Origin: a plasmid | Direction: 5' to 3' (one strand) | Sequence record: NZ_CP072340.1 | Length of the DNA: 64,000 nt | In this document: positions 1-64,000 of the stretch, piece by piece | Layout: each line of letters begins with the position of its first letter | Numbering within the stretch: the first letter of the stretch is position 1 | Position numbers and translations under genes: made by a program | The notes under the pieces: generated by a model | The model's input: the letters and a program-made list of their open reading frames with translations, nothing else | Databases searched by the model: none | Told to the model about the DNA's origin: nothing

Positions 1-1
1 G

Positions 2-1906
2 CACGACCAGCCCATTAAGGCACTGAAAGGAAAGGTTTTCACCGACAATGTGGCAATGAACGTTAAGCTGAAGGACAACGCCCGCGACCGTCTTTCGGTA
101 ACGTTGCGTCCCTATCTTGCCGTGGGAAAGCCGTCGCACGTTGCCGGTTCTGCCAATATGCTGCAGATAGGAAAGCGTAAGCAGATTATGTACGATGCGA
201 TATACGACCGTCGGGGCAGAGATGTGGCTCAGTCGGGCTTTGCTTTTGTTTCCGATTATATGGCACCACAGCCTGCAAACCTCTCGTCGTGGTACTCTGT
301 TCCCACGCTCAAAGCTCCAATAGATGCTGACCGTTTGCGCTTCAATACGTCGCAAAGTTACAGCATAAACCGCCTGCTGAAAACGAAAAACAACAACGAG
401 ATGCGCATAACAGCCGACTATTTCCGCAACGTTCTCCGCCAGACCACAGCCAACAGCTCTACCTACTACTTTGCCGAAACACCTACAACTACTACCGAAA
501 AGCATCGCATGATACTGAAAGAAGACGTATTCAATTTCAGCATAGACAAGAAAATAAACACCGAAAAGCACTATGGTTCGATGCGTTTCAGTGTGAATGC
601 CGAGCAGGACGATGCCTTGTCGGGACTTGAAAGCACAGGGCACGCCAAACTTTCGCAGCGGGTTCGCACGCCCGAAGTGAATGTGAAAGGCTACATTACC
701 ACCACGCAAAATTGTAAGCGAGGCACACTTTCGCTGCAATCCATAGTGGATTATCACCACACACGCAACGATTTATACATCAATACCGACCGCGAGAACA
801 TTCAATCGAACCTTTGGCACAACAACAACGAGGTGAGTTGGCGAACCACGGAGAACGGTTTTACGCAGCATTACAACTTCGATGTAGACTTTCAACACCT
901 GAATGTGCGCAACGGGCACACACAGATAACTTTCCATTCGTCGCCTTCGCTCAACTATGAAAAGGGAAAATGGCACGCGACGGTACGGCAAGAGCTGAAC
1001 TTGAAGTATCTTACCCAGCAACGCAAATGGTACTTCTATATGTCGCCCTCGCTGTATGCAAACTATAAAAAGAGCAGTCGTACCGAAACAAACGCATTGT
1101 TTTACTACGGTCAATCGCTGCGCGGACTGTCCGATTTCGCCCTCGACAGCTACCGAACCAACTACCGCACATGGAAGACTTCGCCCACGTTTATGCCACG
1201 TACCCACTCGCTAAACTTCAATCTGACCCACAATTACAAACGCGTGGCAAGGGAATTCTTTTCCAATTTCTCGCTGAATGCCAACTGCACATGGAGCAAT
1301 TCGGTGGTGGATATGCAAATTCAGAACGGCAACTACCTTATGACGTATACCCAACACAACACCAAAAACACCAGCGTAACGGGGCGTTTCTGGGTTTCAA
1401 AAGGCTTCTACAAGCAACATTTCAAGACATCGTGCGGCATCTCGGCGGCTTACAGCGACGGCGAACAATACACTGCGGGCAAGGTGGTGGGCTACCAATA
1501 CCGTTCCTTAACGTTTTCGCCATCGCTCACTTATTCGCCTTCGTGGGCATTTGTAACCTACAGTGGCGATTTCGCCCTCAGCAAATCAACGTCCGACAAT
1601 GCGTCTATGTCGTCGCGTTTCAATTGGAAACAGAGCCTGACGCTTACCTCCACCATTCGGAAAGTAGACCTTTCGCTGTCTGGCATCTACTATCACAACC
1701 AGTTGGAGGGCGCAACGCTCAACACGTTCCTTGCCGATGCGAAAGTAACTTGGCGACAAAAGAACTTCCTTGTGCTTGCTACACTTGCCAACTTGTTCAA
1801 CAAACGCAACTACATAGAAACATCATACAGTGGCGTGGGCATCTTTACAAACAGCTACGAACTGCGTCCGCGCGAACTGATTCTTACCTTCGAGTTCAGG
1901 TTCTAA
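2..1906 (+). CDS. TonB-dependent-receptor-like outer-membrane beta-barrel protein, C-terminal portion (5' end lies outside the window)
   Basis: The frame is open from position 2 with no stop and continues into the listed ORF 50..1906. The protein ends in ...LILTFEFRF, the aromatic C-terminus typical of outer-membrane beta-barrels/TonB-dependent receptors. Amphipathic Y/T/S/N-rich strands run throughout. Confidence 0.55.
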   Translation, partial: HDQPIKALKGKVFTDNVAMNVKLKDNARDRLSVTLRPYLAVGKPSHVAGSANMLQIGKRKQIMYDAIYDRRGRDVAQSGFAFVSDYMAPQPANLSSWYSVPTLKAPIDADRLRFNTSQSYSINRLLKTKNNNEMRITADYFRNVLRQTTANSSTYYFAETPTTTTEKHRMILKEDVFNFSIDKKINTEKHYGSMRFSVNAEQDDALSGLESTGHAKLSQRVRTPEVNVKGYITTTQNCKRGTLSLQSIVDYHHTRNDLYINTDRENIQSNLWHNNNEVSWRTTENGFTQHYNFDVDFQHLNVRNGHTQITFHSSPSLNYEKGKWHATVRQELNLKYLTQQRKWYFYMSPSLYANYKKSSRTETNALFYYGQSLRGLSDFALDSYRTNYRTWKTSPTFMPRTHSLNFNLTHNYKRVAREFFSNFSLNANCTWSNSVVDMQIQNGNYLMTYTQHNTKNTSVTGRFWVSKGFYKQHFKTSCGISAAYSDGEQYTAGKVVGYQYRSLTFSPSLTYSPSWAFVTYSGDFALSKSTSDNASMSSRFNWKQSLTLTSTIRKVDLSLSGIYYHNQLEGATLNTFLADAKVTWRQKNFLVLATLANLFNKRNYIETSYSGVGIFTNSYELRPRELILTFEFRF

Positions 1907-2282
1907 AGCCGAAGAAGAGCTTCATAAAGATGTAAATATTTTCCGCAAGCGTATCTAACGCATGACAGCCTTATTATCAACACATTGTAAAACCTATTGT
2001 TTTATGTTCCAAAAGAGCCGCTTTTGATGTGTAACTAATCAACGAAAATGAAGAAAAGTAGAAGTTGGCGTAAACTAACTGATAATGAGTGAGAAATGGA
2101 ACGATTTGCATAGAGGTGCTCTTTTCAAAAAGGGTAGGAATATGCAGATTTAGGCAAAAGTTCAGTTACCAAAGCATTACCTGATTTTGGGATAGGTAAC
2201 GATGGAGTAATGTCCGGTAACCGAATTATTTTCGCTCGTGTGGCTGTTGCTGTGGTCGGCAGTTTTCTGCATAAGTGAGGAA

Positions 2283-2323
2283 CGCTTTAATTCGGGTAAC
2301 TTTGCCCATAAAAATTAAAGCGT
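2283..2323 (+). promoter_or_regulatory. Candidate promoter/operator of intC1: 11-bp inverted repeat acgctttaatt...aattaaagcgt bracketing a TAacTTTG -7 box
   Basis: Read directly from the sequence. The Bacteroidetes -7 consensus TAnnTTTG lies about 25 nt upstream of the ATG at 2324, and the inverted-repeat arms flank it. Confidence 0.4.
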
Positions 2324-3553
2324 ATGAAACAAGAGAAAATGAAGGTGTTGCTCTACCTCAAAAAGAGCGGTCTTGACAAGTCGGGCAAGGCTCCGATTAT
2401 GGGACGTATCACACTTGGAAGGAATGTTGCCCAGTTCAGTTGTAAACTCTCCTGCAATCCAGAGTTGTGGAATCCCCGTGAGAGTAGAGTGGACGGCAAG
2501 AGTCGTGAGGCAGTAGAGATAAACGGCAGGTTGGAGAGTTTGCTGTTGTCTGTTCAGTCGGCTTATCAAGCCTTACTTTCCAAAGGTTGCCCATTTGACG
2601 CAACCGATGTAAAGGAACTGTTTCAAGGCAGCGTACAGACACGATGTATGCTTATCGAACGATTGGACATCCTCATCAGGGAGAAGAAAGAACATATTGG
2701 AATTGACATTAAGAGAGAAACAATTTCCAATTACTATACTACCCGTAATAATCTTAGGACATTTATCGAAGACAAGTACAAGGTGGAAGATTTGTCTTTC
2801 TCGCAACTTACAGAAAATTTCATTTATGATTTCAGGGACTACTACTTGAACAAATTAGGGTTTCAGGAAAGTAGTTTCTATGCAGTTGCATCCCAAATAA
2901 AGACCGTATGCAGGTTGGCATACCGTGAAGGATTGGCTGACACCTTATTATTTGCTAATGTAAAGATAGCAAGAGGTGATAAGAAACTCCCAAAGGCACT
3001 TGACAGACGTTCACTTGACAAACTAATGAATACCCACTTCGGAGAGTTGGAGGAAGAAATGGAAACAGCAAGGGATTTGTTTGTTTTTGCCTGTCATACA
3101 GGTGCAGCCTATTGTGATTTAATGGGATTAAGTAAGACACATCTTGTCCGTGATGATGAGGAAAATCTTTGGATGAAGTTCAATAGGCAGAAGACAGGTG
3201 TACTTTGCCGTATTAAGTTGTTGCCCGAAGCGATTAGGATAATAGAGAAGTATCGAAGCGAAGAAAGGGAAACGCTGCTGCCACAGATGAAGTATGCCAC
3301 CTATCAATCGTATCTTAAAGCATTGCGCCTTAGAGTGGGCATTGCCTTTCCCTTTACCACGCATACGGCAAGGCACACCTTTGCTACGCTCATCACGCTT
3401 GAGCAAGGAGTTCCGATTGAAACTGTGAGCAAGATGCTCGGACATAGCAACGTAAGTATGACCGAGCGTTATGCAAAGGTTACACCCCAAAAACTCTTTG
3501 AGGAGTTTAATCGTTTTCTTTCTTTCACGGAGGATATGCAGATGAGTATTTAG
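2324..3553 (+). CDS. Tyrosine recombinase / integrase (first of a tandem pair)
   Basis: C-terminal catalytic region ...TARHTFATLITLEQGVPIETVSKMLGHSNVSMTERYAKV carries the R..H..R..Y motifs of the phage-integrase family. The N-terminus, MKQEKMKVLLYLKKSG...PIMGRITLG, is the arm-binding type seen in Bacteroidales integrases. Confidence 0.9.
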   Translation: MKQEKMKVLLYLKKSGLDKSGKAPIMGRITLGRNVAQFSCKLSCNPELWNPRESRVDGKSREAVEINGRLESLLLSVQSAYQALLSKGCPFDATDVKELFQGSVQTRCMLIERLDILIREKKEHIGIDIKRETISNYYTTRNNLRTFIEDKYKVEDLSFSQLTENFIYDFRDYYLNKLGFQESSFYAVASQIKTVCRLAYREGLADTLLFANVKIARGDKKLPKALDRRSLDKLMNTHFGELEEEMETARDLFVFACHTGAAYCDLMGLSKTHLVRDDEENLWMKFNRQKTGVLCRIKLLPEAIRIIEKYRSEERETLLPQMKYATYQSYLKALRLRVGIAFPFTTHTARHTFATLITLEQGVPIETVSKMLGHSNVSMTERYAKVTPQKLFEEFNRFLSFTEDMQMSI

Positions 3554-3581
3554 CAATAGACATATTAAAACTAAAATCATT

Positions 3582-4859
3582 ATGAGAAGTACATTCAAGA
3601 TACTGTTCTATATCAACAGACAGAAAACTAAGGCAGACGGCAATACCGCCATTCTCTGCCGTATCACCATAGACGGAAAGAACACAGCCATTACCACAGG
3701 CGAAGAGTGCCAGCCTGCCGAGTGGAACTCCAAACAGGGTTTGACAACCAATAGGAAGACCAACCAAAGAATCAATGAGTTCAGGGAATTGGTAGAAAAA
3801 ACCTATCGGGACATACTGACGAGGGACGGAGTGGTAAGTGTGGAACTTATCAAGAACAGTTTGCAAGGCATTGCCACTAACCCCACCACGCTCCTTGCAA
3901 TGAGCAAAGCGGAACTGCAAGCCGTCAAGGAAAGCGTTGGAAAGTCAAGGGCAGAGGGGACTTATCTGAACCTTTACTATTCTGATAAAAATCTCCGAGA
4001 TTTTATCGAAAACAAAGGAGTACAAGACATATCTATCGTCACCATTACGGAGAGTTTGTTCGAGGAATACCGTTTCTTCCTAAAAAAGCGTGGGCTGAAA
4101 GCATCGACTGTCAATACCAATCTCAGTTGGCTGAGCCGACTGATGTTTCGTGCGGTGAGCAGCAGGATTATCCGCTGCAATTCCTTTGAGAACGCCAAGT
4201 ATGAGAAGGAGGAAAAGAAGATACGCTTCTTGCAAAAGGGCGATGTAATGAAACTTATGGCAATGACGATGAACGACAGAGAATCGGAATTGGCACGGCT
4301 GATGTTCGTCTTCTCCTGCTTCACAGGTATGGCTATCGCTGATATGGAAAATTTGGAATACAGGCATATCCAAACGGCAGCGGATGGGCGGAAGTATATC
4401 CGCAAGGAGCGTCAGAAGACAAAGGTTGAGTTTGTCGTACCATTGCACCCGATAGCAGAGGCTATTATCCGCCATTGTCTGGAAGAGCAGAAAGGGAATG
4501 AAGAACAGCAGACGGTGAAAGAAAAAGGTAAAAAACATATCTTTCCCCGTGAGTGCAGCCGGAGCGTGATAGACGGCAGACTGAGTATTGTTGGCAAGGC
4601 TTGCGGTATCAGACAGAGATTGTCGTACCATGTTGCAAGGCATACCTTCGGTACGATGAGCCTAAGTGCAGGAATACCTATTGAGAGTATAGCCAAGATG
4701 ATGGGGCACGCTTCCATATCAAGCACGCAGATTTATGCGCAGGTAACGGACAACAAGATTTCGGAGGATATGGACAGGCTTATTGCCAAACAATCGGCAA
4801 AGGATAAAGAAACTATGGAGAGAGAGGTTTGTGAACCAAACTCTGCTAACTCGTTGTAA
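3582..4859 (+). CDS. Tyrosine recombinase / integrase (second of the tandem pair)
   Basis: ...HVARHTFGTMSLSAGIPIESIAKMMGHASISSTQIYAQV catalytic motif. The N-terminus MRSTFKILFYINRQK...RITIDG is homologous to intA2 and intB2. Confidence 0.9.
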   Translation: MRSTFKILFYINRQKTKADGNTAILCRITIDGKNTAITTGEECQPAEWNSKQGLTTNRKTNQRINEFRELVEKTYRDILTRDGVVSVELIKNSLQGIATNPTTLLAMSKAELQAVKESVGKSRAEGTYLNLYYSDKNLRDFIENKGVQDISIVTITESLFEEYRFFLKKRGLKASTVNTNLSWLSRLMFRAVSSRIIRCNSFENAKYEKEEKKIRFLQKGDVMKLMAMTMNDRESELARLMFVFSCFTGMAIADMENLEYRHIQTAADGRKYIRKERQKTKVEFVVPLHPIAEAIIRHCLEEQKGNEEQQTVKEKGKKHIFPRECSRSVIDGRLSIVGKACGIRQRLSYHVARHTFGTMSLSAGIPIESIAKMMGHASISSTQIYAQVTDNKISEDMDRLIAKQSAKDKETMEREVCEPNSANSL

Positions 4860-5055
4860 TTAAATGTCCTATCAATTTTGACAAATCAGTAGTGTAGCAT
4901 TTTTGTAGCAGTATTTTGACCGCCTAATGACTACCATTCTGACTACCTTATGAAAGCACAACTGCTCTCTTTTCTTGAGTACAAAGGTATATAAAATTGT
5001 ACTAACCTCCAAATCTTTGTGCCATAAATATTTAGAAATTTTACTGCTACACTTT

Positions 5056-5107
5056 CCAGTGCAAGGTGCAAGCCCCTATATATAAGGGGACTTGCACCTT
5101 GCACTGG
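5056..5107 (+). terminator. Near-perfect 21-bp-stem hairpin (ccagtgcaaggtgcaagcccc / tatatataa / ggggacttgcaccttgcactgg) downstream of intC2
   Basis: Read directly from the sequence. One bulged base; the following tract is moderately T-rich (gattttctcaaaattatttgattttg). It could be a terminator or a protein-binding palindrome. Confidence 0.4.
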
Positions 5108-5323
5108 AGGGATTTTCTCAAAATTATTTGATTTTGTTCTGGAATGATTGTTCTTACAATGTATTTCCGTTTATGAATTATAGAAAACAAACCAATTAAA
5201 TCATCCCATGCCGACATCGCTCATCATATTCATCTGCACCTAATGCAAGCCACCTTGCATGGGGTGTAAACATTTGAATGTAGCGGGTTGCTCAAATTTA
5301 GGTGTCTTTGTAACTTTATACAT

Positions 5324-5659
5324 ATGAAACAGTTGCACAAAACCCTAAAGGAAAAGCGAGAGCTTGAAGGTTACTCACAAGAGTATGTCGCTGGAAAACT
5401 GAATGTTAGCTCAAGTACCATTTCACGATGGGAAACTGGAGCTGTGTCGATGACCACCTCACAAACTTACAGTTATGCCAAGGTATTGGGATGGGATGAA
5501 CTCGACCTGCTTGCATCTATTGCACAAAGACAACAGGCAAGACCGCTTCCACTCGCTCAGATGAGTATCGAAGTGTTTGACAAGGAATCCTACGACAGAA
5601 TTATAGATCTTGTAAAGGAGCTTGGGCCGCAACACATTATTTTACAAACCAAATTATAA
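5324..5659 (+). CDS. XRE-family helix-turn-helix transcriptional regulator
   Basis: LKEKRELEGYSQEYVAGKLNVSSSTISRWETG is a canonical XRE/Cro-C1 HTH. The start was moved to the ATG at 5324 (MKQLHK...) from the TTG at 5288 in the ORF track. Confidence 0.7.
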   Translation: MKQLHKTLKEKRELEGYSQEYVAGKLNVSSSTISRWETGAVSMTTSQTYSYAKVLGWDELDLLASIAQRQQARPLPLAQMSIEVFDKESYDRIIDLVKELGPQHIILQTKL

Positions 5660-5665
5660 AGGCTG

Positions 5666-6046
5666 ATGGAAATAATCGCAGTAGAAAGCCAAGCCTATCA
5701 GGAACTGATAGACAGGCTCAACCGAATAGAGCGGTATGTTGAGCGCACTTCTCATCTTATCCAAGATATAGATGACGAGCTGGAGATGACAACCAAAGAT
5801 CTTATCGGGACTCTGAATGTTTCAGAGTCCACCCTTTATCGCTGGCGCAAGAAACAGTTGGTACGGTATCGCTACACGGAGGGTGGCGATGTACGCTACT
5901 TCTTCAAGTCTATCGTGATAGCCACGAAATGTAACCGACTCCGTGTCTCAGGCATGAGAAACGACGAGGTTCTTGGTCGGCTCAACCGTTTTAAGGACAA
6001 TCTCATCATAAGTTCATGTCTTAATCCTAAAAACCGACAACTATGA
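5666..6046 (+). CDS. HTH_17 / excisionase-family DNA-binding protein (Xis-like)
   Basis: TKDLIGTLNVSESTLYRWRKKQL matches the MerR-like HTH_17 motif found in Bacteroidales Xis-like small proteins. Its stop overlaps the start of the primase gene. Confidence 0.55.
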   Translation: MEIIAVESQAYQELIDRLNRIERYVERTSHLIQDIDDELEMTTKDLIGTLNVSESTLYRWRKKQLVRYRYTEGGDVRYFFKSIVIATKCNRLRVSGMRNDEVLGRLNRFKDNLIISSCLNPKNRQL

Positions 6047-8103
6047 TAGAAAAGGAACAGATTCTTTTGCTTACACAGGGAGGTCTGAATGTGTTTTCCC
6101 ATTTCCTCGGCTTTGAGGTAAACCTTCATCGCAACTTCCGAAGCCCCTTCTATGACGACAGACGGGCTTCCTGCCATATCTACTACGACAGGAAAACTTC
6201 TTCTTACAAATTCTATGATCATGGCGATACCACCTATTCAGGGGATTGCTTCTGGTTTGTGGCAACCCTCCGTAACTTGAACCTGAAAACAAGTTTTCCC
6301 GAAGTCTTGGAAACTATTGTACAAGAACTTGGATTGTATTCTTTATGTGATGGTGAAAAGCATAGCAACCATATCACGTTATCATATAAAAGAACTATCG
6401 TTCCCACTCCTAAGGCTGATATAACCAAGTGTACGGAAGAACGTCCATACAGTTTTGAGATACAGCCTTTTGACGATGGACTGATGAACTATTGGGCGCA
6501 TTATGGTATCCATGAAGATACACTTCGGCTTTTTCGTGTACGGAGTCTTAAACGGTATGATAGCGTATCAGCCGAAGGTAAGAAGTTTGAGCTTCACAGT
6601 TCGCCGACAGAACCGATATTCGCCTATATTGGAAATGGCTATGTCAAGATATATCGCCCTCACAGTCCGAAAATCCGCTTTCTCTATGGCGGGCGGATGC
6701 CTATGACCTATTGTTTCGGCATGGAGCAGATTCCCACCAAAGGAGATATGCTCTTCATTACAGGTGGGGAAAAAGATGTGCTCTCGTTGTATGCGCACGG
6801 GTTCAATGCAATCTGCTTCAACAGTGAAACGGCACAAATACCGGAAAGCATCATAGAGAGCCTTCAACTTCGCTTTCGGCATATCATTCTCTTGTATGAT
6901 GCAGATGAGACGGGTGTACGGGAAGCGCATAGACAAGCTGAACATTTGGCAGAATACAAGGTATTGAATCTTACACTCCCACTTAGTGGAACCAAGGCGG
7001 AAAAGGACATTTCTGATTTCTTTGCCTTAGGCAACGGGGCGAAGGAACTGAAAGAACTGCTTGCCAAGATGTTTACAGACCTATATAGCCAAACCATGAT
7101 GATGCTTCGCTCCTGTGAGATTGACTACGACAATCCACCGGATATTTCCAAGACTGTGGTGGCTGTGAATGGTGTCCCTTTGGGAACGCAGGACAATCTG
7201 TTCTGCATTACCGGAGGTGAGGGTACGGGCAAGAGCAACTATGTAGGAGCCATCCTTGCCGGAGCTTTGGGGAATAAACGGCTGCCGATAGAGAAAACCT
7301 TGGGATTGGAGATTACCGCCAATCCCAAAGACTTGGCAGTCCTACATTATGACACAGAACAGTCCGAGGCTCAACTGCACAAGAATCTGGGCAAGACATT
7401 GCGCCGGGCTTCATTGACGGCAGTACCGAAGTTTTACCATTCACTCTACCTTGCCTCACTCTCTCGTAAGGACCGCTTGAAACTTATCCGTGAAAGTATG
7501 GACTTGTTCCATCACAAGCATGGTGGAATACACCTCGTTGTCATTGATGGTATTGCTGATCTGATACGTTCTGCGAACGATGAAACGGAAAGTATAGCCA
7601 TTGTTGACGAACTTTACCGCTTGGCAGGGATATACAATACTTGTATTATCTGCGTATTGCACTTCGTGCCGAACGGCATCAAACTTCGGGGACATATCGG
7701 CTCGGAACTTCAACGTAAGGCGGCGGGTATCCTTTCCATAGAGAAAGACGACAATCCCGAATACTCGGTCGTAAAGGCGTTGAAAGTGCGTGACGGAAGT
7801 CCGTTGGACGTACCGATGATGCTTTTCGGCTGGGACAAGGAAGAAGACATGCACGTCTATCGTGGTGAGAAGTCCAAGGAGGACAAGGAAAAACGCAAAA
7901 CCGATGAGCTTATTGGCGTTGTCAAAGAAGCCTTCCGAAATTCTTTCAAGCTCACTTACCAAGAACTTTGTGAGGTTCTGATGCGAGAGATGGAAATCAA
8001 GGACAGGACCGCAAAGAAATATATTGCCTATATGAAAGAGCAGCGTATTTTGATACAAGATACAAGTGGGAATTATCAAAAAGGAGAATTATGCCATACT
8101 TAG
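6043..8103 (+). CDS. Primase-helicase fusion (N-terminal zinc-binding/Toprim primase region plus C-terminal P-loop NTPase)
   Basis: The N-terminus has a C...H...C/H cluster ([17 protein letters not shown]...KFYDHGD) and a Toprim-like acidic patch ([10 protein letters not shown]). The C-terminal half has Walker [17 protein letters not shown] and Walker [12 protein letters not shown]. This resembles the primases of Bacteroides mobilizable elements. Confidence 0.7.
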
Positions 8104-8399
8104 ATCAACAGCCAGAAGATACATGGCAGAAACGCCTGTTTGATAAACTGAAGAATATGGAAGACAAGCTCGACCGTCTGCTTGTCCTACGGGAACAAGA
8201 AGTAGATACGACCATTCACCCTCCATTGAAACCCGAATACTTGGATATCATAGATGTCTCCAAAATTTTGAAGGTGGAACAAAAGACCATTTACAACTGG
8301 GTTTGGGCTGGAAAAATTCCTTATCTTAAAGCCAATGGCAGATTACTTTTCCTTCGGAAAGAGATAGATGAAATGCTACGGAAACAAGGGAACTGGTAG
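8091..8399 (+). CDS. HTH_17 / excisionase-family DNA-binding protein
   Basis: [40 protein letters not shown] is the excisionase-type HTH_17 signature. The gene overlaps the primase stop by 13 nt. Confidence 0.6.
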
Positions 8400-8404
8400 G
8401 CACC

Positions 8405-8459
8405 CGTTCATTATTTAATGCTTGTTCAATTTTGTTGAACAAGCATTAAATAATGAACG
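8405..8459. promoter_or_regulatory. 55-bp perfect palindrome (25-bp arms, 5-nt spacer): cgttcattatttaatgcttgttcaa ttttg ttgaacaagcattaaataatgaacg
   Basis: Read directly from the sequence. There is no clean U-tract on either side for a simple terminator. The arms contain the half-site TTGTTCAA/TTGAACAA that recurs downstream. Confidence 0.85.
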
Positions 8460-8480
8460 AAAAAATTTGCAGTTTGATTT

Positions 8481-8537
8481 TTGTTCACTATCTTTGCAGT
8501 GTTCAATCCTATTGAACGACTATAAATATTGAACAAG
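8481..8537 (+). promoter_or_regulatory. Candidate promoter/operator of the cargo cassette: TAtcTTTG -7 box (8489-8496) plus three more TTGTTCA/TTGAACAA half-sites (8481, 8501-8517 palindrome gttcaatcctattgaac, 8529)
   Basis: Read directly from the sequence. The last half-site ends 3 nt before the ATG at 8540. Confidence 0.45.
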
Positions 8538-8539
8538 AT

Positions 8540-9541
8540 ATGTACGGAATACAGATTATAGATCAGGCGGTTAGTGCGATAAGGAGACAGTGGGAGGATT
8601 CTCAAGATGTCATAATCGATGCGCTTCAGCCGGAAACGCCTTCGATGGAACAATACGTCAGAATTATGGGCATAGAGTTCCGATGCCTTGTTGAAAATGA
8701 GATAAATGGAACAAATATCCTGCGCATTGAAGAAAAATCAAAGAGCTGTATGGGGACCTACAAGGGACCTGTCATATTGGTTGCAAGATATGTACAGCCA
8801 TCTGTCTATGGAACTTTGCGTAAAATGGAACTTAACTTTGCTGACACGGCAGGTAACTACAATATACAGTACACGAAGGGCAGGAAAGTGATATTCCACC
8901 TTTCTCACACAGGGGAGAAAGTCCCTGTGAATAACAACAAAAACTATCCTATATTCCAAGAAGCAGGCCTGAAGGTAATCTTTTATCTCTTGCAAGCTCC
9001 TGAGAATGTGGGCAAATCTTTTCGGGAAATCAAGGAGTATAGTGGAGTTTCGATAGGTACTGTCAAAAATGTGATTGATGAATTGGAAGTCCGTAAGTTT
9101 ATTCTCGTAACTCAGAAGAAAAGAGTTCTGAAAAAACGTCGTCTTTTGCTTGATTTATGGTCGGAAAACTATCGTCAGATATTAAAGCCCAAGTTGCTGT
9201 TGAAGCAGCTGGATTTTCGCACACCGGAACAAAAAGAAAAATGGGAAGAAATAGCATTGCCAAATGGTATGTTATGGGGTGGAGAGTGTGCATCTAATTT
9301 ATTGAATGGTTACCTTACTCCGGAACTTTTTGAACTCTATACAGAGACACCTTTCTCCAATCTGATGAAGACCGGCGCAACACGGACTACCGAAGGAGTT
9401 ATTTATATATATCAGAAGTTTTGGAAAGGCGATGTAATGCCCTGCATTTTGATATATGCCGATTTAGTAAGTAGCGGAGACAGCCGTTGTATTGAAGCTG
9501 CAAATAAATTATTAAAAGATGAACTTTCAGATTTCGAGTAA
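8540..9541 (+). CDS. Winged-helix DNA-binding protein, possible AbiEi/MenA-like antitoxin-regulator (family assignment uncertain)
   Basis: 333 aa with an internal wHTH-like segment (SFREIKEYSGVSIGTVKNVIDELEVRKFILV). It sits directly upstream of, and overlaps by 23 nt, a pol-beta nucleotidyltransferase gene. The upstream palindromic operator is consistent with autoregulation. I recognised no catalytic motifs. Confidence 0.4.
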   Translation: MYGIQIIDQAVSAIRRQWEDSQDVIIDALQPETPSMEQYVRIMGIEFRCLVENEINGTNILRIEEKSKSCMGTYKGPVILVARYVQPSVYGTLRKMELNFADTAGNYNIQYTKGRKVIFHLSHTGEKVPVNNNKNYPIFQEAGLKVIFYLLQAPENVGKSFREIKEYSGVSIGTVKNVIDELEVRKFILVTQKKRVLKKRRLLLDLWSENYRQILKPKLLLKQLDFRTPEQKEKWEEIALPNGMLWGGECASNLLNGYLTPELFELYTETPFSNLMKTGATRTTEGVIYIYQKFWKGDVMPCILIYADLVSSGDSRCIEAANKLLKDELSDFE

Positions 9542-10373
9542 GAAGATTGGCAACCCCCTGTTGGTTGAACTGCTAAGAAAAGTCAGTCATTGTTTTGCTG
9601 AGATTGGGCAGGATTTCTTTGTTATCGGGGCTACTGCGCGAGATATTTTAATTCGGCAGTTAGTAGGTATAAGTTCAGGGAGAAAGACGAGGGATTTAGA
9701 CCTCGCCATAGCCATTCCCGATTGGAATGCATTCGAAGAGATTAAGCGGGCATTATTAGCACGAGGGTTTCAAAAAGACGGACAGATGTATCAACGGTTC
9801 TATGATGGCGACTACGAAATTGACATAGTACCATACGGAGATATAGAAAGAGAAGATGGATACATATACTGGCCTCCTGAGGAGGATATAGCTATGTCCG
9901 TTAAGGGGTTTGCTGATGTGCTGAGTGATGCTATTACCGTAACGATTGACAATGAATTCGACATCAAGATAGCATCGTTGCATGGATTATTTGTATTGAA
10001 GTTCAATGCTTGGTTAGACAGGAATATCCAAACGAATAAAGATGCCGTAGATATGGCATTCATTCTGGAAAACTATTTCATTGCTAACTTGAATAGGAAC
10101 TTGCATGCAGAAGTGTATGATTGGGAAGACTTTGATGAGATTGTTGTCGGAGCTTATTGGCTTGCTTATGACATTGTCGGATTTCTATCAAAAGAGCATC
10201 TTTGCCACTATGAGCAATGTCTGCGGAATGAGATAGAGAAAAGAGAAAATAGCAGGCTGATACAACAGGTTATAGATAGTAGCAGTGTTTTTTCTTATGA
10301 GAAACTGCTCCTCGCATTTCAAAAAATGATTGCCGTATTTGATAAAGTTTTGCATGGTGAAGATCCAGATTGA
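9519..10373 (+). CDS. Pol-beta-superfamily nucleotidyltransferase, AbiEii/MenT (DUF1814)-like candidate toxin
   Basis: IGATARD...RKTRDLDLAIAIP matches the G[GSA]...DxD nucleotidyltransferase core. A third acidic motif lies downstream (EIDIVPYGD). A C-terminal R..KD..DM block resembles AbiEii motif IV. The length of 284 aa fits AbiEii-family proteins. Confidence 0.6.
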   Translation: MNFQISSKKIGNPLLVELLRKVSHCFAEIGQDFFVIGATARDILIRQLVGISSGRKTRDLDLAIAIPDWNAFEEIKRALLARGFQKDGQMYQRFYDGDYEIDIVPYGDIEREDGYIYWPPEEDIAMSVKGFADVLSDAITVTIDNEFDIKIASLHGLFVLKFNAWLDRNIQTNKDAVDMAFILENYFIANLNRNLHAEVYDWEDFDEIVVGAYWLAYDIVGFLSKEHLCHYEQCLRNEIEKRENSRLIQQVIDSSSVFSYEKLLLAFQKMIAVFDKVLHGEDPD

Positions 10374-10989
10374 AAGCTTAAGTATTCCGGCTGGTAAAGA
10401 AAATGGAGATTACATTCTCCAACGAGAATTGCCTAATGGAGCAACACTCATTCTACTTGCAGATGGGATGGGTGGTTTGTCATTGCCGGAAAGTGCTTCA
10501 AAAATTGTTTGCGAAGCTATCTCAGAATATTTCGTAAAAACCGATATAATTGATTGTACGGAACATATCCTCAGGAGCATCAAATATGCTGATGAGCGTC
10601 TGGCTGCTTTTTGCAAGGAGAAGAAATCCAAGATGGGTGCGGCTTTACTTCTTGTATATATCAGTGATGCTATGCTCTTCTACACATCTTTGGGAGATGT
10701 GCGCCTATACTATCGAGACAAACAAGGAGAAGTAATTCAACTAACAAACGATGATACCATTATGCAAGGAGCAGACACTTATCTGACAGCTTGCATTGCG
10801 GGAAGAGGTTTTAGAAACCCCATTCAGGTTCAACGTTTGCCATTGAATATGGGTGATTCTCTGCTGCTTTGTAGTGATGGCTATTACAAAGTTCATGATA
10901 TTCCCCATTGTTTTCACCATAAAGAGCAGACACCTCCAACATTGGTAGATGACGACAGCTCTGTTGTCAGAATAGAAATTATACAATGA
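10330..10989 (+). CDS. PP2C-family Ser/Thr protein phosphatase (PPM)
   Basis: Metal-binding motifs LADGMGG, LGDVRLY (GDSR-like) and LCSDG are present; the size of about 215 aa fits. The start overlaps the nucleotidyltransferase gene by 44 nt; an alternative ATG at 10354 would still overlap. Confidence 0.85.
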   Translation: MPYLIKFCMVKIQIESLSIPAGKENGDYILQRELPNGATLILLADGMGGLSLPESASKIVCEAISEYFVKTDIIDCTEHILRSIKYADERLAAFCKEKKSKMGAALLLVYISDAMLFYTSLGDVRLYYRDKQGEVIQLTNDDTIMQGADTYLTACIAGRGFRNPIQVQRLPLNMGDSLLLCSDGYYKVHDIPHCFHHKEQTPPTLVDDDSSVVRIEIIQ

Positions 10990-11075
10990 ATCTGTCAAAT
11001 TCTCTGATACGGTTTCTCAAAAGCGTCAAACACTTTATTTCAAGTACTTGGCGCTTTTCGATACAATAAGACATT

Positions 11076-12668
11076 CTACATCTTCCACTTTGGTTTTGAG
11101 ATAATAACTTTGCTCGTAATGTCATTGTTGTCGGATACATTCTGCTGACTATTGTTCTTGGGAGATGTGGGCAAAGGTATGTTGTCTGTGTTTTTTGAGA
11201 ATGAATTCTTATAAGAACGGGGTTCTGATATATCATCTACTGATTTACTTTGCTGTATGGCACCATGCTGTGCCTCTTGCCCTATATCCTCTTTTTCCTC
11301 CTCCGGTGGAGCAAGGGTAAGTGCAATTCGCCTATCCAGTTCGGCTGCCTCGCCTTTGAGCGTGCGAAGCTCTTCTTCCTTTTTCCAAGAGCTGCCCGCA
11401 ATGTTGGTGTAAACGTCTTTATTGGCTGCGACCTTTTCCATCTCCTTTTCGTGCGACTCTATTACCTTCGGGATACGCTCCAAGGCATTGATAAAGTTCT
11501 GGCAAGCAAGTTTCGGATCGGATGCCAGCTTACCGTTATTATAGGTATAGTAGATACTCTCCTGCCCCTTCACAAAGAAACGATTTACAGAGCAATCAAA
11601 CAAGTCCTTGGAAGTGCTCTCCGTCTTAACCATAATAGAAAAGCCATAAATCTCACCGATTTTGTTGTATTCCCCCTTGGTGCGTGCTTTCTCGTCTATT
11701 TCCTGCAGACGTGCAGCAATGGCCTTGATATCGGTGCTGTCTTCCACACCTTTGATAGTCAGCTTATTGATAGGCACACCTTCCTCATCACGCTCCACAC
11801 GCTTCTCAAAGAGAGCCAAGTCAGACTGTGCCTCCTTGACTTTGTCTGTATGGAAAGACACGGAACTCTCAATCTCTGCCAGCTTGCCCGTTGCGGCATC
11901 ACGCTCACGGAGAAAGTTCTTGCGCTCTGATTCCAAGGTGGTAATCTTCTTATCCAATCTTGCTTTTTCCAAAAGGTCGGTATTGCCTGAAAGTACTGCT
12001 ACATATTCTGAAAAGTTCATACCGCTGTCCTCGTCCATCGATCCCTCGTCAATGGTACGGCTCCCTAAAGTGTTCGTCTTTAACTGGTTGATGAAAAGCT
12101 GCTTGTTGTGCAGCAGGTTGAACTTGTAACTGTCCAACGAGCGTTCCACGGCATAAATAATCACATCGACCTTGTTGTCGGCAAACTCCTTGGCAACAAG
12201 ATTACCTTTACGGATGGCACGCCCGTTACGCTGCTCTAAGTCCGATGGTCGCCACGGCGTGTCAAGTTGATGGACCGCTACTGCCCGCTGCTGGGCATTC
12301 ACACCTGTGCCCAACATGGACGTAGAACCGAAGATAATGCGAATATCACCACGGTTCATCGCATCTACCATTGCCTTCTTTGCTTTCTCGTTCTTGCACT
12401 CCTGAATGAAGCGTATCTCATAAGATGGAATATGATAGTCTTCTACCAACTTTCTCTTGATTTCCGAATAGATATTGAAGTCTCCACCAGGCTTGTAAGT
12501 ACCCAAGTCTGAGAAAACAAACTGCGTTCCTTTCTGTGCATCGTACTTTTGGTAATAGTCATTGAGCATTTTGGCACAGTGACTTGCCTTGTTGTCGATA
12601 TGATCTGAGTAAGCATTTTCATCAATCATGCGTAAATCAAGGCTCATCTTCCTCGCATAATCAGTCAT
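11076..12668 (-). pseudogene. 3' fragment of the large N6-methyltransferase/SNF2-helicase gene (helicase C-terminal domain), cut off from its 5' part by element A
   Basis: Helicase motif VI QRNGRAIRKGN and motif V-like GSTSMLGTGVNA are present. The first residues MTDYARK duplicate the last target-derived residues ...ATDYARK of ORF 24075..28808. Confidence 0.8.
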
Positions 12669-12916
12669 TAAGAATTAAGGGAAATAGGGGGAAACGCAAG
12701 GAATGTAACTATTTGAAATAATATCATTTAGCATTTTCTTACTATTTTGAGGGTAAGCAAGAACGAGCATCAAACGGCAGGAGTTCCGTTACCAAATCGT
12801 AACCCATCAGGGAAAAAGCAAAAAGGGGTTACGAATTGAATGTAAACAACTGTGTCATAGGTTTTTATTCTTCATCTTTCATTATTCTGCATCGCTCAGG
12901 AATACTTGTTCGTATG

Positions 12917-12934
12917 TACCTTTGCAAGCAAAGG
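12917..12934 (+). promoter_or_regulatory. TAccTTTG -7 box overlapping the 16-bp palindrome cctttgcaagcaaagg, about 25 nt upstream of intA1
   Basis: Read directly from the sequence. The same arrangement is conserved in element B at 30305-30322 (cctttgcatgcaaagg). Confidence 0.45.
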
Positions 12935-12958
12935 AAATTTAGAAAAAACGACAGAAAA

Positions 12959-14179
12959 ATGAAAGAAAACAAACTCAAAGTATCGTTCTTCGTTCAGGCG
13001 AAACGAACCGACAAGAAAGGACTTGTGCCTGTCATTGGGCGAATCTCCGTTGGCAGAACCCATTCGGGCTTCTCCACCAAGTGTAAGACTCCGCTCGCTC
13101 TTTGGGACAGCCGTAAGCAACGGCTCATCGGTAAGAGCAGCATGGCTGTGTCCGTCAATCAGAAACTCGGCGAATGCACCGCACTTATCCACGCACGCTT
13201 TCACGAACTCAGTGAAAGGAAAGAAACTTTCACAGCCACAGACGTGAGGGATGCCTATCAAGGACAAATCCACCGCCAAACCCTGCTCTTGGAGAGTTTC
13301 GGGGAGTATCTCACACAGACAAAGGAGCGCATAGGCATTGATAGAGCTTTAAAGACATTCAAACTCCGTACCTACCAGCTATCCCTGCTTCGTGAGTATG
13401 TGCAGAAGAAGCACAAAGTAAGCGACATTCCACTCTCACAGCTGGACAAAGCATTTATCGAGGGCTTCGAGTATTATCTCACCATTGACCGAAAGCTGAA
13501 ACGCAGCAGCGTATCGAGTGCCTTATCCACCTTGCAGACCATCGTCCGCATGGCGGTAAAGAAAGGTGTGCTGGACTTCTATCCTTTTTTGGGATACAGT
13601 TACGAGCGACCAAAGGGTGAACCAAGAAGCATTACGCAGGAAGAACTTGAGCGCATCATCGAGTTGAAGATTGAATGGGAGAACTATCGTATTGTCCGTG
13701 ATTTGTTCGTCTTCTCCTGCTTTTCAGGGCTTGCCATCTCCGATGTCCGCAATCTGAGAGAGGAAAACATTGTCTTGGAAGAAGGCGAACTCTGCATCAA
13801 GGGCAGCCGAATGAAGACCAAAACTCCGTATCGTGTACAGGTACTTCCTCCTGCTTGGGCGATAATGGAGCGTTACAGAGGAAAGCGTGCAGGCTTTGTC
13901 TTTGACGTACCGACTACCGACATTATCCTCAATGGCATGCACCACATACAGAGAAACATCGGCATGGAAAGTCCGCTGACCTTCCACATGGCTCGGCACA
14001 CCTTTGCGTCGCTAATCACACTCTCGGCAGGTGTACCTATCGAAACGGTGAGCCGTATGCTCGGACACACCAACCTGAGAACAACACAGGTATATGCAGC
14101 GGTTTCCTCCGAAAGAATCCATCGGGACATGCAGATAGTGCAGCAGCGCATACAAGATACATTCACCTTAAAACTTTGA
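12959..14179 (+). CDS. Tyrosine recombinase / integrase (element A, first of tandem pair)
   Basis: ...HMARHTFASLITLSAGVPIETVSRMLGHTNLRTTQVYAAV catalytic motif. The start was set at the conserved ATG (MKENKLKVSFF...) shared with element B, not the upstream in-frame extension 12836. Confidence 0.9.
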   Translation: MKENKLKVSFFVQAKRTDKKGLVPVIGRISVGRTHSGFSTKCKTPLALWDSRKQRLIGKSSMAVSVNQKLGECTALIHARFHELSERKETFTATDVRDAYQGQIHRQTLLLESFGEYLTQTKERIGIDRALKTFKLRTYQLSLLREYVQKKHKVSDIPLSQLDKAFIEGFEYYLTIDRKLKRSSVSSALSTLQTIVRMAVKKGVLDFYPFLGYSYERPKGEPRSITQEELERIIELKIEWENYRIVRDLFVFSCFSGLAISDVRNLREENIVLEEGELCIKGSRMKTKTPYRVQVLPPAWAIMERYRGKRAGFVFDVPTTDIILNGMHHIQRNIGMESPLTFHMARHTFASLITLSAGVPIETVSRMLGHTNLRTTQVYAAVSSERIHRDMQIVQQRIQDTFTLKL

Positions 14180-14183
14180 CCTC

Positions 14184-15452
14184 ATGACACGTAGTACATT
14201 CAAGACACTCTTTTATATCAATCGCTCCAAAGAGAAAAAGAACGGCAAATGCCCGATTATGGGACGCATCACCATAGACGGTGAGCAGGTGCAATACAGC
14301 ACGGGCAAGGAAATCGCTCCCGAACTTTGGGACAGTCGTAAGGGACGATGCAAGGGTATAGGCGAAGAGACAAAGGAAATCAACCGCTATTTACAAAGCA
14401 AAGAGGAACAAGCCAAAGCGAAGTATCAAGAATTAGTCTGGCAACGTGGCTATATTACCGCTGAGTTGCTGAAGCGTGAACTCATGGAAGAAGACAAGCC
14501 CAAAGGTTTTCTTATGGAGGAAGCACGACTTTTCATAGAGGAAAAGCGTCCTTGCGTAGGAATAACGGTAGCCAAGCCGACCTTTGCCAACTACATCTAT
14601 GCCACACAACTCATTGAGGCTTATTTGCGTGAACGCTTGGGGCTGGAGGATATTCGCTACTCATCGCTTGACTATGGTTTCATCGAGGGGCTGGACTTCT
14701 ATCTTAAATCAGAGCGCAAACTCTCCCTTGCCACCATTCAGATTGTTGTCATTTTCCTGAGGAAACTCATCGGCATAGGTCAGCAGAAGAAGTATATCCG
14801 CATCGATCCGTTTGCAGACTACAAAGCAGAACTTCCACACCGCACAAGACGTTATCTCACTACGGAGGAACTACAACGAGTATTGCAAACACCCATCATT
14901 GACAGACAATTCGAGCGAGCAAGGCAACTATTCCTTTTCTGTGCCTTCACCGGTTTGGCTCGTGTAGATATGCAACGGCTCAAACCGAAGCATATCATCT
15001 ATAATGCTGACGGCACGGCGGAAATCCGCATCAAAAGGCAGAAAACAGACGTGGAAGCCATCATTCCACTCCTGCCCATTGCCACGCAAATCCTTTCGCT
15101 CTATATCAAGGACAAGAAAGCAGACGACTTGATATTCCCCAATCTCACAATAAGGAAAGCATCCTTTGCGTGTGTGAACATCGGGCAGATATGCCGGATA
15201 GAGAAAGGCTTGACCTTTCACATGGCTCGCCACACATTCTCAACCACGATTTGCCTTTCCAACGGCATCTCAATGGAAACGCTCAGCAAGATGCTCGGAC
15301 ACAGCAATATAGGTACGACACAAATCTACGGAAAGATAACCGACCACAAGATACAAGAGGATATGACCGCACTCACTGACAGGGAGCATTCTGTATTTGA
15401 GGGTTATTGTGAGTCGATAGCACGGCAGAACGTTCCATTGCAACAAGCATAA
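14184..15452 (+). CDS. Tyrosine recombinase / integrase (element A, second of tandem pair)
   Basis: ...HMARHTFSTTICLSNGISMETLSKMLGHSNIGTTQIYGKI catalytic motif; N-terminus MTRSTFKTLFYINRSKEKKNGKCPIMGRITIDG. Confidence 0.9.
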   Translation: MTRSTFKTLFYINRSKEKKNGKCPIMGRITIDGEQVQYSTGKEIAPELWDSRKGRCKGIGEETKEINRYLQSKEEQAKAKYQELVWQRGYITAELLKRELMEEDKPKGFLMEEARLFIEEKRPCVGITVAKPTFANYIYATQLIEAYLRERLGLEDIRYSSLDYGFIEGLDFYLKSERKLSLATIQIVVIFLRKLIGIGQQKKYIRIDPFADYKAELPHRTRRYLTTEELQRVLQTPIIDRQFERARQLFLFCAFTGLARVDMQRLKPKHIIYNADGTAEIRIKRQKTDVEAIIPLLPIATQILSLYIKDKKADDLIFPNLTIRKASFACVNIGQICRIEKGLTFHMARHTFSTTICLSNGISMETLSKMLGHSNIGTTQIYGKITDHKIQEDMTALTDREHSVFEGYCESIARQNVPLQQA

Positions 15453-15504
15453 AAAGGAAGTAATTACCAAACATTTATTATTCACGATTGAAAACCAAAC
15501 GATT

Positions 15505-15972
15505 ATGAAAGAGAACAACAAACAGGAACTTTCTTACTTTCGATTGAAATTAAGAAGTTATATGAGTGAGCATCACCCCGAAAAATTGCACGACACGGAG
15601 TTTATCACCACACGAGCAGACATGGCTCTCACTGCCTACTGCGATGCTGTGGCACAAGGTTTTTCGCACCTCGAAGCAGAGAACATAGCAAGTGAGGTGT
15701 TGTATCAAGGTTTGCACTTTTCCAAGTACGACACGCTTGTTTCTGTCTTAGAGAACGAGTTTGAGAGGGAACTGCCTGCACCACTCCCTGAGAAGCTTGC
15801 ACCCATATTGTTGTCGAATGAGGCTGTTCAAGCCACATTCGACAAGTTCGGTTTGACGGACACATTTGCTTCTGACGAGCAATACGACCGTCTTTACACC
15901 GAACTCACAGGCACGATTGTGCTGCTCATCGAGAGCAATCATTTGCCAATAATCGGTCAGACGGAGGGGTAA
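15505..15972 (+). CDS. Conserved hypothetical protein following the integrases (DUF1896-like; assignment from memory)
   Basis: 155 aa, about 85% identical to 32855..33325 in element B; no recognisable catalytic motif. Confidence 0.4.
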   Translation: MKENNKQELSYFRLKLRSYMSEHHPEKLHDTEFITTRADMALTAYCDAVAQGFSHLEAENIASEVLYQGLHFSKYDTLVSVLENEFERELPAPLPEKLAPILLSNEAVQATFDKFGLTDTFASDEQYDRLYTELTGTIVLLIESNHLPIIGQTEG

Positions 15973-16072
15973 GTCCAAAGGCGTTGTAAGCAAAGGCACA
16001 CGCAAAGTCCCTGATGCCGTTTCTTATCGTGCAAAGGTACAACGGCAGCTAATCTGCCCTGACAAGGTCAAG

Positions 16073-16120
16073 TCCTGCGGATGGAGAGAAGAATCTCCAC
16101 CGCAGGATTTTTCTTTTTCA
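16073..16120 (+). terminator. Rho-independent terminator (tcctgcggatggaga...tctccaccgcagga followed by tttttcttttt)
   Basis: Hairpin plus T-run read directly from the sequence. The homologous structure in element B is at 33427-33470. Confidence 0.7.
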
Positions 16121-16315
16121 AGGTGGTATTGCCATTTTCAATAGCCATGCGGTCGTATTCATCTCTCCCAACCTTGCAGAGCAGGGCTGCCGTAGAGAGT
16201 ATAGGCACGACAAGAATACGGCATACTCAGGCTCTTTGGACGCAAGGCGTAACAACCAACAACAGATAGGACTGACGATAATACGGACAATCTGTTGTTT
16301 GTACAATTTGTTGTC

Positions 16316-16424
16316 ATGACTATCTATTGTCAAAACTATATATCGTCAAAATAATCTATCGATAAAACTATCTATCGACACTTCGACATCTCGATTTGTC
16401 GAACTATCGAATTATCGATAAAAC
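16316..16424. repeat. Iteron-like array: about 6 tandem degenerate 16-bp units (ctatctattgtcaaaa / ctatatatcgtcaaaa / taatctatcgataaaa / ctatctatcgacactt ...)
   Basis: Read directly from the sequence. It sits between the terminator and the promoter of the Xis-like operon; a positionally equivalent 16-bp-phased TCGAAC-rich array is in element B at about 33675-33775. Confidence 0.5.
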
Positions 16425-16651
16425 AACAAAATAATAAAAGGAACGAGCCGGCACCTCATCTCATTACCGCAATAACACAGATGGATCTCCTTTGGTCTTT
16501 TCTCTTGTTTTCTCTCTATTTCCCTGCTTATCCTCATTTCTTGCAGCGGTGCTTCCGAGGGTTTACTTTTGCACTTGATAAGTACGGCAATGGACTGCAT
16601 AACAGTTTGTTTGCCGAGTAACAATAAAGTAATCAAAACAAAATTAAGGCA

Positions 16652-16921
16652 ATGAAACTCATTATCATCGACCGCAAAGCGTGGGAGCGACACCACTCCG
16701 AATTTGCAGACTTTATCCACAGTATCGAACAACTCATCGGCAATCCGCCCGAAACGGACGAATGGCTTGACAACGAAGCCGTGTGCAAGCGTTTGGGCAT
16801 CAGCAAACGTACCCTGCAATCATACAGAGATACGGGGAAAATCCCTTTCTCAATGATTGGACACAAGTGCTATTACAAGGAGAGCGACATCACGGAGTTA
16901 CTGAACGCAAACAATGAATGA
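16652..16921 (+). CDS. HTH_17 / excisionase-family small DNA-binding protein (Xis-like)
   Basis: DNEAVCKRLGISKRTLQSYRDTGKIPFSMIGHKCYYKESDI; the homolog in element B is at 34018..34296. Confidence 0.6.
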   Translation: MKLIIIDRKAWERHHSEFADFIHSIEQLIGNPPETDEWLDNEAVCKRLGISKRTLQSYRDTGKIPFSMIGHKCYYKESDITELLNANNE

Positions 16922-16924
16922 ACT

Positions 16925-17239
16925 ATGACAGAGAACGAAATCATTACACAGCAAGCCCCTCAGATGCAGATGTTTGCACAACTGATGGAGGGCATCTTAA
17001 AGAAACTGGAGCGTTATTGCGCTACCGCCCGTCCGATGCTGGGCGGAGAGGTTTACCTCACTGGCGAGGAGGTTTGCAGCCAATTACGGCTCAGCACACG
17101 CACGCTCCAAGAGTACAGAAACTTAGGAACACTTCCTTTCTACAAAATCGGAGGGAAGATACTTTACAAACAGAGCGACATACAAACAATGCTTGAAAGG
17201 CATTATAACGCAATACCCAAGAAATTATGGCAAGAATAG
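16925..17239 (+). CDS. HTH_17 / excisionase-family small DNA-binding protein (Xis-like, second copy)
   Basis: GEEVCSQLRLSTRTLQEYRNLGTLPFYKIGGKILYKQSDI; the homolog in element B is at 34300..34614. Confidence 0.6.
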   Translation: MTENEIITQQAPQMQMFAQLMEGILKKLERYCATARPMLGGEVYLTGEEVCSQLRLSTRTLQEYRNLGTLPFYKIGGKILYKQSDIQTMLERHYNAIPKKLWQE

Positions 17240-17733
17240 ATGAACAAAGGAAACAGCGTCTGGAACAAGCCCTTCGAGATATGGGCAATTATGGCGTTAA
17301 GCTCCGCAAGCCAGAAGAGTTGCCCGATTTTGATCAGCCCATAGATTATGAAGAGGAAAAGAAAAGATTTGAGCCTGTTAAAGTTGAGGAACAAAATGAC
17401 AAGGAGAGTCACAAGGACTATTCTCAACCGTCCAATCAAGAAACAGAGTTGTCACCAAAGGAAAGGGCTACTTCTACTGAAGAGAATCATCAACGAATGG
17501 GAAAAACAAGGGACAGGAAGCAATTATCCGAGTTTCAGGGGAAATATCTCCAGCCCTTTCGCAACAGCCACCGCAAAGCCGTGTATGTATCAGAGGAAAC
17601 TCAACGAAAGTTGGACTTCGTGGTGAGGAAAATCGGTGAGCAGGGAGCAAGCGTTTCAGGATATGTGGAGCAGGTGCTTCGAGAACATCTCGACCAATAC
17701 AAAGATGATGTGGAAAGATGGCGGAAACTCTGA
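17227..17733 (+). CDS. DUF3408-like protein (paralog of the CTn TraB/TraC-like proteins)
   Basis: It shares the N-terminal ..RSKLKEMGNYGV.. motif and a C-terminal ...Y(I/V)E(N/Q)(I/V)LREHL... block with 57681..58205 and 58199..58636. Confidence 0.5.
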   Translation: MARIDEQRKQRLEQALRDMGNYGVKLRKPEELPDFDQPIDYEEEKKRFEPVKVEEQNDKESHKDYSQPSNQETELSPKERATSTEENHQRMGKTRDRKQLSEFQGKYLQPFRNSHRKAVYVSEETQRKLDFVVRKIGEQGASVSGYVEQVLREHLDQYKDDVERWRKL

Positions 17734-17828
17734 AGTACTGCATTCCTCGAATGCAAGCCTACGCCGAGTTACTGTATTCAGTGAATGCAGTAACACGGCA
17801 TGGGCTTATAATCCCATTTTCTACATCA

Positions 17829-17925
17829 GCAAGGTGTGTCTTTGTCCGACAAACTACCGTTTGTCCCACAAAAACCCTTGCCCCGAAGGGGATTAAATCA
17901 CTCCAAAGTCGTGATTAGACAACAA
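17829..17925. other. Putative oriT of element A (inverted repeats gtctttgtccgacaaac / gtttgtcccacaaa, cccttgccccgaaggg hairpin, ..ctccaaagtcgtgattagac)
   Basis: About 85% identical to the region immediately upstream of the CTn mobA gene (56337-56432, opposite orientation) and to 34809-34905 in element B. It lies directly upstream of the mobA-like gene. Confidence 0.5.
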
Positions 17926-17943
17926 ACAAAACAAGTTAAGATT

Positions 17944-18369
17944 ATGCCTAAATTAGAAATAGCCAACAACAACCGCTACGGTCATCGTAGGATAGAAGAA
18001 GTGCCACGCTGGGACAGATGGGACACCCGTATGCCAGATGTGAAAGACCAACTGCGAGCCATCGACCTGTACAACAAGTCGGGGGCAGTGAGCAAGTCCG
18101 ATTTCGTTCGTGCCCGTATCCTTGGAGAGAGATTCAAGGTGATAATGGTGGATAAGTCCGCAGTTGAGTATTACCGCAAGCTCTCTGAACTCACAGCCCA
18201 AGTACATAAGATTGGCATAAACTATAATCAAGTCGTCCGCTTGATGCACCTTTATACGGCAGAGAAAAGTGTAAAAGCTTTGTTGCAGGAACTTATCCAA
18301 CTAACAAAAGAACTCACTACCTTCCAAGAGAAAGCAGTGAGTTTAACCATTGACTATCGGGAGAGATAA
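17944..18369 (+). CDS. MobA-like relaxosome accessory protein (MobC-family fold, PF05713-like)
   Basis: Homologous to the CTn mobA at 55914..56333 (..PRWDRWDTRMPDVKDQLRAIDLYNKSGA.SKSDFVRARILGE.FKVI.VDKS.VEYYRKLSELTAQVHKIG.NYNQVVR..). The start was set at the conserved MPKLEIANNN rather than the upstream extension that overlaps the oriT. Confidence 0.6.
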   Translation: MPKLEIANNNRYGHRRIEEVPRWDRWDTRMPDVKDQLRAIDLYNKSGAVSKSDFVRARILGERFKVIMVDKSAVEYYRKLSELTAQVHKIGINYNQVVRLMHLYTAEKSVKALLQELIQLTKELTTFQEKAVSLTIDYRER

Positions 18370-18385
18370 GGAATGTGCGATGGAA

Positions 18386-18871
18386 TTATATTCCCCCAAG
18401 CATTTTTTGCAGCAGATTGCCCGATGTTCGTGTTATTTGGAAGTCTATGGTTTGGTTTTCTACTGTTTTTATGTCGGCTGGCTTGAAACGACAAAGGGCT
18501 TCCTGACGCTCCAATGTGTCACGGACGGAAGAAAGGTCCTGTATCTGCCCTGCAAACGTTCCATAGGGAGATTGCAGATAAATCATTTGTCTGTTTACAT
18601 TGTCGGGGCGTTTATTCTCGAACTTTAATAAGATGGTTATATCTGTGCTGTCCGCTGGTGTTGCGGTTGTTGCTCCGTGTACGGTAGCCGTTCCCGAATA
18701 CACTTGTTTATAAGGCAGGAAATAGGCTACGGCTAACAGACAAAGCAAAACAGCTCCTATGGCAGTAATACCATAACGAACGAGAGATGAGGGTATCTGC
18801 CCCACGATGCTGCGTACTTTCTCGCTGCGGAGCTCAAAACTCCGTTCCTGTTTCTTTTCCTGGTTTTCCAT
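18386..18871 (-). CDS. Small membrane-anchored protein, possible bacteriocin-export accessory (short HlyD-like)
   Basis: One N-terminal TM segment (ITAIGAVLLCLLAVAYFL). It is immediately downstream of, and nearly abutting, the C39-ABC transporter gene on the same strand. Confidence 0.35.
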   Translation of the reverse strand: MENQEKKQERSFELRSEKVRSIVGQIPSSLVRYGITAIGAVLLCLLAVAYFLPYKQVYSGTATVHGATTATPADSTDITILLKFENKRPDNVNRQMIYLQSPYGTFAGQIQDLSSVRDTLERQEALCRFKPADIKTVENQTIDFQITRTSGNLLQKMLGGI

Positions 18872-18872
18872 A

Positions 18873-21086
18873 TCAGTTACCCAATTCTAATTGATTCTTC
18901 ACTAAGGCAAAATATTTACCACGTTTAGCAGTCAGATCCTCGTGTGTACCTACCTCTACAATTTTACCTTCATCCAAAACTACAATTTGGTCGGCATCGC
19001 GAACAGTGGAAAGGCGGTGTGCCACTACTACAACTGTTTTTCCCTTGTAGAACTCCGAGAGGTTTTCTGTAATGGCTCGTTCATTGTTGGCATCGAGGGC
19101 ATTGGTCGCTTCATCCAGAAAGACAAACATTGGATTCTTATAGACTACCCTTGCTATCAAAATGCGTTGTCGTTGTCCCTGACTGATGCCCTGTCCGTCC
19201 TGTCCTATCATCGTGTTGTAAGCCAAAGGCAGGGCTTCGATGTAGTCAGCGATGTTTGCCACACGGGCAGCATGGCGGATACGTTCGATGTCGGGTTCAT
19301 CATCCGATATGGCAATATTCCTCGCAATGGTATCGGAGAAGAGATACCCCTCCTGCATTACCGCACCGCATTGGCTTCGCCACCAGCCGAGATTATATTC
19401 ATTCAGATTGGCACTGCCGACTTGAACGCTTCCTTTCAGAGGTTCATAGAACCCCAACAAGAGTTTAACGAGTGTGGTCTTTCCGCTTCCACTCGCCCCC
19501 ACGATTGCGGTTACTTTGCCGTTAGGTATGGAGAGATTGATGTCTGAGAGAATATCTTTTGGGCTGTAGATGTCGTATTTGAAAGAGAGGTCTTTTATCT
19601 TGAGGGAATGTCCCTCAAGTGTTTCGTCAATGTAGGCATTCCGTGTTCTTTTCGCATTCTCCTCGTTAGTCTCTGTATGAATTTCGTTCATACGGTCAAG
19701 GCTGATGCTCACGTCTTGCCAAGAATAGATAAACTGAATGAGCTGTTCCACGGGGCTGTTGAGCTGTCCAATGATGTACTGCACTGCCAGCATCATACCA
19801 AGCGTCATATTGCCTTGTATGACAGAAGTTGCAGCAAAAACGGTAATCAAGATATTTTTTATCTCGTTGATGGTGATGCTTCCTGCCTGTTGTATTTGCT
19901 GAAGATTAAGACTTTGCAGATTGACCTTGAAAAGGTCGGCTTGCACGTCCTCCCATTCCCAACGCTTGCGCTGCTCACATCCCTGCAACTTGATTTCCTG
20001 CATACCACCTATGAGTTGGTAGGTAACGTTGCGGTTTCGCCCTGCCTGCTCGAAATATTTGTAGTCCAACTGCCTGCGCTTTTTGAGAAAAAGGATAATC
20101 CATCCGGCATAAAGCGATGTCCCCGAGAGGAATACAAGGAAGATGCCAAGATTATAGACTGCAAGGACGACACCGAAGACAAGGAAGGTGAAGAACGAGA
20201 ATAGCAGGCTCAGACTGCTTGAGGTGAGGAACTGCTCCACACGTCGGTGGTCTTCAATACGTTGCAAGAGGTCGCCCATCAGTTTGGTGTCGAAGAACTT
20301 CATCGGTAGTTTCATCAATTTGATGAAGAAATCCGAGATGAGCGAGATATTGATACGTGTGGAGATGTGCAGGAGTATTTTGGAGCGGATAAAGTCGATG
20401 GCGGTACGGCTGAAAAGTAGCATCATTTCTGCCAAGAGCACTAACCATACAAAGCCTATATCCTTTCCTCCTATACCTGTATCAACGATGGCTTGAGTGA
20501 GGAAGGGGAAAATGAGTTGCAGGAGCGAGCCGAGCAACAGACCGAGAATGAGTTGCGTAAAGAATCTCTTGTACTTTTTGAGATAGTTCCAAAGGAACTT
20601 CGCGCGGCTTTGAGTCGGTGCTGTTTCTGTATCGTTTTGAGCATAGAACTGTTCTGTCGGTTCAAGAAGAAGGGCGACACCTTTCTCCTCACCGTTGGTC
20701 TTAGTACTTACCCAATGCTCGCAGAACTCCTCTTGGGTATAGGAAACAAGTCCTTTGCCAGGGTCGGCAACATATACGGTATATTTTCCTTTTTTGTGCT
20801 TTTTTATTTTATAGACAACAACAAAATGATTTTGATTCCAATGAACAATGCAGGGCAAAGGAACTTCAAATGCAAGTGTATCAAAACTTAATCGACCTCC
20901 AACAGTCTTGAAACCGATAGTTTCTGCAGCCTTACTGATACCAAGCAAAGAAACTCCCTCTCGATTTAATGAACAAACTGTTCTAATTGAATCAATATTA
21001 AAATCGCGACCATAATGCTTAACTATCATTGCTAAGCAAGAAGGTCCACAATCTTTTGCGTCACGTTGTCTAACTAAGGTGTACAT
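18873..21086 (-). CDS. Peptidase-C39-domain ABC transporter (double-glycine leader-cleaving bacteriocin exporter)
   Basis: N-terminal C39 Cys motif DCGPSCLAMIVKHYG; 6-TM core; Walker A GASGSGKTTLVKLL; ABC signature LSQGQRQRILIAR; Walker B VFLDEATNALD. Confidence 0.9.
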   Translation of the reverse strand: MYTLVRQRDAKDCGPSCLAMIVKHYGRDFNIDSIRTVCSLNREGVSLLGISKAAETIGFKTVGGRLSFDTLAFEVPLPCIVHWNQNHFVVVYKIKKHKKGKYTVYVADPGKGLVSYTQEEFCEHWVSTKTNGEEKGVALLLEPTEQFYAQNDTETAPTQSRAKFLWNYLKKYKRFFTQLILGLLLGSLLQLIFPFLTQAIVDTGIGGKDIGFVWLVLLAEMMLLFSRTAIDFIRSKILLHISTRINISLISDFFIKLMKLPMKFFDTKLMGDLLQRIEDHRRVEQFLTSSSLSLLFSFFTFLVFGVVLAVYNLGIFLVFLSGTSLYAGWIILFLKKRRQLDYKYFEQAGRNRNVTYQLIGGMQEIKLQGCEQRKRWEWEDVQADLFKVNLQSLNLQQIQQAGSITINEIKNILITVFAATSVIQGNMTLGMMLAVQYIIGQLNSPVEQLIQFIYSWQDVSISLDRMNEIHTETNEENAKRTRNAYIDETLEGHSLKIKDLSFKYDIYSPKDILSDINLSIPNGKVTAIVGASGSGKTTLVKLLLGFYEPLKGSVQVGSANLNEYNLGWWRSQCGAVMQEGYLFSDTIARNIAISDDEPDIERIRHAARVANIADYIEALPLAYNTMIGQDGQGISQGQRQRILIARVVYKNPMFVFLDEATNALDANNERAITENLSEFYKGKTVVVVAHRLSTVRDADQIVVLDEGKIVEVGTHEDLTAKRGKYFALVKNQLELGN

Positions 21087-21152
21087 TTATGATATATAAA
21101 ACTATACTAAAAATACTATACTAAAGTAAATATTAAATTTGCAAAAATATTA

Positions 21153-23489
21153 TCACTGCAAATTCAATCGTTTCTGATTGCTTTCATTGGTGTTCAATCT
21201 TCTAAATGTATCCTTAAATCCATTGAATGTATATTTAATGGTCAGTAAAAGAAAGCGACTATCGAAATCAGGAGTTGTTTGTACTTTGATATTATCTATG
21301 AATACATTTGTTTTTGATATAGATTTATGTAATAAATCGTTACCTCTCAAGATAATTTGTAAACGATTATCTTTGAAGAAATTTTGCCGTATCCAAAAAG
21401 ATAAACCATACTTAGGTGATTCCAATACTCCCAAGAAACCATTTTTTGAAGAGTAAGATAAATCTATAGACGCCATCATTTGCTTAGTAATGTCAAATTG
21501 ATTGACCAAGGTAAATGCAATATTTGGATTTCTAGGTGCATAAGTATCTAAGTATTTAATTTTTGTTGGAATATAACGAAATGAAGCATTATAAGCAAAT
21601 CTATATATACCGAATTTATCTGAATAACTTGCATTAAACAACCATGTATTGTAATCTACATTGACGGGAGAATTCAATAGAGCTCCATTTAATTCAGAAT
21701 TTTCGGTGAACTTCCACAAAACAGCATTAGCGTCATGTATGTATCTTCCCTGTAAGACAAATTTATTCTTCCATACCATAGATAAGGAATAAATGTATCT
21801 ATCATTAGATTTAAGAGATGAATTACCTTTTTCATATAAATAAGGATTTATATAATGCAAAAGAGGGGAAATATCCCTAAACATTGGTCGTGAATTCTGA
21901 GTAATAATACTTCCAATGAATAGCAAATCGGGATTTATCTGCCATTGGGCTGTTATACGAGGAAAGAGTTTAAAGTATGTATCAGTAATACTATTTGTTT
22001 TATTTTGCTCATATTCAGAATGAAAAATGCTTCCTCTAACCCCTGCGGTGATAAAGAGTTTATTCCATTTTTGATTTATAGTTGCAAATAAACTGAGTTC
22101 ATCATCTTGAAGATTACTCGTTATATTATAGAATGGAGTCGTAGTATTCTCAAAAATGTAATTTGAATAGCCTTTGTTCAGAATAGAATTTCCTTGAAAG
22201 CCCATATTTAGAGAGAAACCCTTTTTCGAGTTGTAGTCGTACTCTATCTTTGTATTAAATGCGTTATAGTCATTTTTACCATTTATCCAAGAACGGTTTT
22301 TACTGTTTGATACTAAATCTATCTCTGATTTTGTTTTAGCGTAGAAATAACCGCCAGAAACAGATAGTTGTTGCTTATCTGTCATTGTATAATTTACCAA
22401 CAAATCGGCATTGGCAGAAATATTACGACTTCTTTCATCTTGATGAGTGTTGGAATATAGTGTATTCAGACCATATTCATAGTTATACTCATCTCCTTGG
22501 GTATTCGCTTTCTTATTGGAGATATTTATATCACCCTGAAATGTTATATTAAATTTTTGATTGGGTCTGTAACTGAAACTTTCGACAATATGGTGAGCAG
22601 GCTTGGAAAGAATTTCATTATTGTAAGAGATGGAAGACCGTTCCGTTTTCCCTTTAGGGCTTAATACATCGTATTGATTGGTACCTGTGTTATCTTCATT
22701 GAGGTATGAAAAATTATAAGACAATAAATTATCCCATTTCTTTTTTGATAAAGAAATTCTCAATACATCCTCTTCTGTATACCGCCGTCCGAACAAAGAA
22801 TTATGTTCCACCTGAGCAGAAAAGTAATCTGTTAATTGTTGGTTTGTTGTAATAGAAATAATACAACCATATTGAGCCGAATATTTAGCTGGTGGATAGT
22901 AATTAACATTTACCGTTTTTATTTGTTCAGGACGGAGCGTACCGATTCTATCGTATGATTTTTGTTCTACTCCATTCAATATATACAAAGGTGTGCCTCC
23001 TGATATAGGTACAACTCTTCCACCGGTCGCCAACATTCCTGGAAGAAAAGCAAGAACATCTGCAACTTCGGGTAATTTTTTTAACTCTGATTTTGAGACG
23101 TCTATTTCAAATGTTCCTTCTGAAACTTTATAGACTGCTCTTTTTCCTTTAACTATAACCTCTTGCAACGTGTTGGAATTCGGTTCTAACTGGATAACAG
23201 TTGGAAGAGGAATAGAGACTCGTGCTTGTTTATATCCCATAAATCTGACAGCAATAAATTTACCATCAGTTCCTTCTTTGCTTATATTGAACACCCCTTT
23301 TGAATCAGTTGTTGTACTTTTTAAAATTTCTCCTTCTTCTGTAATTAATAGTACGGTGGCATAGGGTAAAGGTTCTTGTACCTCATCAACTACGGTAGCT
23401 GATAACATCAATGTATCTTGAGGTACTATTGCTGCTTGAGATTGAAAACTGAAAACAGAAATTAAAATTAAAATTAAAACACGAAACAT
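21153..23489 (-). CDS. TonB-dependent-receptor-like outer-membrane protein with N-terminal carboxypeptidase-regulatory-like domain
   Basis: Signal peptide MFRVLILILISVFSFQSQA. CarbopepD_reg-like segment (ATVLLITEEGEILKSTTTDSKGVFNI), then a plug-like and a long beta-strand-rich region. Confidence 0.55.
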   Translation of the reverse strand: MFRVLILILISVFSFQSQAAIVPQDTLMLSATVVDEVQEPLPYATVLLITEEGEILKSTTTDSKGVFNISKEGTDGKFIAVRFMGYKQARVSIPLPTVIQLEPNSNTLQEVIVKGKRAVYKVSEGTFEIDVSKSELKKLPEVADVLAFLPGMLATGGRVVPISGGTPLYILNGVEQKSYDRIGTLRPEQIKTVNVNYYPPAKYSAQYGCIISITTNQQLTDYFSAQVEHNSLFGRRYTEEDVLRISLSKKKWDNLLSYNFSYLNEDNTGTNQYDVLSPKGKTERSSISYNNEILSKPAHHIVESFSYRPNQKFNITFQGDINISNKKANTQGDEYNYEYGLNTLYSNTHQDERSRNISANADLLVNYTMTDKQQLSVSGGYFYAKTKSEIDLVSNSKNRSWINGKNDYNAFNTKIEYDYNSKKGFSLNMGFQGNSILNKGYSNYIFENTTTPFYNITSNLQDDELSLFATINQKWNKLFITAGVRGSIFHSEYEQNKTNSITDTYFKLFPRITAQWQINPDLLFIGSIITQNSRPMFRDISPLLHYINPYLYEKGNSSLKSNDRYIYSLSMVWKNKFVLQGRYIHDANAVLWKFTENSELNGALLNSPVNVDYNTWLFNASYSDKFGIYRFAYNASFRYIPTKIKYLDTYAPRNPNIAFTLVNQFDITKQMMASIDLSYSSKNGFLGVLESPKYGLSFWIRQNFFKDNRLQIILRGNDLLHKSISKTNVFIDNIKVQTTPDFDSRFLLLTIKYTFNGFKDTFRRLNTNESNQKRLNLQ

Positions 23490-23537
23490 TACAACAAGAA
23501 AGTTATAGAGATATAAAGTTGTAAATAAAAATAAAAT

Positions 23538-23571
23538 GTCTGACTATGAACGAAAGAGCATAGTCAGACAC
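23538..23571 (-). terminator. Rho-independent terminator of the bacteriocin precursor gene (11-bp perfect stem tgtctgactat/atagtcagaca; minus-strand T-tract TTTTATTTTTATTT follows)
   Basis: Read directly from the sequence, immediately after the stop codon at 23580. Confidence 0.6.
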
Positions 23572-23579
23572 AGAAACTC

Positions 23580-23756
23580 TTAAGGCTTTGTTGTTACTCT
23601 GTCAATGATGACAGTCCCATCATCCTTAATCGTTGTTGTAATGGTGGTTGTTGAACCATCTGCATTGATAATGGTTTTAGTTGCAGTTACATCACCGCCA
23701 CCATTGATAAAACCCATTTCGTCTTTTGAAAAGACTTCTAAAGCTAATGCTTTCAT
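23580..23756 (-). CDS. Double-glycine-leader bacteriocin/RiPP-like precursor peptide (58 aa), not in the ORF track
   Basis: My own translation of the minus strand: MKALALEVFSKDEMGFINGG|GDVTATKTIINADGSTTTITTTIKDDGTVIIDRVTTKP. It has a classic GG leader (..E..F.K.EM..I.GG) and a terminator immediately downstream. It shares a strand with, and lies upstream of, the C39-ABC exporter. Confidence 0.6.
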   Translation of the reverse strand: MKALALEVFSKDEMGFINGGGDVTATKTIINADGSTTTITTTIKDDGTVIIDRVTTKP

Positions 23757-23955
23757 AACTAAATAGAATAAAGTTTATACTTGGCTCGGTATTCTCCGAA
23801 CCGTTAATTAAAATTTGGATGTCAGAGTTTCGCACGATGTGCATATTAACAGACATTCAATTGCAATATTACGAAAAGAAAACGAGAAAAACAAATTTTT
23901 CGCCACGTTTTTTGCGATTTCCATTATTTTGTGTCGTTTTTCATAATGAAATGAC

Positions 23956-23963
23956 TATCTTTG
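23956..23963 (+). promoter_or_regulatory. TAtcTTTG -7 box about 150 bp inside the right end of element A, reading outward toward the junction
   Basis: Read directly from the sequence. The same box is at 44997-45004 in the same relative position in element B. Confidence 0.3.
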
Positions 23964-24074
23964 CAACTATAAATTAAGTGTTCATTGAAGCATTGCAAAA
24001 TAAAGAAAGGGAAAGAAACTCGCTCGTTTCCATCTCGTAACCCATTTACCCTTTATTCATTCTTATTTTATTGA

Positions 24075-27000
24075 TTATCTGAAAGATACAATATTCTTGA
24101 ATCTTTTACGGGCGTAATCCGTTGCGATGAGCATTTTTGCCCTTCCCTCGCTCTCACTCAGAGGTGCTCGTCCCAAGATTGTGGCATCTCCACTCTTGGC
24201 AAACTCCATCAACTTGCCGATAAAAACCTCCTGCTCGGGCGTGGGCGGTATGTTATGCAGTATCTCGTTCTTCTCGGGGCGGTCGATACCGATGTCCTTG
24301 GCTGTGCGAAAGTCGCAAATCTCCGCATAGAACGAGGCAAGCTCCGGCACTTTGATAAAGGTGCGGAACCGCTCTTTCTGAATGATGTCGTTTGTGATGG
24401 AGAACTCATAGTCAGTTGATTTCTTGGCAAAGACTGCTGCCCAAGCATCAAAACTGTTGATACCCTGTTTTTCTAATGCCTGCGGACGGAGATACTTGAA
24501 CAGAAGATACAACTCCGTCAGGCTATTGGAAATGGTCGTTCCCGAAAGGAAAGTGGCTCCCAAATCCTTGCCGGACCTCTCCTGTATGGTACGAATAGCA
24601 AAGAGCATGTTTAAGGCACGCTGTGAACCATCAGGATTACCCAAGCCCGACACACGGTCGTGGCGGGTATTGAACATCAGGTTCTTGAATTGATGGCTTT
24701 CATCTACAAAGAGGTGGTCGATACCCATCATCTTGAAGTCTACAGCATCGTCCTTTCTTTCGGCGATGCTGTCCTGTATGTTCTGCAACTTGGCTTCAAG
24801 CGTCTGCTTGCGTTTTTCCAGTCCTTTGAGCATGCCACGGGAGATGTCTCTTCCTTGTTGCCGCAACACTTCGAGATTTTCTTCCACGGAGTCCAGTTCC
24901 TTTTGCATAATCGCCTCCTGTATCTCGAAGGCCTGCGGTATCATGCCGAACTGTTCATGCGTAAGTATTATGCAGTCCCAGTCGTTGTTCTTGATGTCGT
25001 TGAAAATGCGTTGTCTGTTCTGCTTGTTGAAATCATTCTTGCCCGGATATAAGATCCTCGCATTGGGATAAGCCTTTCTAAAGGTGTCGGCAATGTCAAA
25101 GACGTTTGCCTTCAGTCCGATAATCATTGGCTTGTTTGCCAGTCCCAATCGCTTCATCTCGTAGGCTGCCGTACACATGATGAGTGTCTTGCCCGCCCCC
25201 ACCTCGTGATCACAGATGCCTCCTCCATTGGTCTTCAGCATCCATACGGCATCCTTCTGGCTCTTGTAGAGGTCGGCAATGCCCAACCGTTTGAGGTCAA
25301 GGTCGGGAAAAGTCTGATGTGTGCCGTCAAAGTTCGGTCGCACAAAACAGTTGAAAAGGCGGTTGTACCTGTCGGAGAGTTGTTGTTTGAAGGTATCGGG
25401 TGTGCGTCCGAGCCAATCGACAAAGCCCTGTCTGATTTCCTCAATCTTGGCATTCGCCATCTGGATGGCATGTCCGTCCCTTACTTTGATGGTCTTGGTC
25501 TCTCCCGTAACCTTGTCCGTCACTTCCTTGCTCTTGTTGATGTCGGGAATGGTATTGTGCAGGGCATGCTTTAAGAGATTGATACCGTCATAGCGGCGGA
25601 ACTCACCCTGTACGGCATACTTGTGCCAGATATTGGCATTCTTATGGTCACATACAATGCTGTACTCGTCCATGTTGGAATGGTAGGATACACCAATATC
25701 CGTCCCGAAAAACTCCGAGGCAAACCTGCCATAGACTTTGGCAGGTATCCAGCGTTCACCGAGATTAAAGTCAAGGTCTGCAAATGGAATGGGTGTTGGC
25801 GTGGCTGCACGCAAAGCGGCAAGGCTCTGTTTGGCTTCCTCATGGTCTGGATGGTCCAAGAGCCACGACTCGATACGCTCCGCCTTTTCTATTACATTGC
25901 CCGAAATGAACTTGTCCGCCACTTCGTAGGCATTCTCTTCGGGATTGTAATAGATGCGACCTTCCAAGGAAGAAATGATGTCGCTTTCCTCCATATCAGG
26001 TAAAAGCGAACTCATGTAGTCAAGTTCCACCGCGCCGTACTTGTTGAGCGATGCACCCAGTGCCTCCATCGGGTCTGCGGCAACGGTCAGTTCCGTGGTG
26101 GAAAATGCCGTAGGATGGTCAAAGATGTCCGCCTTGATGTACCTGCCGTTCTCGGAGCGTTCCAAGAACAGCATTTCCACGCCTGTAGCATCCATCTTGA
26201 TGATGTCGGTGTTAGCCTTTTGGTTAAAGTAGCCCCAGCGTGCAACATAATCATCATACAGGTGGTTGAGTCTGCTGCGGTCCTCCTTGTCTTCTGCATG
26301 GTTCTCTGCCTCGTAGTCATAGAGACGATGATAGCACTCCCGTATCTCGATATAGCTTTTTAGTCGGGAAAGCTGCGCATACGGCAAGTCCATCGGATTA
26401 AAGGTCGGATGTCGCTTTAAGTCAGAAAGAAACCCCACCTGCCCTTTCTGCACGACAATGGAGCCGTCTCTTAAGTGGGAGTCCGGCGATGAGAGAAAGG
26501 GACGGGGTGAGGAATCAAACTCCTTTTTCACCTCCGCTATCGGTTGTGGTTTTCGCTCTTCGGCTTCATTCATGAAGTCAAAGAGAGATGGCTCACGATA
26601 TGAGGGGGAGATGATCTTCTTATTGCCCTTTCCTCTGGTTTTACGCCCTGGAGTGACTGTAGGTTGTTTTTCGCTCTCCTTTCCTGCTTTGTTTTCCGGT
26701 TGCTTTTGAGCTGTCTGCACCTGCGATTTTGGAGCTTCTTTAATCTCGCTGTTCACGCGCGTTACTTCCTGCGTCCAGAGATTGTATTCCTCCGGAGCGA
26801 ACAGTGAAGGCTGCTCCGTTTCCTGTCGCTCGTCCATGCCGTTCATCACCGGATGATGGTCATCGTCGAAATAGACCATCTGTCCGTTCATCTCCCGTGG
26901 AGACTCCACATCGGTACGGATTTCCTTCACATCCTGCTCATACTGACGGTGAAGAGTCAATGTAGGCACGCCTTCAGGAGCAGGCTCATAGGAAATGTGG

Positions 27001-28808
27001 TCGATAGCCTGCACGATTTGCCTATTAGCCTTTTCCCTGACTTGCTCCCCAGCCTTTTCTACTTGAACTTCCTCCTTGTCCTCTTCCGTGGAGAGCTTCT
27101 CCTCCATTGGCTGAGCCAGAACTGTCGGCTCGGCTTTTTTCTTGATTTCCTCAATAATCGGCTCCTTGGTGTATTGTCCTTGGACAATCTCCTCCAGTTC
27201 TGCAATCTCGTGCAGTTTCTTGGGGCTAAAATATAAGTCTCGCTCAATGCCTAACCCATGTATCTTGACTTCCTCCATTTCGTCAAGCGACATATTGCCC
27301 AGTTCCCAACCATAGCCCATCGTGACAGCACCGAAACCGATGCGGGTCTTCGGGTCGTACTCCAAGAGGTAGGCCGTATATGCCCCCATCGGGAAGAAAT
27401 AGCGTGCGTAGGCTATTTTATCGCCAATGAGTTCCTTCTCCGTGCTGTATAGTTTGGGCAATTGTTTCCTGATGCTGTCGGGCATGAGATTATAGGCGTT
27501 ATCCGCCTCCTTGTCCGTTTTTGGCTCCTCGTTGGGCAAATCAACCGTTATACCCAACTTCTGCAGTTGTTTCTCCACTTCTTTCTGTCGTTCCTCTTCC
27601 GTCATCGGTATGCCAGTTTCATAGAGCTTTCGGTCAAAGCGTTGCTCAAATTCCAAGGAGAGTTGTGTTCTGATACTCTCCGCCATATCATCAATGCTGC
27701 CATCGAAGCGATACTCCCATGCAGGTTTGCCGTATGGGTCCCTGCCCATCGTGCGTTCCGTGGCAATGGTGCGGTGGGCTATGTCCTTCCATTCACCATC
27801 AAAGAGCGAGTTGTGCTTGAATACGACAGAGGAACCTTCGGCTATGGGAACAGACACAGAAGCTACGAACTGCTGTTCGATGCCCTCGCCGATGGTCTTG
27901 CCCGACTGCTTTTGCAGGACGATGAGGTCGCTGCCGACTTCCGTTCCTGCATTCTCAGAGAACATACCCGACGGCAGGCGGAGAGCGGAGATAAGCCGGC
28001 TGTTCTGCATCAGATAACGGCGGATGGCTTCGTTCTTCGGGCTGTCCAGCACACCCTGCGAGGTGATGAATGCCATCAGCCCACCTTCTTTAATGCAGTC
28101 CAGCCCCTTTACAAAGAAGTAATTGTGGATGGCTCGTGTGGATTCGCGTTTGAGAATGTCCTTGCCCTTGCTGTACTCCCGGTCATAGACCATGAAATCA
28201 CCAAAGGGAATGTTACTTGTTATAAGGTCGTACTTGTCCTTGTCCTCCAACTCTCCGATGGCTTCAAAGGGGGCTTGGCGGACTATGATGTTGCCTTGTC
28301 CATAAGGATGAATGGCTTGTGAGATACGGGCAGTGAGCAGGTCTTTCTCCATTGCATCGACCATACCGGCCTTTTTCGCAAAGGTCTCAGTAAAAGCTCC
28401 CATGCCTGCCGACGGATCCAAGCATCGACGTATGGGAACATCTACTGAAGAGAGTGCGTCTGCAATGGCATTGACGATACGGGTGTCGGTATAAAAGGAC
28501 GTGAGCACGCTTGCCTTGATGCTCTCCCAATAACGTTTGGCGGTATTGGCATCGACGGCATCACGGTAAATCATCTGCTTGAGCCTTTGGGTAGGCTCGA
28601 AGAGGTGTTGCTCCGACTTGCTCCAATAACGAATGTCGTCGGGGTTGTCCGTGCGGTTAAGCACGCATTTCAAGCCACCGAAGCCCTGATAGTCGCGCAA
28701 TATGCCTTTCTCTGCTTCGGTGGCTTCACGGCGTTCTTTCTCCAAGCGCAGCACGACACGGATGGCTTCCGTGTTGGCCGCCAAGACTGCTTTCTTATTG
28801 TATGCCAT
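24075..28808 (-). CDS. N-terminal approx 1570 aa of a large N6-adenine DNA methyltransferase / SNF2-family helicase, interrupted by element A (last approx 12 codons and the stop are element-derived)
   Basis: SAM-binding [11 protein letters not shown] and an (N/D)PPF-like NIPFGD motif in the N-terminal part. Helicase motif [12 protein letters not shown], motif [14 protein letters not shown]2-like [12 protein letters not shown]. Motif VI is found only in the separated fragment 11076..12668. Confidence 0.85.
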
Positions 28809-28901
28809 AATAATATGCTTTAATTAAAGAAAAGTGAAAAAGGTCAGAAGATACTCGTGCTACCTCCCGACCAATTCTGTTCCTCTTTGTTTCTGTCGGG
28901 A

Positions 28902-30047
28902 TTATCTCTCTCGTTGTTTTCCTTTCCTATTCTCAAACTCAAATGCAGTGGTACAGTCGTCCTGCAATACCAGTCGGGCATTGAACTTCTTACCAGCCTT
29001 GCTGGTCAAGCCATTGAGGACGGGCGTCCGACCTGTGGTTATCAAATCTCGGATATTGCCCTCTGTAAGAAGCGTTCCACAGACCTCACGAAATATATGA
29101 AAGTCGCAGCCCTCGTGTCTGCATTTGGCGACTTTGGTATAAATGCCCACACTTTCGTTACCACATTTAGGGCAGTGGTAGGTGGGATAAGACTTCTGCA
29201 CCTGTGGAGCAAGGGCAAGGAGTTCCTCGCAGATAGTGCCGACGTATGAGTTGATGCCTTGCGCGAACTTCTCCGCCGGCATTTGTCTCGCCTCGATAGC
29301 GGCAAGAGCCAGTTCCCAACTGCCAGTCATCTCCGCATTGGCAATCTTCTTGTCCTTGACAATCTCATAGACTGACAAGCCTTTTTCGGTAGGTATGATA
29401 GCTTTCTTATTCCTACGGATATAGTCACGGAGAATAAGCGTTTCGATAATGTTGGCACGGGTTGCAGGTGTGCCGATACCGCACTCTGCCATCGCCTTCT
29501 TGCTTTCAGCATCTTCGACATCTTTCCCAGCGTTCTCCATTGCAGAGAGCAGAGTTGCTTCTGTGTAGAGTGGTTTCGGCTTGGTCTTATGCTCGGTAAT
29601 CTCTGCATTGAGAAGTGACAGGACTTCACCTTCCGTTAAGCTGGGCAGGGCGGATAAGGTCTGTTCCTCGTTTTCCTTTCCATTTTCATTTTGAGTGTCA
29701 GCGCCTTGCTGCACGTCTTTCCAACCCAAAGAGATTTGTCGGCACGCCTTCCAAGTAAAGGTATTGGTGCCGTCCGTGAACTTCACCTGCATACGTTCTT
29801 CCTCTGAGTCGGGAGAGAAAGCCTCTAAAAAGCGAGTTACTATCATTTGATAGATGGTCGCCTCGTCCACCGACAAGCCCGAAGGGGTTTCTCCTGTGGG
29901 GATAATAGCGTGGTGGTCGGTAACTTTTGCATTGTCCACAGAATGGCGGTTAAGCGGATTGGATAGCGCCTTGTCTATCTTGCGAAGCAGGACGGGTACT
30001 TCCTCAAAGACATCCTCACTGATGTATCGGCTGCCTGTACGGGGATA
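28902..30047 (-). pseudogene. topB: 3' portion of the DNA topoisomerase III gene (resumes at ...YPRTGSRYISEDV; C-terminal Zn-ribbon CPKCG...C..C), separated from its 5' part by element B
   Basis: My own translation upstream of the listed ORF (28902..29939) continues in frame to the junction: I-N-Y-P-R-T-G-S-R-Y-I-S-E-D... This matches the topo IA active-site block that the 5' fragment (45137..46096) lacks. Confidence 0.85.
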
Positions 30048-30346
30048 GTTTATAGAATAAAGACAATGAAAGAAGAAAGGACAAACAAAAACGAAATCTG
30101 CTGAATAATAGCAATTTATGCACTTTATTGCTTTTTATGGAATGGCAAGGATAGGCGAAAAACGGCAGGAGTTCCGTTACCAAATCGTAACCCAACAGGG
30201 AAAAAGCAAAAATGGGTTACGAATCGAAGCTAAACAACTGTGTCATAGGTTTTTATTCCTCATCTTTCATTTTTTTGCATCGCTCTGGAGCACTTGAATG
30301 TATGTACCTTTGCATGCAAAGGAAATTTAGAAAAAACGACAGAGAA

Positions 30347-31567
30347 ATGAAAGAAAACAAACTGAAAGTGTCGTTCTTCGTTCAAGCAGGACGAGCGGAC
30401 AAAAAAGGCATGGTGCCGCTTATCGGACGGATAGAACTAGGCAGGAGGCATTCCGCCTTTTCCGCCAAAAAGAAAATCCCATTGTCTCTTTGGGACAGCA
30501 GGAAGCAACGTCTTCTCGGCAAGAGTGCCATCGCAAATTCAATCAACCGGTATTTGAATGAATGCACCGCACTCGTTCACGCTCGTTATCGGGAACTCTG
30601 CGAAAGGGGAGAGACATTCTCGGCTGCGGACGTGCGCAATGCCTATCAGGGACAGCTTTGTCAAAATGCAATGCTTTTAGAGTGTTATGCTGAATACCTC
30701 AGACAGATTGAGGAAAGAGTGGGCATAGACCGGGCTATGAAAACTTTGGAGCTGCGCACCTATCAGCAAACGCTTCTTCGGGAGTATGTGCGGAGGAAAT
30801 ACAAGTTAAGTGATATTCCGCTTATGGAGTTGGATATTTCCTTTATAGAAGGCTATGAATACTTTCTGACAATAGACAGGAAACTGAAGCGTGGCAGCAT
30901 ATGCAGTGCCTTGTCTGCCTTAAAGGCGGTCGTGAACAAGGCAGTCAAAAATGGCATGACAGACATGTATCCGTTCATTAGCTACAGTTACGAGAAACTG
31001 AAAGGAACACCGAGAAACATCACGCAGGACGACCTGCAAAAGATTATCGATCTGCCCATCAGATGGGAGAAATACCGTGTCGTCCGTGATTTGTTCGTGT
31101 TCTCCTGCTTCAGCGGTCTTGCAATTTCGGACATACGCAATCTCAAAGAGGAAAACATCATCCTTGAGGAAGGCAGGCTATGTATCAAAAACAAGCGTGT
31201 CAAGACCAAGACTCCTTTTCGCGTAGTGGTTCTCCCTCCTGCCAAGACCATTATGGAAAGATACAGGGGCATACGTGCAGGATATGTGTTTGACGTTCCC
31301 ACAAGAGACGTGGTTTACAATGCAATGCACTACATACAGAGAAGCATCGGTATGGAAGCTCCGCTGACCTTCCACATGGCCCGCCATACCTTTGCATCGG
31401 TCATCACCCTGTCGGCGGGTGTCCCGATAGAAACCGTAAGCGGTATGCTGGGGCATACCAATTTGAGAACGACACAAGTGTATGCAGCGGTCAATTCCGA
31501 AAGAATCAGACAGGATATGCAGAAGATTCAACTGCAGATAGAACACACATTCACCTTAAAATTATAG
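30347..31567 (+). CDS. Tyrosine recombinase / integrase (element B, first of tandem pair)
   Basis: Homolog of intA1; ...HMARHTFASVITLSAGVPIETVSGMLGHTNLRTTQVYAAV. Start at the conserved ATG (MKENKLKVSFF...). Confidence 0.9.
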   Translation: MKENKLKVSFFVQAGRADKKGMVPLIGRIELGRRHSAFSAKKKIPLSLWDSRKQRLLGKSAIANSINRYLNECTALVHARYRELCERGETFSAADVRNAYQGQLCQNAMLLECYAEYLRQIEERVGIDRAMKTLELRTYQQTLLREYVRRKYKLSDIPLMELDISFIEGYEYFLTIDRKLKRGSICSALSALKAVVNKAVKNGMTDMYPFISYSYEKLKGTPRNITQDDLQKIIDLPIRWEKYRVVRDLFVFSCFSGLAISDIRNLKEENIILEEGRLCIKNKRVKTKTPFRVVVLPPAKTIMERYRGIRAGYVFDVPTRDVVYNAMHYIQRSIGMEAPLTFHMARHTFASVITLSAGVPIETVSGMLGHTNLRTTQVYAAVNSERIRQDMQKIQLQIEHTFTLKL

Positions 31568-31570
31568 CTT

Positions 31571-32833
31571 ATGGCACGCAGCACATTCAGGACATTGTTC
31601 TACATTAACCGTTCCAAACTGAAGAAGAACGGCAAATGCCCGATAATGGGGCGAATCACCATAGACGGGCAGCAGGTACAATACAGCATGGGGCTGGAAA
31701 TCAATCCTGACAATTGGGACGCAAAGCATGGCAGATGCAAAGGCGACCTTGACGAAATGAAGAGCATCAACCGCATACTGACAGAAAAGGAAGGACAGAT
31801 GCAAGCCAAATACAATGAGCTGGTCTGGCAAAAGGGGTACGTGAGCGCAGAACTGCTCAAAAGCAGGCTGATGGAGGATTCACAAAGCAATGGCATGCTC
31901 ATAGAAGAGGCAGACCGTTTTATAGAGGAAAAACGCCCTTGTGCAGGAGTGACCATTGCACAATCCACTTTTCGCAACTACATCTATGACAGGCAACTCA
32001 TAGTGTCGTTTCTGCAGGATAAATTCGGGGTGTCGGATATTTGCTATTCACGGTTGGATTATGGCTTTATAGAGGAATTGGACTTCTACCTGAAAAGCAA
32101 GCGCGGACTGTCATCCGCCACCATTCAGATGACGGTTGTCTTCCTGAGAAAGCTCATAGGCATCGGGCAACGGAAAAAATACATCCGCCGAGACCCGTTT
32201 GTGGATTTCAAGGCGGAAAAGCCACACGGCACGAGAAGGTATCTTACAACGGAGGAGCTCAACCGCATTTTGCAAACGCCCATTATCAACAAGCAGTTCG
32301 AGCGGGCAAGGCAACTCTTCATTTTCTGTGCCTTCACGGGATTGGCTCGTGTGGATATGCTGCGACTGACCCCAAGGCATATCCACCATTATGATGACGG
32401 AACTTGTGAGATACGCATCAAAAGGCAAAAGACGGACGTGGAAGCCATCATTCCACTTCTGCCCATCGCAAAGGAGATACTTGATATTCATATAAAAGGG
32501 AAGCAACCCGATGAGTTGATATTTCCTACATTGAACGTCAGCAAGGCCTCTTTCGCCTGTATAAACATTGGTCAGATATGCCAGATAGAGAATGGCTTGA
32601 CTTTTCACATGGCTCGCCACACTTTCGCCACGACCATCTGCCTTTCCAACGGTATGGCAATGGAGACGCTCAGTAAGATGCTCGGACACAGCGACATTGG
32701 TACGACACAGATTTATGGAAAAATTACCGACCTGAAAATCAGAGAGGATATGAGCCGATTGCAGGAGCGTGAAAACAAGGCTTTTTCTGATTACACCGAA
32801 TCCATAGAACGACAAGTGGCATCAACATTTTAG
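31571..32833 (+). CDS. Tyrosine recombinase / integrase (element B, second of tandem pair)
   Basis: Homolog of intA2; ...HMARHTFATTICLSNGMAMETLSKMLGHSDIGTTQIYGKI. Confidence 0.9.
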   Translation: MARSTFRTLFYINRSKLKKNGKCPIMGRITIDGQQVQYSMGLEINPDNWDAKHGRCKGDLDEMKSINRILTEKEGQMQAKYNELVWQKGYVSAELLKSRLMEDSQSNGMLIEEADRFIEEKRPCAGVTIAQSTFRNYIYDRQLIVSFLQDKFGVSDICYSRLDYGFIEELDFYLKSKRGLSSATIQMTVVFLRKLIGIGQRKKYIRRDPFVDFKAEKPHGTRRYLTTEELNRILQTPIINKQFERARQLFIFCAFTGLARVDMLRLTPRHIHHYDDGTCEIRIKRQKTDVEAIIPLLPIAKEILDIHIKGKQPDELIFPTLNVSKASFACINIGQICQIENGLTFHMARHTFATTICLSNGMAMETLSKMLGHSDIGTTQIYGKITDLKIREDMSRLQERENKAFSDYTESIERQVASTF

Positions 32834-32854
32834 AAATCAACAAATACCTACAAA

Positions 32855-33325
32855 ATGAATACAGATAATAATACAAAGGAACTTTCCTACTTTCAGTTGA
32901 AATTAAGAAGTTATATGAGTGAACATCACCCCGAAAGGTTACAAGATACGGAGTTTATCACAGCACGGGCAGATATGGCTCTGACCACTTACTGCGATGC
33001 TGTGGCGCAGGGCTTCACGCACCCCGAGGCGGAGAGCATGGCAAGCGAGGTTTTGTACCAGGGCTTGCATCTCTCCAAGTACGATACGCTTGTATCTGTG
33101 TTGGAAAACGAATTTGAAAGGGAACTGCCTGCTCCGCTCCCAGAGAAGCTCGCACCCATATTGTTATCGAATGAGGCTGTTCAAGCCACATTCGACAAGT
33201 TCGGTTTGACGGACATATTTGCCGCAAGCGGACAATACGACCGCCTTTACACCGAACTAACAGGCACGATAGTGCTGCTCATTGAGAGCAATAATCTGCC
33301 GACAGTCGGTCAGACAGACAGATAA
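32855..33325 (+). CDS. Conserved hypothetical protein (DUF1896-like), homolog of 15505..15972
   Basis: 156 aa, collinear with the element A protein. Confidence 0.4.
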   Translation: MNTDNNTKELSYFQLKLRSYMSEHHPERLQDTEFITARADMALTTYCDAVAQGFTHPEAESMASEVLYQGLHLSKYDTLVSVLENEFERELPAPLPEKLAPILLSNEAVQATFDKFGLTDIFAASGQYDRLYTELTGTIVLLIESNNLPTVGQTDR

Positions 33326-33426
33326 AACGTATGTCTGCATCTTATAAACAGCCTCATGCAAAGCCCTGAAACCGTAATCGGTCGGGCAAAGGTATGACGG
33401 TAGCCTTTACTTACTTGCAAGGTCGA

Positions 33427-33470
33427 GTCCTGCGGATGGAGCGAAAAATCTCCACCGCAGGGCTTTTCTC
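33427..33470 (+). terminator. Rho-independent terminator (gtcctgcggatggagcg...tctccaccgcagggc followed by ttttctc)
   Basis: Homologous to the element A terminator. Confidence 0.65.
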
Positions 33471-33674
33471 TGCACTTTGATACAGTCATACTTGCAAAAA
33501 CTAATCTTTTGTGCGGTCGTATTTTTCGCTCCAACCTTGCAAAAGTAGGCTAACCTCCAAAGGAAAATGCCCGAACGAATACGGCATACTCAGGCTCTTT
33601 GGACGCAAGCGATAAAACAAATATTCTACCTGTCAACCGCACGGACGATTGGTCAATCTCTCTGTAGTTCGGTA

Positions 33675-33775
33675 GAGAACTCTCACTTTCGTTCAATATA
33701 TCTATCGTTCGGACAATCTATTTCTCGAACAATAGAACGTTCGATATGTCGAATAATCGAATGTTCGAGAGTTAG
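33675..33775. repeat. 16-bp-phased TCG-core repeat array (tatcgttcggacaatc / tatttctcgaacaata / gaacgttcgatatgtc / gaataatcgaatgttc)
   Basis: Read directly from the sequence; positional equivalent of the element A iteron array. Confidence 0.4.
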
Positions 33776-34017
33776 TTGCTTACATTTTCGCTGAAATGGA
33801 ACGAACCGACACCTCATCTCATTACCGCAATCATTTATATCTCCCCATTGTTTTTGTCTTTTACACATCACGTTTTCCTTTGCCTTCCCTCTGTTTCCCT
33901 GCTTTTCTCTGTCCCTTTTTTCTATGCCGTCATAGGCTTACCTTTGCACACGATAATAACGGCAACAGACTGTATATGAGTTTGTTTGCTAAGTAATAAC
34001 AACGTAATCAAAACAAA

Positions 34018-34296
34018 ATGAATGCAATGAAACTTATCATTATTGACCGCAAGGCATGGGAGCGACACTGTTCCGACTTTACAGATCTTATCCACCGTAT
34101 CGAACAGCTTATCGGCAATCCGCCTGAAGCGGACGAATGGCTCGACAATGAAGCCGTATGTCGCAGGCTCGGCATCAGCAAGCGCACCCTGCAATCCTAT
34201 CGGGACACAGGCAAGATCCCTTTCTCTATCATTGGGCATAAATGCTATTATAAGGAAAGCGACATCACAGAGTTACTGAACTCAAACACTAAATAA
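34018..34296 (+). CDS. HTH_17 / excisionase-family small DNA-binding protein (Xis-like)
   Basis: Homolog of 16652..16921. Confidence 0.6.
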   Translation: MNAMKLIIIDRKAWERHCSDFTDLIHRIEQLIGNPPEADEWLDNEAVCRRLGISKRTLQSYRDTGKIPFSIIGHKCYYKESDITELLNSNTK

Positions 34297-34299
34297 ATT

Positions 34300-34614
34300 A
34301 TGGCAGAGAACGAAATCATTACACAGCAAGACCCTCAGATGCAGATGTTTGCACAGTTAATGGAGGGCATATTGAAGAAATTGGAGCGTTATTGCTCTAC
34401 AGCCCGTCCGATGTTAGGCGGAGAGGTTTACCTCACAGGAGAGGAGGTTTGCAAGCAGTTACGGCTGAGTCCCCGAACCCTTCAGGACTATCGGGACAAC
34501 GGTACGATTGCCTACTGCAAAATCGGAGGGAAGATACTCTACAGGCAGAGCGATATACAGGCTATGCTTGAAAGACATTATAACCCGATATCCAAGAAGC
34601 CATGGCAAGTGTAA
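34300..34614 (+). CDS. HTH_17 / excisionase-family small DNA-binding protein (Xis-like, second copy)
   Basis: Homolog of 16925..17239. Confidence 0.6.
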   Translation: MAENEIITQQDPQMQMFAQLMEGILKKLERYCSTARPMLGGEVYLTGEEVCKQLRLSPRTLQDYRDNGTIAYCKIGGKILYRQSDIQAMLERHYNPISKKPWQV

Positions 34615-34619
34615 AGGAG

Positions 34620-34712
34620 CAGAGAGTGAACGTTTCGGGATATGTGGAGCAGGTGCTTCGGGAACACCTTGGCCAATACAAAGATGATGTGGAAAGATGG
34701 CGGAAACTCTGA
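34620..34712 (+). pseudogene. Deletion remnant (last approx 30 codons) of the DUF3408-like gene that is present in element A
   Basis: gtttcgggatatgtggagcaggtgcttcgggaacacc...gatgatgtggaaagatggcggaaactctga aligns with the 3' end of 17227..17733. The upstream approx 400 bp are absent. Confidence 0.5.
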
Positions 34713-34808
34713 AGTACTGAATTCTTCGAATGCAAGCCTGCGCAGAGTTACCACATTCACAGAATGCAGTAACACAGCAGGGGCTTATCAATCTCTTTCT
34801 TGCTACAG

Positions 34809-34905
34809 CAGCAAGGTGTGTCTTTGTCCGACAAATTGCCATTTGTATCACAAATACCCTTGCCCCGAAGGGGGATTAAATCACTCCAAAGTCGTGATTA
34901 GATAG
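34809..34905. other. Putative oriT of element B
   Basis: gcaaggtgtgtctttgtccgacaaattgccatttgtatcacaaatacccttgccccgaagggggattaaatcactccaaagtcgtgattagat; homologous to the element A and CTn oriT-like blocks. Confidence 0.5.
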
Positions 34906-34925
34906 CAAACAAAACAACTAAGATT

Positions 34926-35354
34926 ATGCCCAAATTAGAAATAGCCAATAACAACCGTTACGGACACCGAAATACCGTAGAAGTGCCACGCTGGGACAGA
35001 TGGGACACCCGTATGCCCGATGTAAAAGACCAGTTGCGTGCCATTGACCTGTACAACAAGTCGGGTGCGGTGAGCAAGTCCGATTTTGTTCGCGCCCGAA
35101 TACTCGGAGAGAGTTTCAAGGTGATAACAGTAGATAGGTCCGTCGTGGAGTACCACCGCAAGCTCTCTGAACTTACAGTCCAAGTACATAAGATAGGCAC
35201 AAACTACAATCAGGTCGTACGCTTAATGCACCTTTATACGGCAGAGAAAAGCATACAGGCATTGTTGCGGGAGCTTATTGGTTTGACAAAAGAACTCACT
35301 GCCTTGCAAGAGAAAGCAGTGAGTTTAACCATTGACTATCGGGAGAGATTATGA
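34926..35354 (+). CDS. MobA-like relaxosome accessory protein
   Basis: Homolog of 17944..18369 and of the CTn mobA at 55914..56333. Confidence 0.6.
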   Translation: MPKLEIANNNRYGHRNTVEVPRWDRWDTRMPDVKDQLRAIDLYNKSGAVSKSDFVRARILGESFKVITVDRSVVEYHRKLSELTVQVHKIGTNYNQVVRLMHLYTAEKSIQALLRELIGLTKELTALQEKAVSLTIDYRERL

Positions 35355-35542
35355 AAGTATTAACATTACGCTCTTTAGAGCCAGGTATTTTGTGATTGAA
35401 ACAGAAAGCCATATTGTGGTATGACTTTCTGTTTATTGCTACTACAATATGTCATAGGGGGAGACCTTTGCCATGATTTCTAAGCCATATACATAACTTT
35501 GTTCGTCTGTTGTCAGAGATTTAGTTTCATAACAAGCAAGAA

Positions 35543-37066
35543 CTATCTTCTCGGAGTGTTCACTAGTGTTTTATATGCATCAATCAGCCCGTATCCGAAA
35601 TCGTTATTCCAAGAACCATTCTTTTTAATCACAGAATAATCGACTGTTATTTTTTTCGTGTTCTTTTCAATAAGATCGTTCACTTCCGTAACTCGCAGAG
35701 ACGGATTCCTTTCCAATATCAAGGCTGCTAATCCTGCCACATGGGGACATGCCATGGAAGTTCCATCCATTTCTCCGGTCATGTTGTTGGGCATGGTCGA
35801 CAAGATGTCGCTTCCCGGAGCCACAACGTCCAGTTTTTCCCCAACATTTGAGTATGGAGCCAAACTGCCTGTCTTCTCTATCGCACCAACAGCGATAATG
35901 GTGTCGTTGCAGTTTGCGGGATAACTGACAGGACGTCTCCAGTCATTTCCGGCTGCAAACACGATGACACAGCCTTTTCCTTCTCTGCCATACTTGAAGG
36001 CATTGTATATCGCCTGGTTAATGGCGGCGTGTTGTGTGGAAGAACCCCAAGAGTTGGAGATGACATCCACTCCGTTTCTCCATGCCCAATTGATGCCGTC
36101 AGCCCTTCTTATGCGACTGTTGGTGGTACCGTGTAAAGAGTTGCTGATGGAAACAAGTTTCGCGTCCGGGGCGACACCTGCCACATGTATGCCATTGTTC
36201 CTTACTGCCGCGGCAATCCCTGCACAATGTGTGGCATGATCACCATACAATATGCTTGGGGAGGTGTTGGTTTCCGTGTCATAACTCAAGCTTGAGACAT
36301 TTTCTACGAGATCAATATGGTCCATGTCAATTCCCTGATCCAACACGCCTATCTTGATATTTCGTCCGGTGGCATAATTCCATGCGGCGCACGCTGAAAT
36401 ATCCATATCCGCGTAGTTGGAATTATACAGCCCCCATTGACTTCCGACCAACGGGTCATAGGAACAATACAGGTCATTTGAAGAGAAATCCGCGACGGAT
36501 GATGCGAACAGCCCCGTCTCATACAATTCATTTGCCACCTCCAGGGATGTTTTTCCCGTGTTGGGTGTTATGGAAAGAATATACCACCGTGGCATGAATT
36601 TGTCCTGTTCCGTAATGACAAGGTTGTATTCCATCGCTTTTTCCCGCAACAAAGAATAGTCTGATTCTTTCTTCAATTCCACATTGAGATAATTGGTCAA
36701 AACCAATTCATCCCCGTACTCGTTCTTATAGCATGGAAGTACCATGGCATTGTCTGCCTCTGCCGCTTCTTTCATGGTCTTCAACAGCGATGGCGGACCT
36801 TCATTTCCCCTGCCAGCTTCATATACGGTTATGTCGTATATGTTGTCTTTAATGGTTTGGGAGACTTTAAACCCTGAAGATTCTTTTGCAGGTTGGAAAC
36901 TTGCCCCCTTTTTATTACCTTTTTTATCCTTTACTACGCAGACTTTTCGCGCATTTTCCGCAATGTAAATTTTATTGCCATTGAAGTAATAATATGCCGA
37001 TTGGGAAATGGCTTCTGAGGCAGTGATTGACACCAGTGCCATGAATAATAAAATCCTTTTCATCAT
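35543..37066 (-). CDS. Secreted S8-family subtilisin-like serine peptidase
   Basis: Asp block GVLDQGIDMDH, His block GDHATHCAGIAAAV, Ser block GTSMACPHVAGLAALI; N-terminal signal peptide. Confidence 0.9.
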   Translation of the reverse strand: MMKRILLFMALVSITASEAISQSAYYYFNGNKIYIAENARKVCVVKDKKGNKKGASFQPAKESSGFKVSQTIKDNIYDITVYEAGRGNEGPPSLLKTMKEAAEADNAMVLPCYKNEYGDELVLTNYLNVELKKESDYSLLREKAMEYNLVITEQDKFMPRWYILSITPNTGKTSLEVANELYETGLFASSVADFSSNDLYCSYDPLVGSQWGLYNSNYADMDISACAAWNYATGRNIKIGVLDQGIDMDHIDLVENVSSLSYDTETNTSPSILYGDHATHCAGIAAAVRNNGIHVAGVAPDAKLVSISNSLHGTTNSRIRRADGINWAWRNGVDVISNSWGSSTQHAAINQAIYNAFKYGREGKGCVIVFAAGNDWRRPVSYPANCNDTIIAVGAIEKTGSLAPYSNVGEKLDVVAPGSDILSTMPNNMTGEMDGTSMACPHVAGLAALILERNPSLRVTEVNDLIEKNTKKITVDYSVIKKNGSWNNDFGYGLIDAYKTLVNTPRR

Positions 37067-37211
37067 ATTCTAAATTTAAGAATTAAGACTGTCTGTTATA
37101 TAAAAATCCTCCGTATTTATATTCTGCCCATGCAAACAAGCTGTGATCCTGACGGAACTAAGGCATGCCGCATGGACAGAATGTCAACTGTCTGTTACAG
37201 GCGTACTACCG

Positions 37212-38501
37212 TCAAATGACGACTTTATATGATTTCCCGTCAATGGAAACAACATAAATACCGTTTGACGTCAGGTTCAAAACGAAATTCCGTGAAGTAA
37301 CAATATGGTCGGTAACTTTCTTTCCGTCCGTTGAATAAATACATACCGTCGCGCCTATCGGTGCATCTATTATCGTTATTTTTCTGTCTGACGCTTTGAT
37401 TTCCATCTTGCCGTTAGACACACCGCCGAGTCCTGTGCCGATGTTCACATCGAAACTGTTCTTGGCATTTACCGACACATTGCCGTCAGCTGAGATTACC
37501 GTACCCTCGGGGATCACGATACTGCAGCCTTTTTCGGGGACTCTCAACCCACTGAAATCACAGGAAACAATCCATCGGCCCCACCTGCCATCCTCATCTT
37601 CGGACAGCGTGGGCGTGACCTCCTTGATCAGTTTGTTGTCGGTGTCGAACAATTGAATTTTGGGGTCTGACGAAAGCATGACGGCCTGCCTGTAGTAAAA
37701 GCGCACCTCGCCGAGCACGTCAATGCCGTGATTGTCAAAGAGGCTACACCATACATAGGTTATCGGCTCTATCGGCTTTGTATATCCACCGATGAAATCC
37801 ACTCTCGTCTCTTCGTTGGTGATGTCCGTGCGAAATCTGGGGCTCAGACTACCTTCTGGCATTACGAGAGAATAGTGGACGCCTTTCTCAAAATTCATCT
37901 TCATCCCGAAGTCGGCATACGCCTGCCCCAGGTTCCAGTCCCAGCCCACATGCGCATCGAATGTCCTTACGGGCACTCCCTCGCGGTACAGGGTCATGGT
38001 GGGGCTGCCCACAGGCTCAGTCTCGGTCCCATAGTAGAACCAGATATGCTCTTCGGTTTCTACCGAAGAACCGTTTTCCACCGAGCACTCAGTACTTATG
38101 ATCTTTTCGGGGACTTCAAAATCAAATTTCAGGTCTCCATTTTTTACGTCGGGCGCGCTCTTCAGGAAGATTGCCCCCGCCGGAATTTCCAACTTGTAGG
38201 ACTTGCCCTTGGGAAGGACAAGTTTTTCAAAGGTAACAAGTGCGATGCCTTTCTCCATATAAGTATCGGAGGTAATCACACCGGTTGCCATTGTCTTGTC
38301 TCCGCAGGTTATGGTCGCCTTGGCGTCTTTGGATATGTCAACATGAGCCGTAAATTCCATGTGAACCTGATTTATAGGCTCATAGACAAGCTTATTCTCA
38401 ATGCTGCACTCCTGAGGTACTAAGGTTGCAACCTCGTTGGCGTAAGCGGATATTGCGGACATGCAGAGCCCGACAATACCGAGGAATAAATGCTTTTTCA
38501 T
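37212..38501 (-). CDS. Secreted protein with candidate T9SS C-terminal sorting domain (function unknown)
   Basis: Signal peptide MKKHLFLGIVGLCMSAISAYA (start moved to the internal ATG at 38501). C-terminus ...SNGIYVVSIDGKSYKVVI is T9SS-CTD-like. Confidence 0.45.
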   Translation of the reverse strand: MKKHLFLGIVGLCMSAISAYANEVATLVPQECSIENKLVYEPINQVHMEFTAHVDISKDAKATITCGDKTMATGVITSDTYMEKGIALVTFEKLVLPKGKSYKLEIPAGAIFLKSAPDVKNGDLKFDFEVPEKIISTECSVENGSSVETEEHIWFYYGTETEPVGSPTMTLYREGVPVRTFDAHVGWDWNLGQAYADFGMKMNFEKGVHYSLVMPEGSLSPRFRTDITNEETRVDFIGGYTKPIEPITYVWCSLFDNHGIDVLGEVRFYYRQAVMLSSDPKIQLFDTDNKLIKEVTPTLSEDEDGRWGRWIVSCDFSGLRVPEKGCSIVIPEGTVISADGNVSVNAKNSFDVNIGTGLGGVSNGKMEIKASDRKITIIDAPIGATVCIYSTDGKKVTDHIVTSRNFVLNLTSNGIYVVSIDGKSYKVVI

Positions 38502-38582
38502 ATTAAGCTCCTTTCTTTGAATTAATTTATTAATATTAAGGTCTGAACTACCGTATGGGGAAGTCTGCAAAAGACCGTAAAA

Positions 38583-40073
38583 TCAGCGACGGGGTGTATT
38601 GACAACGGCTTTATAGGCATCTATCAACCCATAGCCGTAATGTTCGTTCCAGCTTCCGAATGCCTTGTTGGTGTCGTATGCGTATGTCCCGATTTTCTTC
38701 GCATTCTTTGCGATGATTTCCCTAACTTTATAAGCAGAAAGTTGGGGATTGCGTTCAAGTATCAAGGCAGCCAATCCTGCCACGTGCGGAGCCGCCATGG
38801 ACGTTCCTCCCATATATGTAACTGCATTTCCGGGTACTGTTGACAGAATATAAGTGCCCGGAGCCGTAACGAACATGTTCGACCCGTAGGCAGAGGTTGT
38901 CGAAAGCGTCCCGTCCTGTTTCATATTTGCAACAGCTATCACTTCCGGACGATAGTCTCCGGGGAAGGAGATAGGACCGCTTGTATTGCCTGCCGACTTC
39001 ACAAACACGCATCCTCGACCTTCTCGACCTCTTGACAGAGCCAAGTCGATTGCCTCCTTGACTATATCCTTATCGGAACACCACCATGAGCAAGAGATGA
39101 TATCCGCACCATGCTGCCAAGCCCAATTTATTCCATTCGCCAGATTGCTTTCCAATTCAGTTGAACCAGACAGGGTGTTGCTGACAGACATTAAGGTGGC
39201 ATCCGGGGCTACTCCTGCCACCTGTATCCCGTTATTCCTTACAGCTGCTGCAATTCCTGCACAATGTGTACCATGGGCACCGTAAACCTTGCTGGGAGAG
39301 CTTTTTGTTTCCGTATCATAACTCAAACTGCTGATATTGTCAGCCAGATCCTGATGGGCAAGATCTATGCCTTGATCGACAATGGCAATCGTGATGCCGC
39401 GCCCTGTTGAGTATCCCCATGCCCGGCTGACAGAAATATCCATCCCTTCATATGTCGAGTTGTACAGTCCCCATTGATTGAGGACGTTCGGATCATAGGA
39501 AATTTCAAGGGCATCGAAAGAGAAGCCCGGCGAGGAAGATGCAAACTTTCCGGATTCATATATCGAGTTTGCCACCACTACTGCATCTCTTCCAGAGGTT
39601 TCCGATAACCTCAGGCTATACCATAGTGGCATAAAGGGATTCTGCCCTATAATTTCACAGTCGTATTGTCTTGCAGTACTTTGCAGAGCCGGATAATCTT
39701 TTTCCGATTTCAGCTTTACATCGATATATCCTGTCGGGATAAGTTCCTTTCCGTCCTCAGTTACGAAGCAAGACTGTATGGAGACAGGATTGGAGACTGA
39801 AGCGTATGCAAGCGATTTGACTGTTTGGGCTGTCATAGAAGACCTAACCTTATAAACTTCTATTTTGCTTCTGCTGTCTGAAATATTCTTTTCAAATTGC
39901 AGATTACAATTGTTGACACTCGCATTGCCGGCGAGAGGGGAGATTACTACAATTTTGGAAGCATTTTCCGTCAGAGGAATCCGTTTCCCATCATAATAAT
40001 AAAATGCATCCTGAGCATAGGACACTATATTCACAGCCAATGCGAACAAAAGAAATATGATTGTCTTTTTCAT
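38583..40073 (-). CDS. Secreted S8-family subtilisin-like serine peptidase (paralog of 35543..37066)
   Basis: GAHGTHCAGIAAAV, GTSMAAPHVAGLAALI, DQGIDLAH. N-terminus MKKTIIFLLFALAVNIVSYAQDAFYYYDGKRIPLTEN parallels the other subtilase. Confidence 0.9.
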   Translation of the reverse strand: MKKTIIFLLFALAVNIVSYAQDAFYYYDGKRIPLTENASKIVVISPLAGNASVNNCNLQFEKNISDSRSKIEVYKVRSSMTAQTVKSLAYASVSNPVSIQSCFVTEDGKELIPTGYIDVKLKSEKDYPALQSTARQYDCEIIGQNPFMPLWYSLRLSETSGRDAVVVANSIYESGKFASSSPGFSFDALEISYDPNVLNQWGLYNSTYEGMDISVSRAWGYSTGRGITIAIVDQGIDLAHQDLADNISSLSYDTETKSSPSKVYGAHGTHCAGIAAAVRNNGIQVAGVAPDATLMSVSNTLSGSTELESNLANGINWAWQHGADIISCSWWCSDKDIVKEAIDLALSRGREGRGCVFVKSAGNTSGPISFPGDYRPEVIAVANMKQDGTLSTTSAYGSNMFVTAPGTYILSTVPGNAVTYMGGTSMAAPHVAGLAALILERNPQLSAYKVREIIAKNAKKIGTYAYDTNKAFGSWNEHYGYGLIDAYKAVVNTPRR

Positions 40074-40081
40074 TGCAAATA

Positions 40082-41011
40082 CTATTTAATGATTATTTTC
40101 TGTGTATAAATTGATTTGCCCTTCTTTGTCAAAGTGCAAATATATATGCCTTTTGAAAATTGAGGCACATCGATGTTCTTTGCCGTCACGGACGAGGAGA
40201 GAACTTTCTGTCCGTATATATTGAGAATGTCAATGTGGTCGCAGTTCGCTATGGAACTCAACTCTATCGAGCCGTTATGGTATGCCATACGGATAGTCTG
40301 CTTGTATTCAATATCGTCAATACCGGTTTCTTTGAGATTGATGACGGGACGAATGGGAAGACCGATTGTTCTCTTGCTAGATCTTCTGCCAACACTGCCT
40401 GAATCGTAATCTATATCTTTGGCTTTCGTTATAAGATCATCAGGATCTCCTTCTGCTCTATGAAGCGTTCCGGTCCAACAATATCCTTTCCAATTCTGGT
40501 TACGATATGTTGTCCCTTGATATGTAGCAGCGTATCCGGCAGCAGGAAGAAACAGGGTGTTTTCATTTGCACCATAATGGAAGCGTCTGCCCCAAATGCC
40601 GTCCACTTCCTCCCATTTATTCCAGCAGAGTCTCACGAGTTCCCCTACCTCCTCAAAAGTAGGCAGGCGCCATCGTCCGCCCCATTTTACCCTTGCTGCA
40701 TCGTATTCCGTCCCGCAGATATTTTCTCCGATATTCGTGCATAACGTGTAATAGGCAACTCCGGGAATCTCCTTGTATCCTTCAAAGAATTTGTAATTCT
40801 CATTAGTATATTCCTCTTTAGGCTCTGTCTCTCCCCATGCAAAGTAGTCTCCGAAATCTATGGAAGACTCAGCGCCGATGTTGCAGGTTGCCCACAGGGT
40901 ACCGCTGGGCAATCCCATGTCCACATACTCATGACCGTCTATGACGTTTGTCTGCGCATGGGAAACAGAAACGAGTAGGATGCTTAATATGGATGTAAAA
41001 AGAAATCTCAT
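40082..41011 (-). CDS. FISUMP-like (Fibrobacter succinogenes major paralogous) domain protein with T9SS C-terminal sorting domain
   Basis: PSGTLWATCNIGA...YFAWGE...GGRWRLPTFEEVGELV resembles the FISUMP W/CP-GWRLPT-EE signature. C-terminus ...FSKGIYICTLTKKGKSIYTQKIIIK. Signal peptide present. Confidence 0.5.
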   Translation of the reverse strand: MRFLFTSILSILLVSVSHAQTNVIDGHEYVDMGLPSGTLWATCNIGAESSIDFGDYFAWGETEPKEEYTNENYKFFEGYKEIPGVAYYTLCTNIGENICGTEYDAARVKWGGRWRLPTFEEVGELVRLCWNKWEEVDGIWGRRFHYGANENTLFLPAAGYAATYQGTTYRNQNWKGYCWTGTLHRAEGDPDDLITKAKDIDYDSGSVGRRSSKRTIGLPIRPVINLKETGIDDIEYKQTIRMAYHNGSIELSSIANCDHIDILNIYGQKVLSSSVTAKNIDVPQFSKGIYICTLTKKGKSIYTQKIIIK

Positions 41012-41078
41012 ATCATATGAATTTTATAAGGAGTAGGTTCAGGCTGAAATTAGCCAATCCTACTCCTTGGTCTATGAT

Positions 41079-42686
41079 TTACTTGACGAAAATCTTTTTC
41101 GTTTCCATACCATTCTCATATGTGACTGAGAAAGCGTAAACACCGCCGTTCTTTATGTTTAGAGAATTCAAAGCGAGTGTGACGGAAAAGGCATTCACTT
41201 TTACCGAACTTAGTTTGACACCGGACATGTCATACACTTCCAATTTGCTCATCTTCCTTCCTGATGAAATCGTTATGTCTGAAATTAGAACAGCAGGACA
41301 CGGGGTAATGGAAAGTTGAGAGTCCCGTTCAATCTTTGAAACGTCTGTTGTGCCGTTCTGCTTTGCCTGTGCGGGAGCAAGGAAGGCGGACACATTCGCA
41401 TCATTGCTTACACGGGCAAGAATATTGCAAGCCGATTCTGGCTTGAATGAACTGTAATTAGATACATGTATGCCCGTCGTTTCAACAAAGTATCTCTGAC
41501 TGATGTATGAATCCCTATTGCTTAGGTTATATTGGTTGAGCTTTGCATAAGGACCATCATCGTTAAATCCGACCACATTTTCTGCATCATTTCCTTCAAT
41601 GAAGAGCATGGGATCGTCAGTGCCGGGAGTATTGCAATTCGTCATAGTCGCATACTCGTGACCGTCTGCCGGTATTTCACACTTACAATTCGAAAAATAT
41701 ATCGGAGCGTTCTCATAGAAGTAATTGCCATTGACATTCAAGTCCGCCACACTCAGCACTCCATTGCCAGCACTCCGTAGTTTTATCAGATACATTCCTG
41801 TTTTCGGTATCGTGACTTTCAGTGTTGCGATTTGATTATTAGGGTTATTCAGAGCCTTTTCTGAGAGATGTCCCCAATTGAGCCCCTGCATCTCTTCCGA
41901 TGTAGCAGGAGTGTAAAAAAATCGTGGTTTCATATCTCCAATTGGAATTGTGGGGAAAAGACCCTCTTGAGGGGAATTAGCGGGGAAAAGTATTTGTTTC
42001 CCATAATAGACCATATCTATTTTATGAGCTATTCTACTTGTGGAAGTTATAAAAATCTCTTGACCTTTCGTGAAAGAGAATGTCCGATAGAAAGAATATT
42101 TCAACGGCACATGTGTAAAATACTTAATGCCCGCAGCATCACGTGAATCACTTTCCGTCATTTCCGCCATGCTTACATCTGGAGTGCCATCTGATGAGAC
42201 GGCTTTTCGCAGGTATGAGTTAAAACCGGCGGACTGAAATCTCGTTGCCATCATGTTCCGTGATATTTTGACGGACTCTACGTTTGGCACTTCGGGGGCA
42301 TTGGTTGCAATTGATATTGTGTTAATGCCGTTTTTAAGTTGCAGGGCAGGTTTCGCTTCAACGGAAGCAGACTGCCAGTTCCCAACGGTTGGCTTAACCG
42401 AACCGGAAAGCGTGCCGTTCACATACACCTTGAATGTGGTGAATTTCCCGTTGGCATACCTTGTCGGCTGAAGCCAAAAATTAACGTAATAATCACCTGC
42501 TTCAAATGCCTGAACCTCAAAGTTTTTGTAATTTAGCACATTGTCTGTCGTTTCATACATACTTTTGATCTCTAAAACATTGTTTGAAGTCAAAGGTTTG
42601 CTCTCATTTCTCTGTGCATTTGCATGTTGTACAGGAAAAGTCGTTGTTAATGCACAGAATACTGTCATGAATAAAATTTTTCTCAT
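41079..42686 (-). CDS. Secreted protein with candidate T9SS C-terminal sorting domain (function unknown)
   Basis: Signal peptide MRKILFMTVFCALTTTFPVQHANA; C-terminus ...NGGVYAFSVTYENGMETKKIFVK. Confidence 0.45.
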   Translation of the reverse strand: MRKILFMTVFCALTTTFPVQHANAQRNESKPLTSNNVLEIKSMYETTDNVLNYKNFEVQAFEAGDYYVNFWLQPTRYANGKFTTFKVYVNGTLSGSVKPTVGNWQSASVEAKPALQLKNGINTISIATNAPEVPNVESVKISRNMMATRFQSAGFNSYLRKAVSSDGTPDVSMAEMTESDSRDAAGIKYFTHVPLKYSFYRTFSFTKGQEIFITSTSRIAHKIDMVYYGKQILFPANSPQEGLFPTIPIGDMKPRFFYTPATSEEMQGLNWGHLSEKALNNPNNQIATLKVTIPKTGMYLIKLRSAGNGVLSVADLNVNGNYFYENAPIYFSNCKCEIPADGHEYATMTNCNTPGTDDPMLFIEGNDAENVVGFNDDGPYAKLNQYNLSNRDSYISQRYFVETTGIHVSNYSSFKPESACNILARVSNDANVSAFLAPAQAKQNGTTDVSKIERDSQLSITPCPAVLISDITISSGRKMSKLEVYDMSGVKLSSVKVNAFSVTLALNSLNIKNGGVYAFSVTYENGMETKKIFVK

Positions 42687-42929
42687 GTCTTAAAACTTTT
42701 ATTATTAATAACTTGCCTATATTCCCTTTTATGGGATACTGACAATTTCATATCATTCAAAATGATAGATTGTACAGAAATTTTGCTGTCAACAAATATG
42801 AATAAATTTGTAACAGATAAAAATTATTTTGCTTTTATTTATGCTTTGGATGAAATTGATTATTATTTTGTTCTCTTTTGTTTTTTACAAACTCCTTGCA
42901 AGGGACTTCATAAATACAGAGGCTAACTA

Positions 42930-44066
42930 TCATACAGATAGAAGCACTGTTCCATACGAGAACCTTCCACTCTCCGGTACAAGAAGAAGTATCTTGTTTC
43001 CACGTTTAATTTCTTTTGTCCTTATGAGCTCTTCCAGTGCCACATAAATGGCAGCCGAACCGATGTTGCCTACAGAAGTAAGGTTTGTAAACCACTTCTC
43101 TTTTGTCAGAGCAATGTTACGAGCAGCAATTTCGTCATTTAACTTCTCATAGAAAAACATTGATGATACATGAGGTATAATATAGTCTATCTCATCTGCT
43201 TTTATATGATGTTTGGCAAGTATGGTTTCGATATGGTCAACCCAATACTTAATAATGTGCTTCTTTAATTGCCGTATGTCCTGTTTGCCCACAAGTACGG
43301 CACGCTCCTTAATCTCATCAGGAGAGAACTCCTTCCAGCTTTTGAGCCGTCCGTTTTCTTGCAACTCCGATGCCATAAACATACAGGTAGGTAGTTCGTT
43401 GGCATAGGAAGTCATATCGACCCATTCGATTTTGAGTGGGCATGTTCCTTCGGGATGATCTTGCACCAATACCGCTCCTGCACCATCAGAAAGCATAAAC
43501 CGCATAAAATCCTTCTCAAAAGCCATATAAGGGTCTTTGTCAGGATTGTCATGTGTAGCTTCATACTCCGGGTCATAAAATTTGGATACCAATGCAGGTG
43601 AGGTTAATTCTGATGCCACGCATACAGCTTTTTGATGCAGTCCTGCAAGAATATTGCTATAGCATATTTTCAATGCCTGCAATGAGGTAAGGCATACACC
43701 TGCAGAGGAAAATATTTCCATAGGATAGTTGGCTAATTCTCCATGAACCATAGACGCATGGGAAGGAAGCAATTGGTCGGGTGTGCTTGTCCCACAAGCC
43801 AATAATGTCAGGTCATTTGGAATTTGTCTATTCTCAAACAGCCCACATACGGCTTCTTTTGCCAATTCTGCATTCGAGTGTGTTAGGCTTTGGGTTTTGT
43901 CCAACCCGTAATATCTCGTTTTGATGCCATTTTGTCTAAGGACAATGGAACGAACCCTTGACGGATTTCCACCAATTTTCCCAATATAGTCCTCCATATC
44001 CTCATTGACGATGGGAGAATTAGGAAGATATGCCGATACGCTATTGATATATACTGCTTTTTCCAT
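42930..44066 (-). CDS. KAS III (FabH)-like / thiolase-fold condensing enzyme
   Basis: 378 aa; candidate active-site Cys in SSAGVCLTSLQAL; FabH-like length and layout. Confidence 0.6.
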   Translation of the reverse strand: MEKAVYINSVSAYLPNSPIVNEDMEDYIGKIGGNPSRVRSIVLRQNGIKTRYYGLDKTQSLTHSNAELAKEAVCGLFENRQIPNDLTLLACGTSTPDQLLPSHASMVHGELANYPMEIFSSAGVCLTSLQALKICYSNILAGLHQKAVCVASELTSPALVSKFYDPEYEATHDNPDKDPYMAFEKDFMRFMLSDGAGAVLVQDHPEGTCPLKIEWVDMTSYANELPTCMFMASELQENGRLKSWKEFSPDEIKERAVLVGKQDIRQLKKHIIKYWVDHIETILAKHHIKADEIDYIIPHVSSMFFYEKLNDEIAARNIALTKEKWFTNLTSVGNIGSAAIYVALEELIRTKEIKRGNKILLLVPESGRFSYGTVLLSV

Positions 44067-44073
44067 AGGAATA

Positions 44074-44700
44074 TTATTTGGTTATTAAATAGTATATTGT
44101 GTATATTTGCTCTTTCAATTCGGAAATGGAAAGTTGGCTGCTCAATGCACTTCTGTATGACAATCCAAGATATATATTTCTAATGGAAGATATAATCTTT
44201 TCTGTTTCCACAGTTTGAGTAATCTCTCCTTTCTGTTTGGCAAGCTCTATCACCTCTTTCCACTCAAGGCTCTTTCTTTTCTCGTATTCTTGAAACTTCT
44301 CTTTCCAATCCGGATAGTTGTCTTTCAGATACAAGATAAATGACATGAAATTGGCAGGAGTGACTGTGCCTTTTGTCATTATAAAAAATGATTTCATACG
44401 GCGACCGATGTTTTCTACACGATTATCAATGAAGTCCTTTAATGGTGTCGAGCTTGTAAGTTCAAGAAAGTCTGTAGCATCATTTGTCAAGAATTCAAAT
44501 ACAAACCTATCAACGGCATGACTGAATATATCCTCCTTATTCTTGAAGTGATGAAACATATTGCCACGAGAAATGCCGGTCGCTTCCACTAAATCCGAAA
44601 ATGATACTGCTGCATAACCTTTTTTCAGAAACAGCCTGAACGATTCATTAAGGATAATGTCCCTTTTGCTTATGCTTTCTTTAACTATTTGTTTTTCCAT
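44074..44700 (-). CDS. TetR-family transcriptional regulator
   Basis: N-terminal HTH RDIILNESFRLFLKKGYAAVSFSDLVEATGISRGNMFHHFKNKEDIF; start moved to MEKQIV.. (44700). Confidence 0.8.
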   Translation of the reverse strand: MEKQIVKESISKRDIILNESFRLFLKKGYAAVSFSDLVEATGISRGNMFHHFKNKEDIFSHAVDRFVFEFLTNDATDFLELTSSTPLKDFIDNRVENIGRRMKSFFIMTKGTVTPANFMSFILYLKDNYPDWKEKFQEYEKRKSLEWKEVIELAKQKGEITQTVETEKIISSIRNIYLGLSYRSALSSQLSISELKEQIYTIYYLITK

Positions 44701-44996
44701 TATTTCATACTTGCTAAATTCAAAACAGAACGTTTGTTCCGTGCTTATAAGTGCAATATTATGCAAATTATTTCAATCCGCCAAATATTTCGGGGGATTT
44801 TTCTTCAAAAAGTTTCATTTCTCTCTTTTTTTTTCATTTTACAATAGAAAAATAGTTGTTTCTATTCATTTTTGCTGATTAGGCAATAAGGCTAAAAAAT
44901 CCTGACAAATTACCTCCATTAAAATTAGTTGGTAATGATTTTAAGTGCTCCTACAAATTATTTCCGTAAAAACACACTGCTTTCATCAGAAAATAT

Positions 44997-45004
44997 TATC
45001 TTTG
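44997..45004 (+). promoter_or_regulatory. TAtcTTTG -7 box about 150 bp inside the right end of element B, reading outward
   Basis: Read directly from the sequence; conserved with 23956-23963. Confidence 0.3.
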
Positions 45005-45136
45005 CACTATCAATTTAAGTGTTCTTTGGGGCGTTGTAGAATAAAGAAGGGAAAAGAAACTCGCTCGTTTCCAACTCGTAACCCATTTATCCTTTATTCA
45101 TCCTTATTCTATTGATTATCTGAAAGATACAAAATT

Positions 45137-46096
45137 CTAAAATCTTTTGCGGGGATAGGTCGTGATTTTCTTCTCATAGAGGCTCTGGGCAATCGAGAGG
45201 GTCTTGTCTGCTGAAAAGCCGTGGCGTCTGTTGGCTTCTTTCTGCAAGGCAGTAAGGTCGTACAAGAGTGGTGGTACGGTATGTCCCACCTGTTTTGCGA
45301 CCGACTCTACTTTAAGCCGGCTCTGACTGCGGAGCGCAGCGAGAGCTGTCTGTGCCGATGCTTTATCCTCATAGTCTTCACAGCCAACGGCTTTCAGCGA
45401 CACGCCCTCTTTCTCCATCAGGGCGGAGAGTTTCCAATAAGGCACGGAAGAAAAATCACGGTTCTCTATGTATCGACGGCAGACCATAGCGAGGGTTGGA
45501 GTCTGTACCCGTCCCAACGAATAGCCTCCCCTGCGGGCAATGGAAAGGGCACGGCTCGCATTGATTCCCACGAGCCAGTCGGCTTCGCTTCTTGCCTTGG
45601 CGGAATAATAGAGACTGTCGTAATGGCTTCCGGCCTTGAGATTAGAAAGCCCCTCACGGATAGCTCTGTCCGTGAGTGAAGAAATCCAAAGGCGGTCGAA
45701 GGGTTTTCGGCAATTGAGATAGGAATAGATGTATCTGAAGATAAGCTCACCCTCCCGACCTGCATCGGTAGCAACGATGATGCGGTCAACCTTGTCAAAG
45801 CAGGATCGTATCACCTTGAGCTGCTTGAGTGCTGCTGGGTCGGATATATAGTCCTTATCCTTACGTACTTGTCGTACCACTAACTGAAAAGGATTGGGAC
45901 GGATGGGTAGATCTTCAGCTTTGTAGGCAGAAAAACCATAGGTTTCGGGCATGGCAAGGGCGATGAGGTGTCCCATTGCCCAAGTAACGAGATAACCGCA
46001 ACCTTCCAAGCATCCGTCCTGCTTACTGTTTGCTCCGACAATGCGGGCAATGTCTCTGGCTACCGAGGGCTTCTCGGCAATAATACAAGTTGTCAT
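45137..46096 (-). pseudogene. topB: 5' portion of the DNA topoisomerase III gene (Toprim N-terminus; truncated at the catalytic Tyr: ...KKITTYPR then element-derived KRF*)
   Basis: MTTCIIAEKPSVARDIARIVGA... is a Topo IA Toprim start. It ends inside the conserved (S/T)YPRT active-site motif. The last approx 13 nt plus the stop codon lie in the element B end. Confidence 0.85.
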
Positions 46097-46116
46097 AGTC
46101 TGAAATCGTTTTAAGG

Positions 46117-47520
46117 TTACATCTTACGTCCACGGGACTTCTTCTGCTTGTTCTCGTCCTGCTTCTGTTTTTGGGCGGCAGTGGGCTGTGTCTGTCCCGT
46201 TTTGAGTGGTTCTTTCACATTCTTGGTAGCTTCATTCGTCTTGCCGTGGTTGTTCACGGCTACCTGCGTTTTGTGTTCTTCGGCTACGGCAACCACCTTT
46301 TCTTTGCCGGTTTCCTGCTTCTTGTCAGGATTCCACTTGTAAAAACGTGGGCGGTTCTGTTCCTTGTCCATGCGAACATAGGCGTTGAATGATTGTCCCT
46401 GTTTGTCCACCATATTCTTTAGATATAGTGTACGACCGCTATCCAAGGCTTCACGCTGTTTATCTGACAGCTCCAAGCCGCAGAGCTTATGAGGTACGCC
46501 TTGCTGCTGTGTCTGCTGCTGCCGTTCCTTAAATCCACGGTTATTGTCAAAGATAAACTCAATGCCCTTTCGCTCGGCATTGACCTGCAGGGTTGCATTA
46601 AATGTTTTGCCACTCTTGGCGGTCATACCTTCAACTTTAACGGCTTTGCCCTCCACGAGATCTTTGTACTGGGCATCAGAGAGCGTTACGCCCTTGATCT
46701 CCTTAGGGATGTTCACACGGTCGGCACGCAGGGCGATGATTTCATTCGTTTGCGGGTCAATAGAAACGTATGCAGAGAAAGGTTCGGCGTTCTTGGGTGT
46801 TACCTCGATGGTCTTGCCCAGATTACCCGTAGTGAGGAGTTGCTCCTTTTCTTCGGGAGAGAACTTGTAGCCCATATAGGGAAAGTCAAGCTGTGGCTCT
46901 TTTCTCAGAGGATGAATAGCCAAACCGATATTGCCGTTATCGTCCGTACGGAACGCAAGGCGTGCTTCAGTGTAGATAGTGGTCTCGCCGATAGGAACAG
47001 CAATTGTGATGAGATTACTCTTCTGCCAGTTAAGCATTTTCTCTAATTCTCCACTCTGTTCCAATCTCTCACGGGACAGTCCAAGACTGTCGAGCATCTT
47101 CCAGTCCACTTTCTCGTGGTCGATGGCAGTGGTATTCTTCTTTTGCGGCAGATAATCATCAAAGGACACTCCAATCTCTGCCAGCTGCTGCTTGCTTTCG
47201 AGCTTCTCGCGGTTTTGCAGCATGGTACGCAGGTTGTCCACGCCCTGTTCCACATTGTCTGCCAATACCTTGTATAATCCGAAGTGAGTCGGGTTATTAA
47301 ACTGTTTGAGGAAGTTGGCCATGAAATTCTTCAGAAGTCCGTCCTTGTTGTTGAACTTCAAGAACGCTGCCTGATTGGCAGCGACAGCCTCGGTGGTCTT
47401 GAGATTTCCCTTGTCGTCAACACCGGATACGACGGACAATTTACCCACTTCCTGCTCATTCTTCACTTCCGTGCGGTCTTCCAAGACCAGCACATAGTTG
47501 TCATTGTTGTTTGATTCCAT
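46117..47520 (-). CDS. CTn-associated hypothetical protein adjacent to topB (possibly DUF3945/DUF4099-type; assignment from memory)
   Basis: 467 aa, K/E/Q-rich low-complexity C-terminus, no recognised catalytic motif. Its position next to topoisomerase III matches Bacteroides CTn backbones. Confidence 0.35.
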   Translation of the reverse strand: MESNNNDNYVLVLEDRTEVKNEQEVGKLSVVSGVDDKGNLKTTEAVAANQAAFLKFNNKDGLLKNFMANFLKQFNNPTHFGLYKVLADNVEQGVDNLRTMLQNREKLESKQQLAEIGVSFDDYLPQKKNTTAIDHEKVDWKMLDSLGLSRERLEQSGELEKMLNWQKSNLITIAVPIGETTIYTEARLAFRTDDNGNIGLAIHPLRKEPQLDFPYMGYKFSPEEKEQLLTTGNLGKTIEVTPKNAEPFSAYVSIDPQTNEIIALRADRVNIPKEIKGVTLSDAQYKDLVEGKAVKVEGMTAKSGKTFNATLQVNAERKGIEFIFDNNRGFKERQQQTQQQGVPHKLCGLELSDKQREALDSGRTLYLKNMVDKQGQSFNAYVRMDKEQNRPRFYKWNPDKKQETGKEKVVAVAEEHKTQVAVNNHGKTNEATKNVKEPLKTGQTQPTAAQKQKQDENKQKKSRGRKM

Positions 47521-47713
47521 TGCTTGATAATTTTAATGATGAATACTGTTATCAAGCGGCTAAATTATAAGTATATGAAGAGATTGAAAAACTTTTGGGA
47601 AAAGCGGGAAATACAGGGAAAAAACAAGAAGCCATCATCCGAATCTGTATGGAAAGCGGATAATGGCATGTTATAAATAAATATGAACGTTTCCGGTAGA
47701 GGAATTTATTTAT

Positions 47714-48733
47714 TTATTTCCTCCTTTTCGAATATTCTTTTTCTATCAATAAATTGATGAGAAATTTCTGCAAGTCTTGGTCAGTGGGTACATTGAGTTT
47801 CTTGCGGATGTGGTTACGCGTCACGTCGACGTTGTTTTCGGTTTTGTCAAGTAGCAGGCCGATTTCGCTCCGCTTCTTTCCCGCGAGAATGAGGCGGCAC
47901 ACATCCGTTTCTGATTTAGTCAGACAGGGAAAGTGGTGCCCCAGATCGCAGTCATCCATCAAGTGTTTTTTCAGATGCAGGCGCACGGCGTTGATAAGGT
48001 TGCGTTGCGATTTCGGTTTGAGCATGGAAAACAGGCGGTCCGTGTCCTCGGGCGAAGGGTGGCTGTTGCCGCTCATGCGCAGATAGGCCTCTATCTCCTG
48101 CCTATTCAGCCTGACGGCGTGCATCAGTGCCGTCTCACGGTGATGCAAATCGGTATTTTCCTTCGTTACACTCATCACATTATATCGCAGCAGCTCGCCC
48201 AGCGTGCAGAGGAAAAACTGCACGAAGAGGAAGAAAGCGAACAGGCGCCAAAGTGAAGGCTCTTGAAGATAGGCTGCCACACAACCGTAGCTAACCACAC
48301 TGATAGCAGAGACGATAAAGGGAGTAAACCGGACAAAGCTCAACACAAGGAAGAAGACGGCCAGCAGCGACGTTACCTGATTGATGAGGATGAGCTGCAG
48401 AAAATGGTCGGGGCGCACGGTGGCGAAATAAAAGAAGCGCACGGCGATGGTGCACTGCGCCACGAGCGCCACGAGCGAGAAAGCCTTGGAAAGCGTCAGC
48501 CGCCGCGTGAGATAGAGCGATAGCGAAAGGAGGCACGCCGCCAGATGGATGCCGCTCATCGTCTGGGGCAACGCTTCCTGCGAACCTCCAAGCCCCATGA
48601 ACTGCAAGGAGATGACGGAAACAACGAGAAGGGAGTGGAGCAAATACACGATGACGCGGTGCCGTTCAATGGTGTTTGTAGTGCGCGACCGTAGGAATGC
48701 CGATACCTTTTCTGTGAGAAAATGAATGATCAT
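47714..48733 (-). CDS. Membrane-anchored LuxR/GerE-type HTH transcriptional regulator
   Basis: About 6 N-terminal TM helices; C-terminus LTKSETDVCRLILAGKKRSEIGLLLDKTENNVDVTRNHIRKKLNV (LuxR-type HTH). Local GC is clearly higher than the window average. Confidence 0.55.
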   Translation of the reverse strand: MIIHFLTEKVSAFLRSRTTNTIERHRVIVYLLHSLLVVSVISLQFMGLGGSQEALPQTMSGIHLAACLLSLSLYLTRRLTLSKAFSLVALVAQCTIAVRFFYFATVRPDHFLQLILINQVTSLLAVFFLVLSFVRFTPFIVSAISVVSYGCVAAYLQEPSLWRLFAFFLFVQFFLCTLGELLRYNVMSVTKENTDLHHRETALMHAVRLNRQEIEAYLRMSGNSHPSPEDTDRLFSMLKPKSQRNLINAVRLHLKKHLMDDCDLGHHFPCLTKSETDVCRLILAGKKRSEIGLLLDKTENNVDVTRNHIRKKLNVPTDQDLQKFLINLLIEKEYSKRRK

Positions 48734-49410
48734 TGTTGCTGTTTTTACTTTTTATAACGACTGCAAAGATACGTTTTTATTTTCTCTTTACCAAGCTTTT
48801 TATTAAGTGTTTTTAAGGTGGTATTAAGGTTTTTAGGGGGCGGAAATACCTTTAAAATGCTCTTTTCTGTCATAATCCTTAAAATAACAATTCTCTTTAT
48901 GCTATTTTTGCATCATCTTTTGCTGCTCTCGCAAAGATTTTTCTTGTGGAATTGCTCAGAAGAGCACCATTAGGTTTGCGAAATTCAGCAGAAAGGAATG
49001 CGAAATGAGAAAATGAGAAAGTAGAAATATATTTAATTCATAATTAGCAAAAAGAGTTATTCATAAAGAAAATGAGATTATGGCAAATGAAAAACAACTG
49101 TTGGGTATATATTTTAAGAAATGAAAGCTGAGAATTCATCATTGGCTTTTCACTCGATATGGATGAAAAGTTCACCGAAATCTCCACGCGAAAGGAAAAG
49201 CTGTCTTATCTCCGTCCGTTTGAAAAACCGTTCGACGGCTTGGCACACAAACATCTTTTGGATTCTCTTTCCAAAGATACGATCAACCTTCTCGTACGAC
49301 GTAATCGGGAACAGACAGAAATATACAAGGAAGTCTTCCGGAAAACGTAGTAACTACGCCACGCCCCCGATAACCAAAAGAATATTTATTTTTTTAATTT
49401 CAAATTCAAT

Positions 49411-52062
49411 ATGAAACAACAAAACATCATTCAGAGGCTCAGCCTCTTCTTGCTTGCCCTCGTGCTGACGATGCCGACGTGGGCGCAGGGCGGCTCCGGA
49501 AACGAGAGCGAGACCATTACGATTGCATCGAAAGAAGACTGGAAAGCGTTCTGCCAGCGAGTGAACAGCGGACAGACCACCCTCAACGCCAAGCTGACAA
49601 AGGACGTGGACCTCGGCGAGGAGATCGTGATGGCAGGAACAGCCGCCCCCTCTTACTATAACTTTTTCTATTACACCGGCACGTTCGACGGACAGGGACA
49701 TACGCTGAAGTTCAACTGGAATGCGGGCAAAGATGACCGAATCGCCCCCTTCTGGTGTGTGAAGGACGCCACGATCAAGAACCTGCGCACCCAAGGGAAG
49801 ATCACGAAGAAGGGTTACGGCTTGTCCGGAATGGTTTATATAGCCTCTGGCACCACCACCATCTCGGGCTGCATCAGCGACGTGGACATCACGGGGGGGA
49901 ACGGTGGTTGGAATGATTCCCAAGCCGCGGGCATGGTTCAAGCTGTAGCCGACGGTGCCTCGGTTACCATCACCGACTGCCTCGTCAAAGGCAGCATCAC
50001 CGACAATGCGGATGAAGACTATAGAAGGATGGCTGGCTTTGTCTTTTATAATGGTGGCACCTACACGCTGACTCGCTGCCTCTACGTCGGCAAGAACAAC
50101 GCCCCCAACGACAGCTACACCTTCGGCACGGAAAAGGGCATCAGCGCCACCTTCACCGACTGCTACTACCTCAACCCCTGCGGCAAAGCGCAGGGCAAGC
50201 AGGTAACCGCCGAGCGACTGAAGAGCGGCGAAATGGCCAAGCTGTTGCAGGGCGACCGCACCGAAAACGTCTGGGGACAGACGCTCGGCACGGACCTTGA
50301 GCCGCAGCTTACCGCCGACGCCACGAAACGGGTGTACGAGGTAAAGTTCGTCTACAACGGCGAGGTGAAGGCAACGCGCTATGCTAACCGGGGCGGCAAC
50401 GTAGGCACCCTGCCCACCCCGCAAGAAATATTGGGCACGGCATACAACGCCGCCAACAGCTACCGCCTCGTCTTCGCCGAGGGCTTCTATGCCGAATATC
50501 CTATTTATGCCGACCGCACCGTGGCAGTAGATGTCATCGTAAACAACATGTGCGAAATCGCCACGAAAGAAGACTGGAAGAAGTTCGGCGACCTCGTATT
50601 GTCCGGGGAGAGAAAACTCAACGCCAAGCTCACCGCCGACCTTAACCTCGGCACGGAGATCCTGAAAATAGGCAGCGAGAGCACCGACTATTCCGGCACC
50701 TTCGACGGACAGGGGCACACCATCACGGTCGATTGGAACGGTTACGGCGATGGTTACTTCGCGCTGTTCCCCTTTGTAACAGACGCCACCATCAAGAACC
50801 TGCGCGTATCGGGGCAGATGACGACCGACGCTCCTATGGGCGTATTCTCTTACTTGGCGGGTGGCACCACCATTTACGAGCACTGCGTCAGCGACGTGAG
50901 AATCACCAGCGGCAACACGAACAGCTCCTACTGCGCCGCAGGAATGGTGCGCGCAGCATACAGCGAAGGCAAAATCACCTTCAAAGACTGCATCGTGGCC
51001 GGCGACCTCAACGGCACCACCGACAACAGCAGCCAGAACATGGGCGGCTTCGTATGTTCTCAAGCTGACGACGCCACCTGCACCTTCGACAACTGCCTCT
51101 ACACCAGCACGAACAATTCCAAGGGCGGCTACACCTTCGCCCCGAACCCCACGCTCAACAACTGCTACTACCTCAACCCCTTCGCCAACGTGCAGGGCAC
51201 GCCGGTAACAGCCGAGCAGCTCGCGAGCGGCGAGGTGACAAAGAAGTTGCAGAACAACCGCACCGACAAGTGCTACTGGGCACAGCAGTTGGGTGAAATG
51301 CCCGACTTCTACAACGCAGCCGACAAGAGCAAGGCGAACTACGTGTATTACGACGCGGCAAAGAAAGGCTGGGCGTGCGACGACTTCCGCCTCACCGACG
51401 AACAGCCGTTGCCCATCGGGCTCGACTTCACCGCCGCCACCGTTACCTACGAGCGCAACTTCAATGGCACGCAGAAAGCCACGCTGTGTCTGCCTTACGA
51501 CTTGTCTGCTCAGGGCTTCAAGGCCTACACCCTCTCGGGCGGCAACAAAAACGAAGTCCATTTCAAGGAAACGAAAGATAAGCTCACGGCATACACACCG
51601 TATTACATCACTGCCGACGGCACGCCACTGCTCGGTGGCACGAACATCGAGGTGAAAGCCTACACCGGAGCTAATCTGACGACCAGCGCCAATGGCTACT
51701 CTATCAAGGGCACGGTGGTAAGCATGGACAACGCTACGGCTGCCGCAGCCAACGCCTACATCCTGCAGGACGATGGTATGTTCCACAAGGTAACGACCGA
51801 CAACCCCGGTGCCACCGTTCCTGCTTATCATGCCTACATCATCTGTCCACCGCAAGCGTCAGGTGCCAAGCAGCTCTCTGTTGTCCTCGACGGCGAGACC
51901 ACCGGCATCGGCGACGTGACGAACGAGGCGACCGACGGAAAGAACGGTCCGGTATATGACCTGCAAGGCCGCCGCGTGGCCGACCGCTTAGACGGCGCCA
52001 CACGCCACTCGTTGCCCGCAGGCGTCTACATCGTAGGCGGCCGCAAGGTTGTTGTGAAATAA
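49411..52062 (+). CDS. Large secreted repeat protein with T9SS C-terminal sorting domain (two approx 300-aa internal repeats; possible beta-helix adhesin)
   Basis: Signal peptide MKQQNIIQRLSLFLLALVLTMPTWAQG. Internal duplication (..SKEDWKAFCQRVNSGQTTLNAKLTKDVDLGEEI..TGTFDGQGHTLKFNWNAG.. versus ..TKEDWKKFGDLVLSGERKLNAKLTADLNLGTEI..SGTFDGQGHTITVDWNGY..). C-terminus ...PAGVYIVGGRKVVVK. GC is roughly 60%, against about 45% for neighbouring genes. Confidence 0.5.
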   Translation: MKQQNIIQRLSLFLLALVLTMPTWAQGGSGNESETITIASKEDWKAFCQRVNSGQTTLNAKLTKDVDLGEEIVMAGTAAPSYYNFFYYTGTFDGQGHTLKFNWNAGKDDRIAPFWCVKDATIKNLRTQGKITKKGYGLSGMVYIASGTTTISGCISDVDITGGNGGWNDSQAAGMVQAVADGASVTITDCLVKGSITDNADEDYRRMAGFVFYNGGTYTLTRCLYVGKNNAPNDSYTFGTEKGISATFTDCYYLNPCGKAQGKQVTAERLKSGEMAKLLQGDRTENVWGQTLGTDLEPQLTADATKRVYEVKFVYNGEVKATRYANRGGNVGTLPTPQEILGTAYNAANSYRLVFAEGFYAEYPIYADRTVAVDVIVNNMCEIATKEDWKKFGDLVLSGERKLNAKLTADLNLGTEILKIGSESTDYSGTFDGQGHTITVDWNGYGDGYFALFPFVTDATIKNLRVSGQMTTDAPMGVFSYLAGGTTIYEHCVSDVRITSGNTNSSYCAAGMVRAAYSEGKITFKDCIVAGDLNGTTDNSSQNMGGFVCSQADDATCTFDNCLYTSTNNSKGGYTFAPNPTLNNCYYLNPFANVQGTPVTAEQLASGEVTKKLQNNRTDKCYWAQQLGEMPDFYNAADKSKANYVYYDAAKKGWACDDFRLTDEQPLPIGLDFTAATVTYERNFNGTQKATLCLPYDLSAQGFKAYTLSGGNKNEVHFKETKDKLTAYTPYYITADGTPLLGGTNIEVKAYTGANLTTSANGYSIKGTVVSMDNATAAAANAYILQDDGMFHKVTTDNPGATVPAYHAYIICPPQASGAKQLSVVLDGETTGIGDVTNEATDGKNGPVYDLQGRRVADRLDGATRHSLPAGVYIVGGRKVVVK

Positions 52063-52074
52063 TGTCTCTCTTCT

Positions 52075-52116
52075 TATCGGGGGAGCGTCCACCAAGAAGA
52101 GACGCGCTCCCCGATA
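52075..52116 (+). terminator. GC-rich hairpin (tatcgggggagcg ... cgctccccgata) 13 nt after the stop of the T9SS repeat gene
   Basis: Read directly from the sequence; the following tract is A/T-rich rather than a clean U-run. Confidence 0.45.
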
Positions 52117-52549
52117 GCACATAACTAATAAATTATAAACAAAAAATATGAAAAAGTATATTAAACCGACCATGAAGGCCAAGCCTCTTGAAATGGAAAA
52201 CTGCATCCTCGCCGGCTCCACCAGCGTGGGCATCGGCGAGGGTCCCGCAACGGGACCAGCACTGTCGAAAGGTAATAACTTCTTTGGCGACGACGAAGAG
52301 GAGGAAGATGAGGGCTATGCTGCTCCGATTTGTCGCTCAAAATCGCAGTGGGATGATTAAATCCATTTTTATCGAGGGCGTGGTGCATAACAGGTGCCAC
52401 GCCCTTTTGATAATTAAAGAAAATGACGTACACATACAGTCCGAAAGATGTTCTCTCGAACATATATCTTTCTATTCCCAATGCATGGTAACTATTCTCT
52501 GACACCTTTGCAAGGAACAGATGCTCGGAGACATCGGTTGGTAAATGGT

Positions 52550-54553
52550 CTACTCTTTATTCAAGTGGGCAAGAGCCGGATCGGTCTTGATGCGTTCCTT
52601 CTCCGATTCCACAAGTGAGATAATCTCTTGTTTGACACGTTTATAGTTGGCTTCGATAGTCTCTTTGAGATTGTCGGAGCCATCTTCGTTTGTAAAGTCT
52701 GCGATTATAGGGATTGGTTGGTAAGTTATCGTTTCTGCTGAAACTTTGGCAGAATCCACGACTATCTCTGCATGGAAAATTTTCTGGTCGATGCGTTCTT
52801 CGAAGTTGTCGGAGACGGCACCGACAAACATTCCTTGCGTAAGGTTGCTGATTTTCGATGCAGGGATAAGACTGTCCATCTGTGTGGAGATTGAAGTGGA
52901 TTTATCGTTGCGGTTGATGGTCATGGACTGGCGTTGCTGAAGCACCTTACCGAAACGTTCGGAGAGTGTTTTGGCAGTTTCTCCAACCACCTGCCCGGAA
53001 AAGACATTGCCAACTGTGTTTTGTATCACCTTACTTTCCTTGTCACCATAATCACGGGTAAGCTGTGAGAAGTCCTGAAAGCCCAAGCAGACCGCGACCT
53101 TATTGCTTCGTGCAGTAGCAATGAGGTTGTCCAAGCCTCGGAAATAGATAGTCGGCAACTCGTCGATAATCACGGAGGATTTGAGTTGTTTCTTCTTGTT
53201 GATGAGTTTTACGATACGGCTGTTATAAAGTCCGAGTGCAGCCGAGTAGATATTCTGGCGATCAGGATTGTTACCAACTACAAGCACTTTCGGCTCATTA
53301 GGGTTATTGATGTCAAGTGAGAAATCATCGCCTGTCATTACCCAATAGAGAGCAGGCGAAATCATCCTTGAGAGCGGTATCTTCGCTGATGCAATCTGTC
53401 CCTGCAACTGGTCTTGTGCTCCACCTTCCCAAGCGTCCATGAAAGGAGAAAGATAATTGGCAAGTTCATCGTAAGAAGTGAGTATCGGGAAAATCTGTGC
53501 ATAGGGGCGGTTCAGGAACTCGATGGCATGGGGAAAGGTGCAATACTTCCCGTTCTCGTATATCTTCAGAAACCAGATGATGGCAGCCAGCAGAATGATT
53601 GGTGACTCCACAAAGAAATCACCCTGTTTCTGAATCCACGAGCGGTTAAGGTTGAGCATAATGGTGTAGGCACTTTCATAGGCATCGGATATGTCCGTCA
53701 TAAAGACAGGGTTGATAGGATTACAACGGTGGCTTCTTCGAGGGTCGTCAAAGTTAATCACAAAGAATTGCGGCTTTACCTTATAGGAATCCAAATGATG
53801 GAGCAGGTGATTATAGGCTATCTCTGAAAGGTCAGGGAACTTATAGTCGTAGATGTACATGGCAAAGCCTTTCTCTATCTGCTGCTTGATGTAGTTGTTC
53901 ACGATAGCGTAGGACTTACCAGAACCCGGTGTACCGAGCACCATTGAGGCACGAAAGGGGTTGACTACGTTTATCCAGCCATTATTCCACTTCTTCTTAT
54001 AGTAGAAGCGTGTAGGGAGATTGACGGAGTATTCATTTTCCATCAACCGCGTTTCCTGCATGAAACTCTCGTTCTCCGTGTTGAATACATCATCCATCAG
54101 ATTGTTTTTGAGCAGTCGGCTCATCCATACGCCACCCATCAGCAGACAGATATAGCCCAAAGACAGCGTAAAGATATAGAGCGAAGCTGCACCAATTTTT
54201 CCTATGCGCAATGCCAACAGCCACCAGTTGAGAAAGAAAAAGACAAAGCCTGAGAAAAGCACCGTCCAAATCTTTGGCCATGTGATTTTCTCTTCTTTCA
54301 CGCCTTTCGTGCCCAAACAGGATAAAGCAAGAAATACTACACAAAAGAGTTTCGTCCAAAGGATGGAAGAAAACAATCCCGTCGTTCGCTGGAAATTCAT
54401 CAGTATCTTATTGATGATACCAAGTGTGAAGTGCCACTGCTGAAATGCCTCGTAGCAGAACCAATAACAGTTGATAAGGAGGAATATCACCGATATACCT
54501 CGCATAAAGTCCATGACCTTACCTAACGCCCTTAAATCGTCTTCTTGTGCCAT
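52550..54553 (-). CDS. mobC: Type IV coupling protein (TraG/TraD/VirD4-like; MobC of Bacteroides CTn nomenclature)
   Basis: N-terminal TM segments, Walker A VLGTPGSGKSYAIVNNY, 667 aa, directly downstream of the relaxase. Confidence 0.85.
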   Translation of the reverse strand: MAQEDDLRALGKVMDFMRGISVIFLLINCYWFCYEAFQQWHFTLGIINKILMNFQRTTGLFSSILWTKLFCVVFLALSCLGTKGVKEEKITWPKIWTVLFSGFVFFFLNWWLLALRIGKIGAASLYIFTLSLGYICLLMGGVWMSRLLKNNLMDDVFNTENESFMQETRLMENEYSVNLPTRFYYKKKWNNGWINVVNPFRASMVLGTPGSGKSYAIVNNYIKQQIEKGFAMYIYDYKFPDLSEIAYNHLLHHLDSYKVKPQFFVINFDDPRRSHRCNPINPVFMTDISDAYESAYTIMLNLNRSWIQKQGDFFVESPIILLAAIIWFLKIYENGKYCTFPHAIEFLNRPYAQIFPILTSYDELANYLSPFMDAWEGGAQDQLQGQIASAKIPLSRMISPALYWVMTGDDFSLDINNPNEPKVLVVGNNPDRQNIYSAALGLYNSRIVKLINKKKQLKSSVIIDELPTIYFRGLDNLIATARSNKVAVCLGFQDFSQLTRDYGDKESKVIQNTVGNVFSGQVVGETAKTLSERFGKVLQQRQSMTINRNDKSTSISTQMDSLIPASKISNLTQGMFVGAVSDNFEERIDQKIFHAEIVVDSAKVSAETITYQPIPIIADFTNEDGSDNLKETIEANYKRVKQEIISLVESEKERIKTDPALAHLNKE

Positions 54554-54636
54554 AATCGTATTGCTTTTATATTTGTTGTATTATCGTTATTTGAATTGCG
54601 TTTGAATACTGTTCAAACAAAATTTGAAATACCTAC

Positions 54637-55917
54637 TTATCTTTTCCTCCGTTTGAGATTGACTTTGCTTTGTCTGCGGAGTTTACGTTGCCAAGCCGCT
54701 TCTTTCCAATCATCATTGCCCGTAGATCTGAAAGAGTCACCCACTATATCCTCGATGAGTTCATCGACAAGGTTGTCTCCATCTTCCGTATCTGATTGCA
54801 AGGGATGAGCGGTTGGCGATGGTTCCAAACGAACAGACGAACCACCATACAGCATTTCAACCAAGAATGGGTTGTGCGTAGGATTGGAGAAGTAGCCATT
54901 GAATACATTGGCGGCATATCCCTTTCCCAATCGTGAACCGTTGAGTGCAACACCTTGCTCGTCATCAATAAAGGTAATACCGTAAATTCTTCCATTATCA
55001 TTCTTTCGGATTACCACACGCAAGCCTTGTTCCTCCAATCTGCTCCGCAGGTCTTTCTCTGTCTGGGGAGAGGTGCGCATAGCTTGTAACACTTTGTTCC
55101 TGACGGTTGGTATCAGTGGTTTGACATTTTGTTTCGACTTCTGTATTCTGTTCTGTACGGCAGTATAGCCCACACCACGACCGATGTCCGAGGCATGGAT
55201 GGGTGTGCTTACTTTATTGCTCTTGTCATCTGTCGGAACATAGACCAGTCCGTCATATTTCTTTCCCCGAAACTCCGTCTTCACTTCTTCCACGGCAAGG
55301 TTATATTTACTCAGGATGGCATTCAGTTCGCCCAAGGAACAGAAACGATAATACTTCAGCACCATGCGGATAACGCTTGCCGTCTGCTCCTTGATGTTTC
55401 CTCTATCAATATCCACCTTGGGCGTTTCTGTTTCCACCTTACCGCTAACCTTTGAACTTGGAATGAGACCAAATTTTCTTTCCAAAGCATCGGTAATTTG
55501 CTTGCTCCGCCGTTTCTCGAAACGGTCGTTGATCTTTCGTCCCTCATCATCCACACGAAGTGACACAATGTGGATATGCTCACGGGCGATGTCGTTGTGC
55601 TTGAACACGATATAGGGTTGCTTGCCGTAGCCGAGTGCCTCCATATACTCCCTGGCTACCTGCACGAGTTGCTCATCGGAGATTTTATCGTCCGGATGCG
55701 GATTGAGCGAACAGTGGAACACCGTTTTCTTCGTTCGGCATACCTTCGGCATCAATGCCTCCATGTCGGCCAGTACATCCTCCATCGTGTAATTGCCATC
55801 GCTGTTTTGATACAGCTCAGCGGCAAGGAGAATGCTTGCTTCCCCTTTCTCCACCTTTTTGAAGTTATAGCCGAGTGCCCCTCCAAGGTTCTCCGTTGCA
55901 GAAATCTTGGCAATCAT
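54637..55917 (-). CDS. mobB: Conjugative relaxase (MobB of Bacteroides CTn nomenclature)
   Basis: N-terminus MIAKISATENLGGALGYNFKKVE; His-rich metal site REHIHIVSLRVD (HxH motif). Confidence 0.85.
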   Translation of the reverse strand: MIAKISATENLGGALGYNFKKVEKGEASILLAAELYQNSDGNYTMEDVLADMEALMPKVCRTKKTVFHCSLNPHPDDKISDEQLVQVAREYMEALGYGKQPYIVFKHNDIAREHIHIVSLRVDDEGRKINDRFEKRRSKQITDALERKFGLIPSSKVSGKVETETPKVDIDRGNIKEQTASVIRMVLKYYRFCSLGELNAILSKYNLAVEEVKTEFRGKKYDGLVYVPTDDKSNKVSTPIHASDIGRGVGYTAVQNRIQKSKQNVKPLIPTVRNKVLQAMRTSPQTEKDLRSRLEEQGLRVVIRKNDNGRIYGITFIDDEQGVALNGSRLGKGYAANVFNGYFSNPTHNPFLVEMLYGGSSVRLEPSPTAHPLQSDTEDGDNLVDELIEDIVGDSFRSTGNDDWKEAAWQRKLRRQSKVNLKRRKR

Positions 55918-56333
55918 TTCTTGCGGTAGTCTATGGTCAGACTGATAGCCTGCTCCTGCAAGGCGATGATTTGAACCGATAATTTCTCCAATTTTTCAAG
56001 CAGGATTTGTGCGGTTTTTACGCTGTGATAGCTGTTGATGGCACGCACGGCTTGGTTATACAGCACGCCAATCTTATGGATTTGCGCCGTCAGTTCTGAG
56101 AGCTTTCGGTAATATTCCACGGCAGATTTATCCACCGTGATCACCTTGAAACTCTCTCCAAGAATACGACCACGCACGAAATCCGACTTTGTTTTTGCCC
56201 CCGAACGCTGAAACAAATCTATCGCCCGTTGCTGGTCTTTGGGGTTGGGCAACCGCACATGCCAGTTGTCCCAACGAGGCTTTTCTGCCTTTTTTCGTTC
56301 TAAACGATATTCTGTACCTTTATTCATATTCAT
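55914..56333 (-). CDS. mobA: MobA relaxosome accessory protein (MobC-family fold)
   Basis: KIGVLYNQAVRAIN motif; overlaps the relaxase start by 4 nt; homologous to the mobA-like genes of elements A and B. Confidence 0.7.
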   Translation of the reverse strand: MNMNKGTEYRLERKKAEKPRWDNWHVRLPNPKDQQRAIDLFQRSGAKTKSDFVRGRILGESFKVITVDKSAVEYYRKLSELTAQIHKIGVLYNQAVRAINSYHSVKTAQILLEKLEKLSVQIIALQEQAISLTIDYRKK

Positions 56334-56336
56334 TTG

Positions 56337-56432
56337 GTCTTCTAATTACGACTTTGGAGTAATTCATCCCCCTTCGGGGCAAGGGTCTTTGTGGTACAAA
56401 TGGCGGTTTGTGTTACAAAGACACACCTTGCC
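56337..56432. other. Putative oriT of the CTn (cccccttcgggg hairpin, gtctttgtggtacaaa...tttgtgttacaaagac inverted repeat)
   Basis: Immediately upstream of mobA; reverse-complement is about 85% identical to the oriT-like blocks of elements A and B. Confidence 0.5.
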
Positions 56433-56892
56433 AATACCAAGAGTTGATACGATTGAAGCATCCACCCTTATAGGGTGTCTGTTTCTAAGAGTATACCTCC
56501 ATGTATTATTCTCGCCTGCAAAGTTACGACGGATTTTCAAATAACTCATTATCAATGATATTCACTCTTTTTCCTTTCATTTCCCTGCATTTCCCCAAGG
56601 GTTGGAAATAACTAAATTACTGACTTATTTTGCAGTGGATTTAGGTCAAAACGTACCAATTTATCAACTCATCTACCGACCGACAAAACTCAGCTAAAGA
56701 GTTTTTCGGGAAGTTGGACAGACGGTAATAAAGTCTATAGATCAGTCAGTCAAAAAGTAATTATGACACTCAGTTAAAAATTCTGTCAGTTCAAGGCTCG
56801 ATACCTATCTACCAACTCACTGTCTATCCGACTGACTGAACTCGGTCTGTAAGAAAGTAACAATAGAGTTAATCATACAATATTCAACAACG

Positions 56893-57684
56893 ATGAAGCA
56901 GAAAGTTAAAAATCAGCCCGTCTATCTGGGCTTCGCATCGCAAAAAGGAGGGGTTGGCAAGAGTAGCCTTGCCGAAATCCTCGCGTCCATTCTATATTAC
57001 GAAAAAGGAATATCTCTTCTTGTCGTAGATTGTGACGGAACGCAAGAGTCGTTCTTCAAGTTGAGGCAGAGAGAACGCCGCGTGATAGAGGGAAGTGAAA
57101 CCATTTCTAAACAGATGAAGGATTTCTTCACCAAGTTTGGGAAACATGCCTATCCCATTATTCGCTCGACACCGAAAAACGTCATTAAATATGTGAACGA
57201 ATACATCAGGACGCATGATATAAAGGTAAACCTCGTAATTTTTGATTTTCCCGGTCATGCTTCAACCGAGGATTTGCTCCAACTCTCCATAGACATGGAC
57301 TATATCATCACCCCTATAGAGGCGGATCCCCAATCTTTGGTGTCCAGCTTTGCCTATGCCAGGACCATCAGGGACTTGGGAGTCGGACTTAGCGATGCCC
57401 GTATCCGTGACCTGCTCTTACTATGGAACAAAATCAACCGTAGCGCCAGTTCCATCGTTATGGACTATTACACACAATATGCAAAGGAAGAGGACATCAG
57501 TATATTTGATGCCCGCATATACCATTCCGTGAGATTCTCCAGGGAATTGGAGTTAGGTGGCGTGAAGGGTGTCTTCCGCAGTTCTTACTTACCTCCGGCA
57601 CTTACCTTACGCCTTCCTACTGGTATAGACTTGTGGGTGGAGGAAGTAATCGAAAAATGCCATCTCATTCCGGATAGCCTATGA
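56893..57684 (+). CDS. traA: ParA/MinD-like ATPase TraA
   Basis: Deviant Walker A FASQKGGVGKSSLAE; first gene of the tra operon. Confidence 0.85.
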   Translation: MKQKVKNQPVYLGFASQKGGVGKSSLAEILASILYYEKGISLLVVDCDGTQESFFKLRQRERRVIEGSETISKQMKDFFTKFGKHAYPIIRSTPKNVIKYVNEYIRTHDIKVNLVIFDFPGHASTEDLLQLSIDMDYIITPIEADPQSLVSSFAYARTIRDLGVGLSDARIRDLLLLWNKINRSASSIVMDYYTQYAKEEDISIFDARIYHSVRFSRELELGGVKGVFRSSYLPPALTLRLPTGIDLWVEEVIEKCHLIPDSL

Positions 57685-58205
57685 CCTCCATTAGTGAAGA
57701 ACGAAAGAAAGTCCTCCGGAGCAAACTCAAGGAGATGGGCAATTACGGTGTACAGGAACGTTCTCCGGAAGAATCCCCCTTTTATGACCAGCCCACAGAA
57801 CTTGAGCGTGATTTGGAAAAACTCCAATCGGATGAACCGCAAGAAGCGAAAGAAGAAGAACCTGTTACAAGGACTTCTGCAGCAGAACAGACAGCAGAAC
57901 CTTTACGGGCTAAAAAAAATAAAGACAAAGGAAGCAGGGAAGATGCCCTGTCTGCCAAACTCTCTTTTGAGGAATATCGTGAACGCTACCTTAGCCATTC
58001 TCAATGCAGTAATGGTAAATCCGGATTCACCATTAACAGTGAGGTCTTGCAGTTGCTCAGAGATGTCCTTCGGGATGTCCGTGCAAAGACTACCCTCACT
58101 GCCTACATTGAAAATATCCTTCTTGAGCATTTGAAAGAAAACCAAGCCATGCTGAACAAGACAGCGGCACAGTATAAACGTAATCAAACACTTAATTTAT
58201 GGTAA
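57681..58205 (+). CDS. DUF3408-like conjugative transfer protein (TraB-like)
   Basis: KLKEMGNYGV N-terminal motif; C-terminal ...TAYIENILLEHLKENQ; overlaps the traA stop. Confidence 0.5.
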   Translation: MTSISEERKKVLRSKLKEMGNYGVQERSPEESPFYDQPTELERDLEKLQSDEPQEAKEEEPVTRTSAAEQTAEPLRAKKNKDKGSREDALSAKLSFEEYRERYLSHSQCSNGKSGFTINSEVLQLLRDVLRDVRAKTTLTAYIENILLEHLKENQAMLNKTAAQYKRNQTLNLW

Positions 58206-58636
58206 AAACATTGTTATTGGATACATTTCTCCTCATGGGGATTATCTGGATGCTTATCAGCATTGTCTATTTCTGTATTCGCTTGGACAGGCTTTTGTCT
58301 TCTATGGAAAAACCTGTTGTGGAAACCATGGAGGAAACAGCAGAGGTAGTATTATCAGAAGAAGATACTTCTTCCCCTTCCGTACATTCGGACTACAATA
58401 GTTTTGAAGATTATCGCAATCGTTTTCTTCATACTTCACGCTTTCCAAGGAAAACAGCCTTTACCATGAATGTCGAAACCTTGCAGGTGCTTCGCAATAT
58501 TCTACATGATTTGAATCAGCGTGTGTCTATGACTTCCTACATAGAGAATATCCTGCGTGAACATTTACGGGAACATCAGAATCTAATCAATGATGCAGCC
58601 GATAAACAGAGAAGTAAAACCACCATAACACTGTAA
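58199..58636 (+). CDS. DUF3408-like conjugative transfer protein (TraC-like), N-terminal TM
   Basis: TM segment LLMGIIWMLISIVYFCI; C-terminal ...TSYIENILREHLREHQ parallels the previous gene. Confidence 0.5.
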   Translation: MVKTLLLDTFLLMGIIWMLISIVYFCIRLDRLLSSMEKPVVETMEETAEVVLSEEDTSSPSVHSDYNSFEDYRNRFLHTSRFPRKTAFTMNVETLQVLRNILHDLNQRVSMTSYIENILREHLREHQNLINDAADKQRSKTTITL

Positions 58637-58639
58637 GTA

Positions 58640-59419
58640 ATGGAAACAATTCTATTAGATATTCTCCTTTTCTTGGGTGTGATATGGCTACTTTTAGGTA
58701 TCGCATACCTCTGGAAAATCTGCTTGCGGCCAGTCCCCAAATCTGTGGATGAAACCACAGGAAAGCCTATTGTCACAAAAGAACAGGTAGAACATGCCAG
58801 GCACGTTTTGGTGGGCAGGAGTAAACCCTTTACTTCCCCGTCTGTCCCCGAAATTCCCGCTGTTTCCTCGTCTGAAAATTCAACCGATAATCCCAGTACC
58901 TTTGCGACGCAAAATGTACGCAAGGAAGATGAAACAGAGTCAACTGTTACACCTCAATCCGCACCCGAACATACGGATGAAAAGGAAGAGGACAATGAAA
59001 TGCAGGTTGACTACACGATGGACGAGCCAGACGAAGACACTATCATCCGTGAAGAACTGCAGATTGCAGACGATTCTCTGCCCGAAGTATCACCGTCCAG
59101 CATCCTCGCAAGGGACATTATCCGTGTCAACGGTTGGCACAGGAATGACGATGCACTCGATGAGGAAAGCGAAACGGAGGTTCACGAAACGCTGCAAGCG
59201 ATACGAGGGACTGAGCTCATGGAATACATGAAAGAAGCCGCACTCGGACAGGAGCAAGACCATCAAAGGCTCCTTGCTGCCATTCGCAAAGCGGAGGAAG
59301 CGGAATTAGAGGAAAGTAATATAAGCTCTTCTTCTGACTTTGAAACGAACTTAAACGTAGAGAGCTGCAACAACGATGTTACGGAAGATGACGAACGTCC
59401 ACTTTCATACTATCTGTAA
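58640..59419 (+). CDS. TraD-like membrane protein with acidic C-terminal region
   Basis: N-terminal TM LLFLGVIWLLLGIAYLW followed by E/D-rich low complexity; fourth gene of the tra operon. Confidence 0.4.
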   Translation: METILLDILLFLGVIWLLLGIAYLWKICLRPVPKSVDETTGKPIVTKEQVEHARHVLVGRSKPFTSPSVPEIPAVSSSENSTDNPSTFATQNVRKEDETESTVTPQSAPEHTDEKEEDNEMQVDYTMDEPDEDTIIREELQIADDSLPEVSPSSILARDIIRVNGWHRNDDALDEESETEVHETLQAIRGTELMEYMKEAALGQEQDHQRLLAAIRKAEEAELEESNISSSSDFETNLNVESCNNDVTEDDERPLSYYL

Positions 59420-59573
59420 AACTATTGTTTTTGTTCATATTATAAAGTGTTCTAGGGGTGGCTCAAAAGTAAAACAATCATCCCATATCAGTCATACGAT
59501 AAAACCGAGCCACCCCTTACCACCTCTACCCAAAAGAAAACAATTCATTTAACAACTTAAAATAAAAAGAACA

Positions 59574-59876
59574 ATGAACAACAAAAAGAAAATCACAATG
59601 CTACTCCTGATGGCTATCACTGCCGTAGGAGCATACGCACAGGGCAACGGCATGGCGGGTATCAATGAAGCCACAAAGATGGTAACAAGCTATTTTGATC
59701 CCGGAACAAAGCTTATCTATGCCATCGGTGCTGTGGTAGGTCTGATAGGAGGAATAAAAGTGTACAACAAGTTCTCAAGTGGTGACCCCGATACGAGCAA
59801 GACCGCAGCCTCTTGGTTCGGTGCGTGTATCTTCCTCATCGTGGCTGCCACTATCCTGAGAAGTTTCTTCCTGTAA
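59574..59876 (+). CDS. traE: TraE-like small membrane protein (VirB2/pilin-like)
   Basis: Signal peptide plus two hydrophobic segments (IYAIGAVVGLIGGI, WFGACIFLIVAATIL); about 100 aa. Confidence 0.55.
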   Translation: MNNKKKITMLLLMAITAVGAYAQGNGMAGINEATKMVTSYFDPGTKLIYAIGAVVGLIGGIKVYNKFSSGDPDTSKTAASWFGACIFLIVAATILRSFFL

Positions 59877-59880
59877 GGCG

Positions 59881-60216
59881 ATGGCAGCATTTGAAATCAA
59901 CAAGGGTGTAGGCCGGACGGTGGAGTTCAAGGGCTTGAAGGCACAGTACCTCTTCCTCTTTGCAGGAGGGCTGCTGGCAGTCTTCATTCTCGTGGTCATT
60001 CTCTATCTCTGCGGCATCAGTCAGATAGCCTGTCTTGTCATAGGCGTAGTGGGTGCCACCATAGTGGTGTGGCAAACGTTCACCATGAACAGAAAGTACG
60101 GGCAGTACGGACTGATGAAGAAAGGAGCAGTGCGTATGCACCCACGCTACCTTGTGAACCGCCGTACGGTCTGCCACCTTATCCGTAACCTTCAACCAAA
60201 GAAAGCGAAGCAATGA
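59881..60216 (+). CDS. traF: TraF-like small membrane protein (VirB3-like)
   Basis: Two TM segments; immediately precedes and overlaps the VirB4-like gene. Confidence 0.5.
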   Translation: MAAFEINKGVGRTVEFKGLKAQYLFLFAGGLLAVFILVVILYLCGISQIACLVIGVVGATIVVWQTFTMNRKYGQYGLMKKGAVRMHPRYLVNRRTVCHLIRNLQPKKAKQ

Positions 60217-62726
60217 GAAATAAAAGCAAGATAACAACCTTGGAATCGAAGTTTCCGCTGCTCTCCGTTGAGCAGGGCTGCATGGTGAGCAAAGATGCTG
60301 ACATCACCGTGGCTTTCCGTGTGGAATTGCCCGAACTCTTCACCGTCACCTCTACAGAGTACGAAGCAATGCACTCTGCCTGGCATAAGGCAATCAAGGT
60401 GCTACCCAATTACAGCATCGTACACAAGCAGGACTGGTTCATCAAGGAGGACTATCAAGGAAAGCTCTCCGATGGCAGCCTGAGCTTCCTTGCCCGTGCA
60501 TCTGAACGGCACTTCAATGAGCGTCCGTATCTCCACCACTCAGTCTATCTCTTCCTTACCAAGACGAACAAGCAGCGTATGGCACAACAGAGCAACTTTT
60601 CTTCGCTCTGCCGTGGACATCTGCTGCCCAAGGAAATTACCAACAAAGATGAGGTGATGAAGTTTATGGAAGCCGTAGACCAGTTCGAGCGTATCATCAA
60701 CGATACCGAGCAGATAAGGATTGTCCGCATGACAGAAGAAGAGTTGGTTGGCACAAATGAAAAGGGCGGACTACTCGACAGGTATTTCTCTCTATCTGAA
60801 GAAGGGCATGCGTCTTTGGAGGATATCCGCTTGGGAGCCGACCTTGTGCGTGTGGGCGACAATATGCTTTGTCTGCATACACTCTCCGACACGGACGACC
60901 TGCCTACAACAGTCAGCACGGACAGCCGGTATGAGCGACTGTCAACAGACAGGAGCGACTGTCGTCTTTCCTTTGCCTCGCCCGTAGGACTGATGTTGCC
61001 CTGTAACCATATCTATAACCAGTATCTCTTTATAGAGGACAGCGATGCCAACCTGGAACGATTCGAGAAGCAGGCAAGGAATATGCACTCGCTGGCACGC
61101 TACAGCCGTAGCAACCAAATCAACGAGGAATGGATACAGGAGTATCTCAATATCGCCCACTCACAGGGACTGACCTCCATCCGTGCCCACTTCAACGTGC
61201 TGGCATGGAGCAGCGATAAGGAAGAACTTCGCCAGATCAAGAATGACGTGGGCTCTGCACTTGCTCTTATGGAATGCCACCCTCGCCACAACACCATTGA
61301 TGCGGCAACGCTCTACTGGGCGGGCATTCCCGGCAATGCGGCAGACTTTCCCGCGGAAGAGTCATTCTATACTTTCATCGAGCCTGCCCTCTGCTTCTTT
61401 ACGGCAGAGACGAACTATAAGGATTCGCTCTCTCCCTTCGGTATCAAGATGGCAGACCGCCTTTCCGGAAAGCCCGTCCACTTGGATATATCGGATTTGC
61501 CGATGAAAAAGGGAGTCATCACCAACCGTAACAAGTTCATCTTGGGACCTTCGGGCAGTGGCAAGTCTTTCTTCACCAACCACATGGTACGCCAGTATTA
61601 CGAGCAGGGGGCGCACGTCCTCTTGGTTGATACGGGAAACTCGTATCAGGGACTGTGCGAACTTATCCACCGCAAGACCAAGGGTGAGGACGGCGTATAT
61701 TTCACCTATACCAATGAAAGTCCGATTTCCTTCAACCCTTTCTACACGGATGATTACTTCTTCGATGTGGAAAAGAGGGAAAGTATATGCACGCTGTTGC
61801 TTACGCTCTGGAAGAGTGCAGATGAGCATATCACTAAGACAGAGGCTGGCGAACTTGGTTCTGCCGTAAACTCCTATATCGAGCTTATATGTGCAGACCA
61901 CAGCGTTACACCCTGTTTTAATACTTTCTATGAATACCTGCGAGACGTCTATCGCAAGGATATGGAGAAACGGGACATCAAGGTAACGATCTCGGACTTC
62001 AATATCAACAACCTCTTAACTACATTGAAGCAATACTATAAAGGCGGTCGATATGATTTCCTGCTGAACTCGGACAAGAACATCGACCTGCTCTCCAAAC
62101 GCTTCATCGTCTTCGAGATTGACCAAGTGAAGGACAACAAGGATCTCTTTCCTGTGGTAACGATTATCATCATGGAAGCCTTCATCAACAAGATGCGAAG
62201 ACTCAAAGGCATCAGGAAAATGATACTCATCGAGGAAGCGTGGAAAGCCATTGCTTCGGCAAACATGGCGGACTACATCAAGTATTTGTATAAGACCGTC
62301 AGAAAGTATTTCGGGGAAGCCATTGTCGTAACGCAGGAGGTAGACGATATCATTCAGTCGCCCATAGTCAAGGAAAGTATTATTAATAACTCCGACTGCA
62401 AGATACTTCTTGACCAACGCAAGTACATGACTAAGTTCGATGGCATACAGGCGATGCTCGGTCTTTCTGAAAAGGAAAAGAGCCAAATCCTCTCCATCAA
62501 CCAGAACAACGATCCGAACCGACTCTACAAGGAGGTGTGGATAGGACTGGGCGGTATGCAGAGTGCCGTCTATGCCACGGAGGTGAGCATGGAGGAATAC
62601 CTCACCTACACCACGGAGGAAACCGAGAAGGTGGAGGTGATGAACAGGGCGGCACAGCTCGGTGGTGACATTGAGACGGCGATCCGTCAGCTTGCCATAG
62701 AGAAAAGAAACAATAAAAAGAAATAA
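60213..62726 (+). CDS. traG: TraG, VirB4-family conjugative ATPase
   Basis: 837 aa; Walker A ILGPSGSGKSFFTNHMV; Walker B-like ILIEEAW; typical size and position. Confidence 0.9.
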   Translation: MRNKSKITTLESKFPLLSVEQGCMVSKDADITVAFRVELPELFTVTSTEYEAMHSAWHKAIKVLPNYSIVHKQDWFIKEDYQGKLSDGSLSFLARASERHFNERPYLHHSVYLFLTKTNKQRMAQQSNFSSLCRGHLLPKEITNKDEVMKFMEAVDQFERIINDTEQIRIVRMTEEELVGTNEKGGLLDRYFSLSEEGHASLEDIRLGADLVRVGDNMLCLHTLSDTDDLPTTVSTDSRYERLSTDRSDCRLSFASPVGLMLPCNHIYNQYLFIEDSDANLERFEKQARNMHSLARYSRSNQINEEWIQEYLNIAHSQGLTSIRAHFNVLAWSSDKEELRQIKNDVGSALALMECHPRHNTIDAATLYWAGIPGNAADFPAEESFYTFIEPALCFFTAETNYKDSLSPFGIKMADRLSGKPVHLDISDLPMKKGVITNRNKFILGPSGSGKSFFTNHMVRQYYEQGAHVLLVDTGNSYQGLCELIHRKTKGEDGVYFTYTNESPISFNPFYTDDYFFDVEKRESICTLLLTLWKSADEHITKTEAGELGSAVNSYIELICADHSVTPCFNTFYEYLRDVYRKDMEKRDIKVTISDFNINNLLTTLKQYYKGGRYDFLLNSDKNIDLLSKRFIVFEIDQVKDNKDLFPVVTIIIMEAFINKMRRLKGIRKMILIEEAWKAIASANMADYIKYLYKTVRKYFGEAIVVTQEVDDIIQSPIVKESIINNSDCKILLDQRKYMTKFDGIQAMLGLSEKEKSQILSINQNNDPNRLYKEVWIGLGGMQSAVYATEVSMEEYLTYTTEETEKVEVMNRAAQLGGDIETAIRQLAIEKRNNKKK

Positions 62727-62753
62727 GTACAAACCATCAAAACTATAGCAACA

Positions 62754-63383
62754 ATGAAAAAGTACATTTTCATGGCTCTCTTAGGATTGAGCCTTTCTGT
62801 TCCCAAAGCCCACGCACAGTGGGTAGTAACCGATCCCGGCAACTTCGCCGGCAACATCGTCAATTCGGTCAAGGAGATTGCCACCGCCACCAAGACGGTG
62901 AAGAATACCTTGGACGGTTTCAAGGAAGTGGAGAAACTCTACAACGACACCAAGAAGTATTACGATGCCCTGAAGAAGGTGAACAATCTCATCGGAGATG
63001 CCTATAAGGTCAAGGAGTGCATCCTGATGGTGGGCGACATCTCGGAGATTTACGTCACCTCGTATAAGAAAATGCTCTCGGACAAGAACTTCCGCCCTTC
63101 AGAACTCGCTGCGATGGCTTCGGGCTATGCCAAGCTCTTGGAGCAGAGTGGGGAGAGTCTCAAGGAACTCAAGTCCATCGTCAAGTCGGGTGTCCTCTCG
63201 ATGAACGACCACGAGCGTATGCAGGCCATCGACCGTATTTATACTACGCTGAGAGAAAACCGCTCGCTCGTATCGTACTACACAAGGAAAAATATTTCCG
63301 TGAGCTACGTGCGTGCAAGGGAGAAGAACAACCTTGCCTCCGTCAAGGCACTCTACGGCAATACGGCAAGCAGGTATTGGTAA
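62754..63383 (+). CDS. TraH-like secreted protein
   Basis: Signal peptide MKKYIFMALLGLSLSVPKAHA; follows traG. Confidence 0.45.
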   Translation: MKKYIFMALLGLSLSVPKAHAQWVVTDPGNFAGNIVNSVKEIATATKTVKNTLDGFKEVEKLYNDTKKYYDALKKVNNLIGDAYKVKECILMVGDISEIYVTSYKKMLSDKNFRPSELAAMASGYAKLLEQSGESLKELKSIVKSGVLSMNDHERMQAIDRIYTTLRENRSLVSYYTRKNISVSYVRAREKNNLASVKALYGNTASRYW

Positions 63384-63435
63384 ATCCACAGACTAAAAAA
63401 GAACTTGAAAGAACTTTCACAAAAAACTTTTGCTT

Positions 63436-64000
63436 ATGGATTTTGCCAGTTTACATGAGCTGCTCCGCTCCACCTATGACGAGATGATGCCGCTCTGCGC
63501 CCAGATGACGGGCATCGCCAAGGGTATTGCGGGCTTGGGTGCACTCTTTTACATTGCTCTTCGGGTATGGGCTTCCATTGCCCGTGCCGAGGCGATAGAC
63601 GTTTTTCCGCTTCTCCGACCTTTTGTCTTAGGCTTTTGTATCATGTTCTTTCCGACAGTCGTACTGGGTACGATGAATGCCGTTCTCTCGCCCGTGGTGC
63701 AGGGAACGGAGATGATGGTACACCAGCAGGAGGGGAACCTTGCCGAACTTACTGCCAAGCGGGACAAGCTGCAGGAGGAAGCCTACCTTAGAAATCCTGA
63801 GACAGCCTACCTTGTCTCCAACGAGAAGTTCGACCAGAAAATTGAGGAGATGGGTATCATCGGCCCCGAAGACGCTCTTACCATCGCCGGGATGTATGCC
63901 GAACGTGCCGCCTATCAGACCAAACAATGGGTGATGAAGATGGTGCACGACCTCATGGAGCTGCTGTTCCATGCCGCAGGGCTTATCATCGACACGCTGC
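63436..64000 (+). CDS. TraI-like membrane protein (partial; continues past the window end; not in the ORF track because no stop is reached)
   Basis: My own translation in frame 1 from the ATG at 63436: MDFASLHELLRSTYDEMMPLCAQMTGIAKGIAGLGALFYIALRVWASIARAEAIDVFPLLRPFVLGFCIMFFPTVVLG..., open to 64000. Confidence 0.45.
   Translation, partial: MDFASLHELLRSTYDEMMPLCAQMTGIAKGIAGLGALFYIALRVWASIARAEAIDVFPLLRPFVLGFCIMFFPTVVLGTMNAVLSPVVQGTEMMVHQQEGNLAELTAKRDKLQEEAYLRNPETAYLVSNEKFDQKIEEMGIIGPEDALTIAGMYAERAAYQTKQWVMKMVHDLMELLFHAAGLIIDTL

Follow-up and report, generated by a model that had tools for sequence, protein, structure and literature searches.

A CTnPi2/3-type conjugative transposon of Prevotella that probably carries two smaller two-integrase elements

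Genes and features of the window

The window analysed here (64,000 bases of plasmid sequence, record NZ_CP072340.1) contains six full-length tyrosine recombinases arranged as three adjacent pairs, designated C, A and B (Table 1). Each of the six carries Arm-DNA-bind_5, Phage_int_SAM_5 and Phage_integrase domains (Pfam), and the six conserved positions that would make up the R-K-H-R-H-Y catalytic set do not vary among them. Matches within a position (int1-int1 and int2-int2; 197-221 and 225 bits) are stronger than those between int1 and int2 (147-193 bits). The A and B integrases are 71% identical to each other at the protein level (int1 and int2 alike) but share only some 30% identity with the C/MTnPi-type pair. 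In A and B, the long N-terminal extensions of int1 are artefacts of ORF calling (the gene in the source assembly encodes 406 aa).

Table 1. Features of the window, in order of position
Feature	Position	Strand	Basis or content
MTnPi1-3-type mobilizable transposon, integrase-proximal end	2024-2048	+	11-bp att TTGATGTGTAA, then element end CTAATCAACGAAAA
C int1, tyrosine recombinase, 409 aa	2324-3553	+	Pfam domains
C int2, tyrosine recombinase, 425 aa	3582-4859	+	Pfam domains
CTnPi2-type attL core GGAGAGAGAGG	4817-4827	+	CTn starts here, extends past base 64000
CTn left arm	4828-10989	+	Pfam
HTH_3	5288-5659	+	Pfam; left arm
HTH	5666-6046	+	Pfam; left arm
Primase-helicase	6043-8103	+	Pfam; left arm
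HTH_17	8091-8399	+	Pfam; left arm
AbiEi	8540-9541	+	Pfam; left arm
AbiEii	9519-10373	+	Pfam; left arm
PP2C	10330-10989	+	Pfam; left arm
Methylase/SNF2-helicase, C-terminal fragment (CTn)	11076-12662	-	Helicase_C; in-frame join to 24120-28808 without A
A attL core CCTCGCATAATC	12651-12662	+	End comparison, in-silico deletion, unoccupied site
Element A, 11,457 bp	12663-24119	+	Ends = cores; A/B similarity limit
A int1	12959-14179	+	Pfam
A int2	14184-15452	+	Pfam
A DUF1896	15505-15972		Domain search
A HTH_17 genes	16652-16921, 16925-17239		Domain search
A DUF3408	17227-17733		Domain search
A oriT-like block	17828-17920		Similarity to CTn block
A MobA-like gene	17944-18369
A cargo	18386-23756		161-aa ORF, C39 ABC exporter, outer-membrane barrel, GG-leader peptide
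GG-leader peptide, 58 aa	23580-23756	-	A cargo
A attR core ACGGGCGTAATC	24108-24119
Methylase/SNF2-helicase, N-terminal fragment (CTn)	24120-28808	-	N6_Mtase, DUF2958, SNF2 domains
Topoisomerase III, C-terminal fragment (CTn)	28902-30048	-	Topoisom_bac profile positions 208-409, Toprim_Crpt
B attL core CGGGGATAG	30040-30048	+	End comparison, in-silico deletion
Element B, 15,110 bp	30049-45158	+	Ends = cores; A/B similarity limit
B int1	30347-31567	+	Pfam
B int2	31571-32833	+	Pfam
B DUF1896	32855-33325		Domain search
B HTH_17 genes	34018-34296, 34300-34614		Domain search
B oriT-like block	34810-34903		Similarity to CTn block
B MobA-like gene	34926-35354
B cargo	35543-44766		Two subtilases, DUF6383, two T9SS-tail proteins, KAS III, TetR
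B attR core CGGGGATAG	45150-45158
Topoisomerase III, N-terminal fragment (CTn)	45159-46096	-	Toprim, Topoisom_bac positions 3-163
CTn backbone	46117-56333	-	Domain search
DUF4099/DUF3945	46117-47520	-	Backbone
LuxR-type	47714-48733	-	Backbone
883-aa protein of no assigned family	49411-52062	+	Backbone
Coupling protein	52550-54553	-	Backbone
Relaxase	54637-55917	-	Backbone
MobA	55914-56333	-	Backbone
Candidate oriT of CTn	56340-56432	-	84% identical to blocks upstream of mobA in A, B
tra operon	56893-64000	+	Continues beyond window
ParA-like TraA	56893-57684	+	tra operon
TraG CTn ATPase	60213-62726	+	TIGR03783, 1601 bits

The leftmost pair begins with an end of the MTnPi1-3 type: the reverse complement of its att (TTGATGTGTAA) reads TTAC ACATC AA, and the reverse-complemented end (TTTTCGTTGATTAG TTAC ACATC AA AAGCGGCTCTTTTG) fits the published attR pattern of MTnPi1/3. 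Relatives of C int1 (47-99% identical) lie upstream of int2 in loci L056-L083. Similarity to 16 C-type loci aligned here starts at this end, the DNA to its left being unrelated; on the other side, similarity among C-type loci stops at about position 4810. The last 11 or so codons of C int2 are replaced by the end of a conjugative transposon (CTn), while the uninterrupted int2 3' end, i.e. the empty CTn site, is present in L073 and L080. Bases 4803-4841 are identical to the published attL of CTnPi2-a (GATAAAGAAACTAT GGAGAGAGAGG TTTGTGAACCAAAC), and it is through the core GGAGAGAGAGG that the CTn is joined to the MTnPi1-3-type transposon, in the 3' end of its second integrase gene. The same CTn end adjoins other flanks in L005 and L017, and the segment from 4817 onward was found behind other flanks in L005, L017 and L029. 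No second MTnPi-type end was found near 11 kb.

The original prediction had described C as one element (2.0-11.0 kb) that carries a primase-helicase and an NTase/PP2C cassette as cargo. The naming of the cassette was correct, its genes being AbiEi, AbiEii and PP2C, but all of these lie, with the primase-helicase, to the right of the CTnPi2-type attL and are therefore genes of the host CTn. "Element C" is a chimera, to which the MTnPi1-3-type transposon contributes only the integrase pair (2,024-4,827); the remainder of that transposon must lie beyond the window. In many loci, CTn bases 4817-8383 are kept beside the helicase gene; bases 8383-11287 are variable.

The window probably covers the left-hand 59 kb of a Prevotella CTn of the CTnPi2/3 type, in which two smaller two-integrase elements, A and B, reside. 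The earlier reading had missed that a single CTn spans the region, with A and B inside its helicase and topoisomerase genes. The right end of the CTn and its own integrase are located outside the window.

Ends, chassis and relatives of elements A and B

Element A splits the methylase/SNF2-helicase gene of the CTn, the ORF of whose N-terminal fragment continues to a stop at 24075, inside A; in-silico deletion of A between the cores yields one ORF of 2,091 aa. Element B splits the topoisomerase III gene at the catalytic-tyrosine codon, and the ORF of the N-terminal fragment runs to a stop at 45137, inside B. Deletion of B likewise gives one ORF (694 aa); its product can be aligned (5-585) with E. 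coli Topo III through the junction, which lies at ITYPR. The core of A is GCGGGC-RTAATC and that of B is (G)CGGGGATAG. The end repeats measure 9-12 bp. Those of B and of two complete relatives (GCGGGCATAAT in L038, GCGGGGATAG in L053) are exact, those of A imperfect (CCTCGCATAATC vs ACGGGCGTAATC); since the two cores of A differ, we infer its crossover point.

The similarity between A and B ends at the cores, and the gene order is attL, int1, int2, DUF1896, two HTH_17 genes, DUF3408 (A only), candidate oriT, MobA-like gene, cargo and attR. The analysis supports the view that A and B are sibling integrative elements with one chassis and different cargo. Of the three siblings originally proposed, all the integrase pairs are real and A and B are siblings with defined ends, but C is the chimera described above. 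The HTH_17 genes detected downstream of the A and B pairs (Pfam) may be regarded as Xis-like, as had been suggested, and both cargo calls were confirmed: a double-glycine bacteriocin export locus in A (C39-peptidase ABC exporter, outer-membrane barrel, GG-leader peptide) and a subtilase/T9SS/KAS-III cluster in B. DUF3408, previously assigned to the shared chassis, is restricted to A, as a domain search of B revealed no such gene. The identity of about 85% proposed for the conserved module applies only to the mobA block (87%) and the right end (86%), whereas the DNA of the integrase/HTH module is 73% identical.

The chassis recurs widely with other cargo, in agreement with the expectation that it would be a source of cargo diversity: (i) Tet(Q), (ii) AbiE toxin-antitoxin genes, (iii) a UvrD-like helicase with an ADP-ribosylglycohydrolase, and (iv) BspA/T9SS proteins. 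In the 79 related loci compared for pair order, int1 is directly upstream of int2 wherever the upstream DNA is included. In 29 of 36 loci, A-type pairs (91-97% identical) lie at one and the same codon of the helicase gene, an association that could partly reflect inheritance with the CTn and not repeated insertion; in 7 of these 29 the host helicases are only 58-64% identical. The remaining seven A-type elements reside at other sites, the flanking ORFs of which look chromosomal. In L049 the helicase site is unoccupied. B-type elements share the topoisomerase site in L043 and L044 but lie at another site in L053. This distribution speaks for independent mobility of the elements.

A domain search of both elements identified no relaxase domain in A or B. 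Upstream of mobA, both elements have a 93-bp block with 84% identity to that of the CTn, vs about 40% just upstream of the block. Lacking a relaxase, A and B would move in cis inside the CTn; alternatively, the excised elements would borrow its relaxase, coupling protein and pore by means of the look-alike oriT and MobA. No excised circle or attP junction was detected in metagenome or viral contigs, so any current activity of the elements is putative.

Alternative readings and the role of the integrase pair

It is highly improbable that three independent siblings lie side by side and that C (2.0-11.0 kb) owns the primase-helicase and NTase/PP2C genes. In all three regions a homologous int1-int2 pair does come first, with HTH genes after it, a primase-helicase is often found near C-type pairs (L010, L030), and a gene of the primase family is also known from the published MTnPi elements (PMC4755523). 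Against this stand the exact CTnPi2 attL, the loss of C-type similarity at about 4810, the recurrence of the segment from 4817 behind other flanks, and the lack of a second MTnPi-type end near 11 kb. We also consider it very unlikely that A and B are fixed backbone modules of the CTn lineage, with integrases serving the CTn or nothing: removal of the elements reconstitutes both host genes exactly, complete relatives with exact repeats occupy other, apparently chromosomal, sites (L038, L053), the same elements occur in helicases only 58% identical, the helicase of L049 is intact, and both integrases are under strong purifying selection. The frequent adjacency of the A module to the helicase fragment (29/36 loci), the absence of circular junctions in the contigs, and the published finding that the internal integrases of CTnPi2/3 have no att sites upstream (PMC4755523) would fit such modules.

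Both genes of the pair are under equal, strong purifying selection (dN/dS about 0.07; int1 0.075, int2 0.066). That int2 is a decaying paralog, the outcome named beforehand as refuting the prediction, can practically be dismissed: broken copies exist (A int2 in L047, L048, L051 and L052; C int2 in L070 and L081), but broken int1 copies are about as frequent (L011, L019, L040), with 37/43 int2 and 31/37 int1 genes intact, and dN/dS is no higher for int2. An unlikely reading is that only one integrase of each pair recombines the element and its partner acts as a regulator, directionality factor or resolvase, or serves a second target site. The pair is co-conserved, with interaction unsupported by sequence, and A-type elements are inserted at sites of more than one kind (helicase, chromosomal). 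Divergence is equal for the arm- and core-binding domains of both proteins, and this domain-wise comparison offered no sign that the two divide the half-sites between them. On the other hand, both proteins retain the full inferred catalytic set including the tyrosine, the same three-domain build and equal dN/dS, and the published MTnPi1-c copy, which has no downstream integrase gene, did not excise, although its authors name sequence drift in the remaining integrase as an alternative cause (PMC4755523). In the preferred reading, A and B would be integrated by site-selective tyrosine recombination at the cores, and the two integrases may cooperate as a hetero-oligomer, by analogy with XerC/XerD or Tn554 TnpA/TnpB.

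Comparison with known systems

Two tyrosine recombinases per element, considered unusual in the original prediction, are so in general, but have already been published for the mobilizable transposons MTnPi1, MTnPi2 and MTnPi3 of Prevotella intermedia OMA14, the excision of which was shown by PCR (Naito et al., 2016; PMC4755523), and which are listed as "Tyr duo" integrative mobilizable elements (IMEs; Guedon et al., 2017; PMC5704250). The elements of the window resemble them in the two tandem recombinase genes at one end, the Prevotella hosts and accessory genes of similar sorts (ABC transporter components, subtilase-like protease, LuxR), and the C pair also in its end and 11-bp att. In contrast, A and B have sequence-specific cores (GCGGGCRTAATC, GCGGGGATAG) instead of TTAC/TTGC-N5-AA, have neither the relaxase nor the primase genes described for MTnPi, and are inserted in CTn genes.

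The host CTn shares with CTnPi2 and CTnPi3 of P. intermedia OMA14 (PMC4755523) an identical attL, the target (the integrase gene 3' end of an MTnPi-like element), internal integrase genes, and ABC-transporter and TonB-type receptor cargo; it must be longer than the 59.7-kb CTnPi2, because its tra operon has not ended by base 64000. MTn-like insertions in CTnPi2/3 had already been surmised, with no att sites given for the internal integrases (PMC4755523); what is new here is the definition of these internal elements by their att sites and target genes, with ends, cores and split genes.

In Firmicutes, IMEs occupy conserved genes (SNF2 helicase, Maff2, traG) of Tn5252-superfamily conjugative elements (PMC5704250). 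Like these, A and B are small mobilizable elements, site-specific for conserved genes of the CTn able to carry or mobilize them, one target being an SNF2-type helicase gene, with 1-3 elements per conjugative element. However, the Tn5252-superfamily IMEs use a single serine recombinase, and A and B, from Bacteroidota, a tyrosine pair; the resemblance is convergence, not membership.

The build of Arm-DNA-bind_5, SAM-like and catalytic domains is that of IntDOT, and, as in CTnDOT, the mobA-relaxase-coupling protein operon of the host CTn is divergent from traA-Q. The topoisomerase-III-like gene of CTnDOT, Exc, has a counterpart in the host CTn, and the small HTH proteins of the elements could act like Xis2c/Xis2d. 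Unlike CTnDOT, with one integrase and a core needing GTANNTTTGC, the window elements have two integrases and other cores. Two distinct tyrosine recombinases side by side, both needed for one reaction, are known from Tn554 (TnpA/TnpB, with a third gene, tnpC) and from XerC/XerD, which act on dif under FtsK control; unlike these, the A, B and C integrases carry IntDOT-type N-terminal arm-binding domains.

The conjugative transposon and region C

Analysis of the ORFs and domain scans identified the DNA of the window as a conjugative transposon of Bacteroidota (the CTn, of the CTnPi2/3 type of Prevotella), with a tra/mob set typical for this phylum, i.e. TraG, a ParA-like TraA, a relaxase, a coupling protein and MobC_2 (Table). 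The original prediction had placed here three sibling elements with tandem integrases, namely C (2.0-11.0 kb), A and B. The map is instead that of one conjugative transposon with two nested riders (A and B), which itself resides inside a third element.

Table. Features of the window and their coordinates
Feature	Position	Strand	Size	Remarks
Element A	12,663-24,119		11,457 bp	From cores and restored ORF
Element B	30,049-45,158		15,110 bp	From cores and restored ORF
Core repeat of B, CGGGGATAG	30040-30048 and 45150-45158		9 bp	Exact
Cores of A, CCTCGCATAATC and ACGGGCGTAATC	12651-12662 and 24108-24119			Related, not identical
Non-coding block upstream of mobA	17828-17920 (A), 34810-34903 (B), 56340-56432 (CTn)		93 bp
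GG-leader peptide of A	23580-23756	-	58 aa	MKALALEVFSKDEMGFINGG/GDVTATK..., adjoins C39-peptidase ABC exporter
tra operon	Begins 56.9 kb			TraG ATPase, 1601 bits vs TIGR03783
MobA, relaxase, coupling protein	55.9-52.5 kb	Opposite to tra		Domain scan
DUF4099/DUF3945 protein, two topoisomerase fragments, two fragments of a large methylase/SNF2-helicase gene		Opposite to tra

Comparison of the window with 30 related C-type loci revealed that similarity starts near base 2030 and is lost near 4810, where int2 ends (int1 and int2 being the first and second recombinase gene of each pair). The attL of CTnPi2-a of Prevotella intermedia OMA14, GATAAAGAAACTAT GGAGAGAGAGG TTTGTGAACCAAAC, lies at the 3' end of an integrase gene in a degraded MTnPi-like element (PMC4755523), and a 39-bp exact match to it, with identical core (GGAGAGAGAGG) and element end (TTTGTGAACCAAAC), was found at 4803-4841. 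An uninterrupted int2 end (GGAGAGAGAGG CTTTTGAACTTTTG), i.e. an empty site, is present in two related loci (L073, L080) and agrees with the right flank in PMC4755523. The same CTn end was also detected in L005, L010 and L017, with other flanks beside it in L005 and L017. The left end (2024-2048), read on the other strand as TTTTCGTTGATTAG TTAC ACATC AA AAGCGGCTCTTTTG, fits the published attR pattern of MTnPi1/3, members of the P. intermedia mobilizable transposons MTnPi1-3. The presence of a CTnPi2 attL and an MTnPi-type left end means that only the C pair is of the MTnPi1-3 type: such an element contributes its integrase end (2,024-4,827), and the CTn takes up all DNA to the right, starting at 4,828, so that the primase-helicase and the AbiE/PP2C cassette are CTn genes. 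C as originally drawn is thus a chimera, divided by the attL. The window does not include the rest of the C-type element, and searches within it for the second end (GATAATNNTNAAAA, TTATCTTNNNNNGYAA) gave only chance-level matches, none near 11 kb; the sole exact match, at 58402, was rejected because the att pattern is absent.

Just outside the MTnPi-type end, short arrays of ~20-bp units, (T/G)(G/C)(T/A)AAA(A/G)-N6-TTTT(A/G), were observed in many species, both in the window (1975-2030; GTAAAACCTATTGTTTTAT, CCAAAAGAGCCGCTTTTGA) and at ~8380-8450 upstream of C-type left ends (L056, L060, L062, L070, L073, L081, L083). The published att sites of MTnPi1-3 are bordered by the same motifs (AAAACCTATTGTTTT, AAAAGCGGCTGTTTT), and the junction of two such units seems to create the TTAC-N5-AA target.

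The CTn continues past base 64000, and its right end (expected as TGAAGCCTATTAGC GGAGAGAGAGG) and own integrase lie beyond the window; a matching CTnPi2-type right end with the start of an inward-facing integrase is present in L028. The predicted circle junction is TGAAGCCTATTAGC-GGAGAGAGAGG-TTTGTGAACC. In L028 (~580-640) the right end, AAGCCTATTAGC GGAGAGAGAGG, is placed upstream of a CTn left-arm homologue, as is an inward-facing integrase gene by the GGAGAGAGAGG core in L005 (~820-2205), which suggests that CTns of this type stack in tandem at one core. The window contains no tRNA genes, so none of these elements has a tRNA target here. Exact-protein look-ups (the DUF4099 protein, A int2 and C int2) returned only contigs of a single draft assembly (GCA_000336235.1) and two read sets, or nothing, and hence no new contexts.

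It is also worth mentioning that the CTn left arm carries two near-perfect palindromes (5055-5108 and 8405-8459; 54-55 bp, 89-91% self-complementary), one upstream of an HTH_3 gene and one after an HTH_17 gene. At 49354-52062 two very long ORFs, of 883 aa (+) and 833 aa (-), overlap on opposite strands; neither has a Pfam match, and the former is the gene called in the draft assembly.

Ends, targets and relatives of A and B

Self-comparison revealed 73% DNA identity of A and B over 12717-17234 / 30104-34609, 87% in the mobA block and 86% in a 174-bp right end. The ~85% initially proposed for the conserved module is reached only in the two latter blocks and overestimates the identity over the greater part of the module.

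Translation of the flanks placed both elements within CTn genes: A splits the methylase/SNF2-helicase gene (...LIATDYARK on one side, TDYARKMSLDL... on the other) and B the topoisomerase III gene (...LYEKKITTYPR and YPRTGSRYISED...). When the DNA between the cores (GCGGGCRTAATC in A, CGGGGATAG in B) was removed in silico, single ORFs of 2,091 aa (helicase) and 694 aa (topoisomerase) were obtained, the latter aligning with E. coli Topo III over residues 5 to 585, unbroken over the junction. The core positions and restored ORFs together define the boundaries of both elements (Table). The onset of strong A/B similarity (~12772 in A, ~30159 in B) was rejected as the left end, since flank translation puts the ends ~110 bp further left. 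The insertion point of B is ITYPR, which we take to be the motif with the catalytic tyrosine of Topo III.

The predicted attP circle junctions are ...GAATCTTTT-RCGGGCATAATC-AGTCATTAAGAAT... (A) and ...AATCTTTTG-CGGGGATAG-TTTATAGAAT... (B), and the sites predicted after element loss are CATCTT-CCTCGCGTAATC-CGTTGCG (helicase) and CTGTA-CGGGGATAG-GTCGTG (topoisomerase). Neither attP junction was found in the metagenome or viral contigs searched, assemblies seldom containing such junctions. A 10-mer, TCGTAACCCA, is present in three copies per element, two of them oppositely oriented at the left end and the third at the right end; these copies are candidate arm sites.

The left end of A supplies an in-frame ATG (12663-12668; the reverse complement of CAGTCATTAAG reads TTA ATG ACT G..), so that the C-terminal helicase fragment begins Met-Thr-Asp-Tyr-Ala-Arg-Lys. 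This ATG is kept in most, not all, A-type relatives, and two polypeptides might still be made from the split gene.

The database search for relatives that had been proposed for the integrase pair was performed as a single scan of species-representative genomes with an A/B int2 alignment, and yielded 79 loci with varied cargo, all from Bacteroidota genera. A-type pairs 90-97% identical are present in Prevotella, Hoylesella, Segatella, Hallella, Alloprevotella, Porphyromonas and Phocaeicola; the A-type chassis thus spans at least seven Bacteroidales genera. Among the 36 A-type loci with flanking DNA, 29 abut the identical helicase codon, and in seven of these the host helicase is only 58-64% identical. 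B-type elements occupy the identical topoisomerase site in L043 and L044. A and B could be viewed as fixed parts of the CTn backbone, but this is countered by the varied flanks (those of the other 7/36 loci carry ORFs that appear chromosomal), by exact end repeats in complete relatives (GCGGGCATAAT in L038, GCGGGGATAG in L053), and by an unoccupied helicase site in L049 (CATCTT TCTGGCGTAGTC TGTTGCGAT). These data argue for repeated, site-selective insertion.

Two loci displayed other arrangements. In L044 (5-2462; Hoylesella timonensis) a fourth tandem-integrase clade, 35-38% identical to A and B and in the opposite orientation, adjoins a CTn helicase gene of the same kind; here the gene is cut at ~residue 1497, a point different from the A site. 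The B-type element of this locus occupies the adjacent topoisomerase gene of that CTn. In L018 (8776-16278; Alloprevotella sp. Lung230) an A-type module (int1, int2, DUF1896, two HTH_17 and DUF3408) directly joins mobA, relaxase and coupling protein genes 91%, 79% and 95% identical to those of the window CTn; inversion by recombination between the inverted mobA/oriT copies of rider and CTn would explain this arrangement.

Paired integrases, transfer module and cargo

The window encodes six tyrosine recombinases as three adjacent pairs, all with Arm-DNA-bind_5, SAM-like and catalytic domains (Pfam). Residues R250, K290, H347, R350, H374 and Y383 (C int1 numbering) are invariant across all six and, on our reading of the sequences, would be the R-K-H-R-H-Y catalytic set; with this assignment, the arm-binding, core-binding and catalytic domains and the active-site residues of IntDOT-type integrases are present in each. 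Likeness within a position (int1-int1, int2-int2) exceeds that between int1 and int2, which places the duplication before the split of the C type from the A/B type. The A and B proteins are 71% identical, equally for int1 and int2, and the intergenic gap is 4 bp in A and 3 bp in B. In every related locus with upstream DNA (79-locus set), int1 is directly upstream of int2. The possibility raised earlier that int2 is a decaying paralog was not borne out: among A-type loci 31/37 int1 and 37/43 int2 genes are intact, breaks fall in both, and dN/dS is 0.075 for int1 and 0.066 for int2 (231 pairs, 22 loci).

Given the strict co-occurrence, the 3-4-bp gap, the equal constraint and the conserved catalytic positions, the best reading of the pair is that int1 and int2 would act together as a hetero-oligomeric recombinase. 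An MTnPi1 copy without the downstream integrase gene fails to excise (PMC4755523). It is also possible that the two proteins divide the work, e.g. one serving integration and the other excision, or each serving its own target type. When A and B were compared domain by domain, the identities of int1 and int2 displayed no asymmetry that would assign either protein to one half-site. Through its strict co-conservation and equal constraint, the pair is a good test system for hetero-oligomers among IntDOT-type integrases, and the nested, gene-targeting riders lend themselves neatly to tests of a two-integrase mechanism.

Both A and B encode a MobC_2 (MobA-like) protein, and domain searches detected no relaxase, primase or coupling protein in either. 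The 93-bp non-coding block upstream of mobA is 84% identical to that of the CTn, versus ~40% for adjoining DNA, and is a candidate shared oriT. In the scheme of PMC5704250, one type of integrative mobilizable element (IME) carries an oriT together with an accessory factor and relies on recruiting the relaxase of another element; A and B would match this type.

Domain scans confirmed the cargo originally assigned to regions A, B and C; the GG-leader ORF of A matched a lantibiotic family only weakly, below threshold. In L036 (7859-9832) and L037 (13773-15746), from Porphyromonas uenonis and a Prevotella MAG, an A-type element in the CTn helicase gene carries tet(Q) (1519 bits vs the Tet(Q) model, cut-off 1425). 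Other relatives contain AbiE toxin-antitoxin genes, a UvrD-like helicase with an ADP-ribosylglycohydrolase (L038), BspA-type LRR and T9SS-tail proteins (L053), or IS elements and RibB (L019). The KAS III gene of B recurs in A-type elements of other species (92-99% protein identity), which indicates that cargo has been exchanged between the A and B clades. Since tet(Q) is carried by the A-type chassis in some species, the chassis offers a convenient marker with which to follow resistance and bacteriocin cargo among oral and vaginal Bacteroidales.

Comparison with known elements

Tn554-type transposons encode TnpA, TnpB and TnpC, and can serve only as a working analogy for the A, B and C pairs. 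Recombinase-in-trio (RIT) elements have three adjacent tyrosine recombinases, whereas A, B and C have two each; the third gene after the pair in A and B is DUF1896.

The presence of two recombinases per element, initially considered unusual, had already been published for Prevotella: a 2016 paper described mobilizable transposons with tandem integrases as well as CTnPi2/3 with internal integrase genes, and found no att sites for these internal genes (PMC4755523). When the literature was searched for further accounts of Bacteroidota with tandem tyrosine integrases, only this paper and PMC5704250 were retrieved. Like the three pairs of the window, the 'Tyr duo' of MTnPi1-3, transposons that excise to a circular form, consists of two tandem tyrosine recombinases at one end. 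Their att sites comprise an 11-bp TTAC/TTGC-N5-AA by the element end TTTTC..TGATTAG, which the C pair has, whereas A and B use other cores; unlike A and B, MTnPi1-3 also have their own relaxase and primase-family genes.

Tn5252-type conjugative elements of Firmicutes are known to harbour IMEs in their SNF2, Maff2 and traG genes (PMC5704250). A and B likewise show site-specific insertion in conserved genes of a conjugative element (helicase, topoisomerase), but employ a tyrosine-recombinase pair and have Bacteroidota relatives, in contrast to the single serine recombinase of the Firmicutes IMEs.

A more far-reaching picture, which we consider rather unlikely to hold as a whole, would make A/B-type elements dedicated riders of this CTn lineage that (i) home into the coding sequence of its SNF2 helicase-methylase and into the catalytic-tyrosine codon of its topoisomerase III, (ii) copy oriT/MobA so that the CTn relaxase serves them, (iii) gate CTn functions through precise excision that restores the host genes, and (iv) have integrases that work only as a hetero-oligomer, giving the IntDOT family a natural system of the XerC/D kind. 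Beyond the published elements, the present analysis adds the relaxase-free module of MobA and a candidate oriT, the width of distribution, and the att cores and split host genes of internal integrase modules, which were absent from the 2016 account of CTnPi2/3.

Follow-up and report, generated by a model that had tools for sequence, protein, structure and literature searches.

Why should a nucleotidyltransferase (NTase) gene of the AbiEii family be translationally coupled to the gene of a PP2C phosphatase? This question is raised by a three-gene cassette on the plasmid record NZ_CP072340.1, within a stretch of 64,000 nucleotides that was analysed as a whole and is hereafter named the window. 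The initial annotation had described three plus-strand open reading frames (8540..9541, 333 aa; 9519..10373, 284 aa; 10330..10989, 219 aa), with an overlap of 23 nt between the first two, and had placed them as cargo of an integrative element. Frames and overlap were recovered as described, and the cargo position is supported by the primase-helicase and HTH_17 genes upstream and by two integrase pairs:

2324-4859: tandem tyrosine-integrase pair
6043-8103: Toprim/AAA_25 primase-helicase, upstream of the cassette
8091-8399: HTH_17 excisionase-like gene, upstream of the cassette
8540..9541, plus strand: gene 1, 333 aa, predicted antitoxin/autorepressor of the AbiEi_2 family
9519..10373, plus strand: gene 2, 284 aa, DUF1814/AbiEii, MenT1-like nucleotidyltransferase, putative toxin
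10354..10989, plus strand: gene 3, minimal flap-less PP2C (PPM) Ser/Thr phosphatase, 211 aa from the ATG at 10354
12836-15452: tandem tyrosine-integrase pair

The start of gene 3 had to be revised. Its frame is open from a TTG at 10330, but its homologues are 200-212 aa long and the alignment begins at residue 9, so that the true start is almost certainly the ATG at 10354. The overlap between genes 2 and 3 would thus be 20 nt, and not the 44 nt first proposed.

Gene 2 had been assigned to the pol-beta-fold NTases of the DUF1814/AbiEii family, and the assignment holds. The protein matches AbiEii (PF08843, DUF1814) with 35.8 bits for a cutoff of 22.5 (E 1.1e-8), MenT1 is the best of its relatives with a solved structure, and the fold comes with the catalytic G-[GSA], the DxD pair, a third acid, a Lys and a C-terminal Asp. 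Residues G37, A38, R41, T57, D59, D61, D102, K161 and D178 are invariant. An extra helical domain occupies the C-terminus (~190-284). In the profile-to-PDB alignment, T57-R-D59-L-D61 falls on T39-R-D41-V-D43 of MenT1, which places the invariant T57 two residues before the DxD pair, the Ser/Thr position of the known phospho-acceptors. The initial annotation had pointed instead to the serine pair of the GISSGRK stretch as a regulatory site; this pair is not conserved among homologues and was discarded. The conserved candidate acceptor is T57. It is invariant with or without a PP2C in the locus and therefore carries no PP2C-specific signal.

Gene 1 also proved to be what had been proposed, an AbiEi-like wHTH protein. 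It matches AbiEi_2 (PF09952, E 4e-18) in a Pfam profile search, which further gave a weak HTH match at residues 145-194, and its homology to proteobacterial genes named 'AbiEi family antitoxin' extends over the full length. Gene 1 precedes the NTase gene in all the loci examined. Three domains can be delimited:

residues ~1-140: N-terminal domain, uncharacterised
residues ~145-195: wHTH
residues 197-325: C-terminal AbiEi_2 domain

The N-terminal domain (140 aa) is conserved, with D102, G105, N106 and G125 invariant. Comparison of the gene 1 family profile with the PDB returned no credible match, and the sole match of a single-sequence PDB search was a designed HTH repeat.

The third protein is indeed a PP2C Ser/Thr phosphatase, as had been read from its motifs. 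It matches PP2C_2 (PF13672) with E 2.7e-16 and 60.2 bits, for a cutoff of 24, and the Stp1-like NCBIfam family with E 4e-21, its score of 75.6 lying below the equivalog cutoff of 230. All metal-binding aspartates are present, and D19, D37-G38, G114, D133, D175-G176 and D200 are invariant among 24 sequences. The AF2 model (pLDDT 94) has the PP2C beta-sandwich fold, with 166 PDB matches at E <= 1e-3; Foldseek placed SaSTP (2PK0, TM 0.85) and PstP (1TXO/2CM1) on top, and the best 50 structural matches are all PPM protein phosphatases. The protein is nevertheless reduced: compared with ordinary PP2Cs (P0364, P0366), it is shorter by ~20 residues at the flap and by a further ~20 close to the C-terminus, and the flap subdomain of bacterial Stp1/PstP-type PP2Cs is absent from the family in the alignment of 24 sequences.

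The large palindrome noted earlier ahead of the operon is real, with perfect 25-nt arms (8405-8429 and 8435-8459), 100% complementary, around a 5-nt loop. It turned out to be one of two composite operators at a putative promoter, whose boxes were identified with the Bacteroides promoter consensus:

8405..8459, no strand: distal operator O1, four GTTCA/TGAAC half-sites, rightward at 8406 and 8424, leftward at 8436 and 8454
8423-8441: core of O1, TGTTCAAT-ttt-GTTGAACA
8466..8496, plus strand: putative Bacteroidetes-type promoter, TTTG (-33 box, 8466-8469), 19 nt, TATCTTTG (-7 box, 8489-8496)
8481..8536, no strand: proximal operator O2, four half-sites, rightward at 8483 and 8501, leftward at 8513 and 8530
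8500-8518: core of O2, TGTTCAAT-cct-ATTGAACG

The family motif of these operators is TGTTCAWT-N3-AWTGAACA, from which the O1 core departs by 1 mismatch. It has 2 matches in the window where 0.11 are expected; among homologous loci it was found in 76 of 81 non-redundant upstream regions, against a single match in 857 kb of other sequence. The half-sites, outer and inner alike, are kept in divergent loci. The two cores are 77 nt apart here, and 76-77 nt apart in 52 of the 58 loci with two sites; a TAnnTTTG box precedes the start of the proximal operator by exactly 11 nt in most homologous loci. The predicted -7 box lies inside O2, which also spans the probable start of transcription. Such paired, conserved operators beside a -7 box predict autoregulation, for which gene 1 is the candidate. 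Folded as RNA, the palindrome reaches -36.6 kcal/mol (z = -8.9 relative to shuffles), and the perfect 25-nt-arm hairpin is an extension of O1 specific to this lineage. A role as intrinsic terminator of the HTH_17 gene was rejected, since there is no T-run on either strand, the terminator scan was negative, and the extended arms are lineage-specific whereas the half-sites are universal.

We then asked how far the three genes belong together. The triad was found in ~62 of ~77 informative Bacteroidales loci, and in several unrelated genomic contexts: on an element with integrase and primase genes, among chromosomal housekeeping genes, and beside RteC. For this genome scan, patterns were built from 10 closer sequences, the 37-sequence alignment being too divergent. 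The adjacency of NTase and PP2C, on which the initial annotation had staked its case, is thus conserved in unrelated contexts, in homologues down to 46% NTase and 28% PP2C identity. Overlaps were counted in the 77 loci where all three frames are complete: genes 1 and 2 overlap by 23 nt in 72, and genes 2 and 3 overlap or lie <= 5 nt apart in every one (77/77). The three genes also co-diverge (mirror-tree r 0.93-0.96, a value reached in 0 of 999 Mantel permutations), the PP2C tracking the NTase no less closely than gene 1 does. A survey that started from the PP2C again placed its distant homologues (36% identity) in the same triad, and the subfamily of gene 3 was found solely within the cassette.

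The third gene is present in ~80% of the clade, the PP2C missing from roughly one fifth of its members. Loci devoid of the PP2C are dispersed over the NTase tree, one of them (L053) keeping a 19-codon PP2C remnant, and all 18 PP2C-less copies of the NTase retain their catalytic and acceptor residues. The distant, proteobacterial relatives examined are all two-gene loci without a PP2C. The PP2C has therefore been lost repeatedly while the toxin stayed intact; as the loss of an activator is tolerable and that of an antidote would not be, the pattern argues for the PP2C being an accessory activator rather than an antidote. A Metallophos gene (PF00149) occupies the PP2C slot in one locus (L043). 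As a non-homologous replacement it was rejected: its 2234 relatives are stand-alone genes in unrelated contexts, for instance beside RM/RhuM genes or with HTH genes, none adjoins AbiEii, and we regard the adjacency as coincidental.

The cassette is carried by an integrative element in oral and gut Bacteroidales (Prevotella, Alloprevotella, Hallella, Porphyromonas and Tannerella). It is not primarily phage-borne, since only 6 of 2.9 million viral contigs carry the clade.

What would the phosphatase act on? In two-gene systems, the antitoxin induces auto-phosphorylation of the toxin, which housekeeping PP2Cs can undo in vitro (PMC11375011, PMC7205606, bioRxiv 10.64898/2026.01.19.700257). The initial annotation had the MenAT3 antitoxin phosphorylate the toxin, where the present view is one of induced auto-phosphorylation. 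The mapped acceptors are T39 in MenT1, S78 in MenT3 and T65 in AbiEii (PMC11375011; bioRxiv 10.64898/2026.01.19.700257), and MenT4 is reported as not phosphorylated by MenA4 (bioRxiv 10.64898/2026.01.19.700257). As for reversal, SaSTP dephosphorylates AbiEii-P in vitro, with activity restored (bioRxiv 10.64898/2026.01.19.700257), and PstP dephosphorylates MenT3-P in vitro (PMC7205606). Resetting of a phospho-silenced toxin by a PP2C agrees with this literature, and we infer the same for the cassette.

We thus propose, with slightly better than even confidence, that the cassette is a self-contained three-component module of the AbiE/MenAT type, in which the gene 3 PP2C erases the silencing phosphate on T57 of the toxin. 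It would act as a toxin-antitoxin (abortive-infection or addiction) module, travelling as cargo of a Bacteroidales integrative element. By homology, the gene 2 product would be toxic, adding nucleotides to tRNA 3' ends and blocking translation. Gene 1 would repress the operon by binding the composite operators O1 and O2, and would also bind the toxin and neutralise it through induced auto-phosphorylation at the active-site T57, as AbiEi, MenA1 and MenA3 do with their toxins. This step is extrapolated from the non-homologous MenA1 or the distantly related AbiEi/MenA3, because the COG4861/AbiEi_2-type antitoxins have no characterised member and, by profile search against the PDB, no solved relative. 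Once gene 1 is removed, titrated or destabilised, upon a trigger that may be phage infection or loss of the element, the dedicated flap-less PP2C would take the phosphate off T57 and re-arm the silenced pool without new synthesis. The phospho-site is probably shielded from the PP2C while gene 1 stays bound. Some further, unseen control of gene 3 must exist on this model, because an eraser translated together with the toxin and active at all times would cancel the silencing.

The substrate may however be another one: gene 1, or a host or phage phosphoprotein, with the PP2C serving as sensor or signal input of the module. Gene 3 is devoid of the flap that usually shapes substrate choice, the conserved N-terminal domain of gene 1 could be its regulatory target, two genes for Ser/Thr kinases lie downstream in one relative without a PP2C (L087), and the conservation of T57 is independent of the PP2C. 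Precedent in the superfamily exists solely for phosphorylation of the toxin, however (PMC11375011, PMC7205606). Given also that the cassette holds no kinase gene, and that a triad-only PP2C subfamily equals gene 1 in how closely it co-diverges with the NTase, we consider a non-toxin substrate unlikely.

PP2C-fold enzymes such as SidD are able to hydrolyse protein-NMP phosphodiesters, and gene 3 has a nucleotidyltransferase as partner. It might accordingly be a second antitoxin, a de-nucleotidylase stripping the NMP adducts made by the NTase in the way DarG reverses DarT, and NCBIfam does give a faint match to deAMP_SidD (E 0.069). This match amounts to 13 bits for a cutoff of 50, to be compared with the Stp1 family match, and SidD does not figure among the best 50 structural neighbours, so that a SidD-like deAMPylase was rejected on score and structural neighbours. 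Moreover, characterised relatives of the toxin modify tRNA and not protein, and an essential antidote would forbid the repeated loss of the PP2C beside intact NTase catalytic residues, which leaves the second-antitoxin reading very improbable. We give still less credit to gene 2 being a resistance or housekeeping NTase (ANT(2'')/LnuA-like), with the cassette as regulated resistance cargo. Lastly, that three unrelated cargo genes met by chance, as the absence of the PP2C from about one fifth of the clade and from all distant two-gene relatives might hint, is hardly credible and effectively refuted by the neighbourhood survey, with its unrelated contexts, fixed overlaps, co-divergence and triad-only PP2C subfamily.

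Returning to erasure of the T57 phosphate, studies of MenAT/AbiE from 2020 to 2026 established that phosphorylation at an active-site Ser/Thr silences these very widespread toxins, and left an explicit gap as to their activation. The dedicated PP2C is probably the long-postulated enzyme that reactivates such a toxin. If so, the cassette would give a genetic answer to how Type VII (phospho-silenced) DUF1814 toxins become activated, and would explain why a cassette hopping between genera brings its own phosphatase. The PP2C linkage, kept in many Bacteroidales genera by a subfamily that was seen nowhere else, provides independent genetic support for the phosphatase-reactivation model. The compact arrangement of writer-inducer, target and eraser lends itself to joint reconstitution and mutation. 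As the cassette spreads by an integrative element among oral and gut Bacteroidales, it also bears on phage defence and on the maintenance of elements in the human microbiome. We suggest, tentatively and with a little less than even confidence, that this is the first toxin-antitoxin system found with its own eraser, a complete and portable phospho-switch in which the toxin, induced by the antitoxin, would phosphorylate itself and the operon PP2C, upon release of the antitoxin, would re-arm the stockpile within seconds, independently of host phosphatases. To our knowledge, no tripartite or eraser system pairs antitoxin-induced phospho-silencing with an operon-encoded phosphatase. The literature searched on toxin-antitoxin systems and phosphatases holds no description of an operon-encoded PP2C with an AbiEii/DUF1814 NTase.

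The earlier impression that a tripartite arrangement was unknown stands in so far as no paper describes one, but has to be tempered by PDC-M21, an unpublished multi-gene phage-defence candidate of PADLOC whose B and C components are distantly related to the NTase and PP2C families. The B model matches 27 of 37 NTase family members (best E 1.3e-9) and the C model 19 of 24 PP2C family members (best E 9.6e-12); the proteins of the window match weakly (gene 2 with B, 1.2e-7; gene 3 with C, ~1e-5), and the PDC-M21A models match neither gene 1 nor any of 29 homologues. The composition and function of PDC-M21 are absent from the literature searched. Through this distant relative, the NTase and PP2C pairing is already flagged computationally as a defence candidate.

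The MenAT/AbiE DUF1814 systems, of which MenAT1 is Rv0078A/B, were classified as Type IV and are now Type VII. As in AbiE/MenAT, the NTase gene of the cassette is preceded and overlapped by the gene of a wHTH antitoxin from the AbiEi family. The cassette differs in having three genes instead of two, with the PP2C translationally coupled to the toxin; in its antitoxin, which is AbiEi_2 (PF09952) and neither MenA1 nor COG5340 AbiEi/MenA3; in the additional C-terminal helical domain (~90 aa) of its toxin; and in its operators, which are four-half-site composites duplicated 77 nt apart. The best structural matches of gene 3, SaSTP (S. agalactiae Stp1, 2PK0) and PstP (M. tuberculosis, 1TXO), with TM 0.79-0.85, have the metal-binding aspartates in common with it. 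These are chromosomal, multi-substrate enzymes encoded away from toxin-antitoxin loci, and the action of PstP on MenT3 is slow and unspecific, whereas gene 3 is 30-40 residues shorter, without flap and C-terminal insert, and was found only inside the toxin-antitoxin operon. HipBST, DarTG and the HEPN/MNT Type VII systems are built from unrelated protein families but, as proposed for the cassette, have a toxin set by covalent modification and extra components that tune it.

The three plus-strand ORFs of the initial annotation are present, with genes 1 and 2 overlapping by the 23 nt it claimed. The integrative-element setting it proposed fits as well: the cassette follows a primase-helicase and an excisionase-like gene, and tandem tyrosine-integrase pairs are found in the region.

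Features of the cassette and its surroundings
2324-4859: tandem tyrosine-integrase pair, first
6043-8103: Toprim/AAA_25 primase-helicase, upstream of the cassette
8091-8399: HTH_17 excisionase-like gene, upstream of the cassette
8540..9541, plus strand: gene 1, 333 aa
9519..10373, plus strand: gene 2, 284 aa
10330..10989, plus strand: gene 3 as opened at TTG 10330, 219 aa
12836-15452: tandem tyrosine-integrase pair, second

Gene 3 likely starts at ATG 10354 rather than TTG 10330, because its homologues are 200-212 aa long and the alignment begins at residue 9 of the 219-aa ORF. The overlap with gene 2, annotated as 44 nt, would therefore be 20 nt.

Downstream of the cassette, a 530-aa ORF matching Helicase_C (11076-12668, minus strand) is what remains, at the C-terminal end, of a ~2000-aa methyltransferase/helicase that the homologous loci L003-L006 carry in full. 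Both in the window and in Porphyromonas levii (L001), this remnant ends where the second integrase pair starts, and the pair is followed by DUF1896 (15505), DUF3408 (17227) and MobC (17836). This truncation and the genes behind it suggest that a second integrative element inserted beside the first. Beyond its mobilisation genes, and unrelated to the cassette, a bacteriocin-type C39-peptidase ABC exporter adjoins a TonB-dependent-like outer-membrane beta-barrel gene (18873-23489, minus strand).

Profile searches placed all three proteins in the families expected at first reading, namely an AbiEi-like protein with a winged HTH, an AbiEii/MenT-like nucleotidyltransferase (NTase) and a PP2C phosphatase. 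Gene 2 scored above the Pfam AbiEii gathering threshold. In an alignment of 37 relatives (28-73% identity), residues G37, A38, R41, T57, D59, D61, W69, D102, P105, G107, W118, P119, K161 and D178 are invariant. When the profile of this alignment was compared with the PDB, the best sequence was MenT1 (8AN4): RKT57RD59LD61 of gene 2 pairs with RFT39RD41VD43 of MenT1, and K161/D178 with K137/D152. ANT(2'') and LnuA also score high against the profile, as expected for a minimal NTase fold. Gene 2 has an extra C-terminal helical domain. The serine pair in GISSGRK, initially thought relevant to regulation, is not conserved among the 37 relatives.

In gene 1, residues 197-325 match Pfam AbiEi_2 (PF09952, E 4e-18), preceded by a weak HTH at residues 145-194. 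Homology to proteobacterial genes annotated as type IV TA system AbiEi family antitoxin is full-length, including the N-terminal 140 residues; no detectably related solved structure was found for the protein. Its N-terminal domain (residues 1-140, window 8540-8960) is kept from Bacteroidales to Proteobacteria, with D102, G105, N106 and G125 invariant. It has no match in Pfam, PADLOC or the PDB, and may serve as a sensor or in oligomerisation or DNA binding.

Gene 3 matches PP2C_2 (E 2.7e-16) and, under the equivalog cutoff, the Stp1/IreP model (E 4e-21). All metal-binding motifs are kept, and D19, D37-G38, G114, D175-G176 and D200 (numbered from ATG 10354) are invariant; the flap and the C-terminal insert of ordinary bacterial PP2Cs are absent. 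The predicted model (pLDDT 94) superposed best on Streptococcus agalactiae SaSTP (2PK0, TM 0.85) and Mycobacterium tuberculosis PstP.

The large palindrome noted ahead of the operon is a perfect inverted repeat, with 25-nt arms (8405-8429 and 8435-8459) around a 5-nt loop and, as RNA, a folding energy of -36.6 kcal/mol (z -8.9 relative to shuffles). Comparison of loci indicates that in this lineage a conserved putative operator has been extended to form it. Two copies of the operator motif, TGTTCAWT-N3-AWTGAACA, lie in the window (8423-8441 and 8500-8518; 0.11 expected by chance), each departing from the motif at one position. Among non-redundant sequences preceding gene 1, 76 of 81 hold one site or more and 58 hold two, with a spacing of 76-77 nt in 52 of these 58; the rest of the locus sequence (857 kb) holds a single match. 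Outer half-sites flank each site, giving two putative four-half-site operators, one distal (half-sites at 8406>, 8424>, 8436< and 8454<) and one proximal (8483>, 8501>, 8513< and 8530<). A stretch of 146 nt thus holds eight GTTCA/TGAAC pentamers (background frequency 2.25 per kb), and the half-sites are conserved even where the sequence between them has diverged. The proximal core is preceded at 11 nt, in the window and most homologues, by a TAnnTTTG box (TATCTTTG, 8489-8496), and a TTTG stands another 19 nt upstream. Since these two elements agree with the Bacteroides -33/-7 promoter consensus, the proximal operator would cover the transcription start. The natural reading is a predicted autorepression of the operon by gene 1, as for S. 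agalactiae AbiEi.

The hairpin was rejected as a canonical terminator. The window, L014 and L016 have ttttg as its loop (8430-8434), Prevotella denticola (L012) the reverse complement caaaa; the arms of the L012 and window hairpins are identical and the elements otherwise 98-99% identical, so that the loop has flipped.

AbiEi_2, NTase and PP2C_2 genes were found together at all looked-up NTase homologues (73%, 63% and 60% identity). One context is an integrase/primase element in P. levii; Tannerella-like contigs carry the triad in an element of that type too, and elsewhere it has housekeeping genes on either side. When one genome was scanned for each species, 80 Bacteroidales loci came up (NTase identity 46-98%), all with gene 1 upstream of the NTase. 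The NTase-PP2C adjacency, singled out initially as the point to check, is conserved: PP2C lies downstream in ~62 of the ~77 loci with room for it. The three ORFs are complete in 77 loci: the overlap of genes 1 and 2 measures exactly 23 nt in 72 of them, and in every one genes 2 and 3 overlap or are at most 5 nt apart. Pairwise identities of the three proteins correlate tightly (r 0.93-0.96), a value reached in 0 of 999 Mantel permutations. Searching from the PP2C side, we found the flap-less subfamily in this cassette only: two homologues at 36% identity (P0303 and P0358) each lie within the same triad, and one at 35% (P0332), at a contig end, directly follows a fragment matching the gene 2 C-terminus. 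The triad is a unit.

The triad of the Tannerella-like contigs is immediately followed by a classical two-gene AbiEi_3/AbiEii pair (L003-L007, 7641-9318; PF11459/PF17194 and PF08843, E 6e-26), so two different AbiE-type systems stand there in tandem.

The loci of distant NTase relatives (29-37% identity; from Vibrio, Paraburkholderia and Pantoea plasmids, plus one metagenomic representative) consist of AbiEi and AbiEii genes only, which indicates that PP2C is an addition made within one Bacteroidales clade. Within this clade, the 13 PP2C-less loci are interspersed on the NTase tree with loci that carry the gene; in one of the 13, L053, its first 19 codons are still present. All 18 PP2C-less NTases keep G37, A38, R41, T57, D59, D61, D102, K161, D175 and D178. 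Because it was lost repeatedly while these NTase residues stayed intact, PP2C reads as an accessory activator; such a pattern would be expected of an activator, not of an essential antidote.

At one PP2C-less pair (L087), two Hanks-type Ser/Thr protein kinase genes follow on the same strand, 0.8 kb and 2.5 kb past the pair (6647-8299, Pkinase, E 1.7e-47; and 8379-10028). At L043, a calcineurin-like metallophosphoesterase (Metallophos) gene (5881-6684) occupies the usual PP2C slot, 41 nt past the NTase. We rejected it as a functional replacement: the family is widespread and stand-alone, beside RM/RhuM and HTH genes, so its place after the NTase seems a coincidence.

Viral contigs hold almost no members of the clade. 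The segment 4519-12665 (HTH, primase-helicase, excisionase-like gene, triad and helicase remnant) is 94-99% identical at the DNA level in P. denticola (L012), Hallella seregens (L013) and Alloprevotella rava (L014), which points to recent intergenus transfer. L017 and L021 share with the window just ~8333/8453-10996, the operators and three genes; the cassette is therefore also mobile as a module.

MenT1, MenT3 and AbiEii are tRNA-modifying NTase toxins, silenced by antitoxin-induced auto-phosphorylation at T39, S78 and T65, respectively (PMC11375011; bioRxiv 10.64898/2026.01.19.700257). Phosphorylated MenT3 is slowly dephosphorylated by PstP (PMC7205606), and phosphorylated AbiEii fully by SaSTP, with activity regained (bioRxiv 10.64898/2026.01.19.700257). 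According to both the MenT and AbiEii groups, the in vivo phosphatase is unidentified. We propose that gene 1 would repress the operon and induce auto-phosphorylation of gene 2, the putative toxin, at T57, and that gene 3 would be a dedicated eraser of this phosphate, re-arming the stored toxin after gene 1 stops shielding the site. Established here are the gene identities, the alignment of T57, the linkage of the genes and the pattern of PP2C losses; that gene 2 is toxic and phosphorylated, what PP2C acts on and what the trigger is are inferred. On balance, we lean towards this mechanism as a whole. The main rival accepts the phosphatase and places its substrate elsewhere, in gene 1 or in a host or phage phosphoprotein; we consider this rather unlikely. 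The other explanations are weak on the evidence. A SidD-like de-nucleotidylase antidote, given the loss pattern of PP2C, is quite improbable. That gene 2 is a resistance NTase is more improbable still. Chance adjacency of three genes so consistently linked has almost no likelihood.

No report of AbiEii with PP2C, nor of PDC-M21, was found in the literature, and no operon-encoded phosphatase in that on DUF1814, Type VII TA or nucleotidyltransferase TA systems with a phosphatase. The tripartite arrangement, new to the initial annotation, is thus absent from the papers found, but has a partial counterpart in a catalogue: the closest entry is PADLOC PDC-M21, an unpublished candidate, whose B and C models weakly match the NTase and PP2C families and whose A model has no match to gene 1. 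The cassette toxin and antitoxin are members of the AbiE/MenAT DUF1814 superfamily and would work similarly. They differ in that AbiE/MenAT systems have two genes and the cassette three, and in that the antitoxin is of the uncharacterised AbiEi_2 type. What reactivates phospho-silenced DUF1814 toxins, a question stated for the known systems, becomes directly testable with these three genes.

Follow-up and report, generated by a model that had tools for sequence, protein, structure and literature searches.

A mobile Bacteroidales cassette joins a double-glycine peptide and its C39 exporter to a TonB-dependent-transporter-type outer-membrane protein

The window analyzed here is a 64,000-nucleotide stretch of plasmid NZ_CP072340.1. 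Four intact genes on its minus strand form a cassette encoding a 58-aa peptide precursor (23580..23756), a 778-aa outer-membrane protein of the TonB-dependent-transporter type (21153..23489), a 737-aa C39 peptidase-containing ABC exporter (PCAT; 18873..21086) and a 161-aa accessory protein (18386..18871). A sequence-only reading of this DNA had claimed the small ORF and, downstream on the same strand, an outer-membrane protein, a C39 exporter and a small membrane protein. All were found there, and the translation of the ORF agrees exactly with the one quoted earlier.

The search for homologous double-glycine peptides that this reading proposed returned 43 homologue clusters from Prevotella and Bacteroides, about 9/43 of which are frameshifted variants. 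The peptide class had not been recognized earlier, and with 23 matches among 1.84 billion representatives the precursor family is rare and undescribed. The precursor has a dN/dS of ~0.14 with saturated synonymous divergence. Compared in the same frame with metagenome locus L008 it gave a pS of 0.67 and a pN of 0.20, and the core portion alone gave 0.87 and 0.14, respectively, against the B. fluxus-type locus. Strong purifying selection acts on the reading frame, core included. Synteny of the precursor with the outer-membrane protein and exporter is kept across Prevotella and Bacteroides. Because the homologue clusters, purifying selection and conserved synteny exceed chance, the 58-aa ORF is a real gene.

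The precursor is divided into a 20-aa leader, MKALALEVFSKDEMGFINGG (23697..23756, minus strand), and a 38-aa core, GDVTATKTIINADGSTTTITTTIKDDGTVIIDRVTTKP (23583..23696, minus strand; 3935.3 Da, pI 4.7). The leader carries F-12, S-11, E-8, M-7, I-4, G-2 and G-1, which is the double-glycine pattern of hydrophobic residues at -4, -7 and -12, an acidic residue at -8 and a Gly-Gly end, and it is predicted to be cut after Gly-Gly. In an alignment of 28 precursor sequences, frameshifted variants included, M1 and G19 are invariant, while K2, L6, E7, V8, S10, K11, D12, E13, M14, F16, I17, N18 and G20 are at least 90% conserved. The core contains 12 Thr and no Cys, and has no His, Cys or Tyr that could serve as metal ligands. 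Its family motif is K-T-I-x-x-[PA]-D-G-x-x-x-I-I-T-x-T-I-K-D-D-G-x-V-x-x-D-R. An all-beta structure is predicted for the core, with three strands and tight PDG and DDG turns, and the mature peptide would be acidic, hydrophilic and non-amphipathic.

Neither LanM/LanBC, a thiol oxidoreductase nor any other tailoring gene was found in the cassette using Pfam, NCBIfam and the ORFs. As the core is Cys-free and the cassette has no tailoring gene, the peptide belongs neither to the lanthipeptides nor to the disulfide peptides of the bacteroidetocin type, the same exclusion drawn earlier from the missing Cys. For class I/II lanthipeptides the likeness is confined to the leader, which weakly matched the type 2 lantibiotic leader model TIGR03893 (E 3.5e-4, under the model cutoff). 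Bacteroidetocins (class IIf) were rejected since the C39 exporter is the sole shared feature. A class II microcin of the MccV type was rejected since the 161-aa accessory protein has no HlyD match in Pfam and no immunity candidate was found among the cassette ORFs. One homologue, P0033, is named by NCBI as a VCBS or bacterial cadherin-like repeat protein; the window peptide has no such Pfam or NCBIfam match. The precursor family profile also matched repeat units of a giant Cadherin_4/Big_9 protein, which we read as similar beta-strand and turn motifs rather than family membership. The label bacteriocin is unproven for this acidic, hydrophilic peptide with no immunity gene.

The functional unit runs past 23756 to about 23949, the added stretch comprising a promoter-like element and the 5' UTR. 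Bacteroides promoters have the consensus -33 TTTG / -7 TAnnTTTG. The promoter-like element (23864..23895, minus strand) consists of TTTG at 23895-23892, a 20-nt spacer and TAATATTG at 23871-23864, a putative -7 box with one mismatch to the consensus. The block is kept in the related loci L013 and L014 and also in the divergent L008, where the substitutions fall outside it. A small 5'-UTR hairpin with a 7-bp stem, GGTTCGG / CCGAGCC (23783..23802, minus strand), lies ~25 nt before the start codon. RNAalifold gave seven pairs, 3/7 with compensatory double changes in L008 and L010. The hairpin is not present in the B. fluxus-type locus, and no Rfam family matches it. Directly past the precursor stop codon is an intrinsic-terminator-like hairpin with a U tract (23521..23571, minus strand). 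The perfect-stem terminator described earlier was recovered as a perfect 13-bp stem at 23571..23536 with a U-rich tract behind it that reaches about 23521, with an energy of -22.5 kcal/mol (z = -7.5 against shuffles). Hairpins of differing sequence occupy the equivalent position in L014, L005, L008, L010 and L002. This hairpin is a putative attenuator or mRNA stabilizer separating the precursor from the machinery genes.

The 778-aa protein matched CarbopepD_reg_2 (PF13715) and OMP_b-brl_3 (PF14905) in Pfam, while Plug and TonB_dep_Rec gave no match; its sister in L008 has a weak Plug match. It is laid out as a signal peptide (residues 1-19), an N-terminal CarboxypepD_reg-like extension (26-100), a flexible linker with a TonB-box-like segment, a small plug (121-215), a barrel (222-756) and a conserved 20-aa tail. 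The AlphaFold model (pLDDT 78.7) has a barrel with an N-terminal plug of ~95 residues, as in TonB-dependent transporters, whose barrels have 22 strands; the DSSP strand count is ambiguous. Foldseek aligned the model over its full length with PhuR, FyuA, ChuA, OprC and Cir (E 1e-16 to 6e-19, probability 1.0). The model thus bears out the earlier comparison with TonB-dependent receptors and assigns the protein a TonB-dependent-transporter fold. The segment LQEVIVKGKR (residues 108-117; 23139..23168, minus strand) falls in the low-pLDDT linker that connects the N-terminal extension with the plug. Even in relatives at ~20% identity, L108 never varies and V111 and V113 hardly do, and L-x-[EDG]-[VI]-x-[VI]-x-[GA] is present in all exporter-linked outer-membrane proteins examined. 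LQEVIVKG is therefore a putative TonB box ahead of the plug. About 10% of the sampled relatives of the outer-membrane protein adjoin a C39-type exporter.

The exporter has the Pfam domains Peptidase_C39 (E 6e-33), ABC_membrane and ABC_tran. In NCBIfam it scored best against ABC families for bacteriocin and NHLP export, in each case under the equivalog cutoff. The C39 domain spans residues ~3-126 (20709-21080) and carries the catalytic Cys13 and an H-F-V-V...A-D-P motif. The precursor therefore has both a fitting leader and an adjoining exporter with C39 catalytic residues, in keeping with the proposal that this exporter serves a double-glycine peptide. The 161-aa accessory protein has no Pfam match. 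It is predicted to have a cytoplasmic N-terminus, one transmembrane helix (~28-51) and a beta-rich periplasmic part of ~110 aa. Its AlphaFold model was poor (pLDDT 52.6) and was left out of the analysis. Among its 714 homologue clusters, one is named HlyD family secretion protein by UniRef. In hhalign it was aligned over 57 columns with the N-terminal end of an HlyD-like protein of 445 aa whose gene lies beside another exporter (probability 54%, E 1.2e-4). Its length leaves no space for a coiled-coil hairpin, and it looks like a hairpin-less remnant of an HlyD-type adaptor, comprising the N-terminal part only. No gene for a TolC-type partner was found in the cassette.

Beside the cassette, on the plus strand, lies a mobile-element backbone (14184..18369) with an integrase, DUF1896, two HTH_17 genes, DUF3408 and a MobC_2/MobA-like gene; the HTH_17 calls were taken from annotated homologous sister loci and the other domains from Pfam. 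The same backbone stands beside alternative cassettes in L095-L100 at 83-92% DNA identity, and L099 carries CTnDOT-type Tra genes. Using blastn, a swappable block was delimited at 20960..23949 (minus strand); it takes in the promoter, the precursor and outer-membrane genes and the 5' end of the exporter. Homology to L098 extends over 24038-23939, breaks off and begins again from 20960; it picks up again at 20542 against L096 and at 21070 against L100. L013 is collinear with the window from 23949. Between the window and L098 the exporter membrane domain is 95% identical, the ATPase domain 92.5% and the accessory protein 90%, whereas the outer-membrane proteins share 23% identity. The C39 domain is 71% identical to that of L098 and 42.5% to that of L096. 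Across L095-L101, identity to the window is about 80-90% for the membrane and ATPase domains of the exporter and for the accessory protein, while the sister elements differ in peptide, tailoring enzymes, outer-membrane protein and C39 domain. The locus is an exchangeable cargo cassette on a Prevotella-type/Bacteroidales conjugative or mobilizable backbone. With the exporter body conserved and both the C39 domain and the outer-membrane protein divergent, it follows that the outer-membrane protein and the leader-reading domain travel with the peptide. The accessory protein, ~90% identical between cassettes of unrelated peptides, is therefore not a peptide-specific immunity protein. The peptide, its outer-membrane protein and the C39 domain could also be inherited together through adjacency and recombination within the conserved stretch of the exporter gene, with no need for functional specificity.

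An outer-membrane protein beside such an exporter had been regarded as unusual. Instead, the order TonB-type outer-membrane protein, exporter and ~160-aa accessory recurs in Bacteroidales, where it accompanies a wide variety of double-glycine peptides as well as radical-SAM enzymes, and the stop of the outer-membrane gene often overlaps the exporter start. The recurring order and the overlap suggest one machine. In metagenome loci L008/L009 and L010, three such outer-membrane genes surround a single exporter. L008/L009 have two distinct double-glycine peptides, each immediately ahead of one outer-membrane gene, one pair in L008 being only 2 nt apart; in L010 one intact peptide immediately precedes an outer-membrane gene. 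Next to the B. fluxus-type locus lie genes for a second double-glycine peptide, for a histidine kinase that senses the periplasm and for an OmpR-type response regulator. This two-component system was not found in the mobile-element copies, nor in L008 or L010. In Prevotella sp. B2-R-102 an insertion sequence lies between the peptide and the outer-membrane gene, and the exporter is seemingly missing in L005.

The arrangement is already in print. Exporter and outer-membrane protein loci without an adaptor (BGC6-9) were noted earlier (PMC10352776), PF14905 outer-membrane proteins occur near Bacteroidetes graspetide loci (PMC8939145), and an export role has been predicted for PF14905 proteins (PMC10352776, PMC8939145). 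Going by layout, these loci have the same machinery as the window; the window cassette differs in that it encodes no tailoring enzyme and its peptide core is Thr-rich and free of Cys. Neither study showed the TonB-dependent-transporter fold or reported co-swapping of the C39 domain or tandem pairs. Bacteroidetocins, going by PMC6671954 and PMC8546649, are Bacteroidales double-glycine peptides of similar size with the same exporter type and no immunity gene, and their genes are often unannotated. Unlike the window peptide, they contain two or more Cys and come with a multi-pass membrane protein and, in most cases, a thiol oxidoreductase, and their loci have no outer-membrane gene (PMC6671954).

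MccV, with its exporter CvaB, adaptor CvaA and TolC, shares with the window a double-glycine leader, a C39 exporter and a small unmodified peptide in a Gram-negative cell. In contrast to MccV, the window has no full-length adaptor, no encoded or implied TolC dependence and no immunity gene, and its operon encodes a TonB-dependent-transporter-type protein. MccV-type peptides are Gly/Ala/Ser-rich and hydrophobic whereas the window peptide is acidic and Thr-rich. A secreted product with an exporter and a dedicated TonB-dependent receptor is known from the HasA/HasR hemophore, methanobactin/MbnT and some lasso-peptide clusters. HasA/HasR and MbnT have a known ligand (heme, copper) and further uptake parts, while neither ligand-binding residues nor an inner-membrane importer is evident in the window. 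Gram-positive class II bacteriocin regulons consist of an inducer peptide, histidine kinase, response regulator, bacteriocin, ABC exporter and accessory protein. The B. fluxus-type version is similar in having two double-glycine peptides, a kinase, a regulator, an exporter and a small accessory gene. It differs in that the kinase is a classical periplasm-sensing one and the regulator is OmpR-type, not AgrC/LytTR, and these regulatory genes are missing from the window's mobile copy.

Our leading reading, held tentatively at somewhat less than even confidence, is export in two steps: the exporter would deliver the peptide to the periplasm and the TonB-type protein would act as the outer-membrane gate, as for Oar and PopC of Myxococcus. 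Transcription would start at the cassette's own promoter, and the hairpin after the precursor would leave precursor mRNA in excess of machinery mRNA. The C39 domain would recognize the 58-aa precursor by its leader, cut after Gly-Gly, and the 38-aa core would be pumped across the inner membrane. Given the short hairpin-less accessory protein and the lack of an encoded TolC-type partner, the core is probably freed into the periplasm rather than passed through a continuous tunnel. The matched outer-membrane protein would then be an energized gate that lets the peptide out, and outward gating, by emptying the producer's periplasm, would double as self-protection. The precedent is Oar of Myxococcus xanthus, which is needed for secretion of PopC, a protein that reaches the periplasm before crossing the outer membrane (PMC6434023). 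The 778-aa protein is likened to Oar by domain layout (CarboxypepD_reg extension, TonB box, plug and barrel). PopC, however, is a 50-kDa protease and not a C39-type exporter substrate, and Oar is not encoded beside its cargo (PMC6434023). The ~10% exporter-linked share among sampled relatives counts against the two-step reading, as do an acidic, hydrophilic peptide unlike known class II bacteriocins and microcins and the lack of an immunity gene. The conserved putative TonB box fits import equally well. To our knowledge, all characterized TonB-dependent transporters import, Oar excepted.

Of the roles suggested earlier for the outer-membrane protein, export channel and immunity or decoy receptor, both were kept as candidates, and a third was added, a receptor by which the cell takes up the peptide it has secreted. 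Uptake is a possible though unlikely alternative, with HasA/HasR and methanobactin/MbnT as parallels. The exporter would secrete the peptide, another route would take it across the outer membrane, and it would return as a quorum or element-to-element signal or as a ligand carrier. The transporter fold and conserved TonB-box-like segment agree with this, as do the peptide genes placed immediately before outer-membrane genes twice in one locus, the divergence of the outer-membrane protein in step with the peptide, the sensory genes and second peptide of the B. fluxus-type loci, and a peptide unlike typical toxins. Yet an inner-membrane importer, a periplasmic binding protein and a cytoplasmic sensor are all missing from the cassette; the mobile-element copies, L008 and L010 have no two-component system; a separate outer-membrane exit would still be required; the core offers no metal ligands; and the coupling of the outer-membrane and exporter genes better suits one machine. 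We consider it improbable that the outer-membrane protein instead confers peptide-specific immunity, as a decoy or as a resistant form of the target or receptor, with the peptide leaving by TolC, vesicles or lysis. It is the sole peptide-specific non-catalytic component and no other immunity candidate is present. Some Bacteroidales toxin genes adjoin resistant orthologues of their outer-membrane targets. Bacteroidales toxins do act on outer-membrane proteins, as with bacteroidetocins on BamA (PMC8546649), but bacteroidetocin producers manage without immunity (PMC6671954). Moreover, a resistant copy leaves the sensitive chromosomal copy in place, so an element-borne decoy would be recessive, and the TonB-box-like segment and plug favor an active transporter over a passive decoy.

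Still less probable is a peptide that stays in the envelope as a subunit of its matched outer-membrane protein, for instance by complementing the plug or controlling the gate by strand pairing. Such a role would suit the unusually small plug, the predicted all-beta core with its tight turns and the adjacent genes, including the pair 2 nt apart in L008. It has no precedent, the terminator after the precursor implies peptide in excess of outer-membrane protein, and the same machinery serves Cys-rich precursors beside radical-SAM enzymes, which look classically secreted. A spurious or decaying small ORF in a remnant locus is an explanation already largely refuted, and we give it hardly any weight. 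Frameshifted clusters, the insertion sequence in Prevotella sp. B2-R-102 and the apparent loss of the exporter in L005 could be read that way, but the low dN/dS at saturated dS, a core conserved from Prevotella to Bacteroides, the conserved promoter-like element, UTR hairpin and terminator, and four intact genes in the window speak against it.

If two-step export is correct, the acidic, Thr/Ile-rich peptide, a predicted three-strand beta structure, would, once outside the cell, most likely act on related Bacteroidales without the element. Bacteriocin-like antagonism is ranked only slightly above signaling, at which the kinase, regulator and second double-glycine peptide of the B. fluxus-type locus hint. 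New here are the swapping of peptide, outer-membrane protein and C39 domain together, and the tandem peptide/outer-membrane pairs. We propose that the cassette is a self-contained secretion unit for a ribosomal, unmodified peptide, carried as cargo by the mobile element.

The 58-aa precursor ORF that the sequence-only reading had picked out at 23580..23756 on the minus strand translates exactly as described there, giving a 20-aa double-glycine leader (MKALALEVFSKDEMGFINGG) followed by a 38-aa Thr-rich core (GDVTATKTIINADGSTTTITTTIKDDGTVIIDRVTTKP). Judged by its sequence, the small ORF is a genuine gene. Codon comparison with L008, a related metagenome locus, gave a pS of 0.67 and a pN of 0.20 (ratio ∼0.14), indicating purifying selection in this frame. 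Comparison of the core only with the Bacteroides fluxus-type gene gave a pS of 0.87 and a pN of 0.14, and the leader was less conserved than the core. The same reading had suggested looking for homologous double-glycine peptides, and these were found. Homologues formed 43 clusters from Prevotella nigrescens, other Prevotella and B. fluxus. When 1.84 billion representatives were searched exhaustively with a profile, 23 matches at E <= 1e-3 were obtained, which added only a few divergent members. With so few matches in so large a set, the precursor family is real but rare. About nine homologue clusters (P0034-P0042) are frameshifted inside or just before the Thr-rich run, with a common alternative frame (...SLRLRLRMMEQSWLTK). 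The frameshifts could stem from misassembly of a repetitive, ACN-rich stretch, or the genes could be truly inactivated.

The precursor gene is framed by its own putative expression signals. A conserved promoter-like block of the Bacteroides type (TTTG, 20 nt, TAATATTG) is located at 23895..23864 on the minus strand. A scan for sigma-70-type promoters performed no better than shuffles. The 5'-UTR contains a hairpin with a 7-bp stem at 23783-23802. Compensatory changes were observed between this stem (GGTTCGG/CCGAGCC) and its counterparts in two metagenome loci, L008 (∼7700-7720, AGTTTGG/CCAAACT) and L010 (∼2860-2880, GATTCGG/CCGAATC). An Rfam search of 18300-24100, including this hairpin, produced zero matches. 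Directly 3' of the stop codon is the perfect-stem terminator claimed previously, at 23571..23536 on the minus strand, with a 13-bp stem and a U-rich tract (-22.5 kcal/mol, z = -7.5 against shuffles). It escaped a generic terminator scan only because the loop is over 8 nt. The post-stop hairpin was present at every locus examined, with a different sequence each time.

The predicted mature peptide has 38 aa, a mass of 3935.3 Da and a pI of 4.7, with 12 Thr and 0 Cys. The family motif, K-T-I-x-x-[PA]-D-G-x-x-x-I-I-T-x-T-I-K-D-D-G-x-V-x-x-D-R, can be read as three short β strands with two tight turns between them. The family profile also matches repeat units in P0178 (2936 aa, Cadherin_4/Big_9; 18 units), P0186 (2155 aa, Ig-repeat; 12 units) and P0187 (179 aa, PEP-CTERM; 3 units). 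The match to Cadherin_4/Big_9 repeats looks like shared strand-and-turn motifs, and the core thus resembles one strand-turn-strand unit of bacterial Ig/cadherin-like repeats. Membership of the VCBS or cadherin families, as implied by the NCBI name of one homologue (P0033, 'VCBS domain-containing protein'), was rejected, as there was no such Pfam or NCBIfam match. The general Bacteroidales O-glycosylation motif is D-[ST]-[AILMTV]. This motif is missing from the core, so O-glycosylation does not explain the richness in Thr. Without Cys and without Lan enzymes the peptide is not a lanthipeptide. Nor is it a bacteroidetocin. Bacteroidetocins have at least 2 Cys and are encoded with a multi-pass membrane protein and a thiol oxidoreductase but no OMP gene (PMC6671954), whereas the window peptide is Cys-free and its cassette has an outer-membrane protein (OMP) gene. 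The earlier exclusion of lanthipeptides and disulfide-type peptides therefore held. The peptide family is new, and the core is a rare, acidic, Thr-rich β-type peptide and a new candidate for a bioactive molecule.

The precursor gene in the window (23580-23756) was also compared with that of L013 from Prevotella sp. B2-R-102 (6703-6879). The two cassettes are otherwise near-identical (OMP 98.7% identical), and the precursors differ by 4 nonsynonymous and 0 synonymous changes, T26N, T38I, R53K and T56I, all in the core. Metagenome alleles vary at the same core positions. The changes between the window and L013 may hint at recent diversification, with numbers too small for a test.

The downstream genes were as the sequence-only reading had listed them, all on the same strand: a 778-aa OMP, a 737-aa C39 ABC exporter and a small protein of 161 aa with one predicted transmembrane helix. 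The OMP (21153..23489, minus strand) contains CarbopepD_reg_2 and OMP_b-brl_3 domains. No match to it was found among solved structures by sequence. Its AlphaFold model, built from 13 input sequences (pLDDT 78.7), aligns full length to the solved TonB-dependent transporters PhuR, FyuA, ChuA, OprC and Cir, with E down to 6e-19 and a probability of 1.0. The strand count is ambiguous when read from the DSSP string without coordinates. The protein comprises a signal peptide, a CarboxypepD_reg-like N-terminal extension (residues 26-100), a disordered linker with the motif LQEVIVKGKR, a small plug (121-215), a barrel (222-756) and a conserved 20-residue tail. Relatives at ∼20% identity and every exporter-linked OMP examined keep the linker motif, which is TonB-box-like by position and sequence. 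The fold match and this motif make the earlier label of TonB-dependent-receptor-like protein correct, and the demonstration that the OMP partner is a TonB-dependent transporter by predicted fold is added by this analysis. Residues beyond the terminal aromatic are unusual for an outer-membrane barrel. Here the last strand (...YTFNGF) is followed by ∼20 polar, basic, conserved residues (757-778; 21153-21218), of which four (R764, N766, N768 and R774) do not vary within the clade; the last of them, R774, remains invariant in relatives at ∼20% identity. This tail would be in the periplasm.

The exporter (18873..21086, minus strand) has Peptidase_C39, ABC_membrane and ABC_tran domains. Its C39 domain retains Cys13, the catalytic residue, and the HFVV...ADP motif, and the nearest NCBIfam families are bacteriocin and NHLP export ABC proteins. 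The accessory protein (18386..18871, minus strand) had no Pfam domain. Its 714 homologue clusters are mostly from oral and gut Prevotella. A BLAST search for adaptor likeness was negative, and hhalign against a 445-aa HlyD-like protein encoded beside another exporter gave a weak match of the N-terminal 57 columns only (probability 54%, E 1.2e-4). The AlphaFold model (pLDDT 52.6) was too poor for a fold search. At this length the protein appears too short to have room for the coiled-coil hairpin by which adaptors reach TolC. The cassette is not a canonical class II microcin system, being without a full adaptor and without an immunity gene.

The genes flanking the cassette encode MobC_2, DUF3408, two HTH proteins, DUF1896, two integrases and a helicase. 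This backbone recurs beside accessory-protein homologues in Prevotella sp. C561, in metagenome and genome contigs whose accessory homologue is named by NCBI for P. histicola and in other contigs, and the copy in the sister element L099 bears CTnDOT-type Tra genes. Sister elements carry different cargo at the identical site of the shared backbone. The cargo of L098 and L099 consists of TetR, KAS-III, a Cys-rich double-glycine peptide, a radical-SAM enzyme and a 763-aa OMP. That of L095-97 and L101 consists of an aminotransferase, a 69-aa double-glycine peptide, an LRR protein, a C39/VKOR protein, a Porph_ging protein and an 864-aa OMP. Identity to the window in L098 and L096, respectively, was 89.7% and 80.7% for the whole exporter, 71% and 42.5% for its C39 domain, 95% and 86% for its membrane domain, 92.5% and 94% for its ATPase domain, 90% and 89% for the accessory protein, and 23% and 24% for the OMP. 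DNA homology with L098 spans a 100-nt left-boundary block (24038-23939) and then resumes from 20960, ∼42 codons into the exporter gene; with L096 it restarts at 20542, past the C39 domain. These breakpoints delimit a cargo block at ∼23949..20960 that contains the promoter, the precursor, the OMP and the leader-reading end of the exporter. The stable part is the membrane and ATPase engine of the exporter plus the accessory protein. As read from these alignments, the locus is a mosaic cassette on a conjugative-element backbone, which is also added by this analysis. Cassette swapping suggests a route by which peptide diversity arises on these elements.

Upstream of the cassette, 24075-33325 looks like nested mobile elements and includes a 1577-aa methylase/SNF2-type ORF. 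A topoisomerase ORF in this region matches only positions 208-409 of the domain model and has thus apparently lost its N-terminal part. Two integrase genes in tandem (30212-32833) form a second pair similar to that at 12836-15452. Plasmid searches with DNA and protein found nothing. In L013, which is 97% identical to the window in the rest of the locus, a DDE_Tnp_1 insertion sequence (6979-7959) lies between the terminator and the start of the OMP gene. The insertion point corresponds to window 23506-23513, where two blastn segments share 8 bp in window coordinates, as would be expected of a target-site duplication. The machinery genes are probably cut off from the peptide promoter by this insertion. 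In another Prevotella contig (JBKXKG010000004.1, L005) there is no called gene in the ∼2 kb after the OMP gene, the expected exporter site (12573-14527), and the peptide is preceded by a run of N. Possible causes are loss of the exporter and masking of the region.

A metagenome scan with the OMP alignment produced 78 distant relatives. In 8/78 the next gene downstream encodes an exporter, and its start codon often overlaps the stop codon of the OMP gene; the genes upstream encode double-glycine peptides and radical-SAM enzymes, and a ∼160-aa accessory gene follows the exporter in 4 of these 8. A scan of one genome per species with the OMP alignment returned only two Prevotella loci, its patterns being so narrow that B. 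fluxus was missed. Nothing informative emerged from the gene neighbourhoods of the nearest OMP relatives that are not next to an exporter. In the Thr-rich clade, identity is 83-89% among exporters, 50-64% among OMPs and 38-60% among peptides. The order in the metagenome loci L008 and L009 is a Cys-containing peptide, a 774-aa OMP, the Thr-rich peptide, a 784-aa OMP, the exporter, the accessory protein and a 797-aa OMP. The leader of the Cys-containing peptide (MKHSKMNLTTIVPPEDVLLEELSDVKAG, followed by SAFRICLKGCCSG...) ends in AG, and its gene is separated by 2 nt from the extra OMP gene. Two unrelated peptides are thus each encoded directly 5' of their own OMP gene. The L010 contig opens with a 761-aa OMP gene, upstream of which no peptide was identified; next come the Thr-rich peptide, a 784-aa OMP, the exporter, the accessory protein and, after a truncated double-glycine-like ORF, a split OMP gene. 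From these gene orders, several OMP genes share one exporter, the extra ones being at 4952-7457 and 13258-15651 in L008 and at 240-2525 and 8451-10875 in L010. Loci with multiple OMPs and a single exporter, in which some OMP genes have their own preceding peptide, are a further addition of this analysis. In the B. fluxus-type loci a second double-glycine peptide, MNTTELEKLSENEMAQIKGG followed by EGHWEMINGQWAWVETYDLGDEDYENT, precedes the Thr-rich one (L002 9727-9870, L001 9730-9870, also L003 and L004). Its core, EGHWEMINGQWAWVETYDLGDEDYENT or the variant EEWIYINGTWVCIDPFTLGDENYENT, is Trp-rich and acidic. The peptide pair is divergent from a histidine kinase (L002 8213-9595; 2 TM helices, ∼170-aa periplasmic sensor) and an OmpR-type regulator (7517-8194), a layout that resembles an inducer-peptide regulon.

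Given the leader, the C39 domain and the ABC engine, it is safe to infer that the precursor would be cleaved after GG and exported across the inner membrane. For the outer-membrane step we tentatively favour exit of the peptide through the matched TonB-type OMP, a reading we hold with a little less than even confidence. The cassette is without a full adaptor and without TolC, and in many cassettes the OMP and exporter genes are closely coupled. The OMP travels with the peptide, as does the leader-reading C39 domain, and in the two-peptide locus each peptide directly precedes its own OMP gene. A further argument for export is Oar, a TonB-dependent transporter with the same layout of N-terminal extension, TonB box, plug and barrel, which PopC needs in order to move outward from the periplasm (PMC6434023). 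Export out of the periplasm would at the same time protect the producer, and this would account for the absence of an immunity gene. The accessory protein is ruled out as an immunity factor, since it is ∼90% identical between cassettes with unrelated peptides.

The main rival, that the OMP is an uptake receptor for the cell's own peptide, we consider rather unlikely. In its favour, all characterised TonB-dependent transporters other than Oar are, to our knowledge, importers, the peptide is acidic, hydrophilic and not bacteriocin-like, and the B. fluxus-type locus adjoins a sensor kinase, a response regulator and a second double-glycine peptide. Against it, neither an inner-membrane importer nor a sensor is encoded in the cassette, and the two-component system is absent from the mobile copies. 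More doubtful still is a matched ligand-receptor pair on a conjugative element, whose carriers would secrete the peptide and then take it up again, or detect it, by way of a dedicated TonB-dependent gate. The suggestion that the OMP is an immunity or decoy factor is quite improbable, the peptide being a bound subunit very improbable, and the locus being a decaying remnant scarcely credible. The ORF, the hairpin and the three genes of the sequence-only reading stand, and its interpretation is only partly supported.

That reading also regarded an OMP in an export locus as unusual, which did not hold. The combination of exporter and OMP without adaptor is recurrent and was already noted in Bacteroidales RiPP clusters by a 2023 genome mining study, which asked whether the mechanism is distinct (PMC10352776), and an export role has been predicted for PF14905 OMPs near Bacteroidetes graspetide loci (PMC8939145). 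Literature searches on exporters and TonB-dependent export in Bacteroidota turned up no experiments on a locus of this kind, and a search on PF14905 returned one paper, which concerns phosphorus and plant-associated Bacteroidetes. The window cassette is the minimal form of an under-studied, already noticed architecture. It comprises one unmodified peptide, one TonB-type OMP, one exporter and one short accessory protein in ∼5.6 kb with its own promoter-like element. As the smallest natural version of the arrangement, it is a clean test bed.

How leader-cleaved peptides cross the outer membrane in Bacteroidota was left open by the bacteroidetocin papers, and the question is directly testable with a ∼5.6 kb construct. 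If the OMP exports the peptide, TonB-dependent export would be a general branch of peptide secretion and not a Myxococcus oddity. If it imports the peptide, private peptide-receptor pairs would be spread by mobile elements among gut and oral Prevotella. Should the ligand-receptor pair prove true, different cassettes would be private, non-cross-reacting channels for element-to-element or kin signalling, and this would be the first Gram-negative ribosomal-peptide signalling system to rely on TonB-dependent uptake.
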